From IMG/VR virus record IMGVR_UViG_3300027969_000047: a DNA stretch of 64,000 bases; one strand, given 5' to 3'. This stretch comes from a virus. The notes below the pieces were generated by a model. The model saw only the letters and a list, made by a program, of their open reading frames with translations, was not told the DNA's origin and made no database searches. The position numbers were made by a program, and so were the translations under genes. Within the stretch, counting starts at the first letter, position 1. Each line of letters starts with the position of its first letter. Of this stretch, positions 1 to 64,000 are shown in pieces.

Positions 1-57
1 CGAATTGATATTCGCATAATTCTTCAATACATCCATCGTGTTAGTGGACAATTTCAT
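1..57 (-). CDS. gp45: DNA polymerase sliding clamp, N-terminal fragment (continues beyond window)
   Basis: Manual translation MKLSTNTMDVLKNYANINS resembles the T4 gp45 N-terminus (MKLSxxTxxxLKNFAxINS); GGAG Shine-Dalgarno upstream. Confidence 0.85.
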   Translation of the reverse strand, partial: MKLSTNTMDVLKNYANINS

Positions 58-80
58 ATTTAACTCCATTCAAAAATAAC

Positions 81-109
81 ATTATAACAAACTATCTAAA
101 AAATTGCAA
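81..109 (-). promoter_or_regulatory. sigma70-type promoter for gp45
   Basis: TTGCAA-N17-TATAAT with TG extended -10 on the minus strand. Confidence 0.7.
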
Positions 110-703
110 CATGCTTTTGACTTCATTGCCTAAGTCTTGCACGGTACCATTGTTGTCAATCACATAATTGAATTCAGAACCAATCCAGTCCCATTCCGAT
201 TTGTGAATACCTTTATCTGCCATACCCATGATTGCAGATGAGAAACCTTGATTGGCATCTTCTGCAAGATAATACCAAACAGGCTCTGGTCCTCTTTTTA
301 CTCGAACAACAACTCCATTATTGTCTTGAATGTATTTGATTTCGTTTTGAAACCTAACATCAGTCACTACAACATCTTTGTTTTTTGCACGATTAAGAAG
401 AGATATTACCCACAGGTCTTGGTGAAAGACATTTCTACCAGCCTCAGTTCCCATCAGTTGCAATGCTAGTCTTGGTGTGAATTCATATCCAAATTTTTCA
501 CTCCAATATGAATCAGGTTTCTCACGCCAAGAACGGGAGACCTCGGTGTCACCTTCCAGTAACTCCCGAGGCCAACCGAACATGACAGCGACAGCATCTT
601 TTAAAGGTTTTGCAAAAGAATCTTTTATAAAACCTTGTTCAACTAATAAGTCACCGACTGTACCTTTACCTGAACCTATGAAACCGACTAACCCAATAAT
701 CAT
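92..703 (-). CDS. deoxynucleoside monophosphate kinase (T4 gp1-like)
   Basis: P-loop GFIGSGKGT, SFAKPLK, TPRLALQLMGTE, DVRFQNE and H-x-SE motifs. Confidence 0.9.
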   Translation of the reverse strand: MIIGLVGFIGSGKGTVGDLLVEQGFIKDSFAKPLKDAVAVMFGWPRELLEGDTEVSRSWREKPDSYWSEKFGYEFTPRLALQLMGTEAGRNVFHQDLWVISLLNRAKNKDVVVTDVRFQNEIKYIQDNNGVVVRVKRGPEPVWYYLAEDANQGFSSAIMGMADKGIHKSEWDWIGSEFNYVIDNNGTVQDLGNEVKSMLQFFR

Positions 704-1515
704 AGTTTGCCGGTAAGTTCAGCTACTTTAGGCATGTCACCAGTGAAAGCATATGTTCCAATGTGCTGAGTTTTCATCCATGGACACAACCAAATCTCAC
801 CACCCATCTTACGCCACATTTGACAGAACATGTAATCTTCTGAAAGATATCTGTCTGTACCACCACCAGTGATTGACTCTTTTGAATCGATTACTGTATC
901 GAAGTAAGCATGAATGTATCTTGAACCATCAAAGTTTGATTGCCCAACATGGTCTGGTTTGTATCTGATGTTTGGATATTCAACAGCCATCTTATCGAAC
1001 ACATGGCGTTTAACTAACATGTAGCCAGTACCAATCTCCATCACCTCAAGTGGTTCTGTTACTTGAAACTGTGAAGTTCCTTTCACGACATTGAAAACAT
1101 ATTCACCAACAAGTTTCTCTAGTTCACGAGGATTCATGTTAGGATGTTTACGAGCCGCCTCTGCAACATTACCCCAATTGATAGATTTCTTTGGGTATGG
1201 TCCACCAATAACATCTTTATCTAATGCTAACAGTGCAACCACATCTTCTGGATTGTAGTGTACATCAGAATCGATAAAAAGTAAGTGTGTGTAACCTGAG
1301 CGAAGAAATTCATCTACCAAATAATTTCTTGCACGAGTGATTAGTGATTCATTGAACAGAAAAGAAAACTTAGTTTCGATTCCATATTTACCTAATGTAG
1401 ATTGTAAGTCTAAACAGGATTTAATATACATCCCATGAGCCATACCTCCATACATTGGTGTCGCAATGAACACTTTGTGATTTTTCAAATCTTCAACTTT
1501 AACTTGTATTTCCAT
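700..1515 (-). CDS. GT-A fold glycosyltransferase-like protein
   Basis: IATPMYGG, SLITRARN, LLFIDSD (DxD motif), GTGYMLV and SEDYMFC motifs. Confidence 0.65.
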   Translation of the reverse strand: MEIQVKVEDLKNHKVFIATPMYGGMAHGMYIKSCLDLQSTLGKYGIETKFSFLFNESLITRARNYLVDEFLRSGYTHLLFIDSDVHYNPEDVVALLALDKDVIGGPYPKKSINWGNVAEAARKHPNMNPRELEKLVGEYVFNVVKGTSQFQVTEPLEVMEIGTGYMLVKRHVFDKMAVEYPNIRYKPDHVGQSNFDGSRYIHAYFDTVIDSKESITGGGTDRYLSEDYMFCQMWRKMGGEIWLCPWMKTQHIGTYAFTGDMPKVAELTGKL

Positions 1516-1530
1516 AATGTTCCTATGATA

Positions 1531-1568
1531 AAAAGAGGTGTCACTTTTATGTATGTGACACCTCTTTT
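1531..1568 (-). terminator. intrinsic terminator hairpin after the HTH gene
   Basis: AAAAGAGGTGTCAC-N10-GTGACACCTCTTTT perfect inverted repeat with T tracts. Confidence 0.75.
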
Positions 1569-1582
1569 ATTTTCAGGCTTTT

Positions 1583-1828
1583 TTAGGCAAAAGCACTAGA
1601 ACCCATAACTGCATATGCAGTTGCAACCATAGCACGAGTTGGATTACCCAAACGGTATGCGGTACCGTTTTTAGTTTTGTTGGTATAGATGCTGTAACCT
1701 TCTGCACGGAGTTCTTGAACACGAGCAGGCAATCTAGCAACACCAAAGCGGCTTTGAGCCTCTGATTCAGTCAGTGATTTTCCTGTGCTGAAAAACTGTA
1801 CCAATTTTTCGTTTTGTGATTTAGTCAT
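1583..1828 (-). CDS. small winged helix-turn-helix DNA-binding protein
   Basis: LTESEAQSRFGVARLPARVQELRAEGYSI pattern; start moved to ATG 1828 behind a GAGG SD. Confidence 0.7.
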   Translation of the reverse strand: MTKSQNEKLVQFFSTGKSLTESEAQSRFGVARLPARVQELRAEGYSIYTNKTKNGTAYRLGNPTRAMVATAYAVMGSSAFA

Positions 1829-1902
1829 AATTAACCTCATTAATGTAAGTCGCACTTTTCAAAGTATAACCTGAGAGGCGACATATCTCTCAAGATGTTA
1901 GT

Positions 1903-1940
1903 ATTATAATAGAAAAAGACCCTTTGGTCAAGGGTCTTTT
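1903..1940 (-). promoter_or_regulatory. sigma70 promoter overlapping the cobS terminator hairpin
   Basis: TTGACC-N17-TATAAT; the -35 lies in the hairpin AAAAGACCCTT-N5-AAGGGTCTTTT (1914-1940). Confidence 0.7.
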
Positions 1941-1962
1941 CGGTTAAGGTGTATTGTTTACC

Positions 1963-3159
1963 TTAGAAAGGAACTTCATCGCCTTTGTATGAAGGTGCAG
2001 TTGCCGTCACTTCAGGCACGGTGTTAGCCATGCTCACGCTTGCATCTACTTTGGTATACAAGTCAAGGAAGGATGCTTTCGTATCTTCATCGAAACGATT
2101 CAGGCAATACTGAATTGCTTTGAGTCGGTCACCAAAGATGCCATATGCTTTCGCAATATGCACAAGACGGCGAGTAGAAATCACTTCATCACAGCCACCA
2201 TCTTCAAAGGTTTTACGAACCGCATCAGCCCACACAACAAGGTTGTCAGCAAATTCATCATCGGCACGACCTTCACTCGCCAATTCTTTCTTAACGATTT
2301 TCTTTTCTACAGTGTTAGGAGCCCAACCTTGTTCGAAGGTAATTGGGAATCGTTCAAGGAAGGCTTCGTTCAGAACATTGGTGAACATGAAACGACCATC
2401 ATCTGAACCTTTACCTTTTGTATTTGCAGTAGCAATGATAGTGAAACCTGCGGCAGGCGCAATCACTTCATTTTTCTTCTTCAAAAGAAACGGCTTACCT
2501 TCAAGGACACGCTGAAGGCATGAAAGGTTCTGAGCACCATAGTCAATTTCATCGATACACAAAACGGCACCTTGGCGAGCCGCAACAGTCACAGGACCAT
2601 CACGCCATACCATCTCACCATTCATAAGAACATAGTTACCGAGCAAATCACTTTCATCGGTTTCAGGCGTCATTGAAATACAAACGAATTTGCGTTTCAG
2701 TTTAGCACACACTTGTTCAACGGACATGGTCTTGCCGTTACCAGATTGACCAGTGATAAACACAGGATAGAATTTATTCGAACCGATGATACGATTCAAA
2801 TCTTCAAAGTTACCAAAGGGAACATAATTTGAATACAGAGTAGGAACCAGATTCATCTGTTCCATGTCAGTGACAAGGTTTGTAATTTTTTGCATTGTAC
2901 TAGGTGCAGGTGATTGTACTGGCATCTGCAAAACTTGTGCAGTGAGATTCACTTTGGCAGTGGATGCTGGAGCCACAATCGTATTAGGAACTTTATACAA
3001 ACCACGACCAAGGCGGTTCTCTTCTTCTTTTGTAAACCACTGAGGAACTTTCATTCCGTTGGCATCACAAATGGTTTGAATTTCTTTAATTGTGATACTG
3101 GCTTGACCAGTAGCGGCAATCAAACTGAAAAACTTATCACGGTTATCACTTCTAGACAT
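1963..3159 (-). CDS. cobS: CobS-like MoxR-family AAA+ ATPase
   Basis: Walker A GQSGNGKT, Walker B LCIDEID, TANTKGKG, FLERF and ISTRRL motifs as in T4-like phage CobS. Confidence 0.9.
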   Translation of the reverse strand: MSRSDNRDKFFSLIAATGQASITIKEIQTICDANGMKVPQWFTKEEENRLGRGLYKVPNTIVAPASTAKVNLTAQVLQMPVQSPAPSTMQKITNLVTDMEQMNLVPTLYSNYVPFGNFEDLNRIIGSNKFYPVFITGQSGNGKTMSVEQVCAKLKRKFVCISMTPETDESDLLGNYVLMNGEMVWRDGPVTVAARQGAVLCIDEIDYGAQNLSCLQRVLEGKPFLLKKKNEVIAPAAGFTIIATANTKGKGSDDGRFMFTNVLNEAFLERFPITFEQGWAPNTVEKKIVKKELASEGRADDEFADNLVVWADAVRKTFEDGGCDEVISTRRLVHIAKAYGIFGDRLKAIQYCLNRFDEDTKASFLDLYTKVDASVSMANTVPEVTATAPSYKGDEVPF

Positions 3160-3183
3160 AATAAAAACCTTTCAACATCAACT

Positions 3184-3250
3184 AATCAAACTACAGTATA
3201 CCTCAAAACCTACCTTTTGTCAAGTCTTTTTTTGTTGTATTTTTACAACA
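3184..3250 (-). promoter_or_regulatory. early promoter with upstream palindrome (copy A)
   Basis: TGTTGTA-AAAA-TACAACA, 9 nt, TTGACA-N17-TATACT-GTAGTTTGATT. Confidence 0.8.
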
Positions 3251-5561
3251 CTGCAACTTGGTCGATAAATTTTGAGACTAGAACACGGCTCACTTGTTTC
3301 TTTTTAGAAAATTTCATAAAAGCGGTAGCAAGTTTATTGGAAGTAACTTTGCCTTCAACTTCAATAGAATTTTCTTCAACAGCCAATTCAGAGCCACCAG
3401 GAATCAAATAGAAACGGTTATAGCCTTTTGTATATGATTCAATAAACTTTTGCTTACGCATCAGTTTACCCAATTCACTAGCCTTCTCTTGTCTTTGTTG
3501 ATACTCATGTTCTGGAACATAACCATCTTTAAACAAGGTCTCACCTTTTTCATTGGCATAGTATCTGTACACTGCATTTTTAATGCCGCTAGTTTTTGGT
3601 GATGTTATGTAGAAACCAACAACTTTTGAATTGGTAGTCACTTGCAACATTTCCATAAGGCTAGCAGTCATGCCACGATAATCACGATTGTCAACTTTAA
3701 TCTGCATTTTGCTTTTTGGCTCACGCAAAATAACATTGTCACTTGACCTGAAGTTTTTCAAATGAGAACCATCGTGAACATGGTTGCATGAATCAGAATC
3801 ACCATCATGCAAAATAACAATGTTTGAAATTTCAATATTGTTCACTTTGTTGAAATTCTCAACAACAGGTTTCAATGCAACCAAAGCGGCATTCAAAGGA
3901 GTATTCGACAATGATTCACTGTCTGGTATACGAAGACTATTACGATAACCATTCGACTTTGTATATGAATGCATCAACATTACCAGAGCCATCATTGCTT
4001 TGTTAAACTCAGTGGAACTCATGCGAGAATTAATCATCTCACGCAGGAACACTTTGCTAAAATGCAAGTCACCATTATTCTCAGAAAATTGTTTGAATGC
4101 ATAAGTATCCCAAACATTTACTTTATCATTTGGAAAATCTAAATTACGAACACCAACTTCATCACCGAAGCCATATGCAACAAAAGGAATGTTCACTTTG
4201 CGGCAGAAGGAAACTAGAATCAATAACTGTTCAATAGTACCAGCCATGTTATCATGCATGGAGCCAGACTTGTCGAGCAACATCACTAGACCATGAGACT
4301 TGCCTTTTGGCACTCGCATAACCTTGCGGAAGATTTGGTCATCGATTTTGTAATTGTAGATTTTGCTAATATCAATATCACCAGTGTTCGACAATTTAGA
4401 TTTAGAAAACGATTTTGCGGCTTTACGCATTTCGAATTCTTTAGCTAACAAACCAATGTAACGGTCATTCTTAGAACGGAATTCATTCAACAATTTTTGA
4501 CCACTCAGATTAGGATAGAAATCTGAGTAGTGATTCAAAATCTGTTCATTAACTCGCTTGGCAGGTGTAACAATCTTATCCAAGTTTGCAGTTGGAACAT
4601 TTGCATACACATATTGTTTAGATTTTTCATCTAACAGAGAAGATTCATTACGGCGAAACTCTTCATCGGTTTTGCAAACTGGTTGCTTATACGATTCGGC
4701 AGATTCTTTATAACGATTGATGGCTGAACCAACATCGGACTCTTCAGATTCAGAATCATTTTCTTCATCGGAATCATCGAAGTCATAATCACCTTCACCA
4801 GAAGTTTCGGCTTCTGATTTATCTTCACCATCTTCATCACCGTAGTCGGAATCACCTTCATCGGAACCACCGAAGTCATCTTCCATTTCTTCAGAATCAA
4901 AATCATCTTCACTAGATTGTGATTCAGATTTTTCTTCATCGGCTTCTTCAGCCGCTTGTTTTTTTAATTTCTTAGCGGCTTCTTCATTAGCCTTGTTTTG
5001 CTCATCTTGAGAATAGCCGAAGATTTTTGTAGTAACCCGTTCAACATCTTCCCATGTTTCGCATGATTCTACTTCCTTGACCAACAAGGTTTCTTCATCA
5101 TTGAATTTGACAGGCAGAGTGTAACTAGATTTTGTATAGAGGTTCAGACGGTCGATAAAAAACAGACCATCGATTTCGTTTTCTTTAACACCAAAGAAAC
5201 CTTTTTTGAAAAGACCATGGTATGCATTGACAAACGATTTACGAAGACCAGGATAACGGCGTTTGATTTTCTTTTCGATACGGGCATCTTCAATCACATT
5301 CAGGAAGTGTCGAAAGTTTTTACCTTTTTTCGAAGTGGCAGTGTGCCAACCTTTTTCAGGTGTCTCTAATGCGTGACCAACTTCATGGCCCATCAAAAGG
5401 TCGTACAACTCGCCAGTCATTTCTTGCCAGATAGGGCAGGTCAATGTGCGAGATTTTAAATCAAAGGATGCGGTTTTTACAGGCGCATGTACAATTTGAA
5501 TGTCTTCATTAGCCATCAACTTGGCTAGTTGGGACTTAGACTCAACAGAAAAATTTGTCAT
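3243..5561 (-). CDS. CobT-like protein: N-terminal HEXXH metallopeptidase-like domain, acidic linker, C-terminal VWA domain
   Basis: HEVGH and EDARIE, long D/E/S tract, MIDAS DKSGSM, TPL and HDGDS; adjacent to cobS. Confidence 0.85.
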   Translation of the reverse strand: MTNFSVESKSQLAKLMANEDIQIVHAPVKTASFDLKSRTLTCPIWQEMTGELYDLLMGHEVGHALETPEKGWHTATSKKGKNFRHFLNVIEDARIEKKIKRRYPGLRKSFVNAYHGLFKKGFFGVKENEIDGLFFIDRLNLYTKSSYTLPVKFNDEETLLVKEVESCETWEDVERVTTKIFGYSQDEQNKANEEAAKKLKKQAAEEADEEKSESQSSEDDFDSEEMEDDFGGSDEGDSDYGDEDGEDKSEAETSGEGDYDFDDSDEENDSESEESDVGSAINRYKESAESYKQPVCKTDEEFRRNESSLLDEKSKQYVYANVPTANLDKIVTPAKRVNEQILNHYSDFYPNLSGQKLLNEFRSKNDRYIGLLAKEFEMRKAAKSFSKSKLSNTGDIDISKIYNYKIDDQIFRKVMRVPKGKSHGLVMLLDKSGSMHDNMAGTIEQLLILVSFCRKVNIPFVAYGFGDEVGVRNLDFPNDKVNVWDTYAFKQFSENNGDLHFSKVFLREMINSRMSSTEFNKAMMALVMLMHSYTKSNGYRNSLRIPDSESLSNTPLNAALVALKPVVENFNKVNNIEISNIVILHDGDSDSCNHVHDGSHLKNFRSSDNVILREPKSKMQIKVDNRDYRGMTASLMEMLQVTTNSKVVGFYITSPKTSGIKNAVYRYYANEKGETLFKDGYVPEHEYQQRQEKASELGKLMRKQKFIESYTKGYNRFYLIPGGSELAVEENSIEVEGKVTSNKLATAFMKFSKKKQVSRVLVSKFIDQVAVL

Positions 5562-5579
5562 AGTGTATTTATCTCAATC

Positions 5580-5619
5580 AATCAAACTACAGTATAGCAC
5601 ATTCGGCGGTGCTTGTCAA
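5580..5619 (-). promoter_or_regulatory. early promoter (copy B)
   Basis: TTGACA-N17-TATACT-GTAGTTTGATT, same downstream element as copies A and C. Confidence 0.75.
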
Positions 5620-5781
5620 GTAGTCAGAAAGTTGTTGTCTCAACTCAGGTTTCTGAGACAGAAGTTCACAAAGAAAAGTTTGAATACCTTGGCTTTCAAT
5701 CAATTCTACTACATCCATAGTTACAAACGATAGTTGCATTTCATCAACATCTATCAAGTCATTGAGGGAAGTAATCGGCAT
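5587..5781 (-). CDS. hypothetical protein
   Basis: 64-aa ORF with AAGGA SD downstream of promoter copy C. Confidence 0.6.
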   Translation of the reverse strand: MPITSLNDLIDVDEMQLSFVTMDVVELIESQGIQTFLCELLSQKPELRQQLSDYLTSTAECAIL

Positions 5782-5799
5782 ACAGTGTCCTTTTCGATT

Positions 5800-5866
5800 A
5801 ATCAGACTACAGTATACAACAGAACCGAGGTCCTGTCAAGTGTTTTTTTGTTGTATTTTTACAACA
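5800..5866 (-). promoter_or_regulatory. early promoter with upstream palindrome (copy C)
   Basis: TGTTGTA-AAAA-TACAACA, 9 nt, TTGACA-N17-TATACT-GTAGTCTGATT. Confidence 0.8.
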
Positions 5867-7444
5867 TCATGGCTTGTAAAATATGAAAATTGGTTCGTAT
5901 TTCAGCCACATATCACCTTTAATCTTACAGAAGTTTTTCGCTTTTGGCAAGCCAGTCTCTGTATCGATTCGATTACCACCTGGCATTTGTGCGAGTGCCA
6001 TTTTCAACTTACCTTGATACTGCATACCAAGACTTGTCAGAATGTCCATTGAGTCTTGCTCAAGTGGTAACATGTCACCATCGAAGACTGCATCTGCAAT
6101 GTTCCATAAAAGATATCTATCATTCTTCAAGTACTCTACACATGTTTCAAGTGTCTTACGAAGAAAACCTTCTCGCCACAAATCGTATTGAGAGAACTTT
6201 TTGTATGACTGTTCTTCATCTTCAGAGTAAGCCTCTTTCGCAAAGTATGGTGGTGAAGTAAAGATTAAGTCTAGCTTACCTTTGTACTTTTGAAACTTAG
6301 GGTCTTTGCTAATCTCTTCAGAGCCATGTTGAAAGATTTCGTATGTGTGTGTTTTTGGGTACAGTGTTCCTATTGCTCTTGTAGTTTTTGTATTAAAGAA
6401 GTCGGCGAACTCGTGATACTTTGTACGACCGATTGAGGTATCATGGTCTCTATTAGGGTCTGTTCCGATATAATGTATATTACGCTCATCGTCAATAGAC
6501 ATAGCGCCAAGCAAGCGCCCACCCCAACCAGAAGATGGGTCGTAAATATTGATTTGGTCTTGGTCTTTAAATTCATTAGTGTATCGTTCATAGAGATATT
6601 TCGCAGTCAATGGTGGAAAGTTTACAGCATATTGACAGAAAGAAACACGAAAGGCTTTCAATCCAACAGGAAAAAGTTTTTGTCCTTTTTCAAACATTCT
6701 AATTCTAAACATTTTTGCGTTTTTGTATTCGATGTTTGTAATGCAGTGTGCAGGTATTGGAAGAGTATCAATCTCATCACGGGTGAGTGTGATGTATTTG
6801 TTGTTCTTCAACTCTTCATTGTAACCAGTGTATTCTTTATCTTCTTCAGTCGATTCAAGCCAATAGTCATGCGTATCATATCCACGCCATTGAGTCTCAA
6901 AATGTTCAATGAATTCTTTTGCAGATTTTATTTGATTTGTGATTGAGCCAATTTTAATTATTGCACCAATCTGAACTGGTGTAGAGTAATGATAGAATGA
7001 ATCTCTCTTGAAGTGTCTGCTTGCATAAGTGACAAAAGTGTCAAGCAATTCATCTTTAGCAAAGTAATCGTAAATCGATTTACCTTTGTTCACATCTTTG
7101 GTATAGTTGATGCGAGTCTTCATCATTGTTGGGAACCACTGATTAACAGCATTGCCAATTACACTTGTGTTTCGAATCACATCTTCTTCACCTGTCAATA
7201 CATCTTTTACAAGAAATTCATTCACACGAAATGAAGTCATTTTATTGAATTGATTTACAATCTCATGCTCATCATAACCAACTCTAGGCGGTTGACCTTT
7301 CTCATCCCACAACTCAACAACAGTTTTACGAAGGTCGATTACCCATTGGCGAAATTCATCTTTGGTCATCCAAAGAACTTCTTCAAATGTCTTATTGACA
7401 TTCGATTCTATTAATTCTCGATTCTTCTCATAAAAATAATTCAT
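5867..7444 (-). CDS. SAM-dependent amino (N4-C/N6-A) DNA methyltransferase-like protein
   Basis: SAM-binding motif IYDPSSGWGGR, YIGTDPN, catalytic motif IV FTSPPY; likely start ATG 7444 overlapping the upstream stop (ATGA). Confidence 0.85.
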   Translation of the reverse strand: MNYFYEKNRELIESNVNKTFEEVLWMTKDEFRQWVIDLRKTVVELWDEKGQPPRVGYDEHEIVNQFNKMTSFRVNEFLVKDVLTGEEDVIRNTSVIGNAVNQWFPTMMKTRINYTKDVNKGKSIYDYFAKDELLDTFVTYASRHFKRDSFYHYSTPVQIGAIIKIGSITNQIKSAKEFIEHFETQWRGYDTHDYWLESTEEDKEYTGYNEELKNNKYITLTRDEIDTLPIPAHCITNIEYKNAKMFRIRMFEKGQKLFPVGLKAFRVSFCQYAVNFPPLTAKYLYERYTNEFKDQDQINIYDPSSGWGGRLLGAMSIDDERNIHYIGTDPNRDHDTSIGRTKYHEFADFFNTKTTRAIGTLYPKTHTYEIFQHGSEEISKDPKFQKYKGKLDLIFTSPPYFAKEAYSEDEEQSYKKFSQYDLWREGFLRKTLETCVEYLKNDRYLLWNIADAVFDGDMLPLEQDSMDILTSLGMQYQGKLKMALAQMPGGNRIDTETGLPKAKNFCKIKGDMWLKYEPIFIFYKP

Positions 7445-8181
7445 GCAACATTCCATATTAGGGCACCAGCAGTGCCATGTTCTTTAACGAAGGACCACAC
7501 TTTTGCATCATAACACACTTCCGATGGGTATGGGGGCAAATGTTCTAGCTTACATACTTGGTCAAACTTATATGGTGAACGATATGCTGTCGCTCTACCA
7601 ATCTCTCTCTCATTCATAACATGACCAGTCATTACAATGTTTACATTAGCATCTGGCCATGCCATTTGAAGACCTCTTGACAATGTACCTGAACTGGCAA
7701 CAGTCCATACTTCTTTTGGCACAATTGGCAAAGACTTTGCTACTTTAACTATTGATGCCAATACAGTTGGGTGTTCTAAACCTAGAGGAAGAATTCTACG
7801 ATTGATTGTATCTTCTTCATAGTATTTTTTTGCTTTTGACAAAGTGACATTTAGCATACCCATCTTCACCCAATGAATCGTTCCACCTAAGTCAAGAACT
7901 TTTTGTTGTTGCTCAGTTGGAGTTTTTCTTTCAGCCATGAAGAAGGTTGCTTTCTTTCCATATCTATTACAGACTGCTGTAAGTGAGATAGGACCCCAAC
8001 CAACTTTATTCGCACCACCAAAGACCCATTCAGTTGCAGGGTCTGTCTTAACCAAGTAATCAATGAATCTTACTTTGCTACCATACCCTAACAAGTCATC
8101 ACGAAGTACATTGAAACCTTCATGCAATTCAATAACTGGTTTTGGGTTTGGGTCTTGCCAATCTTCAAATGATTCTATCAT
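7441..8181 (-). CDS. PLP-dependent fold-type II enzyme (ACC deaminase/D-cysteine desulfhydrase-like)
   Basis: RDDLLGYGSKVR (PLP lysine), ASSGTLSRGL phosphate loop, YDAK motif. Confidence 0.75.
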   Translation of the reverse strand: MIESFEDWQDPNPKPVIELHEGFNVLRDDLLGYGSKVRFIDYLVKTDPATEWVFGGANKVGWGPISLTAVCNRYGKKATFFMAERKTPTEQQQKVLDLGGTIHWVKMGMLNVTLSKAKKYYEEDTINRRILPLGLEHPTVLASIVKVAKSLPIVPKEVWTVASSGTLSRGLQMAWPDANVNIVMTGHVMNEREIGRATAYRSPYKFDQVCKLEHLPPYPSEVCYDAKVWSFVKEHGTAGALIWNVA

Positions 8182-9256
8182 GTAATTTTTTCTCAGTTTC
8201 TATATCAACAACAAGATGAATTCTTTCTTCATCTCCACCATTCACTGCCATGTGTGGTTTTCTTGTATCAAGAAACCAGCACTCATTTTTTGACATATGA
8301 ATTTTTTGTTCATTACCTTTTGTTCCCCACACAGTAAAAACAACATCATCATTTGTCTTGATTGGGAAATGAAGTCTTGCTACTTTACCAAGTGAACCAC
8401 CAGAGTCAGGGTCTACTTGGTCAGTGTGTCTCTCTAACTCTCCACCGCCAGGTTTCAATCGCATGAATCTCACACGATGAACCTTATCACCAAATTCTTT
8501 TAACAACTCTCTGACTTCAGGAAACACATCATACAATACAGTGTCTTGCAATTCGAAGTTAACATCTTTGTTCTCTTCTTTCCATTTGTCATTCATCTCA
8601 ATTGGCTTAGTGATGAATTCAGGTTCTGGTCTGTATCCACGAAGTGACAATGCACCCCATGATTTGCCTTTGTTGTAGTTGCTGTAATGATTTGTGAACT
8701 CAGGCAACTTCTGCAACTTCTCATAAATTCCTTGAATCAATTCAGGATTCACATCACCAATCTTCTTGATTGATGTATACTCTGCCTTATCGATTACAGG
8801 AAATGGTCTAGCCATTCCTCTGTAGTATATCATATACATCTCACCAAATGTGGTAATCTTTGGACCTACTTGACAGAAACCACAAGTGTGAGCAAGCGCA
8901 TTCATCTCAACATCTTCTGCCCAAACATACATCCAACAATCATCACTGTAGTTGTTGATTCTTTTCTCTAACTCAGCAACATCACCAGTCATGCTACCAA
9001 AAGTAATATCACCTTTTTTCTTGTTTGCAATGACAGTCTTACCATGCATTGTAATTGGCGAAGATGTTTTCGAGATTGATATCTCAATCATTGTATCTTC
9101 TGAAAGAATATGAAGTGAGCCATCATCTAACATACTTGCAATGTTGTTCTTCTTTACTTGAGTAAAAGGTCCGAGAGTGAATGAGTTATACTTCTCAAAC
9201 TTTCCTGCTAGACCTTTGAGGTAGTCTAATTCAAAACCTTTTTGCCATTCTTTCAT
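8165..9256 (-). CDS. 2OG-Fe(II) oxygenase of aspartyl/asparaginyl beta-hydroxylase type with an N-terminal extra (possibly GNAT-like) domain
   Basis: RFMRLKPGG-ERHTD (HxD), RLHFPI, KPHMAVNGGDEERIHLVVD (distal His and Arg). Confidence 0.75.
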   Translation of the reverse strand: MKEWQKGFELDYLKGLAGKFEKYNSFTLGPFTQVKKNNIASMLDDGSLHILSEDTMIEISISKTSSPITMHGKTVIANKKKGDITFGSMTGDVAELEKRINNYSDDCWMYVWAEDVEMNALAHTCGFCQVGPKITTFGEMYMIYYRGMARPFPVIDKAEYTSIKKIGDVNPELIQGIYEKLQKLPEFTNHYSNYNKGKSWGALSLRGYRPEPEFITKPIEMNDKWKEENKDVNFELQDTVLYDVFPEVRELLKEFGDKVHRVRFMRLKPGGGELERHTDQVDPDSGGSLGKVARLHFPIKTNDDVVFTVWGTKGNEQKIHMSKNECWFLDTRKPHMAVNGGDEERIHLVVDIETEKKLHDRII

Positions 9257-9840
9257 TCTACTTGTTCCTGAACTTTAGGTTGAGTCGCTAATCTTCTCTT
9301 AATGTCTACAAGCATTTTCTTTTGTTTCTTTCTAGCCATCTGAACTTTTAGCTGACTAACTTTCTCAACAAAACGAACACCATTCATATGGTCTAATTCA
9401 TGCATGTAACATTGTGCAGTCATGCCTTCAAATCTTTTTTGAATTGTAGTTCCATTGGCATCTTCATATTCTGCTATGATGTATGTAGGCCGAGGAACTT
9501 TCAATGTCATTCCTGGAAAAGAAAGACAACCTTCAGGCTTAATTGTTTCTGGTCCAGTCTCAACGATACGAGGATTGAAACAAACGATATCTGGCATCAT
9601 CACAAAAACACGAAATGGTAATGCACATTGATTTGCAGAGAGACCAAGACCATTGTAATGTTTCAATGTTCTAAGCAATCTTATCGACAAAGACTTTGGA
9701 TCAATCGGTGGATTGACAAAGTTAAAATCAGGCATTCTCATTTTCAGTAATGGAAGATGTTCATCATACACATTGTATGGTTCGTAACTTTCAATTACTG
9801 GTGTTGGTGCTTTTGTGTTAATTACTAGTACTTCACTCAT
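9253..9840 (-). CDS. def: peptide deformylase
   Basis: GLGLSANQ, EGCLS and HELDH motifs. Confidence 0.95.
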   Translation of the reverse strand: MSEVLVINTKAPTPVIESYEPYNVYDEHLPLLKMRMPDFNFVNPPIDPKSLSIRLLRTLKHYNGLGLSANQCALPFRVFVMMPDIVCFNPRIVETGPETIKPEGCLSFPGMTLKVPRPTYIIAEYEDANGTTIQKRFEGMTAQCYMHELDHMNGVRFVEKVSQLKVQMARKKQKKMLVDIKRRLATQPKVQEQVE

Positions 9841-11549
9841 TTTGCTATCCTCGAAAAGTTTTTGACTTTCTCAAACTTAATAATGTTTCTAAATTTATCT
9901 TGCAGTATGTCACCCTTATGTGAGATGACAAACAGATTCACACCCTCAAGAAGATGCAGAATTTTCATCAAATCATCTGTGCCATTTGTATCTAATGATG
10001 AATCGAATATTTCATCAAGTATCAGTAGATTGGTGTTTGCTGAGTTTTTCAACTTAGCAACAGCCCGCCATGTCAACATCAGTGCCATATCGATTCGTTG
10101 TTTCTCACCTTCTGAAAATGATTCATAAGTGAAATCATCACGATGCCTTGACTTGATTGTTTCTTTGAAGTTCTCATCAAGTGTGAAGTTAACAAAGAAG
10201 TCCATCGAAGCCAAATACTTGTTCACCAACTTGTTGATGACTGGAAGATATTGCTTGATGATTTTTGTTTTGATACCAGTGTCTTTCAAAAGAATAGATG
10301 CGGCATCATAGTAAGACTTTTCATCAAGCAACACTCTCAGTCGATTCTTCAAATCACTGAGTGTTTGTTTCAAAGATGCCAATGCTAATTCTTCAGCATC
10401 TGTGGTATCTTTGGGCGACTTCAATTCTGCAATTTTAGCATTCAATCTATCAATCTGCTTGTTTGTTTCAGTGATGGCATTGTTGTTTGTTGCAATTTTT
10501 ATCTGTAACTGCTGAACAATTTTCTGCACATTGTTTATCTCACCCAATGATTTTTGCAAGCCTTGAAGTTTCGAATCTAGTTCTTTGAGTCCATGCTCAC
10601 ATTCCGCACTCTTGGTCGAAAGGTTGGCAATCTCCGTCTCTTTAAACCCGATGGCAATGGTTTGCCTACAGGTTGGACAATCGTCATTATGTTGAAAGAA
10701 ACTGATATCTTTTCTATATTTGGATACTGTGCTTTCAATTTGCGATTCAAGTTTTGTAATTTTCTTGAGTTTATCTTCCACCACAATCTTATCTGCCAAA
10801 ACTGCTTGATGCGTTTCGACTTGTACGGAGAGGTTAGCAACTTCTCCATGTAGGGTTTGTATAGTACTCTGATGGCTCTGTATCTCTTTAGCATATTCAG
10901 TCACCTTGTCTTCATTGTTCTGTTTCATGCTTGCAATAAATTTCTCTTGCATAGCAATCTTTTCATTTGATGATTCGATTAACAACTTACTATCTGAAAG
11001 ACCTTGCCTGTTCTCAGATAACTTTAACCTAACAATACCATTCATAGCAGAGAAAATCTGAATGTCTAGCAAGTCTTCAATGATTGCTCTACGGTCATTT
11101 GCACTCAACTGCATGAAAGGAGTGAACGATGCTGAACCAAGAAGAACAATCTGTGTGAAAGATTTGTAATTCAATTTGAGAATGAATTTCTCAAGAAAGT
11201 CTTGATAGTCTCTTGCGGCGGCATCTTGGTTCAGCAGTTCACCATTCTGATAGATTTCAAACACATTCGGTTTGATACCACGAATAATTTTGAACGACTT
11301 GTTGCCTGTATCGAATTCAACTTCTACAACACATTCTTTAGCATTGATTGAATTCAACAGTTGCGGCTTGTTGATTTTACGAAACGGTTTACCAAACAAA
11401 GCAAAGCACACGCCATCAAGCATTGTGCTTTTACCAGAACCATTTGCACCAACAACTAGTGTGTTTTCAAATTCATCAAAACGAATCTCTGTGAAATGAT
11501 TGCCAGTTGAGATGAAGTTTTTATATCTAAGTTTACGAAAAATTATCAT
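9837..11549 (-). CDS. gp46: recombination endonuclease ATPase subunit (Rad50/SbcC-like)
   Basis: GANGSGKS, CPTC zinc hook, FSEGEK signature, LILDE. Confidence 0.95.
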   Translation of the reverse strand: MIIFRKLRYKNFISTGNHFTEIRFDEFENTLVVGANGSGKSTMLDGVCFALFGKPFRKINKPQLLNSINAKECVVEVEFDTGNKSFKIIRGIKPNVFEIYQNGELLNQDAAARDYQDFLEKFILKLNYKSFTQIVLLGSASFTPFMQLSANDRRAIIEDLLDIQIFSAMNGIVRLKLSENRQGLSDSKLLIESSNEKIAMQEKFIASMKQNNEDKVTEYAKEIQSHQSTIQTLHGEVANLSVQVETHQAVLADKIVVEDKLKKITKLESQIESTVSKYRKDISFFQHNDDCPTCRQTIAIGFKETEIANLSTKSAECEHGLKELDSKLQGLQKSLGEINNVQKIVQQLQIKIATNNNAITETNKQIDRLNAKIAELKSPKDTTDAEELALASLKQTLSDLKNRLRVLLDEKSYYDAASILLKDTGIKTKIIKQYLPVINKLVNKYLASMDFFVNFTLDENFKETIKSRHRDDFTYESFSEGEKQRIDMALMLTWRAVAKLKNSANTNLLILDEIFDSSLDTNGTDDLMKILHLLEGVNLFVISHKGDILQDKFRNIIKFEKVKNFSRIAK

Positions 11550-12625
11550 TCTATATTTTCTGTATTCAAGGCTTCAACATAAAGTTCACGCATGAATGTT
11601 TTCAGTTTCTCATTGTCAACATTGAGTTCTAAATTGTCAATGTATTTGGAAAGAATTGTCATTGTATCTTCTGCTTGGTCTACAATGTCTTTATCATCTT
11701 CAATAATTATCTCAGTGAAATCTTCAACAACAGAGATATCAGCTAGACCTGCTTTGTAAAGATTGTCAATCACAGTATCAAACAGATATGGGTTCTGCTT
11801 ATTAACTACAATAACTTTGACATGTGTACCTTGATATTGTGAGTAGTCATACTTTTTCCAATACTCAAAATCATGTTCACTGTCATCATAGACAATCTTG
11901 AAGAACATCTTATATGGGTTCGGAATGAATTCTATTTGACGAGTCTCTGTATCAAAGATATGAAAACCTCTTGTGTCATTATAGTCAGCCCAAGTAATCT
12001 CATACTGATTACCAAGATAGTGTACAACACCATCTGAAGACTTGTGATGAAAGTGTCCAGACAATACCATATCGAATCTATCAAACACATCTCTGTTCAG
12101 ACCTTCATGGCACACATTGCCACGGTCCATTTCAAAGCCAGAGATTTCAAAATGACCAAAGACTAATTGTACTTTAGCATCTTTCAAAAGAGCCATACTT
12201 CTATCATAGTTCTCTTCACATATCCATGGCATCAATAGAATATCAACACCATCGAATGAAACTACTTTAGGGTCATCATAGATGAATGGCTCATTCACAC
12301 CATCATATGAAGTGCAGAGATTTTGAATTGCGTTTACTTTGTTTGTGTTCTTGAAGTAGGTGTCGTGATTACCAATCAAGATGTGTGTGTCAATGCCTTC
12401 TTCCCAGAATCTACGCATGAAACGATTCTGAAAGTCAGATGCAATATTGTGATTGATAAACTTACGGCGGTCAACAACATCACCCAAATGAATACATGTT
12501 TTGATGTTGTGTTCTTTTAGGTATGGAAAGAATGTGTTTTCCCAAAACTTGAAGAAGAAGTCATTGAAGACATGACTGTCTCCACGGGCACCGAAGTGCG
12601 TATCATTTATGAGTGCAATTTTCAT
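11546..12625 (-). CDS. gp47: recombination endonuclease nuclease subunit (Mre11/SbcD-like)
   Basis: DTHFG, GDVVD, GNHD and GHFH phosphoesterase motifs. Confidence 0.95.
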   Translation of the reverse strand: MKIALINDTHFGARGDSHVFNDFFFKFWENTFFPYLKEHNIKTCIHLGDVVDRRKFINHNIASDFQNRFMRRFWEEGIDTHILIGNHDTYFKNTNKVNAIQNLCTSYDGVNEPFIYDDPKVVSFDGVDILLMPWICEENYDRSMALLKDAKVQLVFGHFEISGFEMDRGNVCHEGLNRDVFDRFDMVLSGHFHHKSSDGVVHYLGNQYEITWADYNDTRGFHIFDTETRQIEFIPNPYKMFFKIVYDDSEHDFEYWKKYDYSQYQGTHVKVIVVNKQNPYLFDTVIDNLYKAGLADISVVEDFTEIIIEDDKDIVDQAEDTMTILSKYIDNLELNVDNEKLKTFMRELYVEALNTENIE

Positions 12626-12633
12626 AGTCTCAC

Positions 12634-12662
12634 ATTATAACAAAAAATGACAAAGGTGTCAA
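12634..12662 (-). promoter_or_regulatory. consensus sigma70 promoter for the gp47 to methyltransferase operon
   Basis: TTGACA-N17-TATAAT with TG extension. Confidence 0.85.
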
Positions 12663-13270
12663 GAACTTTTTTCTGATTCTTTTAAGATTGCCTCTACCTC
12701 TTCTAGCGGTATCGTTTCAATGTCTTCCAATAACATTTCTTCAGGCTCAATGAATTTCTCTATGCCTTTATTGGCTGACTTGTCTTTCTTCTTTTTCTTG
12801 CTTTCTTCAAAGTTCTGAATGAATTCGGAAATGTTATCGTAGAGTATGAATGGTCTGCTTGTACCAGTGTCTTCATCGTACTCATCTTCCATGATTCCAA
12901 ATTGTTCAGTTGCTTTGTACTTCACATAGAGTTGTTTCTTCTCTTTCATAATTCGCCGTAAGAAAGCAAAGTAAATGATTTGAGTGAAGTAAGCAAATGG
13001 GTTCTTAGACTTGTCAGGATCAAAGTTATCAACATACTGAATACAGTTTTCTATACCATCAGAAATCATCTCTTCTCTGAATGAGTATGATATGAAGTTA
13101 GGTTTTCTTGATAGATGTTCTGCAATCTTCAAGAAACATGCACCAATGTAGTTTGACAGTCTAGGTTTTTCTTTATCGGTCTCTTTGGCTTCTTTGACCT
13201 TCAGACGATACTCTATGATTGCCTGTAGAAAGTCGGCATTGTTTACATAGTGTTTTGGGTTTGCGGCCAT
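12659..13270 (-). CDS. gp55: late-transcription sigma factor
   Basis: HYVNN, EMISDGIENC and NPFAYFTQIIYFAFLRRI motifs. Confidence 0.95.
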   Translation of the reverse strand: MAANPKHYVNNADFLQAIIEYRLKVKEAKETDKEKPRLSNYIGACFLKIAEHLSRKPNFISYSFREEMISDGIENCIQYVDNFDPDKSKNPFAYFTQIIYFAFLRRIMKEKKQLYVKYKATEQFGIMEDEYDEDTGTSRPFILYDNISEFIQNFEESKKKKKDKSANKGIEKFIEPEEMLLEDIETIPLEEVEAILKESEKSS

Positions 13271-13302
13271 AATGTTTTCCTGGTAATATTATAAAATTTC
13301 AC

Positions 13303-13332
13303 TTGACAAGATTGTCATCAATGCAGTATACT
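13303..13332 (+). promoter_or_regulatory. plus-strand sigma70-like promoter (antisense to the uvsW operon)
   Basis: TTGACA-N18-TATACT. Confidence 0.5.
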
Positions 13333-13351
13333 AACTGTGTTCCGTTTGAAG

Positions 13352-13816
13352 TTAATGTATTGGATTGTTCTTTAGGACCTCTGATACCATCTCATCATAT
13401 TCTTCAATCTCTTCTTCTCTCAACCTATTTAAAGCATATCTGATTTGTTCATCTTGCAGAATCAAACGATTCTGCTCACTATCAACAATGGTATTGTAGT
13501 GGTCAACGAGTTCTTCTTTTGGGTTCACAACTGTAAGAATATCAGCACAATGTATTTGAGCAATATTCTCTTCAATCAATTCAATTGGTAACCAAGGACT
13601 TATATGCATTGCATTTTGTCCTGTAGGCATTCTCTTAAAGACAAGACGCATTGGGTTTGAAAGCAATGCTGTACCATCAGAAGAGTCTTCAATAAAATCA
13701 GCAAGAACATCTTCTCCCGTAACTAGACGGACTATCTTGACATTTAGATTATCAGGTTTTGAGGTCAATGTTGTAGAATTTGTAATTAAATTTTTCGTCA
13801 TCGTATATTTTAACAC
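13352..13816 (-). CDS. conserved T4-like hypothetical protein (Sm-like fold); start uncertain
   Basis: KIVRLVTGEDVLA...NPM...PWLP pattern, located between uvsW and gp55. Confidence 0.7.
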   Translation of the reverse strand: MLKYTMTKNLITNSTTLTSKPDNLNVKIVRLVTGEDVLADFIEDSSDGTALLSNPMRLVFKRMPTGQNAMHISPWLPIELIEENIAQIHCADILTVVNPKEELVDHYNTIVDSEQNRLILQDEQIRYALNRLREEEIEEYDEMVSEVLKNNPIH

Positions 13817-15218
13817 GCTCTATGAAATGTTGCAATGTATAATTGGCATGTTTACCTATTCTGAAATCATCTGATATATCAAACAATACTGCCTTTTCTT
13901 TGTTTTCACCTATTCGTAAACCTCTACCTATAGATTGAAGATTCCGAATACGAGACTTTGAAGGAGAAGCAAAGATAATATTATGGAGATTGCGAATGTT
14001 GACGCCAGTAGAAAAAGTGCCATAAGAAGCAACAATAATGGCATCATTTTCTTTTTCAGTGATTGCCCTAACTGACTCACGAATCTCAACATCAGTTCCA
14101 CCAAAGACAAAAAACACTTGTCTTTTTCCTGCGGCTTCTTTGATGTTGGCATACAATTCTTTACCGTGTTTCTCAACAAATTGAAACAGAATTAGGCTAT
14201 TGCCTTTCAATGAAAGAGCAAGATTCTTAATGAATTCATTTCTTGCTTTGTTCATTACTATGTATTCAATCTCAGTATTGAAGTCCCAGTCTCTTGATTG
14301 TTTGCAAATGGCTTCAGGATATTTCAATATCAAACACTTGATGAAAAAATCTGCTAACTGTTTATTGTCAATCAGTTCTTTTGTGGTAGTGACTTGTGTA
14401 GCAGGACCAAACAGACCTTCAAGCACAAGTTTATGTGTCTGAGTTCCATCAAGTGTTCCTGTACAACCAATGCGATATTTTGAATTGACAAGACCAGTCA
14501 TAATCGTTGTCAATGATTTTGCTTTGAATTGGTGTGCCTCATCACCAAGAACAAAATCAAATTGTTCAAAGTACTCAGGTGGATTTTTATAAATCGATTG
14601 CCATGTAGTCACTGTCAGAAACTTTTCTGTGACTTTATCTTTACCTGAGTATTGTCTGTGTATGTATTCTTCTGAATCATAACCATATGATTTGAAGTCT
14701 GTGAACATCTGTTCAACCAATGATGTTGTTGGTACAATCATCAGACCTTTTCTGTTCTGCATACTGAATTGAAGAAACGATGTTATCAAATAAAGTATCA
14801 GAGATTTGCCTGATGCTGTTGGAGATATCAACAACATTCTTTTATTACGAATTGCTTGAGCAAACGCTTTGAGTTGATAGTCTCTTACTTCGTGTGGAAG
14901 GTTTAATGATAACGCCCAATCATGGGCTTCTTTCATTGAGAAGTTTTCTGTGACTTCTGAGAATCTATCAACTGAAAGAGTATACTCTCTTTCTTTAGCA
15001 AACACACGAATGTGGTCTAACAGACCATGATAGATGTGAAAACTTCTTAGGTCAATTAACCTAATCTTACCATCCCAATATCTTGATTTGTATGCTGGTG
15101 TATATTGATAACCAGGAACATAAAATGTGAAGTAGTCTGACAGTTCTTGTGCTACTGATTTCTCACATTCGATATGTAAGAATACTTCATTCACTTTTCT
15201 AATTACTAAATCATGCAC
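13752..15218 (-). CDS. uvsW: UvsW RNA-DNA/DNA-DNA helicase
   Basis: SPTASGKS, DEAH, TGT and QSIGRGLR SF2 motifs. Confidence 0.95.
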   Translation of the reverse strand: MHDLVIRKVNEVFLHIECEKSVAQELSDYFTFYVPGYQYTPAYKSRYWDGKIRLIDLRSFHIYHGLLDHIRVFAKEREYTLSVDRFSEVTENFSMKEAHDWALSLNLPHEVRDYQLKAFAQAIRNKRMLLISPTASGKSLILYLITSFLQFSMQNRKGLMIVPTTSLVEQMFTDFKSYGYDSEEYIHRQYSGKDKVTEKFLTVTTWQSIYKNPPEYFEQFDFVLGDEAHQFKAKSLTTIMTGLVNSKYRIGCTGTLDGTQTHKLVLEGLFGPATQVTTTKELIDNKQLADFFIKCLILKYPEAICKQSRDWDFNTEIEYIVMNKARNEFIKNLALSLKGNSLILFQFVEKHGKELYANIKEAAGKRQVFFVFGGTDVEIRESVRAITEKENDAIIVASYGTFSTGVNIRNLHNIIFASPSKSRIRNLQSIGRGLRIGENKEKAVLFDISDDFRIGKHANYTLQHFIERVKIYDDEKFNYKFYNIDLKT

Positions 15219-15645
15219 CCTGTATAAATCTTTCCCATGCTATAAAGTCTCGCAGTTGCCATGTACGATTGTTGAGTTCTTTTAAAATAGCGTTACATGA
15301 ATCAACCATTTCTTCGTTGAGTGCTTTCTGAGCAATCACACGATTCATGTCTTCATCGCTTTCTAGATATGTAGATATGTCCGATTTGAGAACAAATGGA
15401 AATGGTTCCCAACCATGCTCTTTCAATTGGTCATCATCCAATTTACCTGTGTAGTATTCCCACTTCAATCTTTTTATTTTGGCTAACTTGAATTCACAAT
15501 TCTTGACTTCAAGTTTACTGTTCGATAGAATACGCAGATACTTGCTATGAAGTTTAGGTATGTTTAAAAGTTCTTTGCCTGGTTCTGTTCTGTCCATGTC
15601 AGAATCTTTGGTCCACATATCTAACAACTCATTCAATTTATTCAT
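15211..15645 (-). CDS. uvsY: recombination mediator UvsY
   Basis: IPKLHSKYL, KWEYYTGK, YLESDED, RTWQLRDFIAW; start at ATG 15645 behind GAGG. Confidence 0.9.
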   Translation of the reverse strand: MNKLNELLDMWTKDSDMDRTEPGKELLNIPKLHSKYLRILSNSKLEVKNCEFKLAKIKRLKWEYYTGKLDDDQLKEHGWEPFPFVLKSDISTYLESDEDMNRVIAQKALNEEMVDSCNAILKELNNRTWQLRDFIAWERFIQGA

Positions 15646-15680
15646 AATTACCTCAGTAATAGTTACACTAATCTGCAACT

Positions 15681-15708
15681 AGTATAACACAATTTTAAAC
15701 TTTGTCAA
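15681..15708 (-). promoter_or_regulatory. sigma70-type promoter for uvsY-uvsW
   Basis: TTGACA-N16-TATACT with TG extension. Confidence 0.65.
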
Positions 15709-16225
15709 TATTAAATACGGTAAATCTGAATGACGCATCGGCAGTAATAACTGCATTGGCATCATCGGTTGTTGACATCATTATAGATGATAGAGTTGTT
15801 GGGAAGCAATCGATAAACTTAATTCTATAAGTTGGATTGTTTTTTGAGTTAAGCAAAGTCAATGATGCATCAGAGTATTGAGGAGTTGATGTGTTAATTG
15901 CATTTGGTGAAAGTTGTCCTAGATTCTTATACTCTTCAAACTTTGTTGGGAATGTCAATGCACGAATCCAATCGTGAATTTCAAACCATGAAATCAAATC
16001 TTCATCTACCAAGAAAGTCACATTGAGTACATCATATATGATTTTCTCTCCAGGTCTGAAGATATCAACAAATGGTGTTGATTGTGGAATTTCTGATAGA
16101 GACACTCCAGGCAAATTCACTGACTGGCAGAAATATTGCATTGCTGGTGCTCTAAGAAATGTCAATAGAAACTTGTTCGATTGGAAGAAGTTTGTATTAT
16201 CGGGGGTTCTGTTAAGTGCTGTCAT
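15695..16225 (-). CDS. gp3: tail completion / tube terminator protein
   Basis: YFCQSVNLPG, LNVTFLVDED, SDASLTLL and FPTTLS motifs; follows gp23. Confidence 0.85.
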   Translation of the reverse strand: MTALNRTPDNTNFFQSNKFLLTFLRAPAMQYFCQSVNLPGVSLSEIPQSTPFVDIFRPGEKIIYDVLNVTFLVDEDLISWFEIHDWIRALTFPTKFEEYKNLGQLSPNAINTSTPQYSDASLTLLNSKNNPTYRIKFIDCFPTTLSSIMMSTTDDANAVITADASFRFTVFNIDKV

Positions 16226-16230
16226 ATGTG

Positions 16231-16238
16231 TATTTATA
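16231..16238 (-). promoter_or_regulatory. T4-type late promoter
   Basis: TATAAATA. Confidence 0.8.
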
Positions 16239-16241
16239 AGC

Positions 16242-16270
16242 AAAAAAAAGAGGGACCGAAGTCCCTCTTT
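16242..16270 (-). terminator. terminator after gp23
   Basis: AAAGAGGGAC-TTCG-GTCCCTCTTTTTTT on the minus strand (cUUCGg loop plus U tract). Confidence 0.9.
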
Positions 16271-16300
16271 CAAATACCACTCTTGAAGGTGGTTTATTAA

Positions 16301-17641
16301 TTACATCAAGTTCGTTACTTTGAATGAACGATAGTAATTGTTGCTTTGTGCTGTCAATGCACCATAGCTTTGAGTGGTACCGTTTGCGAATGGGTTTGCA
16401 ACCAATCCGTAACGAGTTTTGAAACCAATCTTTGGTTGGAATGTTGAAGTATCAACAGCACGAACCATTTGCAATGGAACATATGGGCAGTAGAAAATAC
16501 CAGCATCATATGCGTTAGTACCTTTGTAACCAACAACAGCGAATTCAGAAGAACCAGTTGCTGTGAAATACGGATCGATGTACACTTTGATACGACCGAA
16601 CATAGTACCTGCAAAAGTATTACCTGTATCGTCAACTGTCAAGTTAACTTGAGAGTTCAATGCAGAGTTGTAATCAAGAACACCAGCCATAGCCAATGCA
16701 GATGCTACATCTGAAGAAACGATAAGGATGTTACCTTTACCACGGCGAGTTGTTTTAGCAATCGCATTAGCTTCTCTTTCGATTTGGAAAGTCAAACCTT
16801 TGATTTTTTCAACCATCCAACGACCGTTAGAGTCAGTGTCAAGGTCGAAAGTACCAGTAGTAGTTGTACCAACTTGTGCGCCGATTTTAGAAACGCCATA
16901 GATTGTACGGATAACTTCACGGTTAATTTCAGCAAGAATTTCAGCGGAAAGAATATTTGACAATTCTGTTTCAGCGTCAAGACCATGAACTGCTTTCAAG
17001 TCTTGTGCAAGTTCCATTGTGTATTCTGCTTTCAAAGCACGAGTAAGTGCAGTAACAGTAACTTTCTCAATTGCGAAAGCCATTTCTTTCATTGCATCAG
17101 ATGAACCAAGTGATTCAGCTTGTGTTGTTGTCAAACCACCACCAACTGCCGCATTTTGTACGAAAGTGTTAGTTGTGTTTGCAGTACCAGCAACACCAAG
17201 CGTTACTTGTGTGTCATTTGGATAATCACCAGAGTGAGTAGTGTTAGCTTCGTTGAAGAATGCTTCATCGTTTGTGTTAGCTTGACCAGCATAGCGTGAA
17301 CGCATTGCGAAAATCAAACCTGTTGGGCCTGTCATTGGTTGAACACCGCAGATATCATAGGCGATAAGGTTTGGTAATGAACGGCGAACTAGGCTGATAA
17401 GAATTGGGTCGAAACCTGCAACTGGACCACCTGCGTTTGCACCACCACTGAAACCACCAGCGCCAGCGGCGTTAGCGTGAGTAGCTTCACGAAGAATGTT
17501 ATTTTCTTCGTAGAATGCTTTTTCTTGATTTTCAAGAATAACTGCCGTAACAGCTTTACGATACGGATCTTTAATTGGTGCTAGTTCTGGATGGTCAAGA
17601 ACTGGCGACCATTTTTTGGAAATTTCTTCTGAGAGAAACAT
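16301..17641 (-). CDS. gp23: major capsid protein
   Basis: GVQPMTGPTGLIFAMR, KAEYTMELAQDLKAVHGLDAE, FQPKIGFKTRYG. Confidence 0.98.
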   Translation of the reverse strand: MFLSEEISKKWSPVLDHPELAPIKDPYRKAVTAVILENQEKAFYEENNILREATHANAAGAGGFSGGANAGGPVAGFDPILISLVRRSLPNLIAYDICGVQPMTGPTGLIFAMRSRYAGQANTNDEAFFNEANTTHSGDYPNDTQVTLGVAGTANTTNTFVQNAAVGGGLTTTQAESLGSSDAMKEMAFAIEKVTVTALTRALKAEYTMELAQDLKAVHGLDAETELSNILSAEILAEINREVIRTIYGVSKIGAQVGTTTTGTFDLDTDSNGRWMVEKIKGLTFQIEREANAIAKTTRRGKGNILIVSSDVASALAMAGVLDYNSALNSQVNLTVDDTGNTFAGTMFGRIKVYIDPYFTATGSSEFAVVGYKGTNAYDAGIFYCPYVPLQMVRAVDTSTFQPKIGFKTRYGLVANPFANGTTQSYGALTAQSNNYYRSFKVTNLM

Positions 17642-17658
17642 ATTTTTGCTCCTTGGGT

Positions 17659-18630
17659 TTATTTAGGTAAAGTTTTTGAAATTGCACTTGCGTAAGCGGC
17701 CATACGAGCGTCTTTGATAGCAGGTTTTTCTGAACCATCTTCGACTTGCTCATGCATTTGCGATGCATTGGCTTTCTTCATTCCTGAAGGGAAGTAATTT
17801 TCACGAATCGTTTCAAGTTTTTCTTGGTATTCTTCCTCTGTGGAGAATTCTACGCTCTCTGCAAGCGATTTGATTTTTTCAACTTGAGTAGATGTCAATC
17901 CTTCACACACTGTGCGAACAACATCAATCTTTTTAGCTTCGGTCAATTGCTTCTTGTATTCGATACCACGCTGAATTTCTTCGTTCAACTTGTCTTCAAG
18001 GCTTTCAACTTTCGTTGCCAACTCATCAACAAGGTCAACTTTTTCAGCAGGCACATCGATATAATGCTCTGCAAATAGGTTACGCAATCCACCAATAAAG
18101 TCTTCTACCATTTCGGTACGAAGTCCTTTTTCGATGGCTACTTCATTTTGTTTCATCCACTCTTCTACAATGTAGTCGAGATAGTCGTTAACTTTTTCTG
18201 TCAAATCTGTACGAATAGATTCAACCGCTTCTTCAAGCATAGAAGAATATTCGGCTTCGATTTCTTCTTTAATTGTATTGATTCTGTCAGTAACACGAGC
18301 CTCAAAAATTGTAGAAACTTTTGATTTGAATTCTTCAGAGATGTTTTCATCTCCAAAAATTGCATCAATGTCAGCAGACAAGTCTTCAGCAACCATTTCG
18401 CCATCAACTTCAGCTTCTTCCATTTTAGAAGATGCGGCAGATGGTTTTGTAGTCGGCGCTACTGCTTTAGTACCAGTAGCATTTTTTACATTGCTGTCGG
18501 CGTGCTTTTCAGGTGTATCACCACCCAAGTCTTGAATTTCGCCTTCTGGTTTTTTAGGACTGTCAGATGGTGCAGATTTCTTGCTGTTAGCTAGAATTTC
18601 GGCAGCCGCTTCTAAGAGTTGATTAGCCAT
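17659..18630 (-). CDS. gp22: prohead core scaffold protein
   Basis: EEFKSKVSTIFEA, YLDYIVEEWM, LFAEHYID; position upstream of gp23. Confidence 0.93.
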   Translation of the reverse strand: MANQLLEAAAEILANSKKSAPSDSPKKPEGEIQDLGGDTPEKHADSNVKNATGTKAVAPTTKPSAASSKMEEAEVDGEMVAEDLSADIDAIFGDENISEEFKSKVSTIFEARVTDRINTIKEEIEAEYSSMLEEAVESIRTDLTEKVNDYLDYIVEEWMKQNEVAIEKGLRTEMVEDFIGGLRNLFAEHYIDVPAEKVDLVDELATKVESLEDKLNEEIQRGIEYKKQLTEAKKIDVVRTVCEGLTSTQVEKIKSLAESVEFSTEEEYQEKLETIRENYFPSGMKKANASQMHEQVEDGSEKPAIKDARMAAYASAISKTLPK

Positions 18631-18652
18631 TTAAAATCTCCTTATGATTCTT

Positions 18653-18660
18653 TATTTATA
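18653..18660 (-). promoter_or_regulatory. T4-type late promoter for gp22-gp23
   Basis: TATAAATA followed by an AGGAG SD. Confidence 0.8.
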
Positions 18661-18663
18661 AAA

Positions 18664-19317
18664 TTAAAGTTTTCGTAAAAAATTCTCGAATAGTTGTGCG
18701 GCAACCGTTTCGATATCCTTGCGGGATGCTTTCTGAATTGCGGTTTTTGCTCTGTCAATATCGACTTCTTCAAATCGACCTTCAACAAAAACCCATTCTT
18801 TTCCTTCACGAATTCCATGTACAAAAGCGTCTGGCGCTGATGGGTCTGCTACGATATCGGCCGCTGTTGCAAGACGAAAATCATCTTGTACGACATTGAT
18901 ACCATCATTTCTTTTACGCAATGATCCAAGACCACGAGAAGACACGCCTATACCAGCACCTTCATCAATCAGATTTTTGACGATGTTTCCGTAAGGCGTA
19001 TCCATAATTTTTGCTTTTCCGATAAAATTATTACCTTCAGCTTTCAGACTCTTAATCATGTGTGAAACACGCTCAAGATTGATTGTTGGTGTATCAGGAT
19101 GTCCTAACTCACCATACGCACGATTTTGTTCTACATATTCTTTCACATATCTATTCACTTCATTACCGAGAATATCCATAGAGTACTCTCGCATATTTTT
19201 GTTTGGGCGATTTGCTTGCATGAAAACGCCTTCAATATAGTACCCTTTTTTGCCAGTCTTTTCATCGGCTTCAGTCAAGTACTTTACATTCTCAACATAT
19301 TCTTTAATTAGTTTCAT
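18664..19317 (-). CDS. gp21: prohead protease
   Basis: YIEGVFMQA, GELGHP, GVSSRGLGS, DIVADPSAPDA. Confidence 0.97.
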   Translation of the reverse strand: MKLIKEYVENVKYLTEADEKTGKKGYYIEGVFMQANRPNKNMREYSMDILGNEVNRYVKEYVEQNRAYGELGHPDTPTINLERVSHMIKSLKAEGNNFIGKAKIMDTPYGNIVKNLIDEGAGIGVSSRGLGSLRKRNDGINVVQDDFRLATAADIVADPSAPDAFVHGIREGKEWVFVEGRFEEVDIDRAKTAIQKASRKDIETVAAQLFENFLRKL

Positions 19318-19682
19318 AGTAGACCTGTATCAACTGTGTAAGTAGTGCTTTTTGTGAATTGCATAATAAGTGTTCCATCTGTACCTGAGTTTGTTACATA
19401 GATGTTTGATGTTGATCCATTAGCAAGTGCCACATCATATACAGATAATGGTAAATCGTTTGAGCCAAACAGTGAAAGCAATACTGGACCACTTGCATCA
19501 TTACCACGATAGATTACCCACTTACCATCAGTGGCTGTAATCACATGTGTTAGTGATGCTGAGTTAACGGTCTCAAGCGAACTGTTAGCTGAAAGAGCCG
19601 ACAAGTTAATTCGTGTGGCAGTATTACCAGTAACACGAATAATTGAACGACTTCTTAATGAGTTTAAAATTTCATAAGCCAT
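19314..19682 (-). CDS. hypothetical head-cluster protein
   Basis: 122-aa ORF translationally coupled to gp21. Confidence 0.7.
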   Translation of the reverse strand: MAYEILNSLRSRSIIRVTGNTATRINLSALSANSSLETVNSASLTHVITATDGKWVIYRGNDASGPVLLSLFGSNDLPLSVYDVALANGSTSNIYVTNSGTDGTLIMQFTKSTTYTVDTGLL

Positions 19683-19683
19683 T

Positions 19684-20109
19684 TTATTTTAGTCCTATTG
19701 CCTTACGGCGGTTCATTGACATTTTTCTTTTAAGTAATGTTCTACGCAACTTAGAGCGGCCTTTTGACCTCCAAAACTTTTTCAAGTTACGAGACTTCTT
19801 CATTCTTGATACGGCAGAGACACGAACAACTTTGTTACCAGAAATTCTGAAACCTTTAATTGCTGACTTTCTCTTATTCTTTTGAATAACCATCTTACCT
19901 TTTTTATCTCTACGAATACGGCGGCGAATCTTAATGATTCTTCCTACCTTCTGTCTGTTAGGATTAAAAGCCTCTGATAGTTCTTCAAAATAATCTGATG
20001 CAATTGTTCTTTTGAGAGCAATCAATTTGCGCTCAAGCATTTCATCTAGTGACGCAAAGATTCTATCTTTTGCATCTTCAAATCGTTGTCTGATGATATC
20101 GTCAATCAT
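19684..20109 (-). CDS. prohead core protein, gp68-like
   Basis: Very basic C-terminus ending RKRKMSMNRRKAIGL-like; position in head cluster. Confidence 0.7.
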   Translation of the reverse strand: MIDDIIRQRFEDAKDRIFASLDEMLERKLIALKRTIASDYFEELSEAFNPNRQKVGRIIKIRRRIRRDKKGKMVIQKNKRKSAIKGFRISGNKVVRVSAVSRMKKSRNLKKFWRSKGRSKLRRTLLKRKMSMNRRKAIGLK

Positions 20110-20861
20110 TTCATTTGTTTGAATGCAAAAGATGAAGCCTTCATCATACCAGCTTTACTTTTGTTGACTAAATCTTCAATCTTTTTCTTATTGTCATCGT
20201 TCAATGCTTTATGAACAGCCATAATTGCTGATGCAGTAAACCCATCAACTGTTGCACTTGAGCCATCATCAAATTTTACTTTTTGATGTTGCTTATCATC
20301 AACAATCTTTTTCAATGCATCAAATGCACTTTCGTAAATGACTTCTTCAGTGGCAATTGCTTGCATACCTGCCATCTGTGCAGTGCTATCAAATTTATTA
20401 GTCTCATCTGGTGTTGAATAAGGCACACTGAAGTAACGACCAATCTTGTCATTGAAGTAAAGTGCAACTCTTGTTCTATTTGGGAAAACACGAATAGCTT
20501 TTCTTTTCAATACCAAGACTGGAGGTGGGTCAACTGGTCTTGCATATGCCTCATCAATAGATTCGGTACTGATTGAGTTTTCAATTTCTTCTTCTTCTTT
20601 AACCGCTTTACGAGCCAAAGAGAAAACTTGTTTGTTATTCGAAAGAACATCAACCATACGGTTAAAGATATTCACAACAATAGCACGGTCAGCACTACTG
20701 AATTGTGGATTTGGTTCTTGCATCTTATCAAGAATTTTATGGATTCTTTGTAACTGTGCCTTATTGGCAAGTCCTGCACGAACCAGTGTGTCGAATTTGG
20801 AGTAGTCAGACTTCTCCTCTTCAACAACAATATCTTCACGAATGTTCTTTAAGAATTTCAT
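20106..20861 (-). CDS. hypothetical, probable internal head protein
   Basis: Lies between gp67- and gp68-like genes; several hydrophobic-X-Glu segments. Confidence 0.6.
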   Translation of the reverse strand: MKFLKNIREDIVVEEEKSDYSKFDTLVRAGLANKAQLQRIHKILDKMQEPNPQFSSADRAIVVNIFNRMVDVLSNNKQVFSLARKAVKEEEEIENSISTESIDEAYARPVDPPPVLVLKRKAIRVFPNRTRVALYFNDKIGRYFSVPYSTPDETNKFDSTAQMAGMQAIATEEVIYESAFDALKKIVDDKQHQKVKFDDGSSATVDGFTASAIMAVHKALNDDNKKKIEDLVNKSKAGMMKASSFAFKQMK

Positions 20862-21040
20862 TCTGTTTCTGTTTCTGTGTCAAACATGGTTGATGCAATA
20901 TCTTGCTTACGAGCATCTAGTGCCGCAATTATTCTTTGCGATAACATATCTTCAATTACTTCTCTTGCTTCTACTTTATCGTCTTGACCGATTAAGTCTA
21001 AAAATTGTCTTGTTTGTTCATTAGCCACGATGTTCTCCAA
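20858..21040 (-). CDS. prohead core protein, gp67-like
   Basis: Small acidic protein immediately after portal (ALDARKQDIASTMF). Confidence 0.65.
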   Translation of the reverse strand: MENIVANEQTRQFLDLIGQDDKVEAREVIEDMLSQRIIAALDARKQDIASTMFDTETETE

Positions 21041-21043
21041 TAA

Positions 21044-22771
21044 TTATTTCTTTGATTTATTTATACCACCTGATAACTTATCTACAGTAGAATCAAGCAT
21101 AGGAGTCATAGATTCTCCATTTGATTCAGTAGAGTTATCAGCAGTATTATCTACACCAGTCAAATCACCCAACTCAGTTCCTTCACCTGGAACTGGCGCT
21201 GGTTGTTCTTGTCCTGGTGGTACAGGTTGACCATTAGGTCCTGATGGTTGTGCTAAGTCAGGAAATAGCTTTTGCTCTTCCTCAATTTGTTTTTGCATCT
21301 CTTCAATCTCATCATCAGATTGTTGAAGAACATTTTTCTTAACCCACTCTAATGAGAAGTACTTACCAATGTATGGGTCAACTGTAGCAACTAAATTTAA
21401 TCTTTCACGCAACAACTCTGCTTCACGCATCTCAGCAAAGTTATTGTCTTTCTTAAAATCATACCAAATAGATTCTTTGATTTCATCCCACTCTTCAGTG
21501 GTGCAGATACCTTTAAGAGATAATTGTACCTTTAAAGCACCATCAAATAACTGACAGAATTTATTACGAAGACGATTTACAAATTTGGCAAACTTAACTT
21601 CATCTCTTGTGACTTCAGTAACACGACCAAGACCAACCATACCTCCAGGTTGTGTATCAAGTCTACCAACTGGCACATTCAATGACTGATATAATTTTCT
21701 TTGAAAGTACTGAACATCTTGCAACTCACCAAGGTTCTGTCCTGCTGGTAATGTTGTAATCTCTGTACCTTTACCACCTTCACGGCGAGGCAACCAAAAA
21801 TCTTCAAGCATCGAAAGATGTTTGCGCTCATCTTTAATCTCACCAGTGTTTGCATCATAAACAAGTTTGTTACGATACTTGACCATGATATCACGAAGAT
21901 ATTGTTCTGCTTTTAATTTTGGTAAGTTACCAACATCGATATAGAACACTCGGCGCTCAGGTGCTCTTGACAATCTGTAAATGACAATAGCATCTTCAGT
22001 CATTCTCAATTGATTCAGTGGTTTGATTGCTTTATGCAAGTAACCAAGAACCATTGTGTTCTTGGCATCCATTAAACCTGAGTTTACATTAATGATTGAG
22101 TCTGGTGCAATACGAATACCAGATGCGCCTGCTGTAGCATTTGCTGTATATCCTTGAGTGGTCATGCCTCTATCATTATAGACATAGTACTCAGTGACAG
22201 ATGTAATTAATTCAGCACCCGTTCTTGGGTCTTTACCTTTTTGAATCTCACGAACTTTTCTAATTTTTCGTGGGTCAATAAATCTTAATTCTTGTATGCC
22301 TTGTTTAGGCTGTTTTTCGTTGACAATAATATGATAGTTAAGTCTACCATCAATATACCAACGGCGATAAATCTCATCTCCAAGATTCGAGAAGTTCAAC
22401 ATGCGTTTAACATTTTGAAACTCTTCTCTAATTTTCTTTTTGATAGATTCAGGCTGTTTCAATTTGTCCATATTGATATCAACGATTTCACCATCGTCAG
22501 TGTCAATAGTAATTGATTCAGTAATAATTTCATCGATGGCCGCTTCACATTCTGCATGAAGAGACATCTCACGATATCGTGTAATTAATTCAAGTTCATT
22601 GCGAACTGAACCTTCGAGGTCCACATAGGTGCCATAATACGCACCAGACTGAACGGTTATAGCGCCGTCTTCAACAGCGGCTTGCGGCATAACGAAAGAA
22701 GACTGCTCAGGTTTTTCGACCTGAGTTACTTCTTTCTTGCCTAGATTGAAACCAAAAAGTTTGATAGCCAT
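21044..22771 (-). CDS. gp20: portal vertex protein
   Basis: RRWYIDGR, RAPERRVFYIDVGNLPK, EDFWLPRREGGKGTEITTLP. Confidence 0.98.
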   Translation of the reverse strand: MAIKLFGFNLGKKEVTQVEKPEQSSFVMPQAAVEDGAITVQSGAYYGTYVDLEGSVRNELELITRYREMSLHAECEAAIDEIITESITIDTDDGEIVDINMDKLKQPESIKKKIREEFQNVKRMLNFSNLGDEIYRRWYIDGRLNYHIIVNEKQPKQGIQELRFIDPRKIRKVREIQKGKDPRTGAELITSVTEYYVYNDRGMTTQGYTANATAGASGIRIAPDSIINVNSGLMDAKNTMVLGYLHKAIKPLNQLRMTEDAIVIYRLSRAPERRVFYIDVGNLPKLKAEQYLRDIMVKYRNKLVYDANTGEIKDERKHLSMLEDFWLPRREGGKGTEITTLPAGQNLGELQDVQYFQRKLYQSLNVPVGRLDTQPGGMVGLGRVTEVTRDEVKFAKFVNRLRNKFCQLFDGALKVQLSLKGICTTEEWDEIKESIWYDFKKDNNFAEMREAELLRERLNLVATVDPYIGKYFSLEWVKKNVLQQSDDEIEEMQKQIEEEQKLFPDLAQPSGPNGQPVPPGQEQPAPVPGEGTELGDLTGVDNTADNSTESNGESMTPMLDSTVDKLSGGINKSKK

Positions 22772-22789
22772 ATCACTCCATTATATAAT

Positions 22790-22818
22790 AAAAAGTAAGG
22801 GAGGGGAAATCCCTCCCT
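22790..22818 (-). terminator. probable terminator after gp19
   Basis: AGGGAGGG-N5-CCCTCCCT followed by a T-rich tract on the minus strand. Confidence 0.7.
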
Positions 22819-22822
22819 ATAC

Positions 22823-23368
22823 TTAGTTGATGCCGATTTCGGCGGCTTCCCAATATTGATACGCCATAGATACTGTAAACTCTTCAATTGTATCGTTTGA
22901 TCCCCAATCGACATCGATTTGACTGACATCAGTTGGAAACATTCCGACAAACTTGTATGATTTAATTTCATTTCCTGTTTTACCATACTGTCTTACAACA
23001 GCATCTACACCATAAGATGTAGAAGAGGAAGCGATATTATTTCTCAAGTTAGTAGAGTGTGAATTCAACGCCGCCATCCAACGCTCGAAAGCATTACGGA
23101 TAACGAAGTCTTCATCATTGATAATTGTGATTGTCCAATCAGCAAATGTTCTGTTACCCGCTACTTTAATCTCACGACCAAAATATTGGATAGGCACAGC
23201 ATTAACTGTAGAACCTGGCAAGCCAGCAGTCTTACAAAAGAATGTAAGTTTTTGTGAAGCATTTCCGGGATTAGAGAAAAGAGGGAACTGCATCTCAACT
23301 TGGAATAAGTTAGGACGAGCGCCATCTCCTTGCATCTGAGAGCGGAATTCATAGACATTAAAAGCCAT
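22823..23368 (-). CDS. gp19: tail tube protein
   Basis: GARPNLF, AGNRTFADWTITIINDEDF, IEEFTV..YQYW. Confidence 0.96.
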   Translation of the reverse strand: MAFNVYEFRSQMQGDGARPNLFQVEMQFPLFSNPGNASQKLTFFCKTAGLPGSTVNAVPIQYFGREIKVAGNRTFADWTITIINDEDFVIRNAFERWMAALNSHSTNLRNNIASSSTSYGVDAVVRQYGKTGNEIKSYKFVGMFPTDVSQIDVDWGSNDTIEEFTVSMAYQYWEAAEIGIN

Positions 23369-23395
23369 TTAATTTTCTCCTGTTCTCTTTATTTA

Positions 23396-25288
23396 TTAGA
23401 ATTTACCAACAACTTCATCGAATGCAACACCAGTTCTAACTGCAACGAAGTTCAGTTGAATGAAATTGATTGAACGAGCAGGTTTGATATAAATGTCACC
23501 AATAAATTCATTACGGTCAATTACTTCACCAGTGTTATTTGTCTCATCGCAAACAACACGATAATCGTAAATACCACGGCGACCTCTTACATCACGCAAG
23601 AATGGTTCGACTAGTGCTACGAATTGGGCACGAGTAAATTCGTCATTAAATTCAAACAATGAAAACTTGGCTGCTTTTGCAATTGCTTTTTCAAGAACAA
23701 TAAACAAACGGCGAACATTGATTCTGTCGAATGCAGATGGTTTAGCTAACATTGTCTTATCACCGAAAAGGATTGTACCTTCACCAGGGAATGTAACGAC
23801 AGGGTTAATACCAATCTTGTACAACTCATCACGCTCTGCTTTGGTTGGATTGAAAGAAAGTTTAATAACATTCTTAATTTGACCACGATTGAAACCAGCT
23901 GGTGAGAACCATGGGTCACGCTCAGTGTCTGTTCTTACACACAATCCTGCTGTGTCACCGTTCATAGGAACATAACGGTATACATCGTTGTATTTGTCGT
24001 ATTGATATTTCCATGCTGAGTCTATGACTGCGTATGAAGATGATGTTAACAAATTACGGAATGTAGTAATGTTTGCTCTTTCGCTACCTGCTTGGTCAAC
24101 AACATCAGTGCGGCGTGGTGATAAGAATACTAAGCAGTCTTTACGAGACTCAATAGTACTAATCAAGTCTGTTGCAACAGTTTGGGAAGTAGCACCACCT
24201 AAAACCAATGAAATGTCAACAATTTCTGGGTCTGCAAAAAAATCATAACCTCTGATAAGGTCATCATCACCAGGAGTTTCATATAAACCACCAGCTAGAG
24301 ATGAACTCACTGGAGTATTAATGTTAGTATAAGTTATACCTAGTGCGGCTGAACCCCAATTGGTACCACCTGAAGTGTGGTCACCCCAATAAATGTATTT
24401 GGATTTATTGAAAAGAACACGAGGATAGTAGCTTGATGAACCGCTATCGCTCTTAGCATCAGATGCTTTAGAAAGATATGCATATTTTTCAAGAACTGTG
24501 TTTGCTGAACCTGTTAGTTGACCGTCTTCATCGATAACGATAATGTGCATTTCATCTTTACTACCACCTTTATCAGCGACAAAAGTAGAAGTTCCTGGTG
24601 CACCATCAAAGTTATCAGCATATTGCCACTTACGAAGAACTGATGCTCCAGCAGAAACTGCTGTTGTCAATGCTGTTGCGAGTGTAACAACTGTTGTAGA
24701 AATTTGAGCAACACGGATATATGTTGTACCGCCATCTACAGAGATGAAGTCGTTGTTTGCAATCCATGTGGCACCGCTTGAACTAAGGTTAATAGTTGTG
24801 TTACCAACGATAGATGCGTTTGATGTGATAGATGCTAGTGAGGTCAAGTTTCCAGAAAATGCATTTGCACTTGGGCAAATAGAAATTCTCAATGAATCAC
24901 CTAAAGGGCCAGCATATCTAGCGGCGAAATCGCCGAATGTGCCTTGTCCGTTAAAATAGTTCTCTTCGTATTTTTCTTCATTCTTAATATAAATTCCATT
25001 CCCGCCTGTTGTAGCGTTGTTTGAATTTGTATTAGCGGCACGAACAATACGAAGATTGTTTCCATACGCCAAAAAGTTGGCAGCCGTAAAAAATGATGTG
25101 GCAGTATTTGCATCCGGTTTACCGAAGATTTCAACGAGTTTTACTTCGCTGTCAACAAGAATCCTAGTGTCAATAGGTCCCCATTGAAATGCTCCAGAAA
25201 ACGCACCTTGAGTTGTCCCAACAGCAGGAACTACTGTTGTTAAGTCAATCTCTGATACATTTACGCCTGGACTTAGTTGAAAGGCCAT
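23396..25288 (-). CDS. gp18: tail sheath protein
   Basis: SPGVNVSEIDLT, PWFSPAGFNRG, FDRINVRRLF, KPARSINFI. Confidence 0.98.
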   Translation of the reverse strand: MAFQLSPGVNVSEIDLTTVVPAVGTTQGAFSGAFQWGPIDTRILVDSEVKLVEIFGKPDANTATSFFTAANFLAYGNNLRIVRAANTNSNNATTGGNGIYIKNEEKYEENYFNGQGTFGDFAARYAGPLGDSLRISICPSANAFSGNLTSLASITSNASIVGNTTINLSSSGATWIANNDFISVDGGTTYIRVAQISTTVVTLATALTTAVSAGASVLRKWQYADNFDGAPGTSTFVADKGGSKDEMHIIVIDEDGQLTGSANTVLEKYAYLSKASDAKSDSGSSSYYPRVLFNKSKYIYWGDHTSGGTNWGSAALGITYTNINTPVSSSLAGGLYETPGDDDLIRGYDFFADPEIVDISLVLGGATSQTVATDLISTIESRKDCLVFLSPRRTDVVDQAGSERANITTFRNLLTSSSYAVIDSAWKYQYDKYNDVYRYVPMNGDTAGLCVRTDTERDPWFSPAGFNRGQIKNVIKLSFNPTKAERDELYKIGINPVVTFPGEGTILFGDKTMLAKPSAFDRINVRRLFIVLEKAIAKAAKFSLFEFNDEFTRAQFVALVEPFLRDVRGRRGIYDYRVVCDETNNTGEVIDRNEFIGDIYIKPARSINFIQLNFVAVRTGVAFDEVVGKF

Positions 25289-25339
25289 GTTTTGTCTCCT
25301 TTAAAATTCTTAGTCTGGCTTAAAATTCCAATTACTGTT

Positions 25340-25347
25340 TATTTATA
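25340..25347 (-). promoter_or_regulatory. T4-type late promoter for gp18-gp19
   Basis: TATAAATA. Confidence 0.75.
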
Positions 25348-25350
25348 GTT

Positions 25351-27036
25351 TTATAAATTTGAGGAAAGATAGCGACTTTTTACGCTAGTCCATAAATCAC
25401 CATCCTCAACTCTCATCTCTTCATAATCATTTACACCCTGATATCCATCTATGATACCAAAAGGTGTCATTGAGTCTTCAATTAGGGAGTTTTGCTCTTC
25501 TAGAATGTGCTGTCTAATGTCTGTATTTGTAGTTTCTTTGAAAAATTTCTGTGCAACTAGCCAAGCAAAAAGCACCAGCGTCATTGCTAAGTCATCATTG
25601 TTACCTTCTTCAGCGGCATAACTATCTTTAACACGCACAAATGTGTTAAGTTCTGCAATGGTATCAAAGTCATAAATCAAAAATTTATTGTTCTCAACAA
25701 TTGCTTTTAAGTTAGCACATCCAATCTTCTTAACTGCTGATGTTGTTCTCAATCCAAAAGAGACTGATTTTTTATATCCAGCAGAAATTGACTGACCTTT
25801 GATAGAGTGATGTTCTAACTTGAAGATATTTTCATACTCTAAATCATTATGTAGTATATCCACAACTTGCTGTCCGTTGTCATTGATTTCAACAAGCACA
25901 AATGCTTCATTGTAATACTTTGCTACCCTATAAATTAATGTAGGAAATGTCAACGGTGAAATGGTATTGCTTCTATATTTGGCAACTTGTCTGTAAGGAA
26001 CAGTAGTTACATCGACAACTGAGAATGCTGAATAATCTAAACCTAAACCTCTCGAAACATCGACTGTCATTGTATACATGTTTTTAGGTTTCATTTTTTC
26101 AGTGACTTCATCAATGCATTCACCAATCGGTCTTTCGTATATTGATAGACCATTCTCTTCTTCAAGAGGATTCTTGAATGCTAACTCACGAAGTTTTATA
26201 CCAGAGATTAATGTTGCCGAAGAACCAATGAATTCTGTCTCAAACTCTTGTCTAAATTGTTCTTCAGAAGTGTTTCGTATTGTCTCTTCTTTCCAAGCAT
26301 CATCACGACCCGGAACCATTGACCAATGAACTTCAAGTGGTTTGTATGTTGAACGACCTTCTGTCGCATCGACCCACATCTTATAGAATTGATTCAGACC
26401 ATTAGGTGTCGATACAATAATAACCTTTGTTGTTTTACCTGATGAAATAACTGGATATGTCGATGTGAAGAAGTCTTGTGCCATGTTGTGTTGAACGAAG
26501 GCAAACTCATCTAGAAAAACTAGATTGTAAGTACCACCACGAACACCAGATGCAGAAGTAGCGTATGCCCAAATAACAGAACCATTTTCAAGTTCAATGT
26601 TACCTTTGTTCCAAACTTTGATACCTTGTTGCAACCATAGAGGCAAATATTCATATGCGTATTGAAGTCGACCTAAAATCTCACGAGCCAATGCGCCTTT
26701 GTTTGCAAGAATTGCAATCTTATAATCAATGTTGAATAGTACAGTCCAAAGCATATAACCAACTGTCGTGGTTGTCTTACCAACCTGACGAGGCATCTTT
26801 GCAATACAGAAACGATTGTTGTGAAATGTATCAACCATCTCTTCTTGAAATGGCCACATGTCGAATGGGACAAGACCTTTGTCCACATTGACAATCTTCA
26901 CATATGTTTTGATGAAGTAAATTGGGTCCTCAGAACACTTTACAATCTCTGCAACTTGTTCTTCAGTGTAGGATATCTCTACACCTAATCTTTTTAGACT
27001 CGCATTACCATTATACCCACCACCATTATCACTCAT
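25351..27036 (-). CDS. gp17: terminase large subunit
   Basis: PRQVGKTT, FLDEFAFV, STPNG, DVSRG..DYSA, DDLAM. Confidence 0.97.
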   Translation of the reverse strand: MSDNGGGYNGNASLKRLGVEISYTEEQVAEIVKCSEDPIYFIKTYVKIVNVDKGLVPFDMWPFQEEMVDTFHNNRFCIAKMPRQVGKTTTTVGYMLWTVLFNIDYKIAILANKGALAREILGRLQYAYEYLPLWLQQGIKVWNKGNIELENGSVIWAYATSASGVRGGTYNLVFLDEFAFVQHNMAQDFFTSTYPVISSGKTTKVIIVSTPNGLNQFYKMWVDATEGRSTYKPLEVHWSMVPGRDDAWKEETIRNTSEEQFRQEFETEFIGSSATLISGIKLRELAFKNPLEEENGLSIYERPIGECIDEVTEKMKPKNMYTMTVDVSRGLGLDYSAFSVVDVTTVPYRQVAKYRSNTISPLTFPTLIYRVAKYYNEAFVLVEINDNGQQVVDILHNDLEYENIFKLEHHSIKGQSISAGYKKSVSFGLRTTSAVKKIGCANLKAIVENNKFLIYDFDTIAELNTFVRVKDSYAAEEGNNDDLAMTLVLFAWLVAQKFFKETTNTDIRQHILEEQNSLIEDSMTPFGIIDGYQGVNDYEEMRVEDGDLWTSVKSRYLSSNL

Positions 27037-27446
27037 TTATTATTCTTCAAAAACTTTACTAGTTCTGTTGTTGAGCCAACAAAAACTGCTTTATCAACAT
27101 TTACATTACCGCTTTGTTTTTTATCGTCAGACCCTTGTAAATCTTTCTTGCGCTTTTGCAATTCAAGCAAGTCTTTATTCAAGTCAGATAAATTTTTGAT
27201 GAATGTTGCGGCAACTTCATATGCTCTTGGTTGTTCAGATTCGTTTGCTACCAACAAAAGATTATCAAAGGCAACACCGCCTTTGTTGATTAATTTTTTG
27301 ATATTCTGTCTGGCAAACTCAACATCATCTTCAATAGTTGAATCTTTTATTTCGACAACGGCAGTCTCTTTGACCTCAATTACATTTGTTGGTGTTATTG
27401 GGTCTATGTCGAATATGTCTGATAAGTTTTTATCTATGCTTTTCAT
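27033..27446 (-). CDS. gp16: terminase small subunit
   Basis: SEQPRAYEV and AVFVGSTTEL motifs. Confidence 0.92.
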   Translation of the reverse strand: MKSIDKNLSDIFDIDPITPTNVIEVKETAVVEIKDSTIEDDVEFARQNIKKLINKGGVAFDNLLLVANESEQPRAYEVAATFIKNLSDLNKDLLELQKRKKDLQGSDDKKQSGNVNVDKAVFVGSTTELVKFLKNNK

Positions 27447-28492
27447 AATGTATCAGGATATTCTTTTGACTGAATGGTATAGCCAAAATCATCATTTGTG
27501 TCAGCAGTCACAGGGCTTTGAGTAATCTTTGTGTTTGCTATCAATAATGGTGTAGTCTCTACAGTAGAAACGACATATCTTGCATGTGAATCTGCACCAA
27601 TAACAATATCGTTTGCAGACAATACGCCAGTCATCGAAGTTGCAATCAGAGTGTTTGAATTTGGTCTCCAGTACAATACTGTGCCAAGAACATCTCTTCT
27701 GTTTTCAACATTGATAGTCTCACCTTCAAGATATGTTCCGTTTCCTGTGTTTGCAGTATTCTGCATAACTACAGTCTGAATTGCTTTGTTATTGGTATCG
27801 TAGAACAAGTTTGTTGTAGAACCACCAGTGATAATGTTTGCGCCGTTTGCAACAATACCACTATCGATACCAATAATGATAGCACTGTTAGCAACAGGAC
27901 CAAACAGATATCCTTTGACAGTGAATGTCAAATCCCATGTAATGATTCTTTGTGAATCTAAACCACCTTCATATTCTATGTTCTGTGAAACACTATTGAG
28001 AACAATAGGAATGTCTTTGATGATATTCAGTGATGGAACTAGATTAGCAGTGACTGTATAGTCTGGAACAAAATATGGTAGAATTTGTTCAACAAGTTGT
28101 GTACCATCTTCAATGTTGCGAACAAAAACACTCAGTGTGAAATCAAAGTTATATGGTGCACCAACATACTGAGACTTGACTGTTCTTTTGACTGTTGTGT
28201 CAGCGGCTGCAATCTTAATAGCCGATTGTTGCTTACGGCTAGAATCATATGAAATGTTTGTCATTTCAAAATTAAGTCTAGGTAAACTTATAGCGACAGA
28301 CTTTGTTAGAGTAGGGTCTTGCTGTAATCTTGTAATGAATTTTTCTTTGGCACCATATGCAAGAGGCACTTTAATAACTTCTCTTGCAGTGCCATCATTA
28401 GCATATCTTTTGATAGACAAATTATTAAACATCGTACCAAAAATTACGACATATTTTCGAAAGCTACGATTGTAAAAATGAGTACCAAACAT
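27443..28492 (-). CDS. gp15: tail sheath stabiliser / terminator with an inserted C-terminal domain
   Basis: FGTMFNN, KVPLAYG.KEKF, EQILPYF.P, FTVKGYLFGP. Confidence 0.93.
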   Translation of the reverse strand: MFGTHFYNRSFRKYVVIFGTMFNNLSIKRYANDGTAREVIKVPLAYGAKEKFITRLQQDPTLTKSVAISLPRLNFEMTNISYDSSRKQQSAIKIAAADTTVKRTVKSQYVGAPYNFDFTLSVFVRNIEDGTQLVEQILPYFVPDYTVTANLVPSLNIIKDIPIVLNSVSQNIEYEGGLDSQRIITWDLTFTVKGYLFGPVANSAIIIGIDSGIVANGANIITGGSTTNLFYDTNNKAIQTVVMQNTANTGNGTYLEGETINVENRRDVLGTVLYWRPNSNTLIATSMTGVLSANDIVIGADSHARYVVSTVETTPLLIANTKITQSPVTADTNDDFGYTIQSKEYPDTL

Positions 28493-29403
28493 TACGGTTC
28501 ACCAAATGGATTGTTTTCAGAGAAGTCGATGATATTATCACCCTCTGTTTGAACAATTTTATTATCTGCAATATCTTCAAATGAGAAGTCGAGGTCTTGT
28601 GCTTTCGATTCACCACTTGTTGAAAGTATCCAAGATGCATTACTTGTGGCACCTTTAATGGCTTGTAAACTTGTGAATGTTCCATTAATCTTAATGACTT
28701 CAAGTTTTCTTGTTGTTGAATTAAACGAAGTGCATTCAGCAAAAGCGGTTGCTGTAGCAACATTGCTACCTTGATATACTGTCTCATTATTTGCCGCATC
28801 GAAGTTTCCGCTACCTCCAGCATTCACAGACAATGTTGTTACTGTATAATTGTGTCTAATTTGTTCATCAACTTCTTCAACACCAGTTTCAATAATTTCA
28901 CTAGAGAATACGAATTGGCGAAGTTTCAATGAGTACAAATACACATTGTTGTCACGCCCACGACCCAATGGATAGAACATTGCAGGAGTGTTCTCATGCT
29001 CAACATGGGCAATCTCAAAGAAGTTTTGTACAAGAGGAATGTAAATTAAGTCACCTTCTTGCGCCCTAAACAATCCAGGAACACTTGCTTTAAATCTACG
29101 GCGTGAAACAAGCATTGTCATCTCATCACGAATGTCAAGACCAAACTTAGAAATGAAATCGCCTTCACCTTCCATACCAGACACATTGTTGATGTACATT
29201 TCAATTGGGTATGCAGTAACATATTTTTTCAGCTGGTCTTCACCATACAACTTATCAATACCTGAATTGTCTGTAGTTCTTGGTAAATAGTAAACATCTA
29301 TACCATAAATTTTCATGGCTTCAATCATCAAATCCTCAACGAGCAACTGCTCATTGGTTACTTGATTAACCGGAAAATTATTGAAATATAGATTCGTTGC
29401 CAT
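28492..29403 (-). CDS. gp14: neck protein
   Basis: YGIDVYYLPR, ISKFGL, EGDLIY.P, DFSENNPFG. Confidence 0.93.
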   Translation of the reverse strand: MATNLYFNNFPVNQVTNEQLLVEDLMIEAMKIYGIDVYYLPRTTDNSGIDKLYGEDQLKKYVTAYPIEMYINNVSGMEGEGDFISKFGLDIRDEMTMLVSRRRFKASVPGLFRAQEGDLIYIPLVQNFFEIAHVEHENTPAMFYPLGRGRDNNVYLYSLKLRQFVFSSEIIETGVEEVDEQIRHNYTVTTLSVNAGGSGNFDAANNETVYQGSNVATATAFAECTSFNSTTRKLEVIKINGTFTSLQAIKGATSNASWILSTSGESKAQDLDFSFEDIADNKIVQTEGDNIIDFSENNPFGEP

Positions 29404-29405
29404 TA

Positions 29406-30359
29406 TTAGCCAACTAAAATATCTGGTGGCAATACATTCAGACTTTGAATATCTTCTTCAATCTTTTGAATTTCAACAACAGCCTCATCGTAAATTGCTT
29501 GACCGTTTAGCATCACACCGCCTGGCATTTGAATGCCTGCAAACTTTTTAAGATTATTACCCCATTGTTTTTTAATCAATGCAATAGCATATCTCTTTAA
29601 GAATCTATCATTCCAAACATCAGAGATACCTGATTTTGTAATTGTTTGTCCAGTTGCTGTGCTGGTGAATGCACTGTAAACATTTAATGAAGTTGGCGAG
29701 TTGATTTGAACGATTGTTTGTGTTTGACTGCCAACAGTGATTTCATCACCAATAAACAAATCATTGTAGAAGTTTGTTCCGGTGCCAGTTACTACAACCG
29801 AAGCATTCGCAACATTGGCTGTTCCGGATGCAGTAAATGTATCGGGGTCTAATTTACGATAACATTCAACAATTACCCAATCGTTTGTTGTTATGTTATT
29901 ATTCCAATCGATATCAAGAAACAATTTGTTGAGATGGCGATTGAAACGATATTGTGGTTTACCAGAGAACAGCAAATTCAATGTTGCGATATGTTGCATT
30001 GTAATTTCATATGGCACATATGACACTGAAGTAAAGTCGTACAGGTCATGTAATCTCAATTGATAACGCAAATCGAACATGTTGATTGATGAGTTTGAAT
30101 CATCAAATGGAAACACATTCACAACACCAATCACTGCATCAGGAACATAAATCCATTTTCTTGCAATATCATCTGTTGTAATTTTGTGTTTCATGTAAAT
30201 CTTCTCAACACCATCGAAGTGATAGTCTTGAAAAAATTGTAATGCTTCATCTATTCTGTCTTCTAGTTGGTCATCATCGACATTGATATCAATGACAGGA
30301 AAACCTAACTCACGAAGACAGTAGGTTTTAAAAGTGGATCTTGTTGTTGGTTTAGCCAT
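29406..30359 (-). CDS. gp13: neck protein
   Basis: LGFPVIDINVDDDQ, KKQWGNNLKKF.G..MPGGV.LNG. Confidence 0.95.
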   Translation of the reverse strand: MAKPTTRSTFKTYCLRELGFPVIDINVDDDQLEDRIDEALQFFQDYHFDGVEKIYMKHKITTDDIARKWIYVPDAVIGVVNVFPFDDSNSSINMFDLRYQLRLHDLYDFTSVSYVPYEITMQHIATLNLLFSGKPQYRFNRHLNKLFLDIDWNNNITTNDWVIVECYRKLDPDTFTASGTANVANASVVVTGTGTNFYNDLFIGDEITVGSQTQTIVQINSPTSLNVYSAFTSTATGQTITKSGISDVWNDRFLKRYAIALIKKQWGNNLKKFAGIQMPGGVMLNGQAIYDEAVVEIQKIEEDIQSLNVLPPDILVG

Positions 30360-30369
30360 AGTGGTATAT

Positions 30370-30954
30370 TTATCCTAGTGCGATTGCCATTGCCATTGCA
30401 TCACCAATTGTTCCTGCCTGTTGTCCGCCAATAAAAACATTATCGGCATACACATTACCTTTAACGCCAGCACCGCCGGCAATAGTTATTGCGCCTGTTA
30501 TATTTGATGTTGATGTTTTTGTGTTTGAGACATATAATTGCGATGCGCTATTAACTGTAATCAATGCACCACTGTTTGCCAAACCAGTCGAACCACCGGC
30601 ATTGGCAGTGTATTGTCTTGAACCATCTGAGAATTGAATGTATTGCGAAGTCGCAACTGCACTTGCAGTAAAGTTTGTCGATACATTAATGTTATTTACA
30701 TTAAGTGTCGCTATAGTTTTATTGAATGTGAAGTTGGCATTTGAACCAAAAGAACCAGCGTCATTGTACTGAACTTCTGTGGTGAGACCGGCAGGCTGAG
30801 TTGTCCTAATCGAACCAAGAGTATTCGATGAAGTCTTATAGTAAATTATACCATCGGCGTAATTGAGAGCAATCTCACCGTTAGCAATAACACCTAAAGA
30901 AGGAGTGGCTGCCGCTGTACCCGAAGAACGGACTGCAATGACTGTATTTGCCAT
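30370..30954 (-). CDS. short fibre/adaptor protein
   Basis: Mtd_N-like N-terminus (GEIALNYADG), C-terminal AIALG. Confidence 0.6.
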   Translation of the reverse strand: MANTVIAVRSSGTAAATPSLGVIANGEIALNYADGIIYYKTSSNTLGSIRTTQPAGLTTEVQYNDAGSFGSNANFTFNKTIATLNVNNINVSTNFTASAVATSQYIQFSDGSRQYTANAGGSTGLANSGALITVNSASQLYVSNTKTSTSNITGAITIAGGAGVKGNVYADNVFIGGQQAGTIGDAMAMAIALG

Positions 30955-30956
30955 GC

Positions 30957-31496
30957 TTAGAAAGTTCCGCCAGCCGATTCAACTTTCAAAACAACATTAT
31001 TTTCTTTTACAGAAACTTTCTCGGTAGATTTTACTTCTTCAACTTCTTCTTTGGTGGTTTCAATTACTTCTAAACCTAGTTTTTTTCTTTTTGAATTTGG
31101 TAGCATGTCTTCTAACTGTTTGATGTAATGGTTTTTATCAGCAATATCATTTTCAACATTTGCAACTTTATCATTCAGTTTTGCAAGTTCCCTTGCTTGC
31201 TCATTCAATGCAGTCTGTAGACGATGTTTATCAGCATCACTATTGCTAGTGTTCTTAATGATGTTGTCTTTGTTTTCAACTTCTGAAGTTAGAGAAACTA
31301 TCTTGTTTTGTAGATTAGCATTTTCTCTAACAACAGATTCATATAAATTTCCTTTTTCTTGAAGAGCAGGTATTTCTTTTACCTTCTCTTCAAGAAATTT
31401 GATTTGCGTTTGAAACATAAAATTCTGTTTCAGCACAGCAGTGAAATTTTCTAGTACTACCTCATTGTAAACATTTATAAAATTTGCATCGGACAT
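30957..31496 (-). CDS. coiled-coil protein
   Basis: Heptad-rich K/E/N/Q sequence; C-terminal GGTF. Confidence 0.65.
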   Translation of the reverse strand: MSDANFINVYNEVVLENFTAVLKQNFMFQTQIKFLEEKVKEIPALQEKGNLYESVVRENANLQNKIVSLTSEVENKDNIIKNTSNSDADKHRLQTALNEQARELAKLNDKVANVENDIADKNHYIKQLEDMLPNSKRKKLGLEVIETTKEEVEEVKSTEKVSVKENNVVLKVESAGGTF

Positions 31497-31527
31497 AATA
31501 AAACCCTTTCATAGTATTAATTATATA

Positions 31528-33327
31528 TTAGAAACTTCCACCATTCAAATGTGCAAATGTTGGTACGCCTGAAGAATTGATTTGTAACACATGACCTTCA
31601 GTAGATGAAACTACAGTAGTCAATGCGCTGGAACCTTGACCAATGATAACACCATTCAATGTGAGTGCAGTATTACCAGTACCACCATTACCGACCGCAA
31701 GTGTGCCAGAAATGTGAGTTGTAAGACCAATTTTACCATAGCTAGGTGCAACACCCACACCACCAGAGATTAGAGCATTGCCTGTAGCAACATCGGCAAG
31801 TGATGCTAGAGTTGTTGCACCAGATGCATATACAATATCACCAGTAGTGTATGATGCAAGACCTGTACCACCACGAACAACAGCAAGTGTACCAGATGTA
31901 ACTTGAGATGCGGCAATTGCAATTTCTGCGGCAGTTACTGCTGAAACTTCACCATACTGATTAACAGTCAATGATGTGATTGTATTACCAGCGGCAACAC
32001 CACCAGTTAATGTGTAACCAGTATTCGCTTGTGATGCAAGTTTAGTACCATCAAAGATGACTCTTTGACTTGATGTGAATGATGTTCCGTTTGTACCACC
32101 TCTTGCAATAGGTAATGTACCTGTTGTTACAGCAGATGCATCGATAGCAATAGCAGTATTAGTAACAGCAGAAACTCTACCATATGCATCTGTAGTGATG
32201 ACTGGATGATAAGATGATGAACCATATGTGCCAGCAGTACCTGTGTTTGCTAATGTTGCAAGTGCAGTACCATTAAATGCAACAATACCATTTGTAAATG
32301 ATGTTTGGTTTGTACCACCATCAGCAATGGCAATTGCAGAAGCAAGACTAGAGACTGTACCACCAGTGATGTTTGCTCTTAGTGTGGCAGTATTAGCGGC
32401 AGTTAAAGAACCAGTCGCAAGTACATTTGATGTTGGGTCTGTTACTAATCCTTTGAATAAGAAGAAGTTACCTGCGGCTTGTCTGACAAGACCATGATAT
32501 GTTACAGAAGAACCTGTGTTTGCTTGTCCATAGAAACCAATATCTAAAACATCACCAACTGTATTATTGGTAGCAAGTTTGATTAGAGAATCGGTTGTTG
32601 TTACTGTTGAAGTATTGACTGTTGTGGTAGTACCAGTAATAGTTAAGTTACCTGTAACAGACAAGTCGCCAGAAATAGATTGTGCGCCAGATGTGCGAAC
32701 AACCGTATTATCAACATCAATAATAACTGTAGTATTTGCAGCCGTTACAGCAGTAGTAATACCATCACCACCTTTGAAAGTGATTGTATCTGTAGCAAGA
32801 GCGACAGGATCAGTTCCTGTATCACCAGCAATGTTTAGTGTAGTTGAAATTGAGACATTAGCCGCTGAAGTGATGCGACCTTTTGCATCAACAGAGAATG
32901 TAGGAATCTGTGTAAGACCACCATATGTGCCAGCAGAAACACCAGTCGAACCTAGTGTTAATGGAATGTTTGCATTTGCAGAACCGTCAATAGAAACAGT
33001 ACCATTGGCATCACCAGAGACACCAATTGTTCTTGCAGTTGCCCAAGTAGATGCAGTATTTGCATTACCAAACAATGATGCATAGATTGCAGTTGCTGAA
33101 AAGATACCTGCTGTATCTCTTTTTACAATCGTATTTGCTGTATTAGCAGATGCCGCATTCTCAAGTAGTTGAGTATAGTAGCGACCACCAACCGCAATGA
33201 CTTGATTGCCGGCTTGACCTATGAATAATTTACCAGATGTGTTTGAGTACGCTGGTTCAGCAACATTGAGTGTCGATGGGGCAGCCGTTCCTTCAGACCA
33301 CTTTAGTTGGATGACTGTATTTGCCAT
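31528..33327 (-). CDS. fibre protein
   Basis: MANTVIQLK start, GTL.VxxGGTG and AGTYG...GR repeats, C-terminal NGGSF. Confidence 0.75.
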   Translation of the reverse strand: MANTVIQLKWSEGTAAPSTLNVAEPAYSNTSGKLFIGQAGNQVIAVGGRYYTQLLENAASANTANTIVKRDTAGIFSATAIYASLFGNANTASTWATARTIGVSGDANGTVSIDGSANANIPLTLGSTGVSAGTYGGLTQIPTFSVDAKGRITSAANVSISTTLNIAGDTGTDPVALATDTITFKGGDGITTAVTAANTTVIIDVDNTVVRTSGAQSISGDLSVTGNLTITGTTTTVNTSTVTTTDSLIKLATNNTVGDVLDIGFYGQANTGSSVTYHGLVRQAAGNFFLFKGLVTDPTSNVLATGSLTAANTATLRANITGGTVSSLASAIAIADGGTNQTSFTNGIVAFNGTALATLANTGTAGTYGSSSYHPVITTDAYGRVSAVTNTAIAIDASAVTTGTLPIARGGTNGTSFTSSQRVIFDGTKLASQANTGYTLTGGVAAGNTITSLTVNQYGEVSAVTAAEIAIAASQVTSGTLAVVRGGTGLASYTTGDIVYASGATTLASLADVATGNALISGGVGVAPSYGKIGLTTHISGTLAVGNGGTGNTALTLNGVIIGQGSSALTTVVSSTEGHVLQINSSGVPTFAHLNGGSF

Positions 33328-33372
33328 GGTTTCTTACCTTATTGTTATAATTGATGTTCTATTTATGATTTC

Positions 33373-33936
33373 TCAAAATGACCCGCCATTCACACTTGCC
33401 AAACCAATCTCTCCAACATAACGATAACCAGTAATATAAATTACTTTTGCGGCGGTCAAAGCGGCAGGAATAGGCGATGACCCCACGAAATTTAGTACAC
33501 CAGACTGATAATCAAACCACCATTCACCAACACCAGATATACCAGCATCAGATAATTGTGTTCCAGTTGATGGTGCATTACCAACACCAGCAGTATCAGC
33601 ATATACTTTTACGAAATATGTTGAACCAAATTCAGGTGGTATCCAATCAGTTAAATTAGTTTTCCAAGTAGGATAGACACTAGAAGTTGGTGTTGATGTT
33701 GTGTCGGCAGTACATTGTACTGCGGCTGTTGTTAAATATGCTTGTACAACTCCAGTCACAGCGGCAGCCGTTGCAGGAATCTCACTTGATTTTGTCCAAA
33801 CTTTATCTAAACGATTTAATGCTGGACTTGCAATAGATTCATTACTTGCACCTTTATTCGTGCTTGTATCTGTCTTAGCAACACCAAACAATTTTTTAAA
33901 TAGTAAGTCGATTTTTTGTGTATCAGAATATGCCAT
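33373..33936 (-). CDS. virion structural protein
   Basis: WWFDYQSGVLNF, ITGYRYVG; C-terminal NGGSF. Confidence 0.6.
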   Translation of the reverse strand: MAYSDTQKIDLLFKKLFGVAKTDTSTNKGASNESIASPALNRLDKVWTKSSEIPATAAAVTGVVQAYLTTAAVQCTADTTSTPTSSVYPTWKTNLTDWIPPEFGSTYFVKVYADTAGVGNAPSTGTQLSDAGISGVGEWWFDYQSGVLNFVGSSPIPAALTAAKVIYITGYRYVGEIGLASVNGGSF

Positions 33937-36257
33937 TAGTTACTCGCAGTCTCTAAAGATAACGCCGTTACTGTCTGACCGCTTGTGAGTTTGATGCGAA
34001 CATATATTTCATTTGTTCCTGTACTTGAACTTGATACAGTACCAAATGTGCAAGTCTTGCTGTGTGCAGTTTGTGCGGAGTTTAATGTAACGACACCACC
34101 CAATGCACAACCATTGCTTCCATTACCACCAGAACCTGCGCCAGGAACACCAGAACCAGCATAAGCTACAGACATGTCTAACCAACCATTTAATGTTGAT
34201 GATGTGTCAATTGTACTTCCTGGTAATGCTACCCAAAGTCCTGCAATTGTTCCTGTGAACTTGATATTAAATTTAGATACAGATGTTCTCACAAATCTAA
34301 AAGTGAAATATTGATTACCTGTTCTACCTGTGCTTAAATTAGGACCAGCTGGTAAATATCCAGTTGCATAGTTTGTCTGGTCATGTTTTAATGTAGCGGC
34401 AACAATTGTAGCATCGTTTGCAGTCAATGTACTTGATTGACTATTGAACAAAGATGCGCCAGCACTATATGTTGGAGTGTCTGTGGTTCCTGGATTTATA
34501 ATTCTTGCGGCAAGACCTGAACCAGTACCGACAGTCGAACCAAAAGTCACTGCGGTTTCTTCCATCAAACTTGATGTACCTGTTTTATACAAAACAGTAT
34601 TTGCTAATGCGGTTGTAAATGCTTGTGATGCAGTAGAGTAACTGTTATCTACTGTAACACTTGGACCGGTTGCGGATGAACCAAATCCTGCGATAATAGT
34701 TGATGATGTATTCACAACAATAGAACCACTAGAAACAAGATAGTTTCTTGCCATTGATGTGATACCAACAGCAGGATAGTTGTTACTTGATGGTGCACCA
34801 AATGCACCACCTGCTGTGCCAGTAAAAAAGTTATTACTGGTCGGGTACATGTCACCACTTAATTTAGATACATTGACACCCAATAAGAATGTTGTTGCAC
34901 TTGTGTAGTGTGGTACTGTGCTTGAATAGATTACAGTTGTTGATGATGGAACAATTGTAGGTGTTGCAAATGTTGGAGAGCCTGGAGCCGAGTCATCATA
35001 GTACCATGAAACTGTTGATGTGTTTGAACCAGCAGAATGTGAAAGATAAATTTCATTCCATCCATTTGCCACTGTACCAGAACCTTGGCAGTCAAAACTA
35101 CGCCAAAAGTCAGCATATGAAATTCTACCAGTCTGTGCATAATCTTTACTATCAGTAACAATCAAATCACTGTATGTTCCATTTGCACTTGATGATGTAA
35201 ATGTGACTGCACCTGTAGCAACATTATTCTTTACGAGTGTTAAAGTACCAGATTCACCTGGACCCACATCATTAAATGTATTTGTTGTATATGATGAGGC
35301 TCTACGAACTGAAGTAACTGTAGAACCTGCGGCAGCCTGTTTGCTTGCTGTTGTTGTTCTATCAGTTTGTGTAAAACTTGTCATTCTATAAGTTGACAAA
35401 GTATTTACAACTAATGAAGTTGCATTTGGAAAAGCACCAGGAGACTGTGGTACTAATTTACCAAGAATCTGATTGATTTGTGCAAGACCATTTGTCACCG
35501 TTGTAGCTTGCGTTAATGTCACAGCATTACTTACAAGAACGCCAGCAGTATTTGCACCAAGAACTACAGTGTTACCAAAAACATTGTTTGCGGCATTGTA
35601 TGATGAGTTAGCTTGTGCAAAAGCAGAATCTAATCTGCCAGCATCTGCAATAGTATAATATGTTGCACCATCAGAAGAGTAAACCCATTTGTCATTACCT
35701 TCATCCCAAATCAAATATGCATTTGCTGATGCGCCACGGTCAATCTCAATACCAGCATTAGCCGCAGGAGTTGCTGATGAACCAATAGACGCATTCAATG
35801 TAATGATGTTGTCTTTGATTAAGACAGTTTCTGTATTGGCATATACATTGCTACCAATAACAGTCAAATTACCTGAGACAGTTACATCACCAGAAATGGT
35901 ACCACCAGCAGATGCAAACTTAGTATTTGCTTGATTGTATGCCGCTTGTGCTAAATTGTTTGCTGAATTAGCTTTGTCAAAAGCAGAGTTTGCTTTATCA
36001 TGTGCTGGTTGTATTTGTGGACCAACATTGTTTGCCGCATTAAAGGCAGCCTGTGCAGTTATTGTTCCTGTGTTAGCTTGTGCATACGAAGAATTTAATC
36101 TATCAATATATGCTTGACCACCAACAACCAAAACCCCATCACCATTAGCAGTACCTATGAATAAGGTATTACTAACATATGAATATCCTTGTTCACCTAA
36201 TTCAAGCGTTGTTGGCGCTGAATTGGCAATAGAGGTTTTTATCTGTATTAATGACAT
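33936..36257 (-). CDS. fibre protein with a large S/T/G-rich C-terminal beta domain
   Basis: IQIK/GEQGYSY N-terminus, AFxxAN coil, IKDNIITLN/GIEIDRG fibre motifs. Confidence 0.7.
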   Translation of the reverse strand: MSLIQIKTSIANSAPTTLELGEQGYSYVSNTLFIGTANGDGVLVVGGQAYIDRLNSSYAQANTGTITAQAAFNAANNVGPQIQPAHDKANSAFDKANSANNLAQAAYNQANTKFASAGGTISGDVTVSGNLTVIGSNVYANTETVLIKDNIITLNASIGSSATPAANAGIEIDRGASANAYLIWDEGNDKWVYSSDGATYYTIADAGRLDSAFAQANSSYNAANNVFGNTVVLGANTAGVLVSNAVTLTQATTVTNGLAQINQILGKLVPQSPGAFPNATSLVVNTLSTYRMTSFTQTDRTTTASKQAAAGSTVTSVRRASSYTTNTFNDVGPGESGTLTLVKNNVATGAVTFTSSSANGTYSDLIVTDSKDYAQTGRISYADFWRSFDCQGSGTVANGWNEIYLSHSAGSNTSTVSWYYDDSAPGSPTFATPTIVPSSTTVIYSSTVPHYTSATTFLLGVNVSKLSGDMYPTSNNFFTGTAGGAFGAPSSNNYPAVGITSMARNYLVSSGSIVVNTSSTIIAGFGSSATGPSVTVDNSYSTASQAFTTALANTVLYKTGTSSLMEETAVTFGSTVGTGSGLAARIINPGTTDTPTYSAGASLFNSQSSTLTANDATIVAATLKHDQTNYATGYLPAGPNLSTGRTGNQYFTFRFVRTSVSKFNIKFTGTIAGLWVALPGSTIDTSSTLNGWLDMSVAYAGSGVPGAGSGGNGSNGCALGGVVTLNSAQTAHSKTCTFGTVSSSSTGTNEIYVRIKLTSGQTVTALSLETASN

Positions 36258-36493
36258 TAGAATGTACCGCCACTTAGTGCATTGATGTATGGGTCAGCGG
36301 CTTCGTATTTTTGTGTTATCGAATTGTAGACAAGTGTTCTACCATTAGATGTGTTTGCGGTGTTCACATTCGACAAACTTCCCAATGAGATGTTTGAAGA
36401 TGGGATTGTTGTAACTGAAGCAACGGATTTTGTAGAAGGTCTAATCGAAACCGTTGATGCAGAATTCGTAATTACTGTTACATTCGTTACCAT
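36257..36493 (-). CDS. small fibre-associated protein
   Basis: LGSLSNV..G.TLVYN motif; C-terminal SGGTF. Confidence 0.6.
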   Translation of the reverse strand: MVTNVTVITNSASTVSIRPSTKSVASVTTIPSSNISLGSLSNVNTANTSNGRTLVYNSITQKYEAADPYINALSGGTF

Positions 36494-36825
36494 TATCGTG
36501 TCACTGATGGAAGAACTGTTGCGATACCTTCAACAACTCTAGTTTTAATATTTGATGGACTTGTCATAACCAAATCGTAAACATATCTTCCGGGAGTAAG
36601 ATTAGCAGTGTTTGCAGATGACATTGCCATGGTTATTTCACCATTAGCGGCTTCTGTGATTGAAACTGTAAAATCAACTGCCGTAGTTGAGTAGTGTGAT
36701 TTACGCATCTGTGCGGCTACACTATATGACGCTAAGTTTTGACCAGCACCAGTGGCATCATTTACTTTGACAACTGATGAATAATTGGCGCCTTGTTCGA
36801 CCGTAATTTCTGCATAACCAGCCAT
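36493..36825 (-). CDS. virion structural protein (BppU N-terminal-like adaptor)
   Basis: EQGA, AAQMRKS, GRYVYDL, TRVVEG...V.P.VTR pattern. Confidence 0.6.
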   Translation of the reverse strand: MAGYAEITVEQGANYSSVVKVNDATGAGQNLASYSVAAQMRKSHYSTTAVDFTVSITEAANGEITMAMSSANTANLTPGRYVYDLVMTSPSNIKTRVVEGIATVLPSVTR

Positions 36826-36884
36826 TGCATTCCCCCGAAAACTTGTTAATACTCTATTTAGTCATTCATGGTACTATTAGAAAC

Positions 36885-36906
36885 AAAAAACCCCGCCAAG
36901 GCGGGG
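36885..36906 (-). terminator. terminator ending the fibre-tip array
   Basis: CCCCGCC-TT-GGCGGGG followed by TTTTTT on the minus strand. Confidence 0.85.
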
Positions 36907-36926
36907 ATTTGTTATACTACAATATA

Positions 36927-37358
36927 TTATTCTGTTGGCCAGTTCTGTGCTGTTACAACAGTTGACAAAGCAGGAACATCTGCGGCACCAGCAATTGCAG
37001 TTACTAATCGTGTGCATTCTGTGATTACTGCGGCACGATGTGTTACTGTTGCTTCTGGAATTGCAACATCTCTCTCTGCTTTACGAATGACCATCCAATC
37101 AGTTTGTGATAGAATACTGTTTGCAGTTTGCTTAACAGTTTCAGTCCATAGAGTTTTCAATACGGCTAAATCTTTTGGATGGTCTACACCCCAATAGAAT
37201 CTATCATCATATTGCACATTTGTATCTTCTACTTCCGTGATACCAATTGCGTGTTTTTCTTCTAATGAAGTTAGGCGCAACCAATTGGCAGGATACTGAA
37301 CACCATTATGCTTGAATGGTGCATCTAATGGTAGAGTTTTGTTATCTAGTAAAAACAT
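36927..37358 (-). CDS. tail fibre assembly chaperone-like protein
   Basis: YPANWL, LSQTDWMVIRKAE and C-terminal WP; follows a tip gene. Confidence 0.65.
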   Translation of the reverse strand: MFLLDNKTLPLDAPFKHNGVQYPANWLRLTSLEEKHAIGITEVEDTNVQYDDRFYWGVDHPKDLAVLKTLWTETVKQTANSILSQTDWMVIRKAERDVAIPEATVTHRAAVITECTRLVTAIAGAADVPALSTVVTAQNWPTE

Positions 37359-37367
37359 TTTTTTTCC

Positions 37368-39794
37368 TTATCGTGCATTCGAATATTTGAATGGGTTTTC
37401 GGCAAAGGCCATGTAGATGTAAGTTCCACCTGATGCGTTAATATCAGTCCACGAGTTTCTTATTTTGAAACCGTTGGAATTTATGTCAAGCACATTAGAA
37501 GAACCAGCATCAGTCGCATTTGAGTTTGCGTACAAATAATTATCTACATCATTGTAGGTATCACGAGCAGTATCCAACATTACCCATCCACCTGTGCTGT
37601 CTGTGCGTTTAATCATTAAAAACCTTGCCCTAAACCCCAAAAATACAAATACGCCATCCGAAGAGCCATTGCCCGTGTAGCTGCCAAATGCGCTGTACCC
37701 TGCTACTGCTGAGAAAGCATAAAGAACTATAAGGCTCGATCCACCAGTAATTTGACCAGCAGTAATACCGATAGTGGTAGAACTTATTGAATTAAGCCAA
37801 TTTGAACCTGTTGTAAATGGAGCGTTTGTAGCATTTAAGTACATACCTTTTGTTGTTGGTATTGAGTCTACTGATTCAAAATAGTTATGCCATAGTACCC
37901 AGTTAGAAACAGAATTTCTTTCTTTGAGAATAAACATACTTGGGGCAACGCCTAATCCGTGGCCTATTGTATAGCTGCCACTTGTTTCTGTATATGTCAC
38001 GATGCTAAATCCCGCAGTTGGATTTGCACTGACTTGTGATGATATAGTTCCGCTTGTGTTAGTGACTGATGTTCCACCGCCTGCTTTCCATTGCCAAGCA
38101 ACATATGTCTCGGCGCTGTTATTGCCTTGGTCGGCGGTGTTGAGCGTAAACCCGGTGGAATTCACCGAACTCAAAATAGAGCCAGAGTATTCTACTTGGG
38201 TAAGGTCAGAACAAATAGTATTGGCGATACCACGCACAGTATCTATCAGCCTGTGGTCTCTGGCGGCTGAGCGTGATTTCTGCCATATAAAATCAGGTTG
38301 GAATGATATACCGTTGACCGTATTGGTAACAACTTGCGTGGCGCCTGTACCTGTATATGTTGTAGCCGCCATGTACGCCGCACCACTTGGTATTGCTGGT
38401 GTAGATAGATTGTATGTGTTCAGTGCATTATAACCTGTTGGTGGTGTGTATGCGAATGCCCGTTGACCAAAGTTCCAAAAGAAAGAACCATTCGGGTCAG
38501 AGTCAGAGCCAAATAACCAACCATTACCTGTGTTGGTCATCCCTGTATATGCTACACCAAGAGAAGTTCCGTTTTTATAAAATGTAATTGAGCCGGCATC
38601 AGCATCCATTGCAATACCAATGATATCGCCAGTTGTTGACGATGCCGCATAAGCAACACCGGTGTTATCGTTATTACATTTATTTCCTGTATTTACTTTA
38701 TATGCATAACCTGGATTTCTTGCACTACCAGATCCAAGAGTTCCTAAACCTGCTTTTGGTACATCAGAAGAAACCCCAATCCATTGTGCTGTTACCGCCG
38801 CATTGATATAAACTTCAGCATACCATTTTCCCGAAGTCATTGGAATAGTTGCATATGTTGTTCCAGTAACACCACCATTTGCACCAACAGTGAATTTAAG
38901 ATTTCCGTCAGAAGTAAAATCGGTGCTTGTATTATATTGTCTAATGCCAGGATTCAATACCGCATAGTTACTAGCTAAAGGTCCAACAGTCGGCGAATCT
39001 CTCATAAAATCATAAGTAACACCAGCAGTTTTGCTGATATTATTTGGTGTCCAATTGTTACCGTTACCTGAATAATCTTTACCTATTGTTGCGGCTGTGT
39101 TATCGCTAGTGTCTGCAAACTTCAAATAGAAACCGTTTGTGCCGTATGTGCCTGTGTATGCTTTTGGAACCCATTGGCCAGTAAGAATATCATTTTGACC
39201 AAATGATGATGGTGTCAGGGCTTGTCCGTCAATCAAATAAACTTCTGCTATTTCACCATCAAAATTTCCACTACCACCACCATTAGATGAGGATCCAATT
39301 GAATGTGAAGCTGTACTGTTCACATATGTGTCTGCATTTTGTGCCATCCAAGTTTGAGAACCTAGTGCTTGCTGAACGCCATTTATATAAATTTTTATAC
39401 GGTTTGTATTTGTTGCTTGTGTAGTATCTACTGCAACAACAACATGATACCATGCTGAAGGATCTCTATAAGATGCAGAAGTGTAAACACCCGGTCCAAC
39501 ACCAGCATTATTCGACATAGTTATTGATTGAACAGCAGAATAGTTAGAATCAGTAGAAATAGCAATAACTGTCCAAGGATTATTTGGTCTTCCAGCATCC
39601 AATAAAAGATTATCTGCTGGAAATGTTCCTCGCTTGATCCAAAGCGAATATGTCCAAGTTTTACGATTGCCGGCAACAGAAGGTGTTCTACTTAAAAAAC
39701 CACCTGCACTACTACGCAGGCGCAAACTATTGTTTATGAAGTAACCACCTTGACCGGAAGCACCCATCAAAGCGGTATTATGAAATGCGCTCAT
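37368..39794 (-). CDS. lectin-like virion protein (ConA/LamG-like plus SPRY-like domains)
   Basis: WTYSLWIKR, WYHVVVAVDT, YGTNGFYLKF, GKWYAEV, GDIIGIAMD, NFGQ. Confidence 0.75.
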   Translation of the reverse strand: MSAFHNTALMGASGQGGYFINNSLRLRSSAGGFLSRTPSVAGNRKTWTYSLWIKRGTFPADNLLLDAGRPNNPWTVIAISTDSNYSAVQSITMSNNAGVGPGVYTSASYRDPSAWYHVVVAVDTTQATNTNRIKIYINGVQQALGSQTWMAQNADTYVNSTASHSIGSSSNGGGSGNFDGEIAEVYLIDGQALTPSSFGQNDILTGQWVPKAYTGTYGTNGFYLKFADTSDNTAATIGKDYSGNGNNWTPNNISKTAGVTYDFMRDSPTVGPLASNYAVLNPGIRQYNTSTDFTSDGNLKFTVGANGGVTGTTYATIPMTSGKWYAEVYINAAVTAQWIGVSSDVPKAGLGTLGSGSARNPGYAYKVNTGNKCNNDNTGVAYAASSTTGDIIGIAMDADAGSITFYKNGTSLGVAYTGMTNTGNGWLFGSDSDPNGSFFWNFGQRAFAYTPPTGYNALNTYNLSTPAIPSGAAYMAATTYTGTGATQVVTNTVNGISFQPDFIWQKSRSAARDHRLIDTVRGIANTICSDLTQVEYSGSILSSVNSTGFTLNTADQGNNSAETYVAWQWKAGGGTSVTNTSGTISSQVSANPTAGFSIVTYTETSGSYTIGHGLGVAPSMFILKERNSVSNWVLWHNYFESVDSIPTTKGMYLNATNAPFTTGSNWLNSISSTTIGITAGQITGGSSLIVLYAFSAVAGYSAFGSYTGNGSSDGVFVFLGFRARFLMIKRTDSTGGWVMLDTARDTYNDVDNYLYANSNATDAGSSNVLDINSNGFKIRNSWTDINASGGTYIYMAFAENPFKYSNAR

Positions 39795-40198
39795 TAAGAA
39801 TAATTTCCAGTAAAGACTGCTTGAATAGATGTTGCAGAGCGAACGATGTAATCGATTCTATCAACAGCATTTGCGGTTGTTGATAGTGTGGGTACAGTTC
39901 CAGTAGGAAAGTCCCACTGTGTACCCCATGAAAGTGTTCTGCTTCCAGTAGCATCTTGAACAACAAAGATTGAACCTGATTGACCAGAAGTTAATGAAGT
40001 AACATTAGCGATTGTTCTGTTGCCACCAAGAGTCACTGTGAAGTTACAGCTTGTTTGTAAATTTGGTGTGATGGTTGCGGCATCAGTCAATGTCGTAATC
40101 GTTGGAGCCAAAGCACCATCGATTGTGTCGGATACTGTCAACTCACCTAATGAAGTAACATCATTGCTTGTGTAAATTGATTTAACTATTCTAGCCAT
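39794..40198 (-). CDS. fibre adaptor protein
   Basis: NFTVTLGGNRT, QDATGSRTLSW and PTLSTTANAVD motifs. Confidence 0.6.
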   Translation of the reverse strand: MARIVKSIYTSNDVTSLGELTVSDTIDGALAPTITTLTDAATITPNLQTSCNFTVTLGGNRTIANVTSLTSGQSGSIFVVQDATGSRTLSWGTQWDFPTGTVPTLSTTANAVDRIDYIVRSATSIQAVFTGNYS

Positions 40199-40217
40199 AT
40201 ATTTCTTCTTTTAAAAA

Positions 40218-40373
40218 TTAAGACAGTTGAATTGCATCGTATGTTCCATCATATTTATAGAATGGAATTTGACCGAGTTGCAGTACAAGTGCAGTGTTTA
40301 ATGTTCCATCATATTTATAGAATGGAAATATCGCATTAGTTAAAAATGTTGATTTGATTCTACTTAGTGCCAT
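40218..40373 (-). CDS. small protein (51 aa) with two PFYKYDGT repeats; not in the ORF track
   Basis: Manual translation MALSRIKST...; AGGA SD; fills the gap between neighbours. Confidence 0.65.
   Translation of the reverse strand: MALSRIKSTFLTNAIFPFYKYDGTLNTALVLQLGQIPFYKYDGTYDAIQLS
40241..40327. repeat. 27-bp perfect direct repeat containing a late-promoter motif
   Basis: ATGTTCCATCATATTTATAGAATGGAA at 40241-40267 and 40301-40327. Confidence 0.9.
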
Positions 40374-40389
40374 TTTGTTATCCTGTTAG

Positions 40390-40743
40390 TTAGTCGAATG
40401 TAATTTCATTCCAACTTGTTGTGGATTCAATCCACTCATAATTTTTACCATCATTAGGCATTGGTGTTGGTGCTTGCCATAACCAAGTCGATTCATTCAT
40501 AATCCAACTAGCATATGGTTTTGGTTCATAGAACACATCATTTGTTTTATCGTAAGTGAAACCAACTCCAGCATAATTACCCCGTAAAGGTGTACCACCT
40601 TGAGTGTGTTGATTACCATATGTATTATATGAAGTCTGAATCCATTCACCCGGACTTGTGTCTACGAATGTATCAAAAAATTCTTGTTCAGCAACAATCA
40701 CTTTTGTTACTTTACCGTCCGTTACTTTTGCAAAATGTGCCAT
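40390..40743 (-). CDS. small tip-associated protein (putative chaperone)
   Basis: MAHFAK..., WIQTSYNT, RGNYAG.G, W.AP.PMP; follows a Gly-rich tip gene. Confidence 0.65.
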   Translation of the reverse strand: MAHFAKVTDGKVTKVIVAEQEFFDTFVDTSPGEWIQTSYNTYGNQHTQGGTPLRGNYAGVGFTYDKTNDVFYEPKPYASWIMNESTWLWQAPTPMPNDGKNYEWIESTTSWNEITFD

Positions 40744-40751
40744 TATTTTCC

Positions 40752-41771
40752 TTACGCTGTAAATGTACCAGAAGAGGTGAAGGTGTGATAGGTGTATCCA
40801 CCAGCAGAAGTTACTGTACCACCGGTACCTCTTTGACTTCCAACATAACGAATAATAATAATGCCGCTGCCGCCAAGTTTACCAGCTTGCGATCCGCTTG
40901 TGCCATAGGAGCCGCCGCCGCCGCCGCCGGTATTAACCGTGCCAGCAGTAGAACTAGCGAATGGAGCACCTGTACCACCACCACCAGCACCTCCTGTAAC
41001 AGTTCCAGATCCGCCGCCTGAGCCTCCACCTGCGTAAAATGTTCCAAGTGATTGCCAGTTTACTCCTGCGCCACCTTGGTTTCCAGAACCGGCAGCACTT
41101 GCACCACCGCCACCGCCAGCAGTTCCTTGACCACCAGGAGCCGCACCACCATCTTTGCCTTGTCCAAAAGTTCCGGTACCTGCACTTTGGCTGCCAGTGC
41201 CTGTGGGATCGCCAGCACCACCACCTGATCCGCCATTACGAGTAGAAGCGCCGTTATTAGGACCTCCCGATCCGCCACCTACCGCAGTTAAAGTAAGTCC
41301 AGTAGAATCACTACCGGCATATCCTGCTGTGGCGCCGCCAGCACCAATGACAAGTGTATATGCTGTGGTTAAAGATGCAGTGAATGTGCCGTACAGCGCC
41401 CCGCCGGCGCCTCCACCACCAGAAGCGTAAGTACCTGTTCCCAGATTAGCGCCACCGGCACCTCCGCCCGCAACAATTAAATATTCGACCGCATATGTTC
41501 CAGCAGTTTGTGTTGTAAGAGCAAGCCAAGAAACATTTGAGTATGCTTCAAATTCACTATTTGTTGTGTTGTAGCGAATCATTCCAACAACCGCACTGGC
41601 TGGTCGTTGTGCGGTTGTGCCACTAGGAATTTTTAGAAATCCTGTGCCATTGAATGTTGTGTTACCAGTCACAGTCATGTTATTCGAAAATGTCACCTGC
41701 GCCGCAACATTAATCGAAGATGCGTATGATGCATCTGATTCTATGCGGTCAACAATTATAGTTCCAGCCAT
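40752..41771 (-). CDS. glycine-rich fibre tip protein
   Basis: PSGTTAQRP/GMIRYN, VEYLIVAGGG, GGSGIIIIRY, HTFTSSGTF. Confidence 0.75.
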   Translation of the reverse strand: MAGTIIVDRIESDASYASSINVAAQVTFSNNMTVTGNTTFNGTGFLKIPSGTTAQRPASAVVGMIRYNTTNSEFEAYSNVSWLALTTQTAGTYAVEYLIVAGGGAGGANLGTGTYASGGGGAGGALYGTFTASLTTAYTLVIGAGGATAGYAGSDSTGLTLTAVGGGSGGPNNGASTRNGGSGGGAGDPTGTGSQSAGTGTFGQGKDGGAAPGGQGTAGGGGGASAAGSGNQGGAGVNWQSLGTFYAGGGSGGGSGTVTGGAGGGGTGAPFASSTAGTVNTGGGGGGSYGTSGSQAGKLGGSGIIIIRYVGSQRGTGGTVTSAGGYTYHTFTSSGTFTA

Positions 41772-41808
41772 TTTTTATCCTAATGTGTTAAGTATATAGT
41801 AGGTCATA

Positions 41809-42078
41809 TTAGATTCCCAACGCTTGTTTTAATTTTGCTAGTTCTGCTGGGTTTTCTAAAATCATGTCAGTCAATGATTTAGGTGTTGGCATTTCAATAA
41901 CTTCAGGCGGATTTGGATTTGTAAATGTGCTGTTTGCATAAGTCCAACCAATGCTTACATTATCAGCTTGAACAGCTACATGACCCTCTTCAAAACCCGC
42001 AGGAGGTGTAGAAGGTTGTGATTCATATTCAATGACATTGATAACAACACCATCTTTAACAATTGCGTATTTGTTCAT
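41809..42078 (-). CDS. small tip-associated protein
   Basis: YAIVKDGVVINVI...IGWTY; coupled to the upstream Gly-rich gene. Confidence 0.6.
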   Translation of the reverse strand: MNKYAIVKDGVVINVIEYESQPSTPPAGFEEGHVAVQADNVSIGWTYANSTFTNPNPPEVIEMPTPKSLTDMILENPAELAKLKQALGI

Positions 42079-42821
42079 ATATAAAACTCCATAACAATGA
42101 TAATTCCAGAACCGCCAGCGCCGCCGTTTTGCGCCCCGCCCGTACCAGCAGTTCCTCCTGCTCCAACCGCATATGAATAAGTTGCGGATGGTGATAAAAT
42201 AATGGCTTCAAGATACCCACCAGCGGCACCTCCAGCACCCGCATATTGGTTATTAATGTAAGTAACTGCGCCAGCACCTCCTGCTCCCGTATTTGCGGCA
42301 CCCGCACCAGAAGCGGCGGCTTGAGCATTTGCACAAGCAGAACCACCAAATGGGTTTACGCCGCCATATCCGCCGGGATATTGAGCAGAAGAAAGAGTGC
42401 CGGGATACATTCCTCCGCCACCTTGACCACCAGTTAATGTAAATCCAGAAGCAGGCGAACTTATTGTTGCGCTACCACCAGCACCTGCAATATAACTAGA
42501 ACCGGCACCACCAGTAGCAGTTAGCAAAGATGTGCCAAATGTTGTAGTGCCACCACTACCACCTGCACCAGAATTATTGGTTGTACCACCACCACTACCA
42601 CCTCCACACATTTTTACATAAATGGCTTTACAGTTTGCGGGAGTTGTATAGGTACCAGAACCAGAAGTAAATTTTTGAATTGTTATACCACCACTTGCGG
42701 CTTTGAGAAATGTTGGAATACCACTAGAATCAAATCGTGCATACTCAGTGCCAGCTGAATTCAGAACGAATACATTCGATGTGGTAGACTGTAGTGTATC
42801 TGCTTTAATTGTGCTTGCCAT
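42075..42821 (-). CDS. glycine-rich fibre tip protein
   Basis: FTSGSGTYTTP, GGG repeats, GGSGIIIVMEF. Confidence 0.7.
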   Translation of the reverse strand: MASTIKADTLQSTTSNVFVLNSAGTEYARFDSSGIPTFLKAASGGITIQKFTSGSGTYTTPANCKAIYVKMCGGGSGGGTTNNSGAGGSGGTTTFGTSLLTATGGAGSSYIAGAGGSATISSPASGFTLTGGQGGGGMYPGTLSSAQYPGGYGGVNPFGGSACANAQAAASGAGAANTGAGGAGAVTYINNQYAGAGGAAGGYLEAIILSPSATYSYAVGAGGTAGTGGAQNGGAGGSGIIIVMEFYI

Positions 42822-42824
42822 TTT

Positions 42825-43061
42825 TTATCCTTGAGGCATTGCAGATTTAATTTGTTCTACTGTAGTAGCAGAATTAATCGCTGTTTGCATAGTGTCATAT
42901 TTAATTCTGATTGCGGCTCTTGCGGCTTCGGCCACTGTAGCATCAACACCAGGAATCTGTTTCATAATGATTTCATCATGTGGTTTAAATTCTTCTGCTC
43001 TCGCTTCACGGCGCTTATCATGTGCGATTGCTTTTGCTTTAGTTACATTGACAGTAATCAT
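42825..43061 (-). CDS. small tip-associated protein
   Basis: MITVNVTKAKAIAHDKRR; ATGA-coupled to the upstream gene. Confidence 0.6.
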   Translation of the reverse strand: MITVNVTKAKAIAHDKRREARAEEFKPHDEIIMKQIPGVDATVAEAARAAIRIKYDTMQTAINSATTVEQIKSAMPQG

Positions 43062-43249
43062 GCTGTATATTCCCATGCGTTACGGAAGGTACGGTCAGAT
43101 GGAATGTCTTCCACATCTACAATCTTGAATGGTTTGCCAGCAGGGACATCCTTGGCGGCAATTTCTTCAATGGTTAAACCACACTCTGGTGCAGGAACAA
43201 TGACGGCGACACCGCCATCGTCAGTTGGGTAAATAATTCTTGAGTTCAT
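43058..43249 (-). CDS. small tip-associated protein
   Basis: IAAKDVPAG...IPSDRTFRNAW. Confidence 0.65.
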   Translation of the reverse strand: MNSRIIYPTDDGGVAVIVPAPECGLTIEEIAAKDVPAGKPFKIVDVEDIPSDRTFRNAWEYTA

Positions 43250-43257
43250 AGTTATCC

Positions 43258-43932
43258 CTATCGAAAAATTGCGACATTACATGGGTTTTCATCAACAGCA
43301 GAACCAGTACTAACTGCTCTTGCTGAAATAGTTACAGCCGAAACAGTTTGAGTACCAGCACCAACAGCATAGGAAGAACCTGAAGTGCCTTGTCCACCAC
43401 CTGTCCAAACAGTTGTGTAGTTTACATCTGGCAAAGCAGTTGTTATATTAACAGTATAATTACCAGTACCATTATCAGTAATACTCGACACATTACCACT
43501 TTTACGAATAGCAACAGTGCCTGTGCCGTCAAAGTTTACCCATGCACGGCAACCATATGCAGTGGCAACAGAGCCATAGCCTGAGTTGAATTGAAAATTA
43601 GCATTAGCAGAATTTGAATCAAATCTACCAACTTCAACACCACCTCTAGTAAATCCAATCGTGTTGGCGGAAGGAAAGTATATACCTGTATCTGGATCAC
43701 CCGCTGTGGTGATGCTAGGTAATGCGGCTGAGCCTGTTGAGAATGTAGCTACACCAGTAATATTTGCAGTGGTAAATGTAGCACTGCTATTTGCTATATT
43801 GATATTAACATTGGTTGTAGGAATCAAAGTCAATCCAGTGCTACTAGCCGTAAGGATAGTAGTGTTACCCACATTCAGACTAATCTGCTGTGAGGTAGCT
43901 TGAATTGTATCTGCAATAATTGTGCCGGCCAT
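43258..43932 (-). CDS. fibre tip protein
   Basis: AWVNFDG...SGNVSSITDNGTGNYTVN domain; DTGIYFP fibre motif. Confidence 0.7.
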   Translation of the reverse strand: MAGTIIADTIQATSQQISLNVGNTTILTASSTGLTLIPTTNVNINIANSSATFTTANITGVATFSTGSAALPSITTAGDPDTGIYFPSANTIGFTRGGVEVGRFDSNSANANFQFNSGYGSVATAYGCRAWVNFDGTGTVAIRKSGNVSSITDNGTGNYTVNITTALPDVNYTTVWTGGGQGTSGSSYAVGAGTQTVSAVTISARAVSTGSAVDENPCNVAIFR

Positions 43933-43940
43933 GTTTTACC

Positions 43941-44363
43941 TTAAAATATTGTCCAAGTGCTATTGTTCGCTATTGTTACAACTACATTATTTGCAACAGT
44001 CAATGGACCAGCAGAACTTGCATTATAGCCTGTACTAATTGTGACATTCTCTGTCAGAGTAGCGGCGTTGATTCTAACAATTCCATATGTATCTGCACTT
44101 AGATATGGATTTGTAAGTATTCTTTGTCCAAGATAAACAATCTCGACATTGTTTGTACCAGCTGGTGGTGCTTCAGTAAAGACGATTTGTCCATTGATTA
44201 CTGCATACGAATCTGTCTTCTGCTTAACACCAGAAACAAAAACAAGCACGGATGCTTCATTACCATATGGGTAAGTTAATGTGAATGCAGTTGTTGTACC
44301 ATCACCAGACTCAAATTCAGAGTTGAATGTTCCTGCTACTTGCTGTTGGCCGAGATATGACAT
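43941..44363 (-). CDS. fibre adaptor protein (MSYLG family)
   Basis: GDGTTTAFTL...FTEAPP domain plus C-terminal NASSAGPLT...WTIF. Confidence 0.65.
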   Translation of the reverse strand: MSYLGQQQVAGTFNSEFESGDGTTTAFTLTYPYGNEASVLVFVSGVKQKTDSYAVINGQIVFTEAPPAGTNNVEIVYLGQRILTNPYLSADTYGIVRINAATLTENVTISTGYNASSAGPLTVANNVVVTIANNSTWTIF

Positions 44364-44371
44364 AATTGTAT

Positions 44372-44542
44372 TTAGTTGGTTTCTTCAGCAGGTTCAGGAG
44401 TATTGCCTTCGGCAAGCCATTTAAGGTAGACTTGGTAGTCGGTGTTGGCTGGGTCAAAAGGAATTCCTGCATTGTCTGAAACTCTTAATACAACTTGAAA
44501 ATTATCAGATGGTAGTTTTTCAACTAGTTTATATAAGTTCAT
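44372..44542 (-). CDS. small protein (56 aa), [11 protein letters not shown] family; not in the ORF track
   Basis: Manual translation MNLYKLVE...[30 protein letters not shown]. Confidence 0.75.
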
Positions 44543-44544
44543 TA

Positions 44545-45597
44545 TTACAACTCCGAATTAAATTGAAAAGAACCTGAAATCCAATAAGTATGGTTATCCG
44601 ATACGGATGTTAAATTATTGATATTCATTTGAACATTATTTGAATATACACCGCCAGACCCAAAAGTAGCAGAACCAACTCCTGCTCCTGTACTGTCATA
44701 TCTAGACACAGTTGAAACAGACCCAGTAATTGTTGGTGTTGCCCGCATCGTAGTTGGAGTACACATATTAGCGGTCACTGATGTACTGTTGCCACCACCG
44801 GCAGCATATCGGGCTACTCCAAGCGAAAGGTAATACCTCTGACACAATCTCAATTCATTTCCATAGTCACGATAATCGAATGCTGTGGCCTGCGGTGCTT
44901 TTTCCAATTGAACACCAGTAATATGCCAAGTTGCTCCACTGTTTGAAACGAGATTTACCTGTCCTGTGACACCACGATAACCAGTTGAACTCCATGCACC
45001 AGCAGTTCCTACAAGTGATGATCCAGCACCTAAACTAAAAAATACAGAGACACCTGTTCCTGTTGTTGTATTCCATGTTCCTGTTGTATCCCCAGCAATG
45101 GTTACAGATTTTTGTTCCCAAGTATTTGCATTGTTGATTGTGTAGCTGAACGGATATACTCTACTACCATCATTATTTGTTAATATGCCACCAAATGTTC
45201 CTGTTAGTGAAGAATTGACCCAAAACGATAAAGTGATTGTTTTAGCGTTTGCTGTTCCCCAATTCATATCAGCAAAGTTATAACCTTCTACTCTTTGCAT
45301 TACTTCAAATTCATCAGTTGATAATACTGAATATGAAGATGATGAAGTAACTTTTAAAGCATGAGAAAACCCAACAGGAACAACCGATGTTTGTTGTTGT
45401 GTGGTAAATTTTGATGCTTGTGAAAGACCGCATCTCCATCTATCTACACCGAAACCACCATCCGCAGGAGTAATACTAGCACCAGCATTTCTCTGGTCAA
45501 TCACCATGGCGCCGTTAATGATTCTGTTCTTAAATCCGAACGGAGAAAAACCACCATTCTCATTGCTGAGTGCTTGCGATACTGTTTGAATTCCCAT
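44545..45597 (-). CDS. fibre tip protein with a carbohydrate-binding-like domain
   Basis: [40 protein letters not shown]; paralogue of 47711-48802. Confidence 0.75.
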
Positions 45598-45607
45598 TAT
45601 TGTTCTC

Positions 45608-45880
45608 TTAAACTTTTGGATACTTAGTTTTTACTGCCAAGCAATCAGCAATATATTTGTCGATTTGCGCTTGGTCACCTTTGGCAATACCATCAAGGTA
45701 GTCAGTCATTGGAGGATATTCAGCGGCACGCTTCTCAGCATAAGTTCTTGCGGATTGTGTGGCTGCACGAATAGTGGCGGCTTCCTCGTCTGTAATCTGA
45801 ACAGAACCAGCGGGAAGTAGATGAGTGAATGAATCGTCATCAAGGTAATGTATGGAGTTGTCGGGAGCTTTGTAATGCAT
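45608..45880 (-). CDS. tip chaperone-like protein
   Basis: RAAEYPP...AVKTKYPKV; related to 48806-49066. Confidence 0.65.
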   Translation of the reverse strand: MHYKAPDNSIHYLDDDSFTHLLPAGSVQITDEEAATIRAATQSARTYAEKRAAEYPPMTDYLDGIAKGDQAQIDKYIADCLAVKTKYPKV

Positions 45881-45891
45881 GATTATCTTTC

Positions 45892-46680
45892 TTAACGAAG
45901 TTCTGCCCACACACCTAGTGATGCGGTACTTGTGTGCGAGTAGCTTGCGCCGGGTGGCACAATAAATTGAACACCGGGTTGGTCACCGCCTGTGGGGTTG
46001 CTAGTATAGCTAAAAATAGTAACCCCATTAACAACAACTGTTGAAATATTGGTTGAGTTTGCTTGAGTTTGCACACTAACTTGGATAGGTTTGCCAGTGG
46101 TGTTGTAGTAGGTTGTAGACAATGCTCTGCTTGGCAATTGCCAAGTCTGCCCATATCCCAAACTACTCATTGCAGCCAAAGCCTGACCACCATAGCCTTG
46201 GATGGTTGATGGCGCAGTGGCCCAAGTACCAGCGGTTGCTTGGGTGGATTCAATGTAACCAATCACACGGAAAGGTACTCCTGTTCTAGCAGTAGTAGAA
46301 TAAACTGCACTTGCACTGTCAGCCGCACCAGCGCCGCCTTCGGCAGTAGTGTTGACCATGCCCGCCTCATCAAGATTGTTACCACCAGCAATGTTTACTG
46401 CCGCCAGTTCAATCGTGCCACCGTTGTTTATCGCAAGAACTATGATACGGGACTGCGTAGCCGATACAGTTCCAAGGGTTGAACCGCTTGAAATAACCAA
46501 GTTGGCGGGAGTTCCAGATACCGTAGTGACTGTGCCGCTTCCCAGCGTGGTAGAACGAAAATCAAGCGTAAGAGCAGATGCTGAAATTGTTAAAGCACTA
46601 GAAGCTACAGATGCAGTAATAGAAAATATTTTATCGAAAGCATTTGTGAATGTTGGATTAATTGTTCCTACTAGTGCCAT
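45892..46680 (-). CDS. fibre tip protein
   Basis: IELAAVN, LGYGQTWQ...YYNTTGKPI...IVPPGASY motifs as in bacteriophage tail fibre tips. Confidence 0.65.
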   Translation of the reverse strand: MALVGTINPTFTNAFDKIFSITASVASSALTISASALTLDFRSTTLGSGTVTTVSGTPANLVISSGSTLGTVSATQSRIIVLAINNGGTIELAAVNIAGGNNLDEAGMVNTTAEGGAGAADSASAVYSTTARTGVPFRVIGYIESTQATAGTWATAPSTIQGYGGQALAAMSSLGYGQTWQLPSRALSTTYYNTTGKPIQVSVQTQANSTNISTVVVNGVTIFSYTSNPTGGDQPGVQFIVPPGASYSHTSTASLGVWAELR

Positions 46681-47549
46681 TATTGAATCTCCTCAATGGC
46701 AAAACGATATTTCTTACCAGTTTTATTATTGATTAAAAACAAACTCTGTTCTCCCTCTTGGACAGTCCAGTTACCTTTTGTTCCGTCTACCATGTTGCCA
46801 TCTACCTTACCTTCATTAGATAAGTGTAAGTCACCAGTGTAGATGTTTGACCAACGGAATGATGATGAACCTAAATCATATGTAGTGTTTGCTGTTGGAA
46901 GAATACTTCCTGATATTGACAGTGTACCAGTGATAGTTGGTGCAACAATGTTTGGTTGACTGATAGTTGAATTTGCAGCCAGCACTGTTATTGTGCTTGT
47001 TGTTCTGAAACCTAAATGACGAATGTGTACATTTGCACTGAATGGAGGTGCAGATGTAAATGTGATTGTGCTACCAGATGTTGTATAGTGTGCAGGTGCT
47101 CTTTGAACAACACCATCGACAGTAACGAATACTGTGTTTGCATCAGCAGGTGATTCTGATAATCCGTATGAAGACACATTACCATTTGCAGTAAAGTTAT
47201 CTGTAGTGAAAAGGCGAATGTTATTTGCTAACTTAGAATATGTGATAGAACCATCTGGCAATGAAACTTGAGCGCCTGACTGATAGTTTCTGTAAACAAC
47301 ATAGACATTGTTTGTACCAGTTGGTGGTGCTTCTGTGAATACTAGAGATGTGTTATTAACAGTGTATGCTGTTATCGGTTCTTGCTGAATGTTCTCAACA
47401 AAGACTTCAAGGTCAGTTGAAAAATTAACTGAGCGAGTTAGTGTGAATGTTGTTGTTGAATTGTTACCAGAGAATCGTTCAGCATCCGTTGGTATCGGAG
47501 AAGAACGGCTTATATCCCACGGTAAATTATTGTTTCCTAAGTATGACAT
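46680..47549 (-). CDS. fibre adaptor protein (MSYLG family)
   Basis: Two F.G....F.L...VxQ.P...FT.AP domains; C-terminal WSNIYTGDLHLSNE...WTVQEG. Confidence 0.65.
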   Translation of the reverse strand: MSYLGNNNLPWDISRSSPIPTDAERFSGNNSTTTFTLTRSVNFSTDLEVFVENIQQEPITAYTVNNTSLVFTEAPPTGTNNVYVVYRNYQSGAQVSLPDGSITYSKLANNIRLFTTDNFTANGNVSSYGLSESPADANTVFVTVDGVVQRAPAHYTTSGSTITFTSAPPFSANVHIRHLGFRTTSTITVLAANSTISQPNIVAPTITGTLSISGSILPTANTTYDLGSSSFRWSNIYTGDLHLSNEGKVDGNMVDGTKGNWTVQEGEQSLFLINNKTGKKYRFAIEEIQ

Positions 47550-47557
47550 AATTGTAT

Positions 47558-47710
47558 TTATTCGCCTTGGTCAGCAGGTTCTGGAGTATTGCCTTCAGCA
47601 AGCCATGCAAGGTAGGCTTGGTTTAATTCACGATGTACAAAAACGCCATCAGACAATCTAATTGCGTATTCGCTTAATTCATTATTTGGTAATTTAATAA
47701 GTTTGTACAT
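47558..47710 (-). CDS. small protein (50 aa), [11 protein letters not shown] family; not in the ORF track
   Basis: Manual translation MYKLIKLP...[20 protein letters not shown]. Confidence 0.75.
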   Translation of the reverse strand: MYKLIKLPNNELSEYAIRLSDGVFVHRELNQAYLAWLAEGNTPEPADQGE

Positions 47711-48802
47711 TTATGGTAACTCCGATCCAGCAGTCCATTGAAATCTAAAACAAGTGGCGCTTGTGCTTGTGCTACCAAGTGCGGCAAAACCATTTTCGCT
47801 AGTTCCATATGTTGTTGGATTCTCATCTGTTCCTGCGGTGCTGTTTCTCACCTTTGCAATTGTTCCTGTCACGGGTGAATAAATTGACAACTCTGTTGGT
47901 GTTGTTCTTTTACTTACTTTAAAATAAACATTTGATGCTGGATTCCCTGCTGAATTACCTACTAAAGTGTATGCAACTCCGACCTCTGTTGCCGTTGCTG
48001 GAACAGTTGCACTTGCATATGACTTTTCATAGTACCTCTGACACAAAGCTAACTCAGCACCATATGAGCGATATTCAAAAGATGATGCAGTTGAACCTCT
48101 TTCTAACTGGACGCCTGTGATGTAGAAAGTAGCGCCGTTTGTTCCGACTACTGATGTTGCACCTGTGGCTGAAACATAGTTTGTTCCAGCCCATGAACCC
48201 GCTGTTCCACTATAAGTTGAGCCAACACCAAGGCCAAAGCTAATCATCATTCCTCTACTATTTGTTGTAAGCCATGTGCCAGATGTATCGCCAGCAATAG
48301 TTACAGTTTTTTGTTCAAAAGTATTTGCAGAATTGATTGTGTAAGTAAAGGGATAAGAACGGTCGCCTGCATTATTGTTTATTGCGCCACCAAATGTTCC
48401 TGTTAAGGAACTGCGAACCCAAAACGATAAAGTAACTGTTACGGCATTTGCTGTACCCCAAGCAAAATCTGCAACATTTAATCCTTCAATAGCTTGTCTT
48501 ACCGTAAAATAATCACCCACCAAAACAGAATATGCAGATGAAGATGTAACTAAGAGGCTATTAATAAATCCAGTTGGGGCGGTAGAACTTTGTTGTGTTG
48601 TGAATTTTGATGATTGACCAATTAAAAATTGCCACCTATCTAATGTGTATGCAGTTGCCGTAGGCGTAACACTAGCACCAGCGTTTCTCTGGTCAATCAC
48701 CATGGCACCATTGATGATGCGATTTTTAAATCCAGTCCAACCACCAGATTGTACTGAGCCGTCTGCGAATACTATACTATCGCCACCGTATGATACACTC
48801 AT
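47711..48802 (-). CDS. fibre tip protein with a carbohydrate-binding-like domain
   Basis: [15 protein letters not shown]...ITGVQLE...ELALCQRYY. Confidence 0.75.
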   Translation of the reverse strand: MSVSYGGDSIVFADGSVQSGGWTGFKNRIINGAMVIDQRNAGASVTPTATAYTLDRWQFLIGQSSKFTTQQSSTAPTGFINSLLVTSSSAYSVLVGDYFTVRQAIEGLNVADFAWGTANAVTVTLSFWVRSSLTGTFGGAINNNAGDRSYPFTYTINSANTFEQKTVTIAGDTSGTWLTTNSRGMMISFGLGVGSTYSGTAGSWAGTNYVSATGATSVVGTNGATFYITGVQLERGSTASSFEYRSYGAELALCQRYYEKSYASATVPATATEVGVAYTLVGNSAGNPASNVYFKVSKRTTPTELSIYSPVTGTIAKVRNSTAGTDENPTTYGTSENGFAALGSTSTSATCFRFQWTAGSELP

Positions 48803-48805
48803 TTG

Positions 48806-49066
48806 TTATACCTTTGGATATTTATCTTTAACTGTTTTAATCTGTGCTTTCCATGCATCAAGACCACTGTGATATAGAGTATCTAGTTGGTCTGGAATGG
48901 AAGAATATTCTGCGGCTCTTTGATACTTGTAAGTGTTAGGGTCGACCCAAGCATTTACAGCGGTTAAATCAATTTCTACTTTATTGCCTTGAGCATCAAA
49001 TGCACCTGCATCATCATCAACATATGCTGTTTGAGGATAAAGAGCGTAAATAGCTAAGTGATTCAT
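48806..49066 (-). CDS. tip chaperone-like protein
   Basis: RAAEY.SI.DQLD.LYH...VKDKYPKV; ATGA-coupled start. Confidence 0.65.
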   Translation of the reverse strand: MNHLAIYALYPQTAYVDDDAGAFDAQGNKVEIDLTAVNAWVDPNTYKYQRAAEYSSIPDQLDTLYHSGLDAWKAQIKTVKDKYPKV

Positions 49067-49623
49067 CCTGCAATCTCCATAACAGTAATTTGAGAAGGTG
49101 TTCGACCTTGCCATGCGTTAGTAACAATATAACTACCACCAAGCCCAGCTGTACCACCAGACTCAACATACATTTGAATTTTGTAAGTTATAGCACTTGT
49201 TGTAGATGGACTATCTAAAAATTGCCCACTCAGATTCTGAGCATAATGGCCATGAGAAGAACCAATTTGTGCAGATGATTGTTGTGCGCTACCGGCCGCA
49301 TCACCTAGAAAAATATTAGTTGAATCACGCACAAGTCTTAGATGAAGTCCATATGTTCCAGTAGTGCTTGATTGTGAAGCATATCCAGAAAATAAAACTA
49401 AAATTTTACTTGTTGTAGATGATGGTGTAATTGTAACAGAAAGTCCTGTCACATCTACAAAAGATGCACTCGCCGAAGTAAAATAACTTGTTTTTACTGT
49501 TTGAACCACTTGCAACACCGCACCAGCACCAATCGCAGTTGATTCAATAGCGCCTCTTGTTATTCCGGTAATGTCTCCATTACCAACGGTCATGGTTCCG
49601 TTTCCGTCAAGCGTTAAGGCCAT
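49063..49623 (-). CDS. fibre tip protein
   Basis: GAVLQVVQ, ITPSSTTSKILV, LDSPSTTSAITYKIQ, ITVMEIAG. Confidence 0.7.
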   Translation of the reverse strand: MALTLDGNGTMTVGNGDITGITRGAIESTAIGAGAVLQVVQTVKTSYFTSASASFVDVTGLSVTITPSSTTSKILVLFSGYASQSSTTGTYGLHLRLVRDSTNIFLGDAAGSAQQSSAQIGSSHGHYAQNLSGQFLDSPSTTSAITYKIQMYVESGGTAGLGGSYIVTNAWQGRTPSQITVMEIAG

Positions 49624-49662
49624 CTAACTGTTCCTTTGTTGTTGTATATATTCATTATTTGT

Positions 49663-50262
49663 TTATTCATACAGGACATTGACTGAGCCAGCGTCAAAGG
49701 TGTCTGTGCCATTTTGTGTGGTAATGCGAATTCGGTCAAGAGTTCCTGAAAGTGTTTTTGAACCACCACCTTGTGAAACATTACTGCCAGTAGTTTCACC
49801 AATGATGGATGACCAATTCCAAATACCGGTTGCACTATTCAAAAGTGATATTGTTGAAACGCCGTTAATTGAATATGTTGCCAACATGGTGGCAATAATT
49901 AAAAATCCATCACTATATGCGGTGTTAGTTGTGTTAGACATCCATGACATACCAGCGTAACCAGTGTTTTGAATGCCTCCACTTGTACCAAGTTGAACAA
50001 TAGGTCGTGATGTACTACTTGTACTTAACCCAGAATACATAACAGTAACACGCTTCACCCATGATGGGATAGAAGTAAAGTCAATGCTTGTACCTGATGT
50101 GGACGCTTGCGCTGTCATAGAAGTTAATCTACCATATAATAAACCAGTTGAACTGATTTGATTAATGGTCACACCATTTTGTTGAATAGTTAAATCACCA
50201 GTTCCATCAGCATAAAATGTTGAACCTAGAACACCTGTGGTTGTTGTATTAATTAATGCCAT
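49663..50262 (-). CDS. fibre tip protein
   Basis: SGTSIDFTSIPSWVKR...LDRIRITT.NGTDTFDAGS. Confidence 0.65.
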   Translation of the reverse strand: MALINTTTTGVLGSTFYADGTGDLTIQQNGVTINQISSTGLLYGRLTSMTAQASTSGTSIDFTSIPSWVKRVTVMYSGLSTSSTSRPIVQLGTSGGIQNTGYAGMSWMSNTTNTAYSDGFLIIATMLATYSINGVSTISLLNSATGIWNWSSIIGETTGSNVSQGGGSKTLSGTLDRIRITTQNGTDTFDAGSVNVLYE

Positions 50263-50263
50263 T

Positions 50264-50479
50264 TTATAGAACCACCCATTTCTGACCTGTCGGTACTGTA
50301 ACTGATTTACCAGTTAAAATTGTAACTGGACCAACAGAGTAACCATTGCTTCCTGTTGTTAATGTATAATTGTTGTACACTGTGTTTGCACTTTCAACGA
50401 TAGCGACTCCAAGTTGCATGGCAGTATTGGCACCGCCACCAGTACCAAATAATCCACCTTGGACACGAGTTAAAGACAT
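50264..50479 (-). CDS. minimal adaptor protein
   Basis: MSLTRV start plus NGYSVGPVT...VTVP...WVVL module only. Confidence 0.6.
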   Translation of the reverse strand: MSLTRVQGGLFGTGGGANTAMQLGVAIVESANTVYNNYTLTTGSNGYSVGPVTILTGKSVTVPTGQKWVVL

Positions 50480-50490
50480 AGTTTATATCC

Positions 50491-50817
50491 TTATGAGATT
50501 TCTAAGAGTGACGCTATCACATCGACAGAGCCATTGGCGCTGGTTGTGATTTTTAAAACATCGGCGGCTTGCAAAACGATTTTCTGTTCACCACCAACAG
50601 CAATAAGTGCAGAGCCACTCATAATTGGTGCATTTGCAATAATCGTATAGTCTACTGATGAACGAGTTAAGTATGCATTAGCAGTGACTGTTCCAGCAGA
50701 CTTGTTTGCAATTGAAAGACCAATCAGAGTTGTTGCTGTAGCAGAAGGGCAAGTGTATACAGTGTTACCACTTGTTACAATATTTGCCGCTACATTTGAT
50801 TTAAAAGTATTTGCCAT
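50491..50817 (-). CDS. MANTFK-family virion adaptor protein
   Basis: MANTFK, YTCP, IGLSIAN, KIVL...D.L, SLLEIS. Confidence 0.65.
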   Translation of the reverse strand: MANTFKSNVAANIVTSGNTVYTCPSATATTLIGLSIANKSAGTVTANAYLTRSSVDYTIIANAPIMSGSALIAVGGEQKIVLQAADVLKITTSANGSVDVIASLLEIS

Positions 50818-50835
50818 TTATTTTCCTAGATATTC

Positions 50836-50843
50836 TATTTATA
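50836..50843 (-). promoter_or_regulatory. T4-type late promoter heading the tip array
   Basis: TATAAATA. Confidence 0.75.
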
Positions 50844-51584
50844 TCATCCCAATGCAATTGCTAAGGCAATTGAACTACCATCTATAGTACTTATTGCAGA
50901 ATATATAGCATCATTTGCTGTTCCCACAAAGTTTGTGATGTTTGCGCTTATAATGCTTGCAATATTTGCAGTTAATGTATCTGTGACATTTGCATTACTC
51001 ATTGTAGTATTGCCAGTAACTGTCAGTGTATTTGCAAAACTACCTGAACCAGACACAATCAAATCATCAAAACCGATTGCATCTAATGTAATGTTACCAG
51101 ATACAGTTAAGTTACCACCAATGACAACATCACTCGAAACATTCAAAGTTGTGCCTGAACCAGTCAGAAGAACATTGCCTTTGAATGTAGCTGTGTTCGA
51201 CACATTCATTGTTTCGCCAGAACCTGTCGTATATATTGTTCTGCGAACATTCAGGTCGTTAGCGATTGTTGCAGAATCGTTTACAAAGACATTCTTTGTG
51301 ATTATTGCACTGTTAGCCACATACAAAGCATTTGCTGAACCAGTGACATTCAGAATTGAGATGTTACCCGTTGCAATTGTTGCGGCTGTATTGACTGTTA
51401 GATTACCACCAATGGTAGCATGGTTTGTGACATTTAAAGAAACACCAGTCTTTGTCAGGCGAAGTTCTGTACATGCAGTGAATGTTGGACCATCTGTTAA
51501 ATTATTAGCCGCAGTAATCAGGCTCTGAGTAGCCGCAAGCCATTGAGCAAATGTATTAGCATTTGTGATATAACTAATTGCCAT
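50844..51584 (-). CDS. fibre shaft protein
   Basis: NTFAQW start, repeated GNLTV beta motifs, C-terminal AIALG. Confidence 0.65.
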   Translation of the reverse strand: MAISYITNANTFAQWLAATQSLITAANNLTDGPTFTACTELRLTKTGVSLNVTNHATIGGNLTVNTAATIATGNISILNVTGSANALYVANSAIITKNVFVNDSATIANDLNVRRTIYTTGSGETMNVSNTATFKGNVLLTGSGTTLNVSSDVVIGGNLTVSGNITLDAIGFDDLIVSGSGSFANTLTVTGNTTMSNANVTDTLTANIASIISANITNFVGTANDAIYSAISTIDGSSIALAIALG

Positions 51585-51810
51585 TTGTGCCTCTCATAGC
51601 AATAACTTGCAATAATTGTTTAATCTCTTGCATATCTTCTTCTAGTTTTTGCAAACGAGTTCTAGTGTCCTGTTGTTCATTCTTTTGAGCCAAAAGTCTT
51701 TTGCGAGTATTCTGAAATTGTTGGAGACCGTCTCTATCTGTATTTAGAACAGCCTGTGTAGACATGTCTCTAACATATTCAGTATTTTCTATTTTTACGA
51801 AAGTTGTCAC
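51574..51810 (-). CDS. conserved hypothetical protein
   Basis: YVRD..T.AVLNTD plus C-terminal coil (EIKQLL); follows the VrlC-like gene. Confidence 0.65.
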
Positions 51811-54800
51811 GATAATGATGGTATAGCAATGACACGCAAGTCTTTAATTCTTGGTACTTTTGTAGAAGTAGTGTCGGTTGAAGTCATAACAATCTTAATG
51901 GCAAAATACTTAAATGATGTGAAACCATTACCATATGACACTCGGTTGTCAGGTGTTCCTGCTGTTCCTGGTGCATATGTGAATTCTTTCAAATCGGATG
52001 CTGTGATAGACTTCGAGTTAGTACCTGAAATCAATGTCATCAATTGATAATTCTTTGAATCAAATATATCGGTATCGTCAGCAGAAAGAATCTTATAGTA
52101 AACATGAATGTTTGCGCTTGCTGGTTTGTATGCAGTAAATGACAGACGGAAGTCACCAGCATCAAGTCCATCGGCTAATGTGACTTTACGAGTTATATAT
52201 CTTGCTCTTGCTGGACCACCAGATGCTTGGTCTTCACCACTCGAAACTGCGGTTGCTGGAGTTGCTGATGGATTGCCACCAGTGATTGTAACTGTTGGTG
52301 TGGTTGTATATCCTGAACCACCAGCATCAACAACAATGGCAGACACTTTACCACCAGAGAATGTGGCATATGCATTGGCACCACTACCACCACCTCCTGT
52401 TATTGATATTGAAACATTGCTGTTTGTTGTATATCCAAAACCAGGATTTGTGATAATAATATCTGAATTGGCAAGTGATAAATCGTCAACATAGTTTTCA
52501 ATTGCAAGTACACTCAATCTTTCAACATCAACAAGTGGAGAAATTTGTGTATTGTCAGATGCCAATAACAATCTAACTTTGAATGAGTTAGGGTCGGTTG
52601 TTAGAACACGGCGTCCTAGTGTATCATCAAAGAATACATTTTCTTCAATGTTGAATGAACGCATATTCTGACGCTCACCAGTTGAACTCATTGTTGATGC
52701 ATAATATGTACCAATAGATGTATTTGGTAAAATCAAATTCTGAGATGTGATATAGAATGAGTCAACAGAAATATTTGATGTTGGTAAATCCATTGAGTCT
52801 AAACGGAATTCAACATTCGCTGTAACAGGGTCATACTCTGCTCTCATAATACGGAACATCAAATCTTCTTCTTGAATTGCTGTCCAAGTAGATGAGTTTT
52901 GTGACTTGAAGAATGAACCGAGATATGGTTGAGTAGAAATGATTCTATCTGTGCCAACAAGTTTTTGTCCAACTTCAGACACATACACTTGATACTTGAT
53001 AGAGTTAGCAATCAATACAATAGCATATTCAGTGCCAGGTTGTAATGTTACAGGTCCTTCAAAATTTACTGTGGTATACAATGCAGTGTCATCTAAAGGC
53101 TGTGTCAATGCAGGGTCAGAATATCTTGCTCTCATTGTCTCTTCAGAAACTTCTTTAATAGTATCTGGATTAACACTGATATCTGCATATGGCAGAATTT
53201 GTGAAGAATGTGGATAACCATTCACCACAGGGCGAATTTGAACTTGTACAGGAATATCAGGGTCTTTTGTTTTGAACAATAGACGCACAGATGTAATTTG
53301 AACACCATTACCATATTGGCGTTGGTCAATAAAGAATGTCTGTGCTAATGGATCCCAATAACCAACTTGCTTACGACCAACAACTTGTTCACGAAGAACT
53401 GCGCTTGAAGTTACAATTGTTCTATCATCTTGCAAATCGGTTCTCTTAATTACAGGAACACGAGTCGAAACAATTGTAGATTCTGTTGTCTGCAATAGAC
53501 CTTGTGCATAATATGTCGCATCGCCATTTGTTGATGATGAAGCCAATGCACCAGATGAAGTATCAGTAAGTCTGAATACTCTTTCACCTGTTCTGAATCT
53601 TGTATCAGTATTACTTGGAATGATGAACACACCAGCAACTTCACCTCTTCTGTCAGAATCAATTGTACCAATAGAATATGTTGAAGTAGTGTCAGGTGTT
53701 GTTGTCCAATTTGAAGAAACTGTCGCCACTCTTGAAGTCACATTATATGAAGAGATTGTTCTCTCTTGTCCAAGTCCTGTTCCTGAGGTAACATAGATTG
53801 ACTTGCCAACATAATTTGTATTTGCCACAGAAGTGTTAGATGTTGTATTGCTGTTCAATACATGGAAATCTAAACTAATTGTGCTTGATGTTGCGGCATT
53901 GGCTTGACCAGAATAGTGAACGAATCCTGAGATGCGAGTATTCGCACCAGATGTTGCACCAATCAAGAAAGTCGCATTACTTGTAACGACACGAACATTA
54001 CCAACATTTGCATCATCGCCTGTTGAAAGGTTAACCACACTCACATTAGTCACTGTAGCTTCATTGCGGTTCAGTACCACAATAGCGGATGCAAGATTTT
54101 TGCTTGTTGCAGGTTCGTAAATTCTTACTGCTTCACCATTTTGGTATGTGTCAATGTAGGCGGCAGTATTGCTTGAAACAATAATCTTATTTGTTTTATT
54201 CAAGTAAGTTTGAACGGCCTCACCATCAAAGAATCCATATAATGATGTGTTAGGTTTAAAGCCTTTACCGATGAAGACAATGCCACGAGAACGAATATAT
54301 GGAATGATAGAAACATCGATAACACGATTACCAATATTCTTTGTGATGGTATCTGTTGAGAATTGAGTATTGATACCAGTTCTTGATTGCTTTGATGTGA
54401 CATCGGCAACTGTTCTTTTAACGATATCTTCATACACAGGAACATAATGTCCCAAAGGACCTAACCAACCTCTGTCTGCTGGAACAACAGTTTCATCTCT
54501 TTGATTGGTAAGAGATGTTGAAAGAGTTTGCCATGAATTCCAATGAGCGCCGAAAGTTTCAGGCGCAGATTTTTCAACTGTTTGTGCTAAGGCTGCCCAT
54601 GCATCATTGTCACCTTCAAGGTTAACAAGAACATCAGGCTTCTGGTCAGTGTCAACCCAATTATCAGATGATGGGTCTAGTGAAATTGAACCAATGAATG
54701 ATACCGCATTGAATGGGTTTACATTAACTGCTTTTGATGAATATGGTTGGTCAATCAATGTTGTTTCAGAATAGTTGATTGACACTAACAAACCATTACG

Positions 54801-57800
54801 CTTGTAGTTGCTACTATTTGTTTCGTAGATATCTAATTGAGTATTATCAATTGAGAATGGTGGGCGAAGTTCTTGTTGTTGAGAATCGATTGATGCTTTG
54901 TAATCAACATTCAAAACATCACCAATGTTATGTCCTGTGAATGGGTCAACAAGAATACCATTCTTGAAACGAGCCAATCCAGTTTCATCGTCAGTGATTT
55001 GTGTTTCTTTAGCCGCTTTTTCAAGCAAGTTTAACGAAGTGTAATATTCAAGATTACTAATTCTCTTTTCAAGCAAACCAATATCACGCATTGTGTAGCG
55101 GCGATTGTCGATAAACTTAACACGAACATTTTTAATGTTAGCAGTGTATGCAGGCAATGTAATTGTATACAATGTCATTGCATTTTCTTTATCTGCTGGC
55201 GCTGTTGGTGTCAACGAAGGTGTGCCACGAAGAACTTCAAATGTTCTATCTTTGGTAGCAATAACCTTATCGATTCTTGGCAAATAATATGAGAAGTCGG
55301 TTTCTAAATCTGTACCAGATTGTCCAAGAATAATCTCATCATATTGTCCAGTTGTATCGCCATTCTTACGGCGAGGTCTGAAGTCAATAGAATCAGACAA
55401 TGCATAACTCAGTCCTGTCTGAGGTGAAGTATACATTGGAACTTCTGAGTAAGTCAACCCAGCATCGATATAAGAATCAACAGTCAAATAACCTGAACCA
55501 GTGTGACCATAGTAATTCAAATATACAACGGTATTACCTGTAGGTCCAGTTTTATTTGATTTCAATGTGATTGTTGCATGGTCATAAGCATTATCTCTTT
55601 GACCAGAATCAAAATTGTAGTTGGATGTCAAGTCAGTTGCAAATGATAAGTTAGCTTGTGATGCAACATTCGAACCAAAGTCTTTAACAGCGGCTAACGA
55701 AATACCATCAGCAACATATAAAACTTGTGGGCTGTTTGGTGTTCTTAGTGCGGTTGTTGCTGTATTTGCAAAAACAAGTTGAGCACCATTAGCACCAGAT
55801 GTTTGTGATGCTGTTAGAGTTATGCCAGTTGCAGGTGAAGTTGAAGAACTTGTGGTATCATACAATGAAGTATTAGCTAACAGTTTTTGTTTTGATTTAC
55901 GAAGACTTCCCAATGAATGAGAATATGGTAAACGAACTTTTGTGTAAACTCTAGCGGATGCATTATTTGCACCATTGACAGTGATTGTATAAGTTGATGT
56001 ATTGCCAGCAGTAGTCACTGTTACAGAATTGGCACTACTCATTAAATTGATAACTGTACCATTAGCATATGTTGTGCCAGCACCAGTTAGAGTAATGAAT
56101 AAATTATCAATAGCATCAGAAGTTGCTAATGGGCTTCCTGTGACTGCTGAACGAATACCGGCGGCAGTTGTGAATGATAGGATGCCAGTTGAACCAAATG
56201 TACCAGCATACACTTTGCGCCCATAGTATTCGCTGTTTGTGATTGGTAAAGCACCAGATGCTGTAGCATCAGCAATCGCCGCTTGTGGGAATTGGAATAT
56301 TAACTGATTGAAGTTTGTTTCTGAAATGAATGCACCACGATATGCATCAACAAGAACATTGTTCTTATTTGCAGAGTTGACATCCATTCTTGTGGTAACT
56401 GTTGCACCAGAATTGATGATGAATGATTCTGCATCTTTGAATTCATAGTCAAGCGAGAATTGTGTCGCTGGATTTGGAAGACCAAATACAAAGTTTGGAG
56501 AAACTGTTGCTAATTTTGTAACACCATTATAATTTGTAATAGTAACAATTTCATTTACATTAGCGCCAATATCTTTTACGATACGAAGTTTTACACCATC
56601 ATATGCATTATTTTGAACTGCGGCATTTGAATCAAGTACGATTGTATTTGCCGAACCTGATTGTGCATTAGCACTTCTGAAAGAAACATTCGCATCAAAA
56701 ACATATCCACGGAATACGCCAGTCTTAATGCTTGTTGTGTTTGCACCAGACTGATAATCTAATGCACGAAATCTAATTGTACCAATGTTTGTAGCACTTA
56801 AAGTAGTGGTGCTTGTGGTGTTTAGATTAGCAGTGTCTGAACAATGAATAGCCAATGGCTCAAATGTCTCTAATGGAATTGGTCCAGAAATATTTGATAC
56901 ATCAACATAGTTTTGATAGCTGATTGTAACACCATAGTTTGTTACATTGGCAACTTCACGAGCCTTTTCAGAAAGAAGAACTGTAGGTCCTTTTGTCTCA
57001 AACTCATAACCGAGAATGTATGCTTTACCAGACTCAAGCACAATGTTATATGCATTGGCATAAGTGGCGTTATCATTCAATGAAATTTGAAACGGGCGAA
57101 CTGAATAATTACCAGACTCATCATGTGTTCTACGAGCAAGAGTCTTTTCAATCTCAGCATATGTTGGATACTGAATTGATTTTGTCAACTCACCATCTTT
57201 AACACGAAGCAATTCGATGAAACTTGTGTCATCGGTACTTGTCAGAGACCTCTTAGCTAAAGTGAGCGTAATTTTAAAACGAGTAGAGCCTGGTGCTTGA
57301 TAGTTGGATGCATCTTGTGCAGGGTCAAGCAATGAAGTGTCGTTACTTTCATTGATAATTTCTTCAGTGATTTGAAGACCTACCTTGTAAGAAGGTAGTG
57401 CATTGTATCTTTCAAGAATGATTGACTGTGAACCAACTCTCGCAAAATAACCATTGACAAAGAAGACACCATCATTGATGCTACAAACAGATGCAGAACC
57501 TGTTGGGTCCACGCCAAAAACTGTTGCGAAAAAAATCTCATCTTCAGTCTCAAGATTTTCATTGGCAATGAAAATATCACCAGATGTATATTTTACAACG
57601 AGAGTTGGTTGATTGCCATCTTCACCAGCATCAACGGCAATAACATATGCACGAGTTCCACGACCAGTGGAATCTTGAATCCATTTACCATCGAAGTTTG
57701 CTACATCAATAGCATTGCTATTAAAAGTGTTATTGACTCTAATAAAACCGACACGCTCAACTTCAAGTGTGGTTTGTCCACCAACAACAAGAGAACCATT

Positions 57801-57968
57801 TTTAAACACATGCTGACCAAAACGGTCAACTTGTTTTTGAAGGGCTGTCTGTAATTGTGTTAATTCACGAGCCTGAACGGCATAGCCAGGACGGAACAAA
57901 AGTTTGTAGAAATCTTTCGTTTCATCGAAATCATCATAATAAGGGTTTTGTGAAATATCAATAGCCAT
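51807..57968 (-). CDS. large baseplate/virion protein, VrlC / DUF4815-like
   Basis: [62 protein letters not shown]. Confidence 0.85.
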
Positions 57969-57975
57969 GTTTTAC

Positions 57976-59298
57976 CTAGAATTTAACAACGAATTTAATG
58001 TTTTCTGCTTGATTGCTTGCACGAGATACGGGTGTTCTATTTTCGACATAAATCAAATCTCCTGTCATCGGTTCAAGTTCTGGTTGCGTTACATTAACAA
58101 CAGTCCTTGACACGGTAGAAGTATTTCCTTTTAAATTTACACCGACTTGAATCGTTCCTCTAACTTCATTTAACTTAACCAAACTTGCTGAGTTATCAAC
58201 AACATATCCACTAAAAGTGCTATTTGCCGAATCAGTTCCCTGATACACTAACTCATCAATTGTGAAATCTGTACCTGATGTAATCACAATATCTGTCGTT
58301 AATGAAACGGCAGAGTTTGCATTTGCGGAACTAATCTCAGTATTCTGTCCATATTTATGAGGTCCAACAAGCAAAGATACTTGTCTAAAATCATTATTTA
58401 TAGTTATTTTACCACCTTCAGTAGCATCTCCGCTACCAACTTTGACGGCAATCATCACAGTATTTGCGCCCAATTCTCTTGCTGGATTGAACGCATGTCC
58501 ACCATATGCTGAAATGATTGGTCGAACATTAGCGCCAGTGCCAGAACCAACAACAGTGATTGTGCAATTTTGACGAGTGTAATCTGTGCCACGAACAATA
58601 TTATTAAAACCAACAAGAACACCATTGGCAATATTTGCAGTCACATTAGCGCCGGCGCCATTACCTGTAATTTTAATTGAGGTGTTTGTGTTTCCATAAC
58701 CAGAACCACCAGATTCAATTTTGAGTCTTGTGATTGCACCTTCTACAATGTTGTTTGAACTTCCACTGTATGAATTAAATTGTGCTGTTGGAACTGGAAT
58801 AAAATCATCAGTGATAAATTTATTTGATGGTGGAATAGCATACATGTATTTCCACACATATCCATCAGCAGTCTCAATGAATCCGTTACTGATTGTATAG
58901 TCACCAGTGGGTTCAACTGTTGATAAACCACCGTTTCTATTATCAAGGCAACGATAAACTGCGCCAGTAGAAGTGTACACATAGTTTCCGTTTGCCGATG
59001 AATACATTCCATCAGAACGGTCATCGTATGGTGTATACACAGAATTTGCTGTCCAATCAAATCTTGGAATTACAAGATATACATCATTACCGGTTACTTT
59101 CTTACCACCAATCATTGCACCATAAACATCATAAACAATATTGTCGGTGTCTACGATAGCAGGTGGTGTGTCATCGGCATCCCAAGAAACACTTTTTCCT
59201 AGAACAACATAACCCACAGTAGCGGCTGGCTCAGAGAAGCCTTCAGCAAACTGAACCGCATCATTATATCCTAATCTTCTTGTAGAGAGTGTAGTCAT
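57976..59298 (-). CDS. gp8: baseplate wedge subunit
   Basis: IPR.DW, VYRCLDN, DGYVWKYMY, DFRQ, GDLIYVENR.P. Confidence 0.85.
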   Translation of the reverse strand: MTTLSTRRLGYNDAVQFAEGFSEPAATVGYVVLGKSVSWDADDTPPAIVDTDNIVYDVYGAMIGGKKVTGNDVYLVIPRFDWTANSVYTPYDDRSDGMYSSANGNYVYTSTGAVYRCLDNRNGGLSTVEPTGDYTISNGFIETADGYVWKYMYAIPPSNKFITDDFIPVPTAQFNSYSGSSNNIVEGAITRLKIESGGSGYGNTNTSIKITGNGAGANVTANIANGVLVGFNNIVRGTDYTRQNCTITVVGSGTGANVRPIISAYGGHAFNPARELGANTVMIAVKVGSGDATEGGKITINNDFRQVSLLVGPHKYGQNTEISSANANSAVSLTTDIVITSGTDFTIDELVYQGTDSANSTFSGYVVDNSASLVKLNEVRGTIQVGVNLKGNTSTVSRTVVNVTQPELEPMTGDLIYVENRTPVSRASNQAENIKFVVKF

Positions 59299-59317
59299 AT
59301 CTTTTATTTATGCGTCA

Positions 59318-61264
59318 TTACCAAGCATCAGTAGAAGCAATTCTGCTCCAAATATTTGTCGTTCCATCATAGTTTGTAGAGCAATAATAGATAAAGTTAT
59401 TTGCAAGAAATACCATTCCTTTAGTGTGACCAGATATACCTTTATTTGTAGAAGGCACTGTACCAATATGTGTTAATGTGTTTGCGGTAAACGAAATTGC
59501 AGTATTGGTGATTGAACTTACACGACCATTTGCGGCTAATGTGATAACTGGAACTATAGTTGCATTACCATAAACTCCAGCAGTAGTTGTAATACTTGTA
59601 GTGTCGGTATTAGCTGTATTAAATGCGGCATTGGCTTGAGCAAAAGCAGCCAATGCAGTATTAGCACCGGTGTCATAACTTAACTGTGCAATCGTTAAAG
59701 CAGTATTGGCAGTATCGAATGCACTGTTTGCTTTATCGAATGCGGCATTGGCTTGAGCATATGAACCATTGCTTGTATTTGCTAAATTGAAAACAGACTG
59801 TGCAGTAATTAAGGCAGAATTTGCTAATGCATATGATGAACTTGCAAGTGTGTTTGCATTATTTGCTAATGTGTATGCGGTGTTTGAATTAGCATATGCT
59901 GAATCAACTTTCACATTAATTGTATTGGCCCACGAATAAGCAGAATCAACTTTTACATTGATTGTATTCGCCCATGCGTATGAACTTGTTGCAATTGCAT
60001 TGGCAAGATTTGCTAGGGTGTATGCAGTGCCTGCAAATGTGTTTGCAGAAAGAGCATTTGTATTTGCGGCAAGTGCATTTGCATTTGCAGTAGCCGCCGC
60101 AGTTACAGCACCACCAGCAGTGATGATAGAATTATTTGCCGCAGTGTATGCTGAGTTTGCACGAGAGTATGCGGCATTGGCTCTATCGAATGATGCTTGA
60201 ACAGCAGTAGAGTTTGCAGTTACGGCTACACTATTTGCAAAATTAAATGCGGCATTGGCATGTGCAAAAGAATTCTTTACTGAATTTGCCGTAGCGGCAT
60301 TTGAAGTGCTTGTCGAGATTGTGCTATCTTCAAGTTGAACAATACCAGGAACTGAAGTTGTTGAAAGTTGAATGGTAGTGTTAGTGATTGAACTTACACG
60401 ACCTTTTGTTGTTGTGGTAATAACTGGAATGCTTATCGCATTACCGTATGTTCCTGGAGTGCCAACATCAATCAGACCAATATCAATTGTATCGGTTGTT
60501 GCATTTGCAGAAATGAAAATACCATTCGATGCATTTGCCGTAATTGTCAAGGTGTCCGAATTGCTTGCCGCAACAATATTTGTGCCGTTAGCGGCAATTG
60601 TAACGAATGTATTTTGTGCTACTGAGTTTGCTTTATCGAATGCGGCTTGACTGGTCACATTGGCAGTAGTAGCCAATGTGTTTGCGGCATTCGCTTGTGC
60701 ATATGCCGCATTGGCTTGAGGTCTAGCAAATGTGTCTGTTGTTCCAGATGAGAGAGTGTTCGCAAAGTTATATGCATTCTGTGCTAGAGTAGTTCCAGAG
60801 TTGGCTTGTGTATATGCGGCCGCCGCTACAGTGTTTGCGAGAAGTGCTAATGTATATGCAGAATTGGCCGTACTGAATGCGCCGTTGGCATAAGTTGTAT
60901 TAGCAAAACCTGTGATTGCAGTATTGACGATTGAACTCACACGACCATTAGCAGAAAGGGTGACAACTGGAATATAAAATGCATTACCATAAACTCCAGC
61001 AGTGGTAGAGATTGTGGTGTAATCTATATTGGCTTGATTGTATGCATTCTGCGCTAAAGTATTTGCTGAATTGGCTTTTGCAAAAGCGGCATCACCGGTA
61101 CTCTGTGCATTTGCAGATGCGTTACCGATGGCCGTGTCAAGAGCCGCAAGTGTGAACTGTTTTGTAGTACCAGATATTTTATCGTAAACAACAAATACCG
61201 TATTTTGAGTATTTGCTGATGCGGTTGATAATACCGGTAATTCTATAATTGTTTTACTAGCCAT
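59318..61264 (-). CDS. Ala/Asn-rich coiled-coil fibre protein
   Basis: Many AF/Y-x-x-AN-x-A heptads; three G.YGNA..(I/V)PV.T....GRVSSI.NT modules. Confidence 0.75.
   Translation of the reverse strand: MASKTIIELPVLSTASANTQNTVFVVYDKISGTTKQFTLAALDTAIGNASANAQSTGDAAFAKANSANTLAQNAYNQANIDYTTISTTAGVYGNAFYIPVVTLSANGRVSSIVNTAITGFANTTYANGAFSTANSAYTLALLANTVAAAAYTQANSGTTLAQNAYNFANTLSSGTTDTFARPQANAAYAQANAANTLATTANVTSQAAFDKANSVAQNTFVTIAANGTNIVAASNSDTLTITANASNGIFISANATTDTIDIGLIDVGTPGTYGNAISIPVITTTTKGRVSSITNTTIQLSTTSVPGIVQLEDSTISTSTSNAATANSVKNSFAHANAAFNFANSVAVTANSTAVQASFDRANAAYSRANSAYTAANNSIITAGGAVTAAATANANALAANTNALSANTFAGTAYTLANLANAIATSSYAWANTINVKVDSAYSWANTINVKVDSAYANSNTAYTLANNANTLASSSYALANSALITAQSVFNLANTSNGSYAQANAAFDKANSAFDTANTALTIAQLSYDTGANTALAAFAQANAAFNTANTDTTSITTTAGVYGNATIVPVITLAANGRVSSITNTAISFTANTLTHIGTVPSTNKGISGHTKGMVFLANNFIYYCSTNYDGTTNIWSRIASTDAW
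59500..61005. repeat. three dispersed intragenic repeats in the fibre gene
   Basis: GATTGAACT(T/C)ACACGACC near 59510, 60387 and 60929; GCATTACCATAAACTCCAGCAGT near 59562 and 60981. Confidence 0.7.
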
Positions 61265-61272
61265 GTTTTACC

Positions 61273-63903
61273 CTAGTTGAAAAGTAGTGTCTCTTCATTT
61301 TCTGTTTGTAAATATTCCAAATTCTCTGTCTGAATTGCCTCAACAACCGTCACGATTGTAACGATGATGTTTCCGTTCGAAGTATATGTGAACGGAGAAG
61401 TTACTGTCAATGATGTATTACTTATAATGTTATTAACTGTTCGTATTTCATTATTTACAAGAACAGAACATCCAATAGTAATTGTACCATTTGTATTTGC
61501 CACATTGAACAATGTACCTGTACCAGTGACTACAATACTTGCATTGGCAACATTGACTGTACCAGTAAGAGTCGTTTCACGAGAAACTTGTCCAGTTCTA
61601 GCAGAAGTTGCTCTCTGTGGAGTGACTGTTTTCTGAATCATGTATTCAGCAAACATTCTAGTTCCCGAAGGATGAATCAAATCTTTTAGAACTTGACTGT
61701 ATTTATTGAAGTCGGTTTGAGACTGAATCACATATGAATAATTTTGATAGTAGTCTCTATCTTGAATTCTTCTGTCTGAACTCAACAAACCATCAGTTGT
61801 TATGAACTTACCTTCATAGGTAAACTGAGAACTTAACAATGTTGCCACAGCATTTGCTAAACCATTACCCAGTCCTGTTAAATTGATAGTTGGTACAGTT
61901 TCATATTGTGAACCTGGATTTGTCAAAAGAATAGACCTGATTTGTCCTGGATCAAATTCAGCATCTGCTAATAGTGATTCACCATCACCATATATTGCTT
62001 CAGAAATAAGAATTGCATTATTTCCTGTAGCAGAAGTTACTGTGATTGTTGGTAGTAAATCTTGTGCATATAATTCACCACCAATATATGTTCTATCATA
62101 AATGCCAATTGATGCATTTGTTGTAGTAGTTGTCCATTGAACATTTACATTGGCACTTGTTGCACTTGAAATTGCATTGATGAATCTGGTCTGATTACTG
62201 ATTTCAATCTTATCACCAATACGCAATTCAGTATTAAAAGCAGTACCAGTACCAACAATTGTAACACCACTCGCAGTCACATTAGCACGACCAAGTAATC
62301 TTGATGGTGCAAATTGAATTGTTTTGATTCCGTTGTTTGAAGAATGTAGTCCAGACACTCTAGCATATGCACCCCAACCACTGCCACCAGAAGGAGTTTG
62401 AAAGTTTAACTCATCACCGACTGTATAATTTGAGCCGCCATTTGCTACATTGATTTTACCAAGAATGCCTAATGTAACAATGCTTGTATTGCCTGTGGCT
62501 GAGCCGCCGCTTGTATTTGATGATGAGAATGCAACAGTTGGTCCAACTGCATTTAATGTTGGTAATGATGAGAACTCAAATGTGCTTGATAATATAACGA
62601 CATTGCTGATTGGACCTAAACCAGTAACACTAGCATATGACAATGCATCTACAATTCTTGTTGCAGAATTTTCGCCGGTTGGTATAACTGTAGCAGGAAA
62701 ACCATAATCAGATATTGATATTGTTTTGCCTTCATATAGAGAAATGATATCTGAGTTAACATTGATTGTATTTGGATGAATACTGCCTGTAGAATTTACA
62801 GTACCAATAGCCATCGTTAATCCGGTGTTTGGTGTAGTTGTGATGACAACATCACCACCAGATTTAAAACCAGCACCACCAGAAACAACAAGTATTCTAG
62901 AAATTAATGCACTGTATACTTCATTGATAATAGCAGATGCTGGCGCTTCAGGACTACCACCAACAATCGGAACAACATCGCCAACATTATAACTTGCACC
63001 ACCAGAGACAATATTAATCTCTTTCAAAACAGAGAGAGACTTGAAGTATAAAGTTAGATAGTTGGAACCTTCATAAAAATATTTACCAGTAATAATTTCG
63101 CCTTGAATAAACGGAACTTCTTTACTGACATTTGAAACGAAGATTTCATTTACATTCAATAGACCAACAATAATTTCTTCTGCATTTTCAGACAATGCAG
63201 TAGCGCCAGATGTTTCACCAGTGAAAGAGAGAACTACTTGAGTGCCATCTGTTTTGCTAACTTTATTGATTATGTCAGACGATACAAAATTAAATTTAAT
63301 TGTTGCACCGTTTGCTGGCGCTACATCAAATGTGATGATTGGATCATTTGGTGATATGTTAAATCCTGTTGTTTGCAGAACCCCATTAACATAGACTTCA
63401 AGATTTGTTGTGCTTGCGATTTCAAACAACCTAAAAACTCTTGTAGTTCCATTGCCTGTTGCAAGATGATAAAAATCAGGTAAGAAACGAATAGATTGTC
63501 TCTTAATCCATTTACCTGACGATAGTCTTAGAATGTTATCTTTAGGATAGAAGATTTCAATCTCTTCACCATACAATGCTCTGAATAGAAAACGATATGC
63601 TTTCTCTGTACCTTTGGCACGCCAAAAGTCTCTAATGTGTTTAACAAGAAATGCTTTGTTGGCAAGTGTTTCAGCAGGAATTGAATTTAAGAACTTGCGG
63701 CGAAAGTATTCTTCGAAATCAGTAAGAGTATTATCTACATCGAAATAATTTAAAAGATTTCTACCAAAATCTGTTGATTTGTTTGTTTGCTCTAGGTACT
63801 CATAATATGCCTCAACAAAGGCAACAAAAGTATCATAGTCTGCCCGAATAAATTCGGGCAGTTGTTCACGAACAACAGTGGATAACTTATTAGTTATTGA
63901 CAT
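61273..63903 (-). CDS. gp7: baseplate wedge initiator, gp7-like
   Basis: QLPEFIR...F..F..AYYEYLE, KGT..AY.FLFR.LYG, IQD.DYYQ.YSYVI, HPSG; between gp6 and gp8. Confidence 0.75.
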   Translation of the reverse strand: MSITNKLSTVVREQLPEFIRADYDTFVAFVEAYYEYLEQTNKSTDFGRNLLNYFDVDNTLTDFEEYFRRKFLNSIPAETLANKAFLVKHIRDFWRAKGTEKAYRFLFRALYGEEIEIFYPKDNILRLSSGKWIKRQSIRFLPDFYHLATGNGTTRVFRLFEIASTTNLEVYVNGVLQTTGFNISPNDPIITFDVAPANGATIKFNFVSSDIINKVSKTDGTQVVLSFTGETSGATALSENAEEIIVGLLNVNEIFVSNVSKEVPFIQGEIITGKYFYEGSNYLTLYFKSLSVLKEINIVSGGASYNVGDVVPIVGGSPEAPASAIINEVYSALISRILVVSGGAGFKSGGDVVITTTPNTGLTMAIGTVNSTGSIHPNTINVNSDIISLYEGKTISISDYGFPATVIPTGENSATRIVDALSYASVTGLGPISNVVILSSTFEFSSLPTLNAVGPTVAFSSSNTSGGSATGNTSIVTLGILGKINVANGGSNYTVGDELNFQTPSGGSGWGAYARVSGLHSSNNGIKTIQFAPSRLLGRANVTASGVTIVGTGTAFNTELRIGDKIEISNQTRFINAISSATSANVNVQWTTTTTNASIGIYDRTYIGGELYAQDLLPTITVTSATGNNAILISEAIYGDGESLLADAEFDPGQIRSILLTNPGSQYETVPTINLTGLGNGLANAVATLLSSQFTYEGKFITTDGLLSSDRRIQDRDYYQNYSYVIQSQTDFNKYSQVLKDLIHPSGTRMFAEYMIQKTVTPQRATSARTGQVSRETTLTGTVNVANASIVVTGTGTLFNVANTNGTITIGCSVLVNNEIRTVNNIISNTSLTVTSPFTYTSNGNIIVTIVTVVEAIQTENLEYLQTENEETLLFN

Positions 63904-64000
63904 TTCTTAGTCTAGGAGTTACAACAACAGAATCTGTACCATCAGCATCAATTAAAAGAATTTGATTTTTTCTTGAATCGATAATTTTATTTTCAGGTTC
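63890..64000 (-). CDS. baseplate wedge subunit gp6, C-terminal fragment
   Basis: Manual translation EPENKIIDSRKNQILLID...; position upstream of gp7. Confidence 0.6.
   Translation of the reverse strand, partial: EPENKIIDSRKNQILLIDADGTDSVVVTPRLRNVNN

Follow-up and report, generated by a model that had tools for sequence, protein, structure and literature searches.

Why would a phage keep a GATC site only when a G precedes it or a C follows it? The question is raised by a 64,000-nucleotide stretch of viral DNA (hereafter the window; GC content 38.6%), which is the structural and recombination part of the genome of a T4-like myovirus related to pelagimyophages and cyanomyophages (Kyanoviridae). 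A first-pass annotation had counted 25 GATC sites, all GGATC or GATCC and the first at 9699, and 21 GCWGC sites, all GGCWGC or GCWGCC, and had found neither ACGT nor CGCG. It proposed that the host restricts these words, with enzymes of MboI/Sau3AI, TseI, and similar types, and that the phage modifies the 5' C of CC or the paired 3' G of GG, with the gene cluster at 5867-9256 as the source of the modification.

Purged palindromes and flanked survivors in the window

Exact counting gave the same numbers for all four words, and every site coordinate named in the first-pass annotation was correct. The surviving GATC sites span 9699 to 63345 (9699, 13018, 16573, 17566, 18923, 19414, 22899, 30337, 32808, 37738, 38731, 39292, 39461, 39636, 40891, 41008, 41207, 41227, 41269, 43695, 45020, 47724, 53351, 61950, and 63342), and two of them, at 39292 and 53351, read GGATCC. 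The surviving GCWGC sites span 18602 to 59650 (18602, 23670, 25080, 28206, 30908, 32738, 33281, 33764, 35332, 36046, 37680, 37974, 40866, 41092, 41190, 44801, 45762, 46172, 46975, 54592, and 59646), nine of them as GGCWGCC. The footprint belongs to the window as a whole (1 to 64000, no strand assigned), from which about 14 short palindromes have been purged.

As the null model we used the codon-preserving shuffle that the annotation had called for, in the form of 200 synonymous-codon shuffles of 59 minus-strand genes. GATC with no, one, and both flanks was expected about 98, 62, and 5.6 times and observed 0, 23, and 2 times; for GCWGC, the expected values were about 74, 29, and 2.3 and the observed ones 0, 12, and 9, the doubly flanked form being fourfold enriched. 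In total, there are 25 GATC versus 167 expected and 21 GCWGC versus 105, and the absent ACGT and CGCG were expected 167 and 52 times, respectively. The window thus shows restriction-site avoidance, with palindromes far below the codon-preserving expectation. If the survivors were a random sample, the chance of all being flanked would be ~1e-10 for GATC (0.40^25) and ~1e-11 for GCWGC (0.30^21). Flanked GATC sites are themselves too scarce, at 0.37 of expectation, and protection therefore looks partial.

The flank rule also holds for GTGCAC, present three times between 24598 and 34798 (24598, 28156, and 34793; no strand assigned) and only in the form GGTGCACC (3/3). All three copies are doubly flanked and share the palindromic 10-mer TGGTGCACCA; with no, one, and both flanks, 0, 0, and 3 copies were observed versus 4.1, 5.4, and 1.3 expected. 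GATC, GCWGC, and GTGCAC are all G...C palindromes, and every one of their survivors in the window has a G directly before it or a C directly after it. The effect on coding is also as described earlier: Ala-Ala pairs open with GCC in 75 cases, GCG in 37, GCT in 12, and GCA in 5, while the commonest Ala codons overall are GCA (813) and GCT (499).

The list of purged sites is longer than the annotation had it. CGWCG (0 observed/41 expected), CTGCAG (0/28), AAGCTT (0/16), and TCATGA (0/10) are absent, and CTTAAG, TGCGCA, AGCGCT, and GCATGC are likewise purged. AGCT had been said to occur freely, and this did not hold: it is found 63 times versus 205 expected, with no AAGCTT and a single GAGCT/AGCTC. 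For the latter word 61 copies were expected, 16 of them flanked, so flank rescue is ineffective for GAGCT. The lone survivor (GGAGCT, 45865 to 45869, plus strand) is not significant as support for the rule, the chance of its flank being ~26%.

Two other signals were discarded. An excess of flanked GCGC is confounded, since the purge of CGCG removes C-5' and G-3' flanks; a CC/GG deficit (0.92, z = -16) with a TC/GA excess (1.03), considered as a trace of 5mC deamination, is too weak and also confounded.

Orientation of the flank

The annotation had placed the GG/CC step at the edge of surviving sites, and this orientation stood. Indeed, the opposite one never rescues: C-first sites with a 5' C or a 3' G (CCGCG, CCGWCG, CCTGCAG, and CCTTAAG) were expected ~47 times in the window and observed 0 times. 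When all palindromic cores were scanned without bias for each of the four flank bases, the cores whose survivors all share one flank always had a 5' G/3' C, both in the window (p = 9e-14 for GATC and 1e-11 for GCWGC) and in the cultured phages HTVC008M and Mosig. CCGG shows this flank as well, in S-PRM1 and Melnitz. Such a scan is a general way to derive modification specificity from any phage genome.

Weaker and partial enrichments of other flanks were seen for AGCT, CATG, and GGCC.

The rule in cultured phages and uncultured relatives

In the Pelagibacter phage HTVC008M the rule holds for GATC (83/83 flanked, p = 3e-45), GANTC (43/43, comprising 28/28 GAWTC and 15/15 GASTC), and GTATAC (14/14). 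GGATCC is fourfold enriched there (28 observed versus 7 expected), and a C directly follows GATCC in 0/111 cases, with ~10 expected. In Mosig, a Pelagibacter phage isolated on the same SAR11 host strain, GATC survives only doubly flanked, as GGATCC (19/19), and GTATAC is flanked in 10/10 cases. The sets of sites purged by the two phages are different, with eight or more sites each.

Many uncultured freshwater relatives also obey the rule, including at GTAC and GTSAC. In the nearest record (G001, 52.9 kb), the counts with no, one, and both flanks are 0/11/1 for GATC, 0/3/7 for GCWGC, and 0/0/2 for GTGCAC. Across 40 GATC-depleted loci, 203 of the 235 survivors are flanked, compared with 36% in undepleted loci, and in the pooled relatives the frequency of G at position -1 of GATCC is 0.29 versus a baseline of 0.07. 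GTAC is flanked in 8/8 cases in locus L159, and GTSAC in 7/7 in L103; as L103 has no GATC at all, a mark seems to occur even in a lineage whose GATC it leaves unprotected. Lineages with zero GATC also include L049/L136 and L071. Within the clade, sites with an internal CC (CCGG, CCWGG, GGWCC, CCNGG, and GGNCC) were purged in 0/316 tests and sites without CC in 87/1033, while CGCG is missing from nearly the entire clade. Grouping the flanked-only loci by shared 21-mers left four groups, most loci being joined by conserved genes, and the number of independent lineages is thus not firm. Altogether, seven different cores follow the rule, and they do so in several lineages, the two cultured phages among them; whether one flank or both are needed varies from core to core.

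An enrichment of G flanks at TCGA in L096 (11/14, p = 5e-4) was discounted, as it probably arose by chance given the number of tests.

A proposed covalent mark at the GG/CC step

The reading we prefer, with a probability of roughly 65%, is that the rule is caused by a phage-carried covalent mark at the CpC/GpG pair, which protects the G...C sites that overlap it at their edge. Site-specific nucleases would have purged at least a dozen short palindromes from the phage DNA. The mark would be added after replication, wherever the phage replicates, and would lie on the G:C pair that includes the 5' C of CpC and hence the 3' G of GpG. Where this pair is outermost in the target, the nuclease would be unable to cut that half-site; a single flank would leave the site hemi-modified and partly protected, and two flanks would protect it fully. 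GATC enzymes ordinarily cut unmodified GGATCC, which makes a protective mark the simplest cause. From the sequence we infer a phage-encoded chemical modification in the major groove, at N4 or C5 of cytosine or at N7/O6 of guanine.

Some observations run against a mark. Flanks do not rescue the purged GAATTC of HTVC008M, nor the purged GAGCT and GCATGC of the window, so that protection would have to depend on the nuclease. GGCC contains the proposed modified C, yet it is strongly depleted in HTVC008M (22 observed versus 96 expected) and in four relatives; moreover, some lineages lack any GATC, and no candidate enzyme co-varies with the rule.

The flank dependence could in principle arise with no modification, if the nucleases intrinsically needed a base other than G before the site, or formed one unusual family with such a property. 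For some restriction enzymes, flanking bases do affect the cleavage rate. Nevertheless, the same dependence is found for seven cores purged in lineage-specific combinations, a G flank does not hinder the characterised GATC, GANTC, and GTGCAC enzymes, and the need for one or both flanks differs by core, which is what several enzymes facing a single shared mark should produce. We therefore consider this explanation very unlikely.

We give even less credence to a mark on the backbone, i.e. a phosphorothioate-like GpG/CpC linkage that blocks enzymes cutting at the site edge (^GATC and ^GTSAC). A sequence footprint cannot separate base from phosphate, GATC enzymes cut exactly at the junction between flank and site, and known phosphorothioate motifs include CpsCA, GpsGCC, and GpsATC. 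On the other hand, the characterised GANTC, GCWGC, GTGCAC, GTATAC, and GTAC enzymes cut inside the site and not at the junction, Dnd/Ssp modification is only partial, and no dnd-like gene set was seen among the window ORFs.

Candidate genes for the mark

The cluster at 5867-9256 consists of three minus-strand genes. The first (5867 to 7456) encodes a 529-aa SAM methyltransferase-like protein with a SAM motif I (DPSSGWGG) and a catalytic (S/D/N)PPY motif IV (TSPPY), both invariant in 32 homologues. Beside it lie genes for a fold-type-II PLP-enzyme-like protein (7441 to 8181, 246 aa; phrog_7093, E = 3e-29, and a weak PALP match) and for a protein with an Asp/Asn-hydroxylase-type 2OG dioxygenase domain (8165 to 9256, 363 aa; PF05118, E = 1e-13). 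Among relatives, the PLP-enzyme-like gene is variably present beside the methyltransferase, and the presence of the dioxygenase gene also varies.

The methyltransferase is the sole recognisable nucleic-acid-modifying enzyme among the window ORFs scanned, which makes it a candidate modifier. It could modify the 5' C of CC at N4, with the dioxygenase and the PLP enzyme perhaps elaborating the product. N4-cytosine enzymes typically have an SPPY motif, and no other amino-methyltransferase was found in the window or in two relatives whose genomes are complete or nearly so. Its homologues, more than 2700 uncharacterised metagenomic proteins, are 59-93% identical over their full length, which fits a fixed and short specificity. 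Its match to PF01555 is, however, barely above the cut-off (27.4 versus 26.7 bits). The nearest solved folds to its predicted structure (pLDDT 86) are the tRNA m2G methyltransferases Trm11, TrmN, and Trm14 (Z 14-15), followed by generic class I methyltransferases (Z 12-14); thus, its substrate may not be DNA.

The location of the gene also speaks for a role in modification. Between the deformylase and cobT-like genes lies a variable slot, occupied by the SPPY methyltransferase in the window, by a GNAT/Mom-like DruA protein in pelagiphages, and by a TET-associated glycosyltransferase (TAGT) in L159 (PF20691, E = 6e-43), the only relative in which a TAGT was found. Such contents suggest a slot for DNA modification. 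HTVC008M, Mosig, and some freshwater relatives carry the DruA-like protein (PF14236, E = 1e-20) in place of the methyltransferase. This protein has a GNAT core, and Mom (8bv8) is among its best structural matches (Z 8.5 over 167 aligned residues, tied with other acetyltransferases); a literature search on DruA gave nothing on function. The methyltransferase and DruA-like families share no domain by BLASTP and profile comparison (probability 0.8%).

Comparison among relatives does not favor the cluster. The rule had been expected to travel with it, and flanked-only GATC is found also with the methyltransferase alone, with the DruA-like GNAT, or with TAGT in the slot. More specifically, L008-L015 show it without the dioxygenase and PLP genes, and L096, L112, L121, L134, HTVC008M, and Mosig without the methyltransferase (the latter two phages have no PF01555 match). 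Conversely, among the carriers of all three genes, some lineages have zero GATC and in others GATC is unconstrained. The methyltransferase at 5867-7456 therefore has no comparative tie to the rule, and we consider doubtful that this cluster is the modifier. No single slot enzyme (methyltransferase, DruA, or TAGT) is necessary for the rule. Of the earlier proposal of a modified 5' C of CC, the GG/CC edge rule and its orientation stood and extended to more cores, whereas the link to the cluster was not supported.

No candidate enzyme co-varies with the rule among the relatives compared, as might be expected if the mark were real but came from an orphan methyltransferase conserved among the hosts; HTVC008M and Mosig, both isolated on one host strain, both obey the rule. 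Against this, the rule is shared by marine pelagiphages and freshwater relatives with very different purged sets, which presumably reflect different hosts, and protection by a host mark requires that no host in the population lacks it. To our knowledge, no bacterial CC-dinucleotide methyltransferase has been described. A host origin is accordingly quite unlikely, and the mark would most likely be made by the phage.

Searches for known modification families gave few leads. No C5-methyltransferase (PF00145) was found in the window ORFs scanned, G007, G008, HTVC008M, or Mosig. No TGT-family transglycosylase was found among the window ORFs, and PF01702 (TGT/DpdA) is absent from G007 (100% complete), G008, G006, G003, and G005, with 14/14 control genomes positive. 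T4-type hydroxymethylcytosine was rejected: PF00303 (the thymidylate-synthase-family dCMP hydroxymethylase) is absent from the complete relatives, and wholesale replacement of C would give no flank-dependent footprint. PF12851 (TET/JBP) matched nowhere, control genomes included, so this negative has little weight. As no standard DNA-modification family was found, the responsible enzyme is probably a new kind of dinucleotide-specific modifier. The mark could even be new chemistry, such as an acyl or methyl group placed on N4 of cytosine by the slot's GNAT or SPPY enzymes.

Origin of the nucleases and significance

Which nucleases purged a dozen sites from phages of nearly restriction-free SAR11? 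A restriction-modification system is reported in only 1 of >100 SAR11 genomes (PMC7029224). Given this scarcity, the different sets purged by HTVC008M and Mosig, and the nearly clade-wide loss of CGCG, the cutters might be the phages' own site-specific nucleases, degrading host DNA or excluding rivals, with self defined by purged sites and GG/CC marks; as yet we rate this idea as unlikely. PF02976 (MutH/Sau3AI) and PF04556 (DpnII) were not found in ten phage records, which means little because restriction enzymes diverge fast.

The position and orientation of a DNA modification are here predicted from sequence alone in a very abundant group of aquatic T4-like phages, and a literature search on the flank rule, GATC in HTVC008M, and pelagimyophage DNA modification found no prior report. 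HTVC008M and Mosig are in culture, and thus the prediction can be tested at once. A dinucleotide-specific enzyme of this kind would also be useful for footprinting, like M.CviPI and M.CviPII.

Comparison with known systems

The strong purging of palindromes, relative to a codon-preserving null, is shared with restriction-site avoidance in other phages. Classical avoidance ignores flanks, whereas here survival depends on one flank base in one orientation, with a dose effect.

As far as is known, hypermodification of the TET type is confined to the dinucleotide context GpC. The phage TET/5mC methyltransferase/glycosyltransferase system is described as a post-replicative cytosine hypermodification (PMC8256090), and the PF20691 TAGT of L159 lies in the equivalent slot. 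The window phage differs in its CC rather than GC context, no C5-methyltransferase was detected, and no TAGT was found in the window.

In phage Mu, the GNAT-fold enzyme Mom attaches a carbamoylmethyl group to N6 of adenines that lie in a short sequence context. The base modification is phage-borne, and many restriction enzymes are blocked by it (PMC7261163, PMC13219725). The likeness lies in this context-limited protection and in the GNAT fold of the DruA-like protein of HTVC008M, Mosig, and some freshwater relatives. Unlike in Mu, the footprint needs a mark within GG/CC and not on adenine; the structural match between Mom and DruA is only middling, and the window has no DruA-like gene.

The closest known analogues are the chlorovirus methyltransferases M.CviPII and M.CviQIX, virus-encoded enzymes that methylate the first C of CC or CCD (PMC9636781). 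Their hosts are algae, while those of the window clade are bacteria, and the C5-methyltransferase fold of M.CviPII (PF00145) has no homologue in the window ORFs, the complete relatives, HTVC008M, or Mosig. Furthermore, the chlorovirus enzyme is paired with its own nicking enzyme, whereas the window genome purged sites rather than relying on the mark alone. The lack of C after GATCC in HTVC008M (0/111) resembles the CCD preference of the M.CviPII type, and the footprint of the window, with its orientation, would fit a mark on the 5' C of CC, the position that M.CviPII modifies.

Site survival in the window

In the window, GATC and GCWGC survive only where a G precedes or a C follows the core (25 and 21 flanked survivors, respectively), and an exact recount matched each number and position given by the first-pass annotation for these two motifs. 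Expected counts were obtained from a synonymous-codon shuffle, in which every protein and the per-gene codon usage are preserved. Against this null, unflanked sites were purged as claimed: 0 GATC versus about 99 expected, and 0 GCWGC versus 74. Divided by number of flanks (none/one/both), the counts were 0/23/2 for GATC (expected 98/62/5.6), 0/12/9 for GCWGC (74/29/2.3) and 0/0/3 for GTGCAC (4.1/5.4/1.3). The three GTGCAC sites, at 24598, 28156 and 34793, all lie within one perfectly palindromic 10-mer, TGGTGCACCA. The reported absence of ACGT and CGCG was also borne out (0 vs 167 and 0 vs 52 expected), and the remark that the frequent Ala-Ala pairs are coded GCC-GCN or GCG-GCN was upheld.

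The claim that AGCT occurs freely did not survive the recount: AGCT falls threefold short of expectation, with GAGCT and AAGCTT among the purged words. CGWCG, CTGCAG, TCATGA, CTTAAG, TGCGCA, AGCGCT and GCATGC are purged as well. AGCT is lost specifically with a 5' G or a 3' C, GAGCT/AGCTC being found once (at 45865) versus 61 expected. This effect is the reverse of the rescue rule, and the target is probably a five-base one; the same word is missing from many relatives and common in others.

The flank rule works in one orientation, as a 5' C gives no rescue to purged sites that start with C (CCGCG, CCGWCG, CCTGCAG and CCTTAAG: 0 seen vs ~47 expected). The decisive pair would thus be the G:C pair at the edge of the site, where its C opens a CC step (equivalently, where its G closes a GG step), in agreement with the earlier proposal. 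The footprint alone would fit equally well a change in the cytosine, in its partner guanine or in the linkage joining them. Among the pooled relatives, the base after a flanked site is weakly constrained (A and G over T), and in the Pelagibacter phage HTVC008M it is C in 0/111 cases.

The flank rule in relatives and cultured phages

Every window gene lies on the minus strand and the gene set is of T4 type, including head, tail and packaging genes (major head protein, scaffold, protease, portal, sheath, tube, terminase, neck, baseplate), transcription and recombination genes (late sigma factor gp55, gp46/gp47, UvsW, UvsY), and cobS/cobT-like, peptide deformylase (def) and dNMP kinase genes. The head protein shares at most 63% identity with those of cultured phages, the best matches being cyanomyophages, HTVC008M and the Methylophilales phage Melnitz. 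The order gp55-gp47-gp46-def-[slot]-cobT-cobS is that of the Pelagibacter phage Mosig (Kyanoviridae). Hundreds of IMG/VR contigs are close relatives, and the closest record (G001) has 29% of sampled 31-mers in common with the window.

As a whole, the first-pass observation was confirmed and extended. Among 160 related loci, GATC shows three states: unconstrained (flanks on about 36% of sites), depleted but with flanked survivors, and absent. In the 40 GATC-depleted loci, 203 of the 235 survivors are flanked. Complete genomes of cultured relatives were counted alongside the uncultured loci. In HTVC008M (NC_020484.1), the none/one/both counts were 0/55/28 for GATC (expected 208/78/7), 0/33/10 for GANTC and 0/11/3 for GTATAC; in Mosig (MT647606.1), they were 0/0/19 for GATC (212/86/8.5) and 0/7/3 for GTATAC, with ACGT (249 expected) and CGCG both at 0.

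Furthermore, we performed an unbiased scan of each palindromic core with the four possible flank bases. Wherever all the survivors of a core share a single flank base, in the window, HTVC008M and Mosig, it is always 5' G / 3' C; other flanks gave only partial, weaker enrichments (e.g., AGCT, CATG, CASTG). Two uncultured loci add GTAC (8/8 flanked, L159) and GTSAC (7/7 flanked, L103) to the rule. L103 lacks any GATC but abides by the rule at GTSAC, so a protective factor seems to be present and to be ignored by the local GATC nuclease. Across the clade, sites with an internal CC were purged in 0/316 tests, with the exception of GGCC (4/78), and other sites in 87/1033.

Of 46 related loci that could be tested, 35 have lost all or nearly all CGCG, as have HTVC008M, Mosig and Melnitz, and two cyanophages (Synechococcus virus S-PRM1 and Syn9) retain it; its loss is a clade-wide constant, while the other purged sites vary. 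A second flank rule was found at CCGG, purged except as GCCGG/CCGGC in S-PRM1 (NC_055761.1; 32/32 survivors, 162 expected) and Melnitz (MZ577097.1; 15/15 survivors, 88 expected). On sequence grounds, this suggests that both phages may carry a GpC-context mark. A C5-methyltransferase gene is present in Melnitz (4070-5170), and none was detected in S-PRM1.

A putative mark at GG/CC steps

In ordinary DNA, G-flanked sites are cut by GATC, GANTC and GTGCAC enzymes. Given this, and that seven cores purged in varying combinations obey one flank rule, a single mark at GG/CC steps, encountered by different nucleases, is the simplest explanation. A hemi-marked site would be nicked or slowly cut, and a doubly marked one would be safe. 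This model fits the observation that sites with one flank are partly depleted, the enrichment of GGCWGCC and GGATCC, and the all-or-none behavior of GTGCAC in the window and of GATC in Mosig. We consider a mark in GG/CC context well supported but unproven (probability about 0.65), and the prediction is directly testable on phages in culture.

Purged sites are usually explained by host restriction enzymes. An R-M system is reported for only 1 of >100 SAR11 genomes (PMC7029224). HTVC008M and Mosig share one isolation host, strain HTCC1062, and in each at least eight short sites are purged, in unlike sets: TCGA, GANTC, GAATTC, AGTACT and TCTAGA distinguish HTVC008M, and ACGT and CASTG distinguish Mosig. 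The near-absence of R-M systems in SAR11, the unlike purges on one strain and the clade-wide loss of CGCG make phage-borne nucleases a live alternative as the cutters. No recognisable GATC nuclease was found in the phage records searched, which carries no weight either way.

The variable slot as a candidate modifier

The first-pass annotation had proposed the 5867-9256 cluster, in the slot between def and the cobT-like gene, as the modifier. Its three genes do code for enzymes, namely a SAM methyltransferase of SPPY type, a PLP-enzyme-like protein and a dioxygenase of the Asp/Asn-hydroxylase type, but across relatives the rule does not track it, and this assignment, unsupported as stated, is unlikely. 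The slot content differs by lineage: the methyltransferase by itself; the methyltransferase accompanied by the PLP enzyme and/or the dioxygenase; a DruA-like protein (PF14236) without methyltransferase; or a TET-associated glycosyltransferase (TAGT) with sugar enzymes (GT1, epimerase). Flanked-only GATC occurs with the first three types, and flanked GTAC (8/8) with the TAGT type; zero-GATC lineages carry the methyltransferase in some cases and the DruA-like protein in others. DruA-like genes are present in HTVC008M and Mosig, where PF01555 and PF00145 had no match; those of HTVC008M are gp106 and a paralogue near 99.8 kb.

The structural model of the methyltransferase (pLDDT 86) is nearest to the tRNA guanine-N2 enzymes Trm11, TrmN and Trm14 (Z about 15). 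The DruA-like protein is modelled with a GNAT core, and phage Mu Mom ranks among the best structural matches to it (Z 8.5). Since every one of these occupants is of modification type, the slot is a plausible DNA-modification island. One dinucleotide specificity common to unrelated slot enzymes is awkward; equally possible is a conserved primary modifier elsewhere, with the slot enzymes as decorators. The complete relatives yielded no C5-methyltransferase, thymidylate-synthase-type or nucleotide-level hydroxymethylase, or TGT; TET/JBP was undetected there, and control genomes were equally unmatched.

In the slots surveyed (window 5562-9256, related loci L001-L160 and L165), the methyltransferase and the DruA-like protein never co-occur, and an uncharacterised 330-aa protein is a further alternative occupant. 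The near-complete relative G008 (162 kb) encodes a second, distant methyltransferase-domain paralogue (G008:C1:134176-134835; 31% identity, 426-aa open frame). At 92-1515 in the window, a T4 gp1-like dNMP kinase and an adjoining conserved 271-aa protein (phrog_1574), with a weak Anp1 glycosyltransferase-like match, travel as a pair, which in some relatives directly adjoins the methyltransferase gene.

Comparison with known systems

Avoidance of sites by phage genomes is already known, as are phage DNA modifications restricted to a sequence context (Mom; GpC-directed TET pathways) and a virus-encoded methyltransferase that acts on the first C of CC. The literature searched contained no earlier report of flank-conditional site survival. 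This pattern, its spread through an abundant clade of aquatic T4-like phages and its occurrence without any known enzyme family to account for it all appear to be new. The lack of C at the next base in HTVC008M recalls the chlorovirus enzyme M.CviPII, the specificity of which is CCD (PMC9636781).

What the first reader, a model, noticed from the sequence alone, without database searches (positions are those of the whole stretch)
5867..9256. Candidate novel DNA hypermodification cassette: amino-methyltransferase + PLP enzyme + 2OG-Fe(II) oxygenase
Seen: three overlapping, translationally coupled genes end an operon that starts at a consensus promoter (12634-12662) and includes gp47/gp46. They encode an AspH-type oxygenase (HxD...H...R), a fold-II PLP enzyme (GSKVR lysine, SSGT loop) and a large SPPY methyltransferase with a ~270-aa N-terminal extension. 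Established: PLP-dependent decarboxylases tailor hypermodified thymidines in phages ViI and M6; 2OG-Fe(II) dioxygenases oxidise methylated bases in phage DNA; SPPY is typical of N4-cytosine methyltransferases. No 5-hmU kinase, amino-acid:DNA transferase, TET/JBP or C5-methyltransferase is visible in this window, so the set does not match those known pathways. Inference: a SAM-derived group (methyl or aminocarboxypropyl) is placed on an exocyclic amine, plausibly N4 of the 5' C in CC, and then decarboxylated, hydroxylated or acylated. That would explain the GG/CC rule.
Basis: partly seen in the sequence, partly recalled or inferred. Interest (0 to 1): 0.82.

Follow-up and report, generated by a model that had tools for sequence, protein, structure and literature searches.

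The report
Three-enzyme phage DNA-modification cassette
A freshwater T4-like phage carries three coupled genes (a SAM-dependent base-amine methyltransferase-type enzyme, a vitamin-B6 enzyme related to the phage enzyme that trims amino acids attached to DNA, and an iron/2-oxoglutarate hydroxylase) that also occur fused into single proteins elsewhere, so they very likely form one unstudied pathway that marks DNA with more than a methyl group.

Summary
Three overlapping minus-strand genes end an operon driven by a perfect sigma-70 promoter: an AspH-type 2OG oxygenase (8165-9256), a compact fold-II PLP enzyme (7441-8181) and a 529-aa SPPY amino-methyltransferase-type protein (5867-7456).

The linkage is real. 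All 54 related T4-like contigs keep the PLP and MTase genes where testable. Elsewhere the three domains are fused in single ORFs of 1081 and 1138 aa, or the PLP domain sits inside the MTase fold.

The PLP enzyme is a homologue of phage M6 gp52, the characterised decarboxylase of amino-acid:thymine conjugates in DNA. A sister clade of the oxygenase lies between an amino-acid:DNA transferase and a 5-hmdU kinase in actinophages. No 5-hmU route exists here.

Best reading, about 0.55: a post-replicative DNA hypermodification started by the MTase-type enzyme. The group added may be the aminocarboxypropyl part of SAM (about 0.3), then decarboxylated and hydroxylated.

Neither the chemistry nor the target base is shown. 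The N4-C/CC inference and the GG/CC rule are unsupported. Many MTase relatives lack the partners, so plain methylation with helper enzymes remains a serious rival.

The scan has noted the same trio, and the ParB-MTase-PLP fusion, in other genomes.

The parts
12634..12662 (-). Perfect extended sigma-70-type promoter (TTGACA-N17-TG-TATAAT) that starts the operon. Its -10 hexamer ends 8 nt before the gp47 ATG.
   Evidence: 12 of 12 matches, the best site in 5400-13400.
9253..12625 (-). Operon context, not part of the module: gp47 (SbcD-like, 11546-12625), gp46 (SbcC-like, 9837-11549) and peptide deformylase (9253-9840). Each overlaps the next gene by 4 nt.
   Evidence: phrog_100 5.5e-101, phrog_77 1.7e-175, PF01327 6.9e-28.
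8165..9256 (-). AspH-type 2OG-Fe(II) oxygenase, 363 aa. The cupin domain spans aa ~190-363, with H277-x-D279, H335 and R345. The N-terminal ~190 aa are an unassigned domain.
   Evidence: PF05118 1e-13. Invariant triad in 30 homologues. Best solved relative by sequence is L-proline cis-4-hydroxylase 4p7w, 4e-6. The sister clade lies in ADDT/kinase clusters.
7441..8181 (-). Compact fold-type II PLP enzyme, 246 aa, of the M6 gp52 family (phrog_7093). It has the Schiff-base Lys36 (GSKVR), the phosphate loop S164-G165, and the family motifs PPYPS..YDAKVW and IWNVA.
   Evidence: phrog_7093 3.3e-29 end to end. hhalign against M6 gp52: probability 98.9, E 2.8e-17. AF2 pLDDT 96.5. 1j0a: Z 23.6, rmsd 2.5 A, 244 of 246 aa aligned.
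5867..6645 (-). Catalytic class-I amino-methyltransferase-type domain of the 529-aa protein (aa ~271-529). It carries motif I IYDPSSGWGGR, motif II D333, and motif IV DLIFTSPPYFAKEAYSED.
   Evidence: PF01555 27.4 bits against a cut-off of 26.7. AF2 pLDDT 85.8. Trm11, TrmN and Trm14: Z 15. Same family signature as the PLP-partner MTases.
6646..7456 (-). N-terminal ~270-aa extension of the MTase-type protein. It is folded and specific to this lineage. It may be a target-recognition domain (inference). The true start is probably Met5 (7444), which forms an ATGA overlap with the PLP stop.
5811..5839 (-). Next sigma-70-type promoter (11 of 12 matches), just downstream of the MTase stop. It marks the end of the operon.

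Best explanation
The three genes encode one early-expressed pathway that chemically modifies the phage's own DNA after replication, and the mark is larger than a methyl group.

Proposed order of steps (inferred):
1. The MTase-type enzyme binds SAM and a flipped-out base, and alkylates an exocyclic amino group (A-N6, C-N4 or G-N2; which one is unknown). The most coherent version has it transfer the 3-amino-3-carboxypropyl (acp) part of SAM, releasing MTA.
2. The M6-gp52-like PLP enzyme forms a Schiff base with the free alpha-amine of the DNA-bound amino-acid side chain and decarboxylates it to an aminopropyl group.
3. The AspH-type oxygenase hydroxylates the side chain. This step is optional, because one phage clade and many other elements have only the MTase plus PLP pair.

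Shown: gene coupling, domain fusions, catalytic residues, and homology to a DNA-acting decarboxylase.
Inferred: DNA as the substrate here, the acp transfer, and the order of steps.
For: 1. Linkage.
- 54 related T4-like contigs keep gp46-(PDF-AspH)-PLP-MTase. Every locus with enough downstream DNA has the MTase.
- P0121 (1081 aa, read through on DNA in L058) and P0138 (1138 aa) hold MTase, AspH and PLP domains in one ORF.
- In L065 an MTase gene overlaps an AspH-YunG-PLP fusion.
- In at least 9 proteins the whole PLP domain is inserted at the same position inside the MTase fold.
- MTase and PLP are adjacent or fused in 13 of 16 contexts outside the T4-like lineage. The same holds in the cultured phages ZS04, R6L, Mae-JY30, Pam4 and AlanGrant.

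2. The PLP enzyme is homologous to M6 gp52. That enzyme was shown in vitro to decarboxylate C-alpha-glycinyl-thymidine in DNA, and it needs a free primary amine (PMC8989533).

3. The oxygenase's sister clade lies between ADDT (PF18724) and Ploopntkinase3, after ParB and before terminase, in LilMcDreamy, a Kribbella prophage and 68-kb phage contigs. Its nearest solved relatives hydroxylate amino acids.

4. Neither the window nor a complete relative has any other way to put an amino acid on DNA: no ADDT, no 5-hmdU kinase, no TS-family hydroxymethylase, and only one amino-MTase.

5. Precedents from my own knowledge.
- Microcin C: MccD, an MTase-like enzyme, transfers acp from SAM, and the PLP domain of MccE decarboxylates it to aminopropyl.
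- Wybutosine: TYW2, a Trm5 homologue, transfers acp, and the 2OG oxygenase TYW5 hydroxylates that side chain.

6. One lead: in Croceibacter phage P2559S the same MTase family overlaps an AdoMet decarboxylase gene.
Against: - Many members of the same MTase family, about 50% identical and with the same F[ST]CPPY.DLEVYSD signature, stand without a PLP or AspH partner in cultured phages (phiFL3A, B054, phiCTP1, HCTV-2). They may simply methylate, so the partnered ones may too.
- M6 gp52 works on C5-linked adducts of thymine made by a quite different route.
- Homology at 26% identity does not fix the reaction. Fold-II enzymes usually eliminate or replace rather than decarboxylate.
- One PLP-family member lies alone in an ordinary bacterial chromosome neighbourhood.
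- The window strongly avoids ACGT, CGCG, GATC and GGCC. This argues against a genome-wide protective modification.
- In most relatives unrelated genes (dCMP deaminase and others) sit between the PLP and MTase genes.
- The closest structural matches of the MTase domain are RNA and protein MTases.
- No chemical datum exists.
Confidence: 0.55

Rival explanations
1. Plain DNA methylation with helpers. The MTase makes ordinary m6A or m4C at a motif. The PLP enzyme and the oxygenase act on small molecules that support it, for example by destroying the product inhibitor SAH or another amino acid. They do not act on DNA-bound groups.
For: - PALP-less family members share the same core and signature.
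- A PLP-family member stands alone in a bacterial chromosome.
- The PLP insertion point is the loop before beta3, which by fold topology does not have to face the SAM pocket (inference).
- An earlier check in this scan priced the bold reading low for the same reason.
Against: - It does not explain why two enzyme families otherwise tied to amino-acid adducts on DNA (gp52-type, and the ADDT-cluster oxygenase) are both fused to the MTase.
- No PLP-dependent SAH lyase of this fold is known to me.
Confidence: 0.25
2. The target is RNA or protein of the translation apparatus, not DNA. This would be a tRNA or rRNA base or a Gln amide, modified by a Trm11/PrmC-like enzyme and tailored by the other two, and it would fit the adjacent peptide deformylase.
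For: - The best structural matches are Trm11, TrmN, Trm14, METTL5, PrmC and RsmC.
- PDF lies in the same operon.
- acp and hydroxylated acp groups are known only in RNA (my own knowledge).
Against: - Family members are fused to ParB domains and sit beside terminase genes.
- The PLP homologue M6 gp52 and the oxygenase's sister clade belong to DNA pathways.
- PDF is absent from all contexts outside the T4-like lineage.
Confidence: 0.12
3. The genes are unrelated auxiliary metabolic genes that merely share a hyperplastic region downstream of gp46.
For: The region takes up varied inserts in relatives: dCMP deaminase, small 2OG oxygenases and heptose-pathway genes. 2OG oxygenases and PDF are common phage auxiliary genes (my own knowledge).
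Against: Single-ORF fusions of all three domains and nested domain insertions occur in unrelated elements.
Confidence: 0.04

Closest known systems
Pseudomonas phage M6 gp52 and Salmonella phage ViI gp226: PLP-dependent decarboxylases of amino-acid:thymine conjugates in DNA (Lee et al. 2021, PMC8989533)
   Same: The window's PLP enzyme is in the same PHROG as gp52 (phrog_7093). It has the same compact fold-II enzyme of about 250-280 aa, Lys36 at the same position, and shared C-terminal PFP..YD.KAW..FWN motifs. 1j0a is the best template for both.
   Different: gp52 and gp226 work downstream of dUMP hydroxymethylase, 5-hmdU kinase and an amino-acid:DNA transferase. None of these is present here. 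Here the partner is an amino-MTase-type enzyme. Identity to gp52 is only about 26%.
ParB-associated phage DNA amino-methyltransferases (for example Enterococcus phage phiFL3A gp36, Listeria phage B054 gp77)
   Same: Same order of motif I then motif IV, and the same extended signature F[ST][SC]PPY..[LK]E.YS[DE]D.
   Different: The window's protein has no ParB domain. It has instead a unique ~270-aa N-terminal domain, and it is tied to PLP and oxygenase partners. E-values to the family profile are only about 1e-6.
Microcin C aminopropylation (MccD plus the MccE N-terminal domain) and wybutosine tailoring (TYW2 plus TYW5); from my own knowledge
   Same: An MTase-fold enzyme that transfers the acp part of SAM, followed by PLP decarboxylation (MccE) or by 2OG-dependent hydroxylation of the acp chain (TYW5). 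This is the same logic as the proposed pathway.
   Different: The substrates are a peptidyl-nucleotide and tRNA, not DNA. MccE is a fold-III PLP enzyme and TYW5 is a JmjC protein. No sequence relationship was tested here.
Thymidine hypermodification clusters with ADDT and 5-HMUDK (M6, ViI, PaMx11; LilMcDreamy-type actinophage clusters)
   Same: They contain homologues of two of the three enzymes: the gp52-type PLP enzyme, and in actinophages the AspH-type oxygenase.
   Different: They start from 5-hmdU and free amino acids. The cassette here lacks all of those starting enzymes.
ACC deaminase / D-cysteine desulfhydrase subfamily of fold-II PLP enzymes (1j0a, 4d8w)
   Same: Best structural match: Z 23.6, 244 of 246 residues aligned. 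It shares the GG(N/T/S)K.R lysine motif.
   Different: The window's enzyme is about 80 residues shorter, 12-15% identical, and carries its own C-terminal motifs. Nothing points to ACC or D-Cys as a substrate.

Membership tests
Fold-type II PLP enzymes (PF00291 superfamily) | Schiff-base lysine in the N-terminal motif, and a Gly-rich phosphate-binding loop | tested here: met
   K36 is invariant and S164/G165 are invariant or nearly so in 66 homologues. The loop aligns with the GTGGT loop of O-acetylserine sulfhydrylase.
Fold-type II PLP enzymes (PF00291 superfamily) | Two-domain alpha/beta fold superposable on solved members | tested here: met
   AF2 pLDDT 96.5. 1j0a: Z 23.6, rmsd 2.5 A, 244 aa aligned.
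Fold-type II PLP enzymes (PF00291 superfamily) | Pfam gathering score (35 bits) | tested here: not met
   17.1 bits, E 0.0036 for the window's protein. Relatives reach 40-46 bits. The family profile hits solved members at 5e-5.
M6 gp52-type DNA-adduct decarboxylases (phrog_7093) | Full-length profile match and shared family-specific motifs with gp52 | tested here: met
   phrog_7093 3.3e-29 over aa 20-246. gp52 itself scores 2e-159. hhalign probability 98.9, E 2.8e-17, 221 columns.
M6 gp52-type DNA-adduct decarboxylases (phrog_7093) | Co-occurrence with an amino-acid:DNA transferase and a 5-hmdU DNA kinase | tested here: not met
   None in the window. None in the complete relative, with positive controls ringing.
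M6 gp52-type DNA-adduct decarboxylases (phrog_7093) | Decarboxylation of an alpha-amino acid attached to a base in polymeric DNA | not testable with these tools
   Needs enzyme assay and LC-MS.
Class-I SAM-dependent amino-methyltransferases with a (D/N/S)PP(Y/F) motif | Motif I (DPxxGxG), acidic motif II, catalytic motif IV and a Rossmann-like fold | tested here: met
   D306-P-S-S-G-W-G-G, D333 and S401-P-P-Y404 are invariant. Structural matches reach Z 14-15.5 to Trm11, TrmN, METTL5 and PrmC. PF01555 scores 27.4 bits against a cut-off of 26.7.
N4-cytosine DNA methyltransferases | An SPPY/SPPF motif together with a beta-class layout and a demonstrated C-N4 target | tested here: inconclusive
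   Only the tetrapeptide fits. The motif order is I then IV, not the beta-class order. Partner MTases have SCPPY or TCPPY. The target base cannot be read from sequence.
ParB-associated phage DNA MTase family (PLP-partner family) | Extended signature F[ST][SC]PPY..[LK]E.YS[DE]D after motif I, with ParB fused or adjacent | tested here: inconclusive
   The signature is present as FTSPPYFAKEAYSED. The family profile hits only the motif-IV region, E 1.5e-6. There is no ParB domain in the window's protein.
AspH-type 2OG-Fe(II) oxygenases (PF05118) | HxD...H iron triad, a 2OG-binding Arg, and the Pfam cut-off | tested here: met
   H277, D279, H335 and R345 are invariant. 51.9 bits against a cut-off of 22.6.
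Known thymidine hypermodification pathways (M6, ViI, PaMx11 type) | A source of 5-hmdU: dUMP hydroxymethylase of the TS family, or TET/JBP | tested here: not met
   No PF00303 in 5 related records including the complete one, with the control ringing. No Tet_JBP hit, but that control was silent. No TS-like hit in the window.

The most novel reading that the evidence does not exclude
The MTase-type enzyme does not methylate. It transfers the 3-amino-3-carboxypropyl group of SAM onto an exocyclic amine of a DNA base. The gp52-like PLP enzyme then decarboxylates the adduct on the DNA to an aminopropyl group, and the AspH-type oxygenase hydroxylates it. That would be a SAM-derived, positively charged amino-alkyl DNA hypermodification made without any 5-hmU intermediate. 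It would be widespread in freshwater T4-like phages, siphophages, actinophages and mobile islands.
Probability: 0.3. Interest if true: 0.9.

Novelty: new variant of a known kind. Interest (0 to 1): 0.72.

Why it matters
All enzymatically defined phage DNA hypermodifications with amino-acid-derived side chains start from 5-hydroxymethyl-pyrimidines.

A pathway that starts from an amino-methyltransferase-type enzyme would be a second, independent entry into DNA hypermodification. It would act on purine or cytosine amino groups and use SAM as more than a methyl donor.

The module is common. There are about 1000 clusters (at 50% identity) of the PLP family and more than 2700 full-length relatives of the 529-aa enzyme. 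It occurs in abundant freshwater phages. It also occurs in cultured phages (AlanGrant, R6L, ZS04, Pam4, Mae-JY30), so the question can be tested directly.

The product would matter for restriction evasion, for sequencing artefacts in viromes, and as a possible tool for site-directed DNA alkylation.

Tried and rejected
- Complex prediction of the 529-aa protein with the PLP enzyme gave no answer (score 0.00). It counts neither for nor against binding.
- The N-terminal domains remain unassigned. Pfam at E up to 10 gave only chance-level hits (Phage_T7_Gp13 0.04-0.1). Atlas feature searches scored 0.76-0.82, which is below the useful range.
- The Atlas fold search of the 529-aa model returned only its own viral family.
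- Megablast of the region against cultured phages found nothing.
- The window's own genome is not held, so relatives were used instead.
- Alignment-based search for related loci failed twice for lack of conserved stretches. P0121 found nothing in genome contigs. LilMcDreamy gp4 found only itself in viral contigs.
- Eight full-text paper searches and the R6L paper gave no description of the module. The YunG search returned only author names.
- The MTase plus AdoMet-decarboxylase pairing was found only in the P2559S lineage and not in the T4-like relatives, so it is a lead, not support.
- Short contigs from four freshwater metatranscriptome runs touch all three genes. Such libraries can hold DNA, so this is no proof of transcription.
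- I considered that the PLP insertion point shows a shared active site with the SAM pocket. I rejected this, because the loop lies before beta3, on the far side of the sheet.


Full report
**What is there**

The window comes from a T4-like myovirus of fresh water. Its gp46 is about 48% identical to those of Synechococcus phages and Methylophilales phage Melnitz. The stretch is held by freshwater and lake metagenomes of at least ten studies.

On the minus strand a perfect extended sigma-70 promoter at 12662-12634 is followed by six genes:
- gp47
- gp46
- a peptide deformylase
- a 363-aa AspH-type oxygenase (8165-9256)
- a 246-aa PLP enzyme (7441-8181)
- a 529-aa amino-methyltransferase-type protein (5867-7456)

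All the junctions overlap. A new promoter follows the last stop.

**Are the three genes linked?**

Within the lineage, 54 IMG/VR contigs (48-98% identity) keep the arrangement, and every locus with enough downstream DNA has the MTase. One clade (L050-L053) has gp46-PLP-MTase without the oxygenase and PDF. So MTase plus PLP is the core and the oxygenase is an add-on.

In most relatives 0.7-3.3 kb of unrelated genes separate PLP and MTase. These include a dCMP deaminase-like gene, a small 2OG oxygenase-like gene and cytidylyltransferase-like genes, as read from their sequences. Synteny alone would therefore be weak evidence.

The decisive evidence comes from outside the lineage. An exhaustive search found about 1026 clusters of the PLP family, many of them longer proteins.
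- P0121 (1081 aa) and P0138 (1138 aa) contain MTase, AspH and PLP domains in one ORF. P0121 reads through on its DNA, in a bacterial island with serine recombinases.
- P0128 is an AspH-YunG-PLP fusion whose gene overlaps an upstream MTase gene.
- In ZS04 gp7, P0197, P0210, P0190, P0231, P0166, P0173, P0238, P0256 and Pam4 gp70 the complete PLP domain is inserted at one and the same point of the MTase fold, about profile position 160, before beta3.
- Counting contexts outside the T4-like lineage, 13 of 16 show MTase and PLP adjacent or fused.
- The exceptions are a bacterial chromosome locus and one Patescibacteria contig.

**What are the parts?**

*PLP enzyme.* The AF2 model has pLDDT 96.5 and superposes 244 of 246 residues on the ACC-deaminase homologue 1j0a (Z 23.6). 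More telling, it matches phrog_7093 end to end at 3.3e-29. The type member of that PHROG is Pseudomonas phage M6 gp52, which scores 2e-159.
- The family profile aligns to gp52 with probability 98.9% and E 2.8e-17 over 221 columns. The alignment includes the odd C-terminal motifs and a Lys at position 36 in both.
- Lee et al. 2021 showed that purified gp52 decarboxylates C-alpha-glycinyl-thymidine in DNA, and only when a free primary amine is available (PMC8989533).
I tested it here.

*Oxygenase.* The cupin domain has the full triad. Its nearest solved relatives by sequence are amino-acid hydroxylases (4p7w, 4e-6). A sister clade of 234 or more proteins, alignable over residues about 108-362, lies between an amino-acid:DNA transferase (PF18724) and a Ploopntkinase3 gene. 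That position is after ParB and before terminase, and it is seen in Mycobacterium phage LilMcDreamy, a Kribbella prophage and 68-kb phage contigs. This is the layout of a thymidine hypermodification cluster.

*MTase.* The AF2 model (pLDDT 85.8) is a class-I fold with motif I before motif IV. The best structural matches are Trm11, TrmN, Trm14, METTL5, PrmC and lmo1582 (Z 14-15.5).
- Its catalytic half is homologous to the MTase parts of the fusions (E 1e-36 to 1e-42).
- It shares an extended signature, F[ST][SC]PPY..[LK]E.YS[DE]D, with all PLP-partner MTases.
- That family is the ParB-associated phage DNA MTase family, usually encoded beside the terminase.
- The N-terminal 270 aa are folded but unmatched.

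**What is missing**

The window has no relative of M6 or LilMcDreamy ADDT, kinase, rSAM or TS-like proteins. The complete 150-kb relative has:
- no ADDT, while M6 and LilMcDreamy rang as positive controls;
- no Ploopntkinase3;
- no TS-family gene;
- no AdoMet decarboxylase;
- a single amino-MTase hit, which is the orthologue of the 529-aa protein.

**Mechanism**

Two of the three enzymes belong to families otherwise tied to amino-acid side chains hanging on DNA, and both are fused to the MTase. Yet no known way to attach an amino acid is present. The only amino acid the MTase-type enzyme handles is SAM.

The most coherent pathway has three steps:
1. Transfer of the acp part of SAM to an exocyclic base amine.
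2. PLP decarboxylation to aminopropyl.
3. Optional hydroxylation.

Precedents from my own knowledge are MccD/MccE in microcin C and TYW2/TYW5 in wybutosine. A single-lineage lead fits this: in Croceibacter phage P2559S the same MTase family overlaps an AdoMet decarboxylase gene, with an ASCH gene upstream. That would give the same aminopropyl product by decarboxylating before transfer.

I rate "one DNA-hypermodification pathway" at about 0.55 and the specific acp chemistry at about 0.3.

**Against, and rivals**

- Family members about 50% identical, with the same signature, have no partner. The parsimonious view is that all of them methylate and that the PLP enzyme is a helper. This rival gets 0.25.
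- The RNA and protein MTase structural neighbours, and the adjacent PDF, keep an RNA or protein target alive (0.12).
- The window lacks ACGT and CGCG entirely (about 80 and 52 expected per strand). It is also depleted of GATC (25 against 223), GGCC and AGCT. A genome-wide protective modification is therefore unlikely. A motif-specific one is not excluded.
- GG/CC odds are 0.85 and GGG/CCC 0.55. Nothing ties these to the cassette, and SPPY does not identify cytosine-N4.

**Novelty**

Eight full-text searches found no description of the module. The R6L paper calls its 830-aa ORF1 simply a CcrM-like methylase. NCBIfam has no model for either family.

Notes from this scan show the same trio in other T4-like genomes, and the ParB-MTase-PLP fusion in several other phages. 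What this window adds is the oxygenase as a third, independently DNA-adduct-linked partner, and the triple fusions.

Noticed in passing
window 1-64000: Extreme avoidance of short palindromes. ACGT and CGCG are absent, against about 80 and 52 expected per strand. GATC is 25 against 223, GGCC 31 against 89, AGCT 63 against 158 and CATG 170 against 343. CTGCAG is 0 against 15. This is typical restriction-site avoidance and argues that the DNA is not globally protected.
   Followed up: partly
window 12623-12662: The -10 hexamer of the perfect promoter ends only 8 nt before the gp47 ATG, so the gp47 mRNA would be leaderless or nearly so.
   Followed up: no
L087 1174-3626 (Croceibacter phage P2559S): An MTase of the same family overlaps a bona fide AdoMet decarboxylase gene (PF02675, 2e-19) and follows an ASCH-domain gene. 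The pairing is conserved in four related contigs only. It may be an alternative route to aminopropyl transfer.
   Followed up: partly
L003 1-3759; L077 3382-7655; L078 4158-7694: Actinophage cassette ParB / 316-345-aa protein (weak Tet_JBP) / ADDT / AspH-type oxygenase / Ploopntkinase3, just before the terminase. The oxygenase is an undescribed member of thymidine-hypermodification clusters. LilMcDreamy gp2 is annotated as queuine tRNA-ribosyltransferase but gives only a weak Tet_JBP hit.
   Followed up: partly
L081 1-2275 (Mycobacterium phage AlanGrant): gp1 (MTase family) overlaps gp2, a PLP enzyme of phrog_3650 annotated as 'nucleoside deaminase'. The pair sits at the same left-end genome position where the related LilMcDreamy has the ADDT/oxygenase cassette. 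These look like alternative DNA-modification cassettes in one slot.
   Followed up: partly
L010 7179-8790; L044 8735-11345; L047 8735-11072 and others: In relatives the gap between the PLP and MTase genes holds variable inserts: a conserved 81-aa protein, a dCMP deaminase-like gene, a ~175-aa 2OG-oxygenase-like gene, and cytidylyltransferase/kinase-like genes. These were read from the sequences and not scanned against Pfam.
   Followed up: no
P0269 (2261 aa, metagenomic): A giant protein with an N-terminal DEAD/Helicase_C domain, a PCIF1-like MTase region, a second MTase of this family and a C-terminal PLP domain. The layout recalls injected anti-restriction helicase-methylases (resemblance from memory, not tested).
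   Followed up: no
L061 6001-6705: One PLP-family member (P0163) lies alone in an ordinary bacterial chromosome neighbourhood (gatCAB, MFS transporter, fatty-acid desaturase) with no MTase nearby.
   Followed up: no
9 of 34 fused PLP proteins (e.g. P0128 406-486, P0154 185-259): A YunG domain (PF24585, function unknown) recurs between or before the oxygenase and PLP domains. It may be a fourth component.
   Followed up: no
window 9253-9840: A peptide deformylase is encoded between gp46 and the cassette and is translationally coupled to both. It is conserved in most T4-like relatives but absent from all other contexts of the module.
   Followed up: partly
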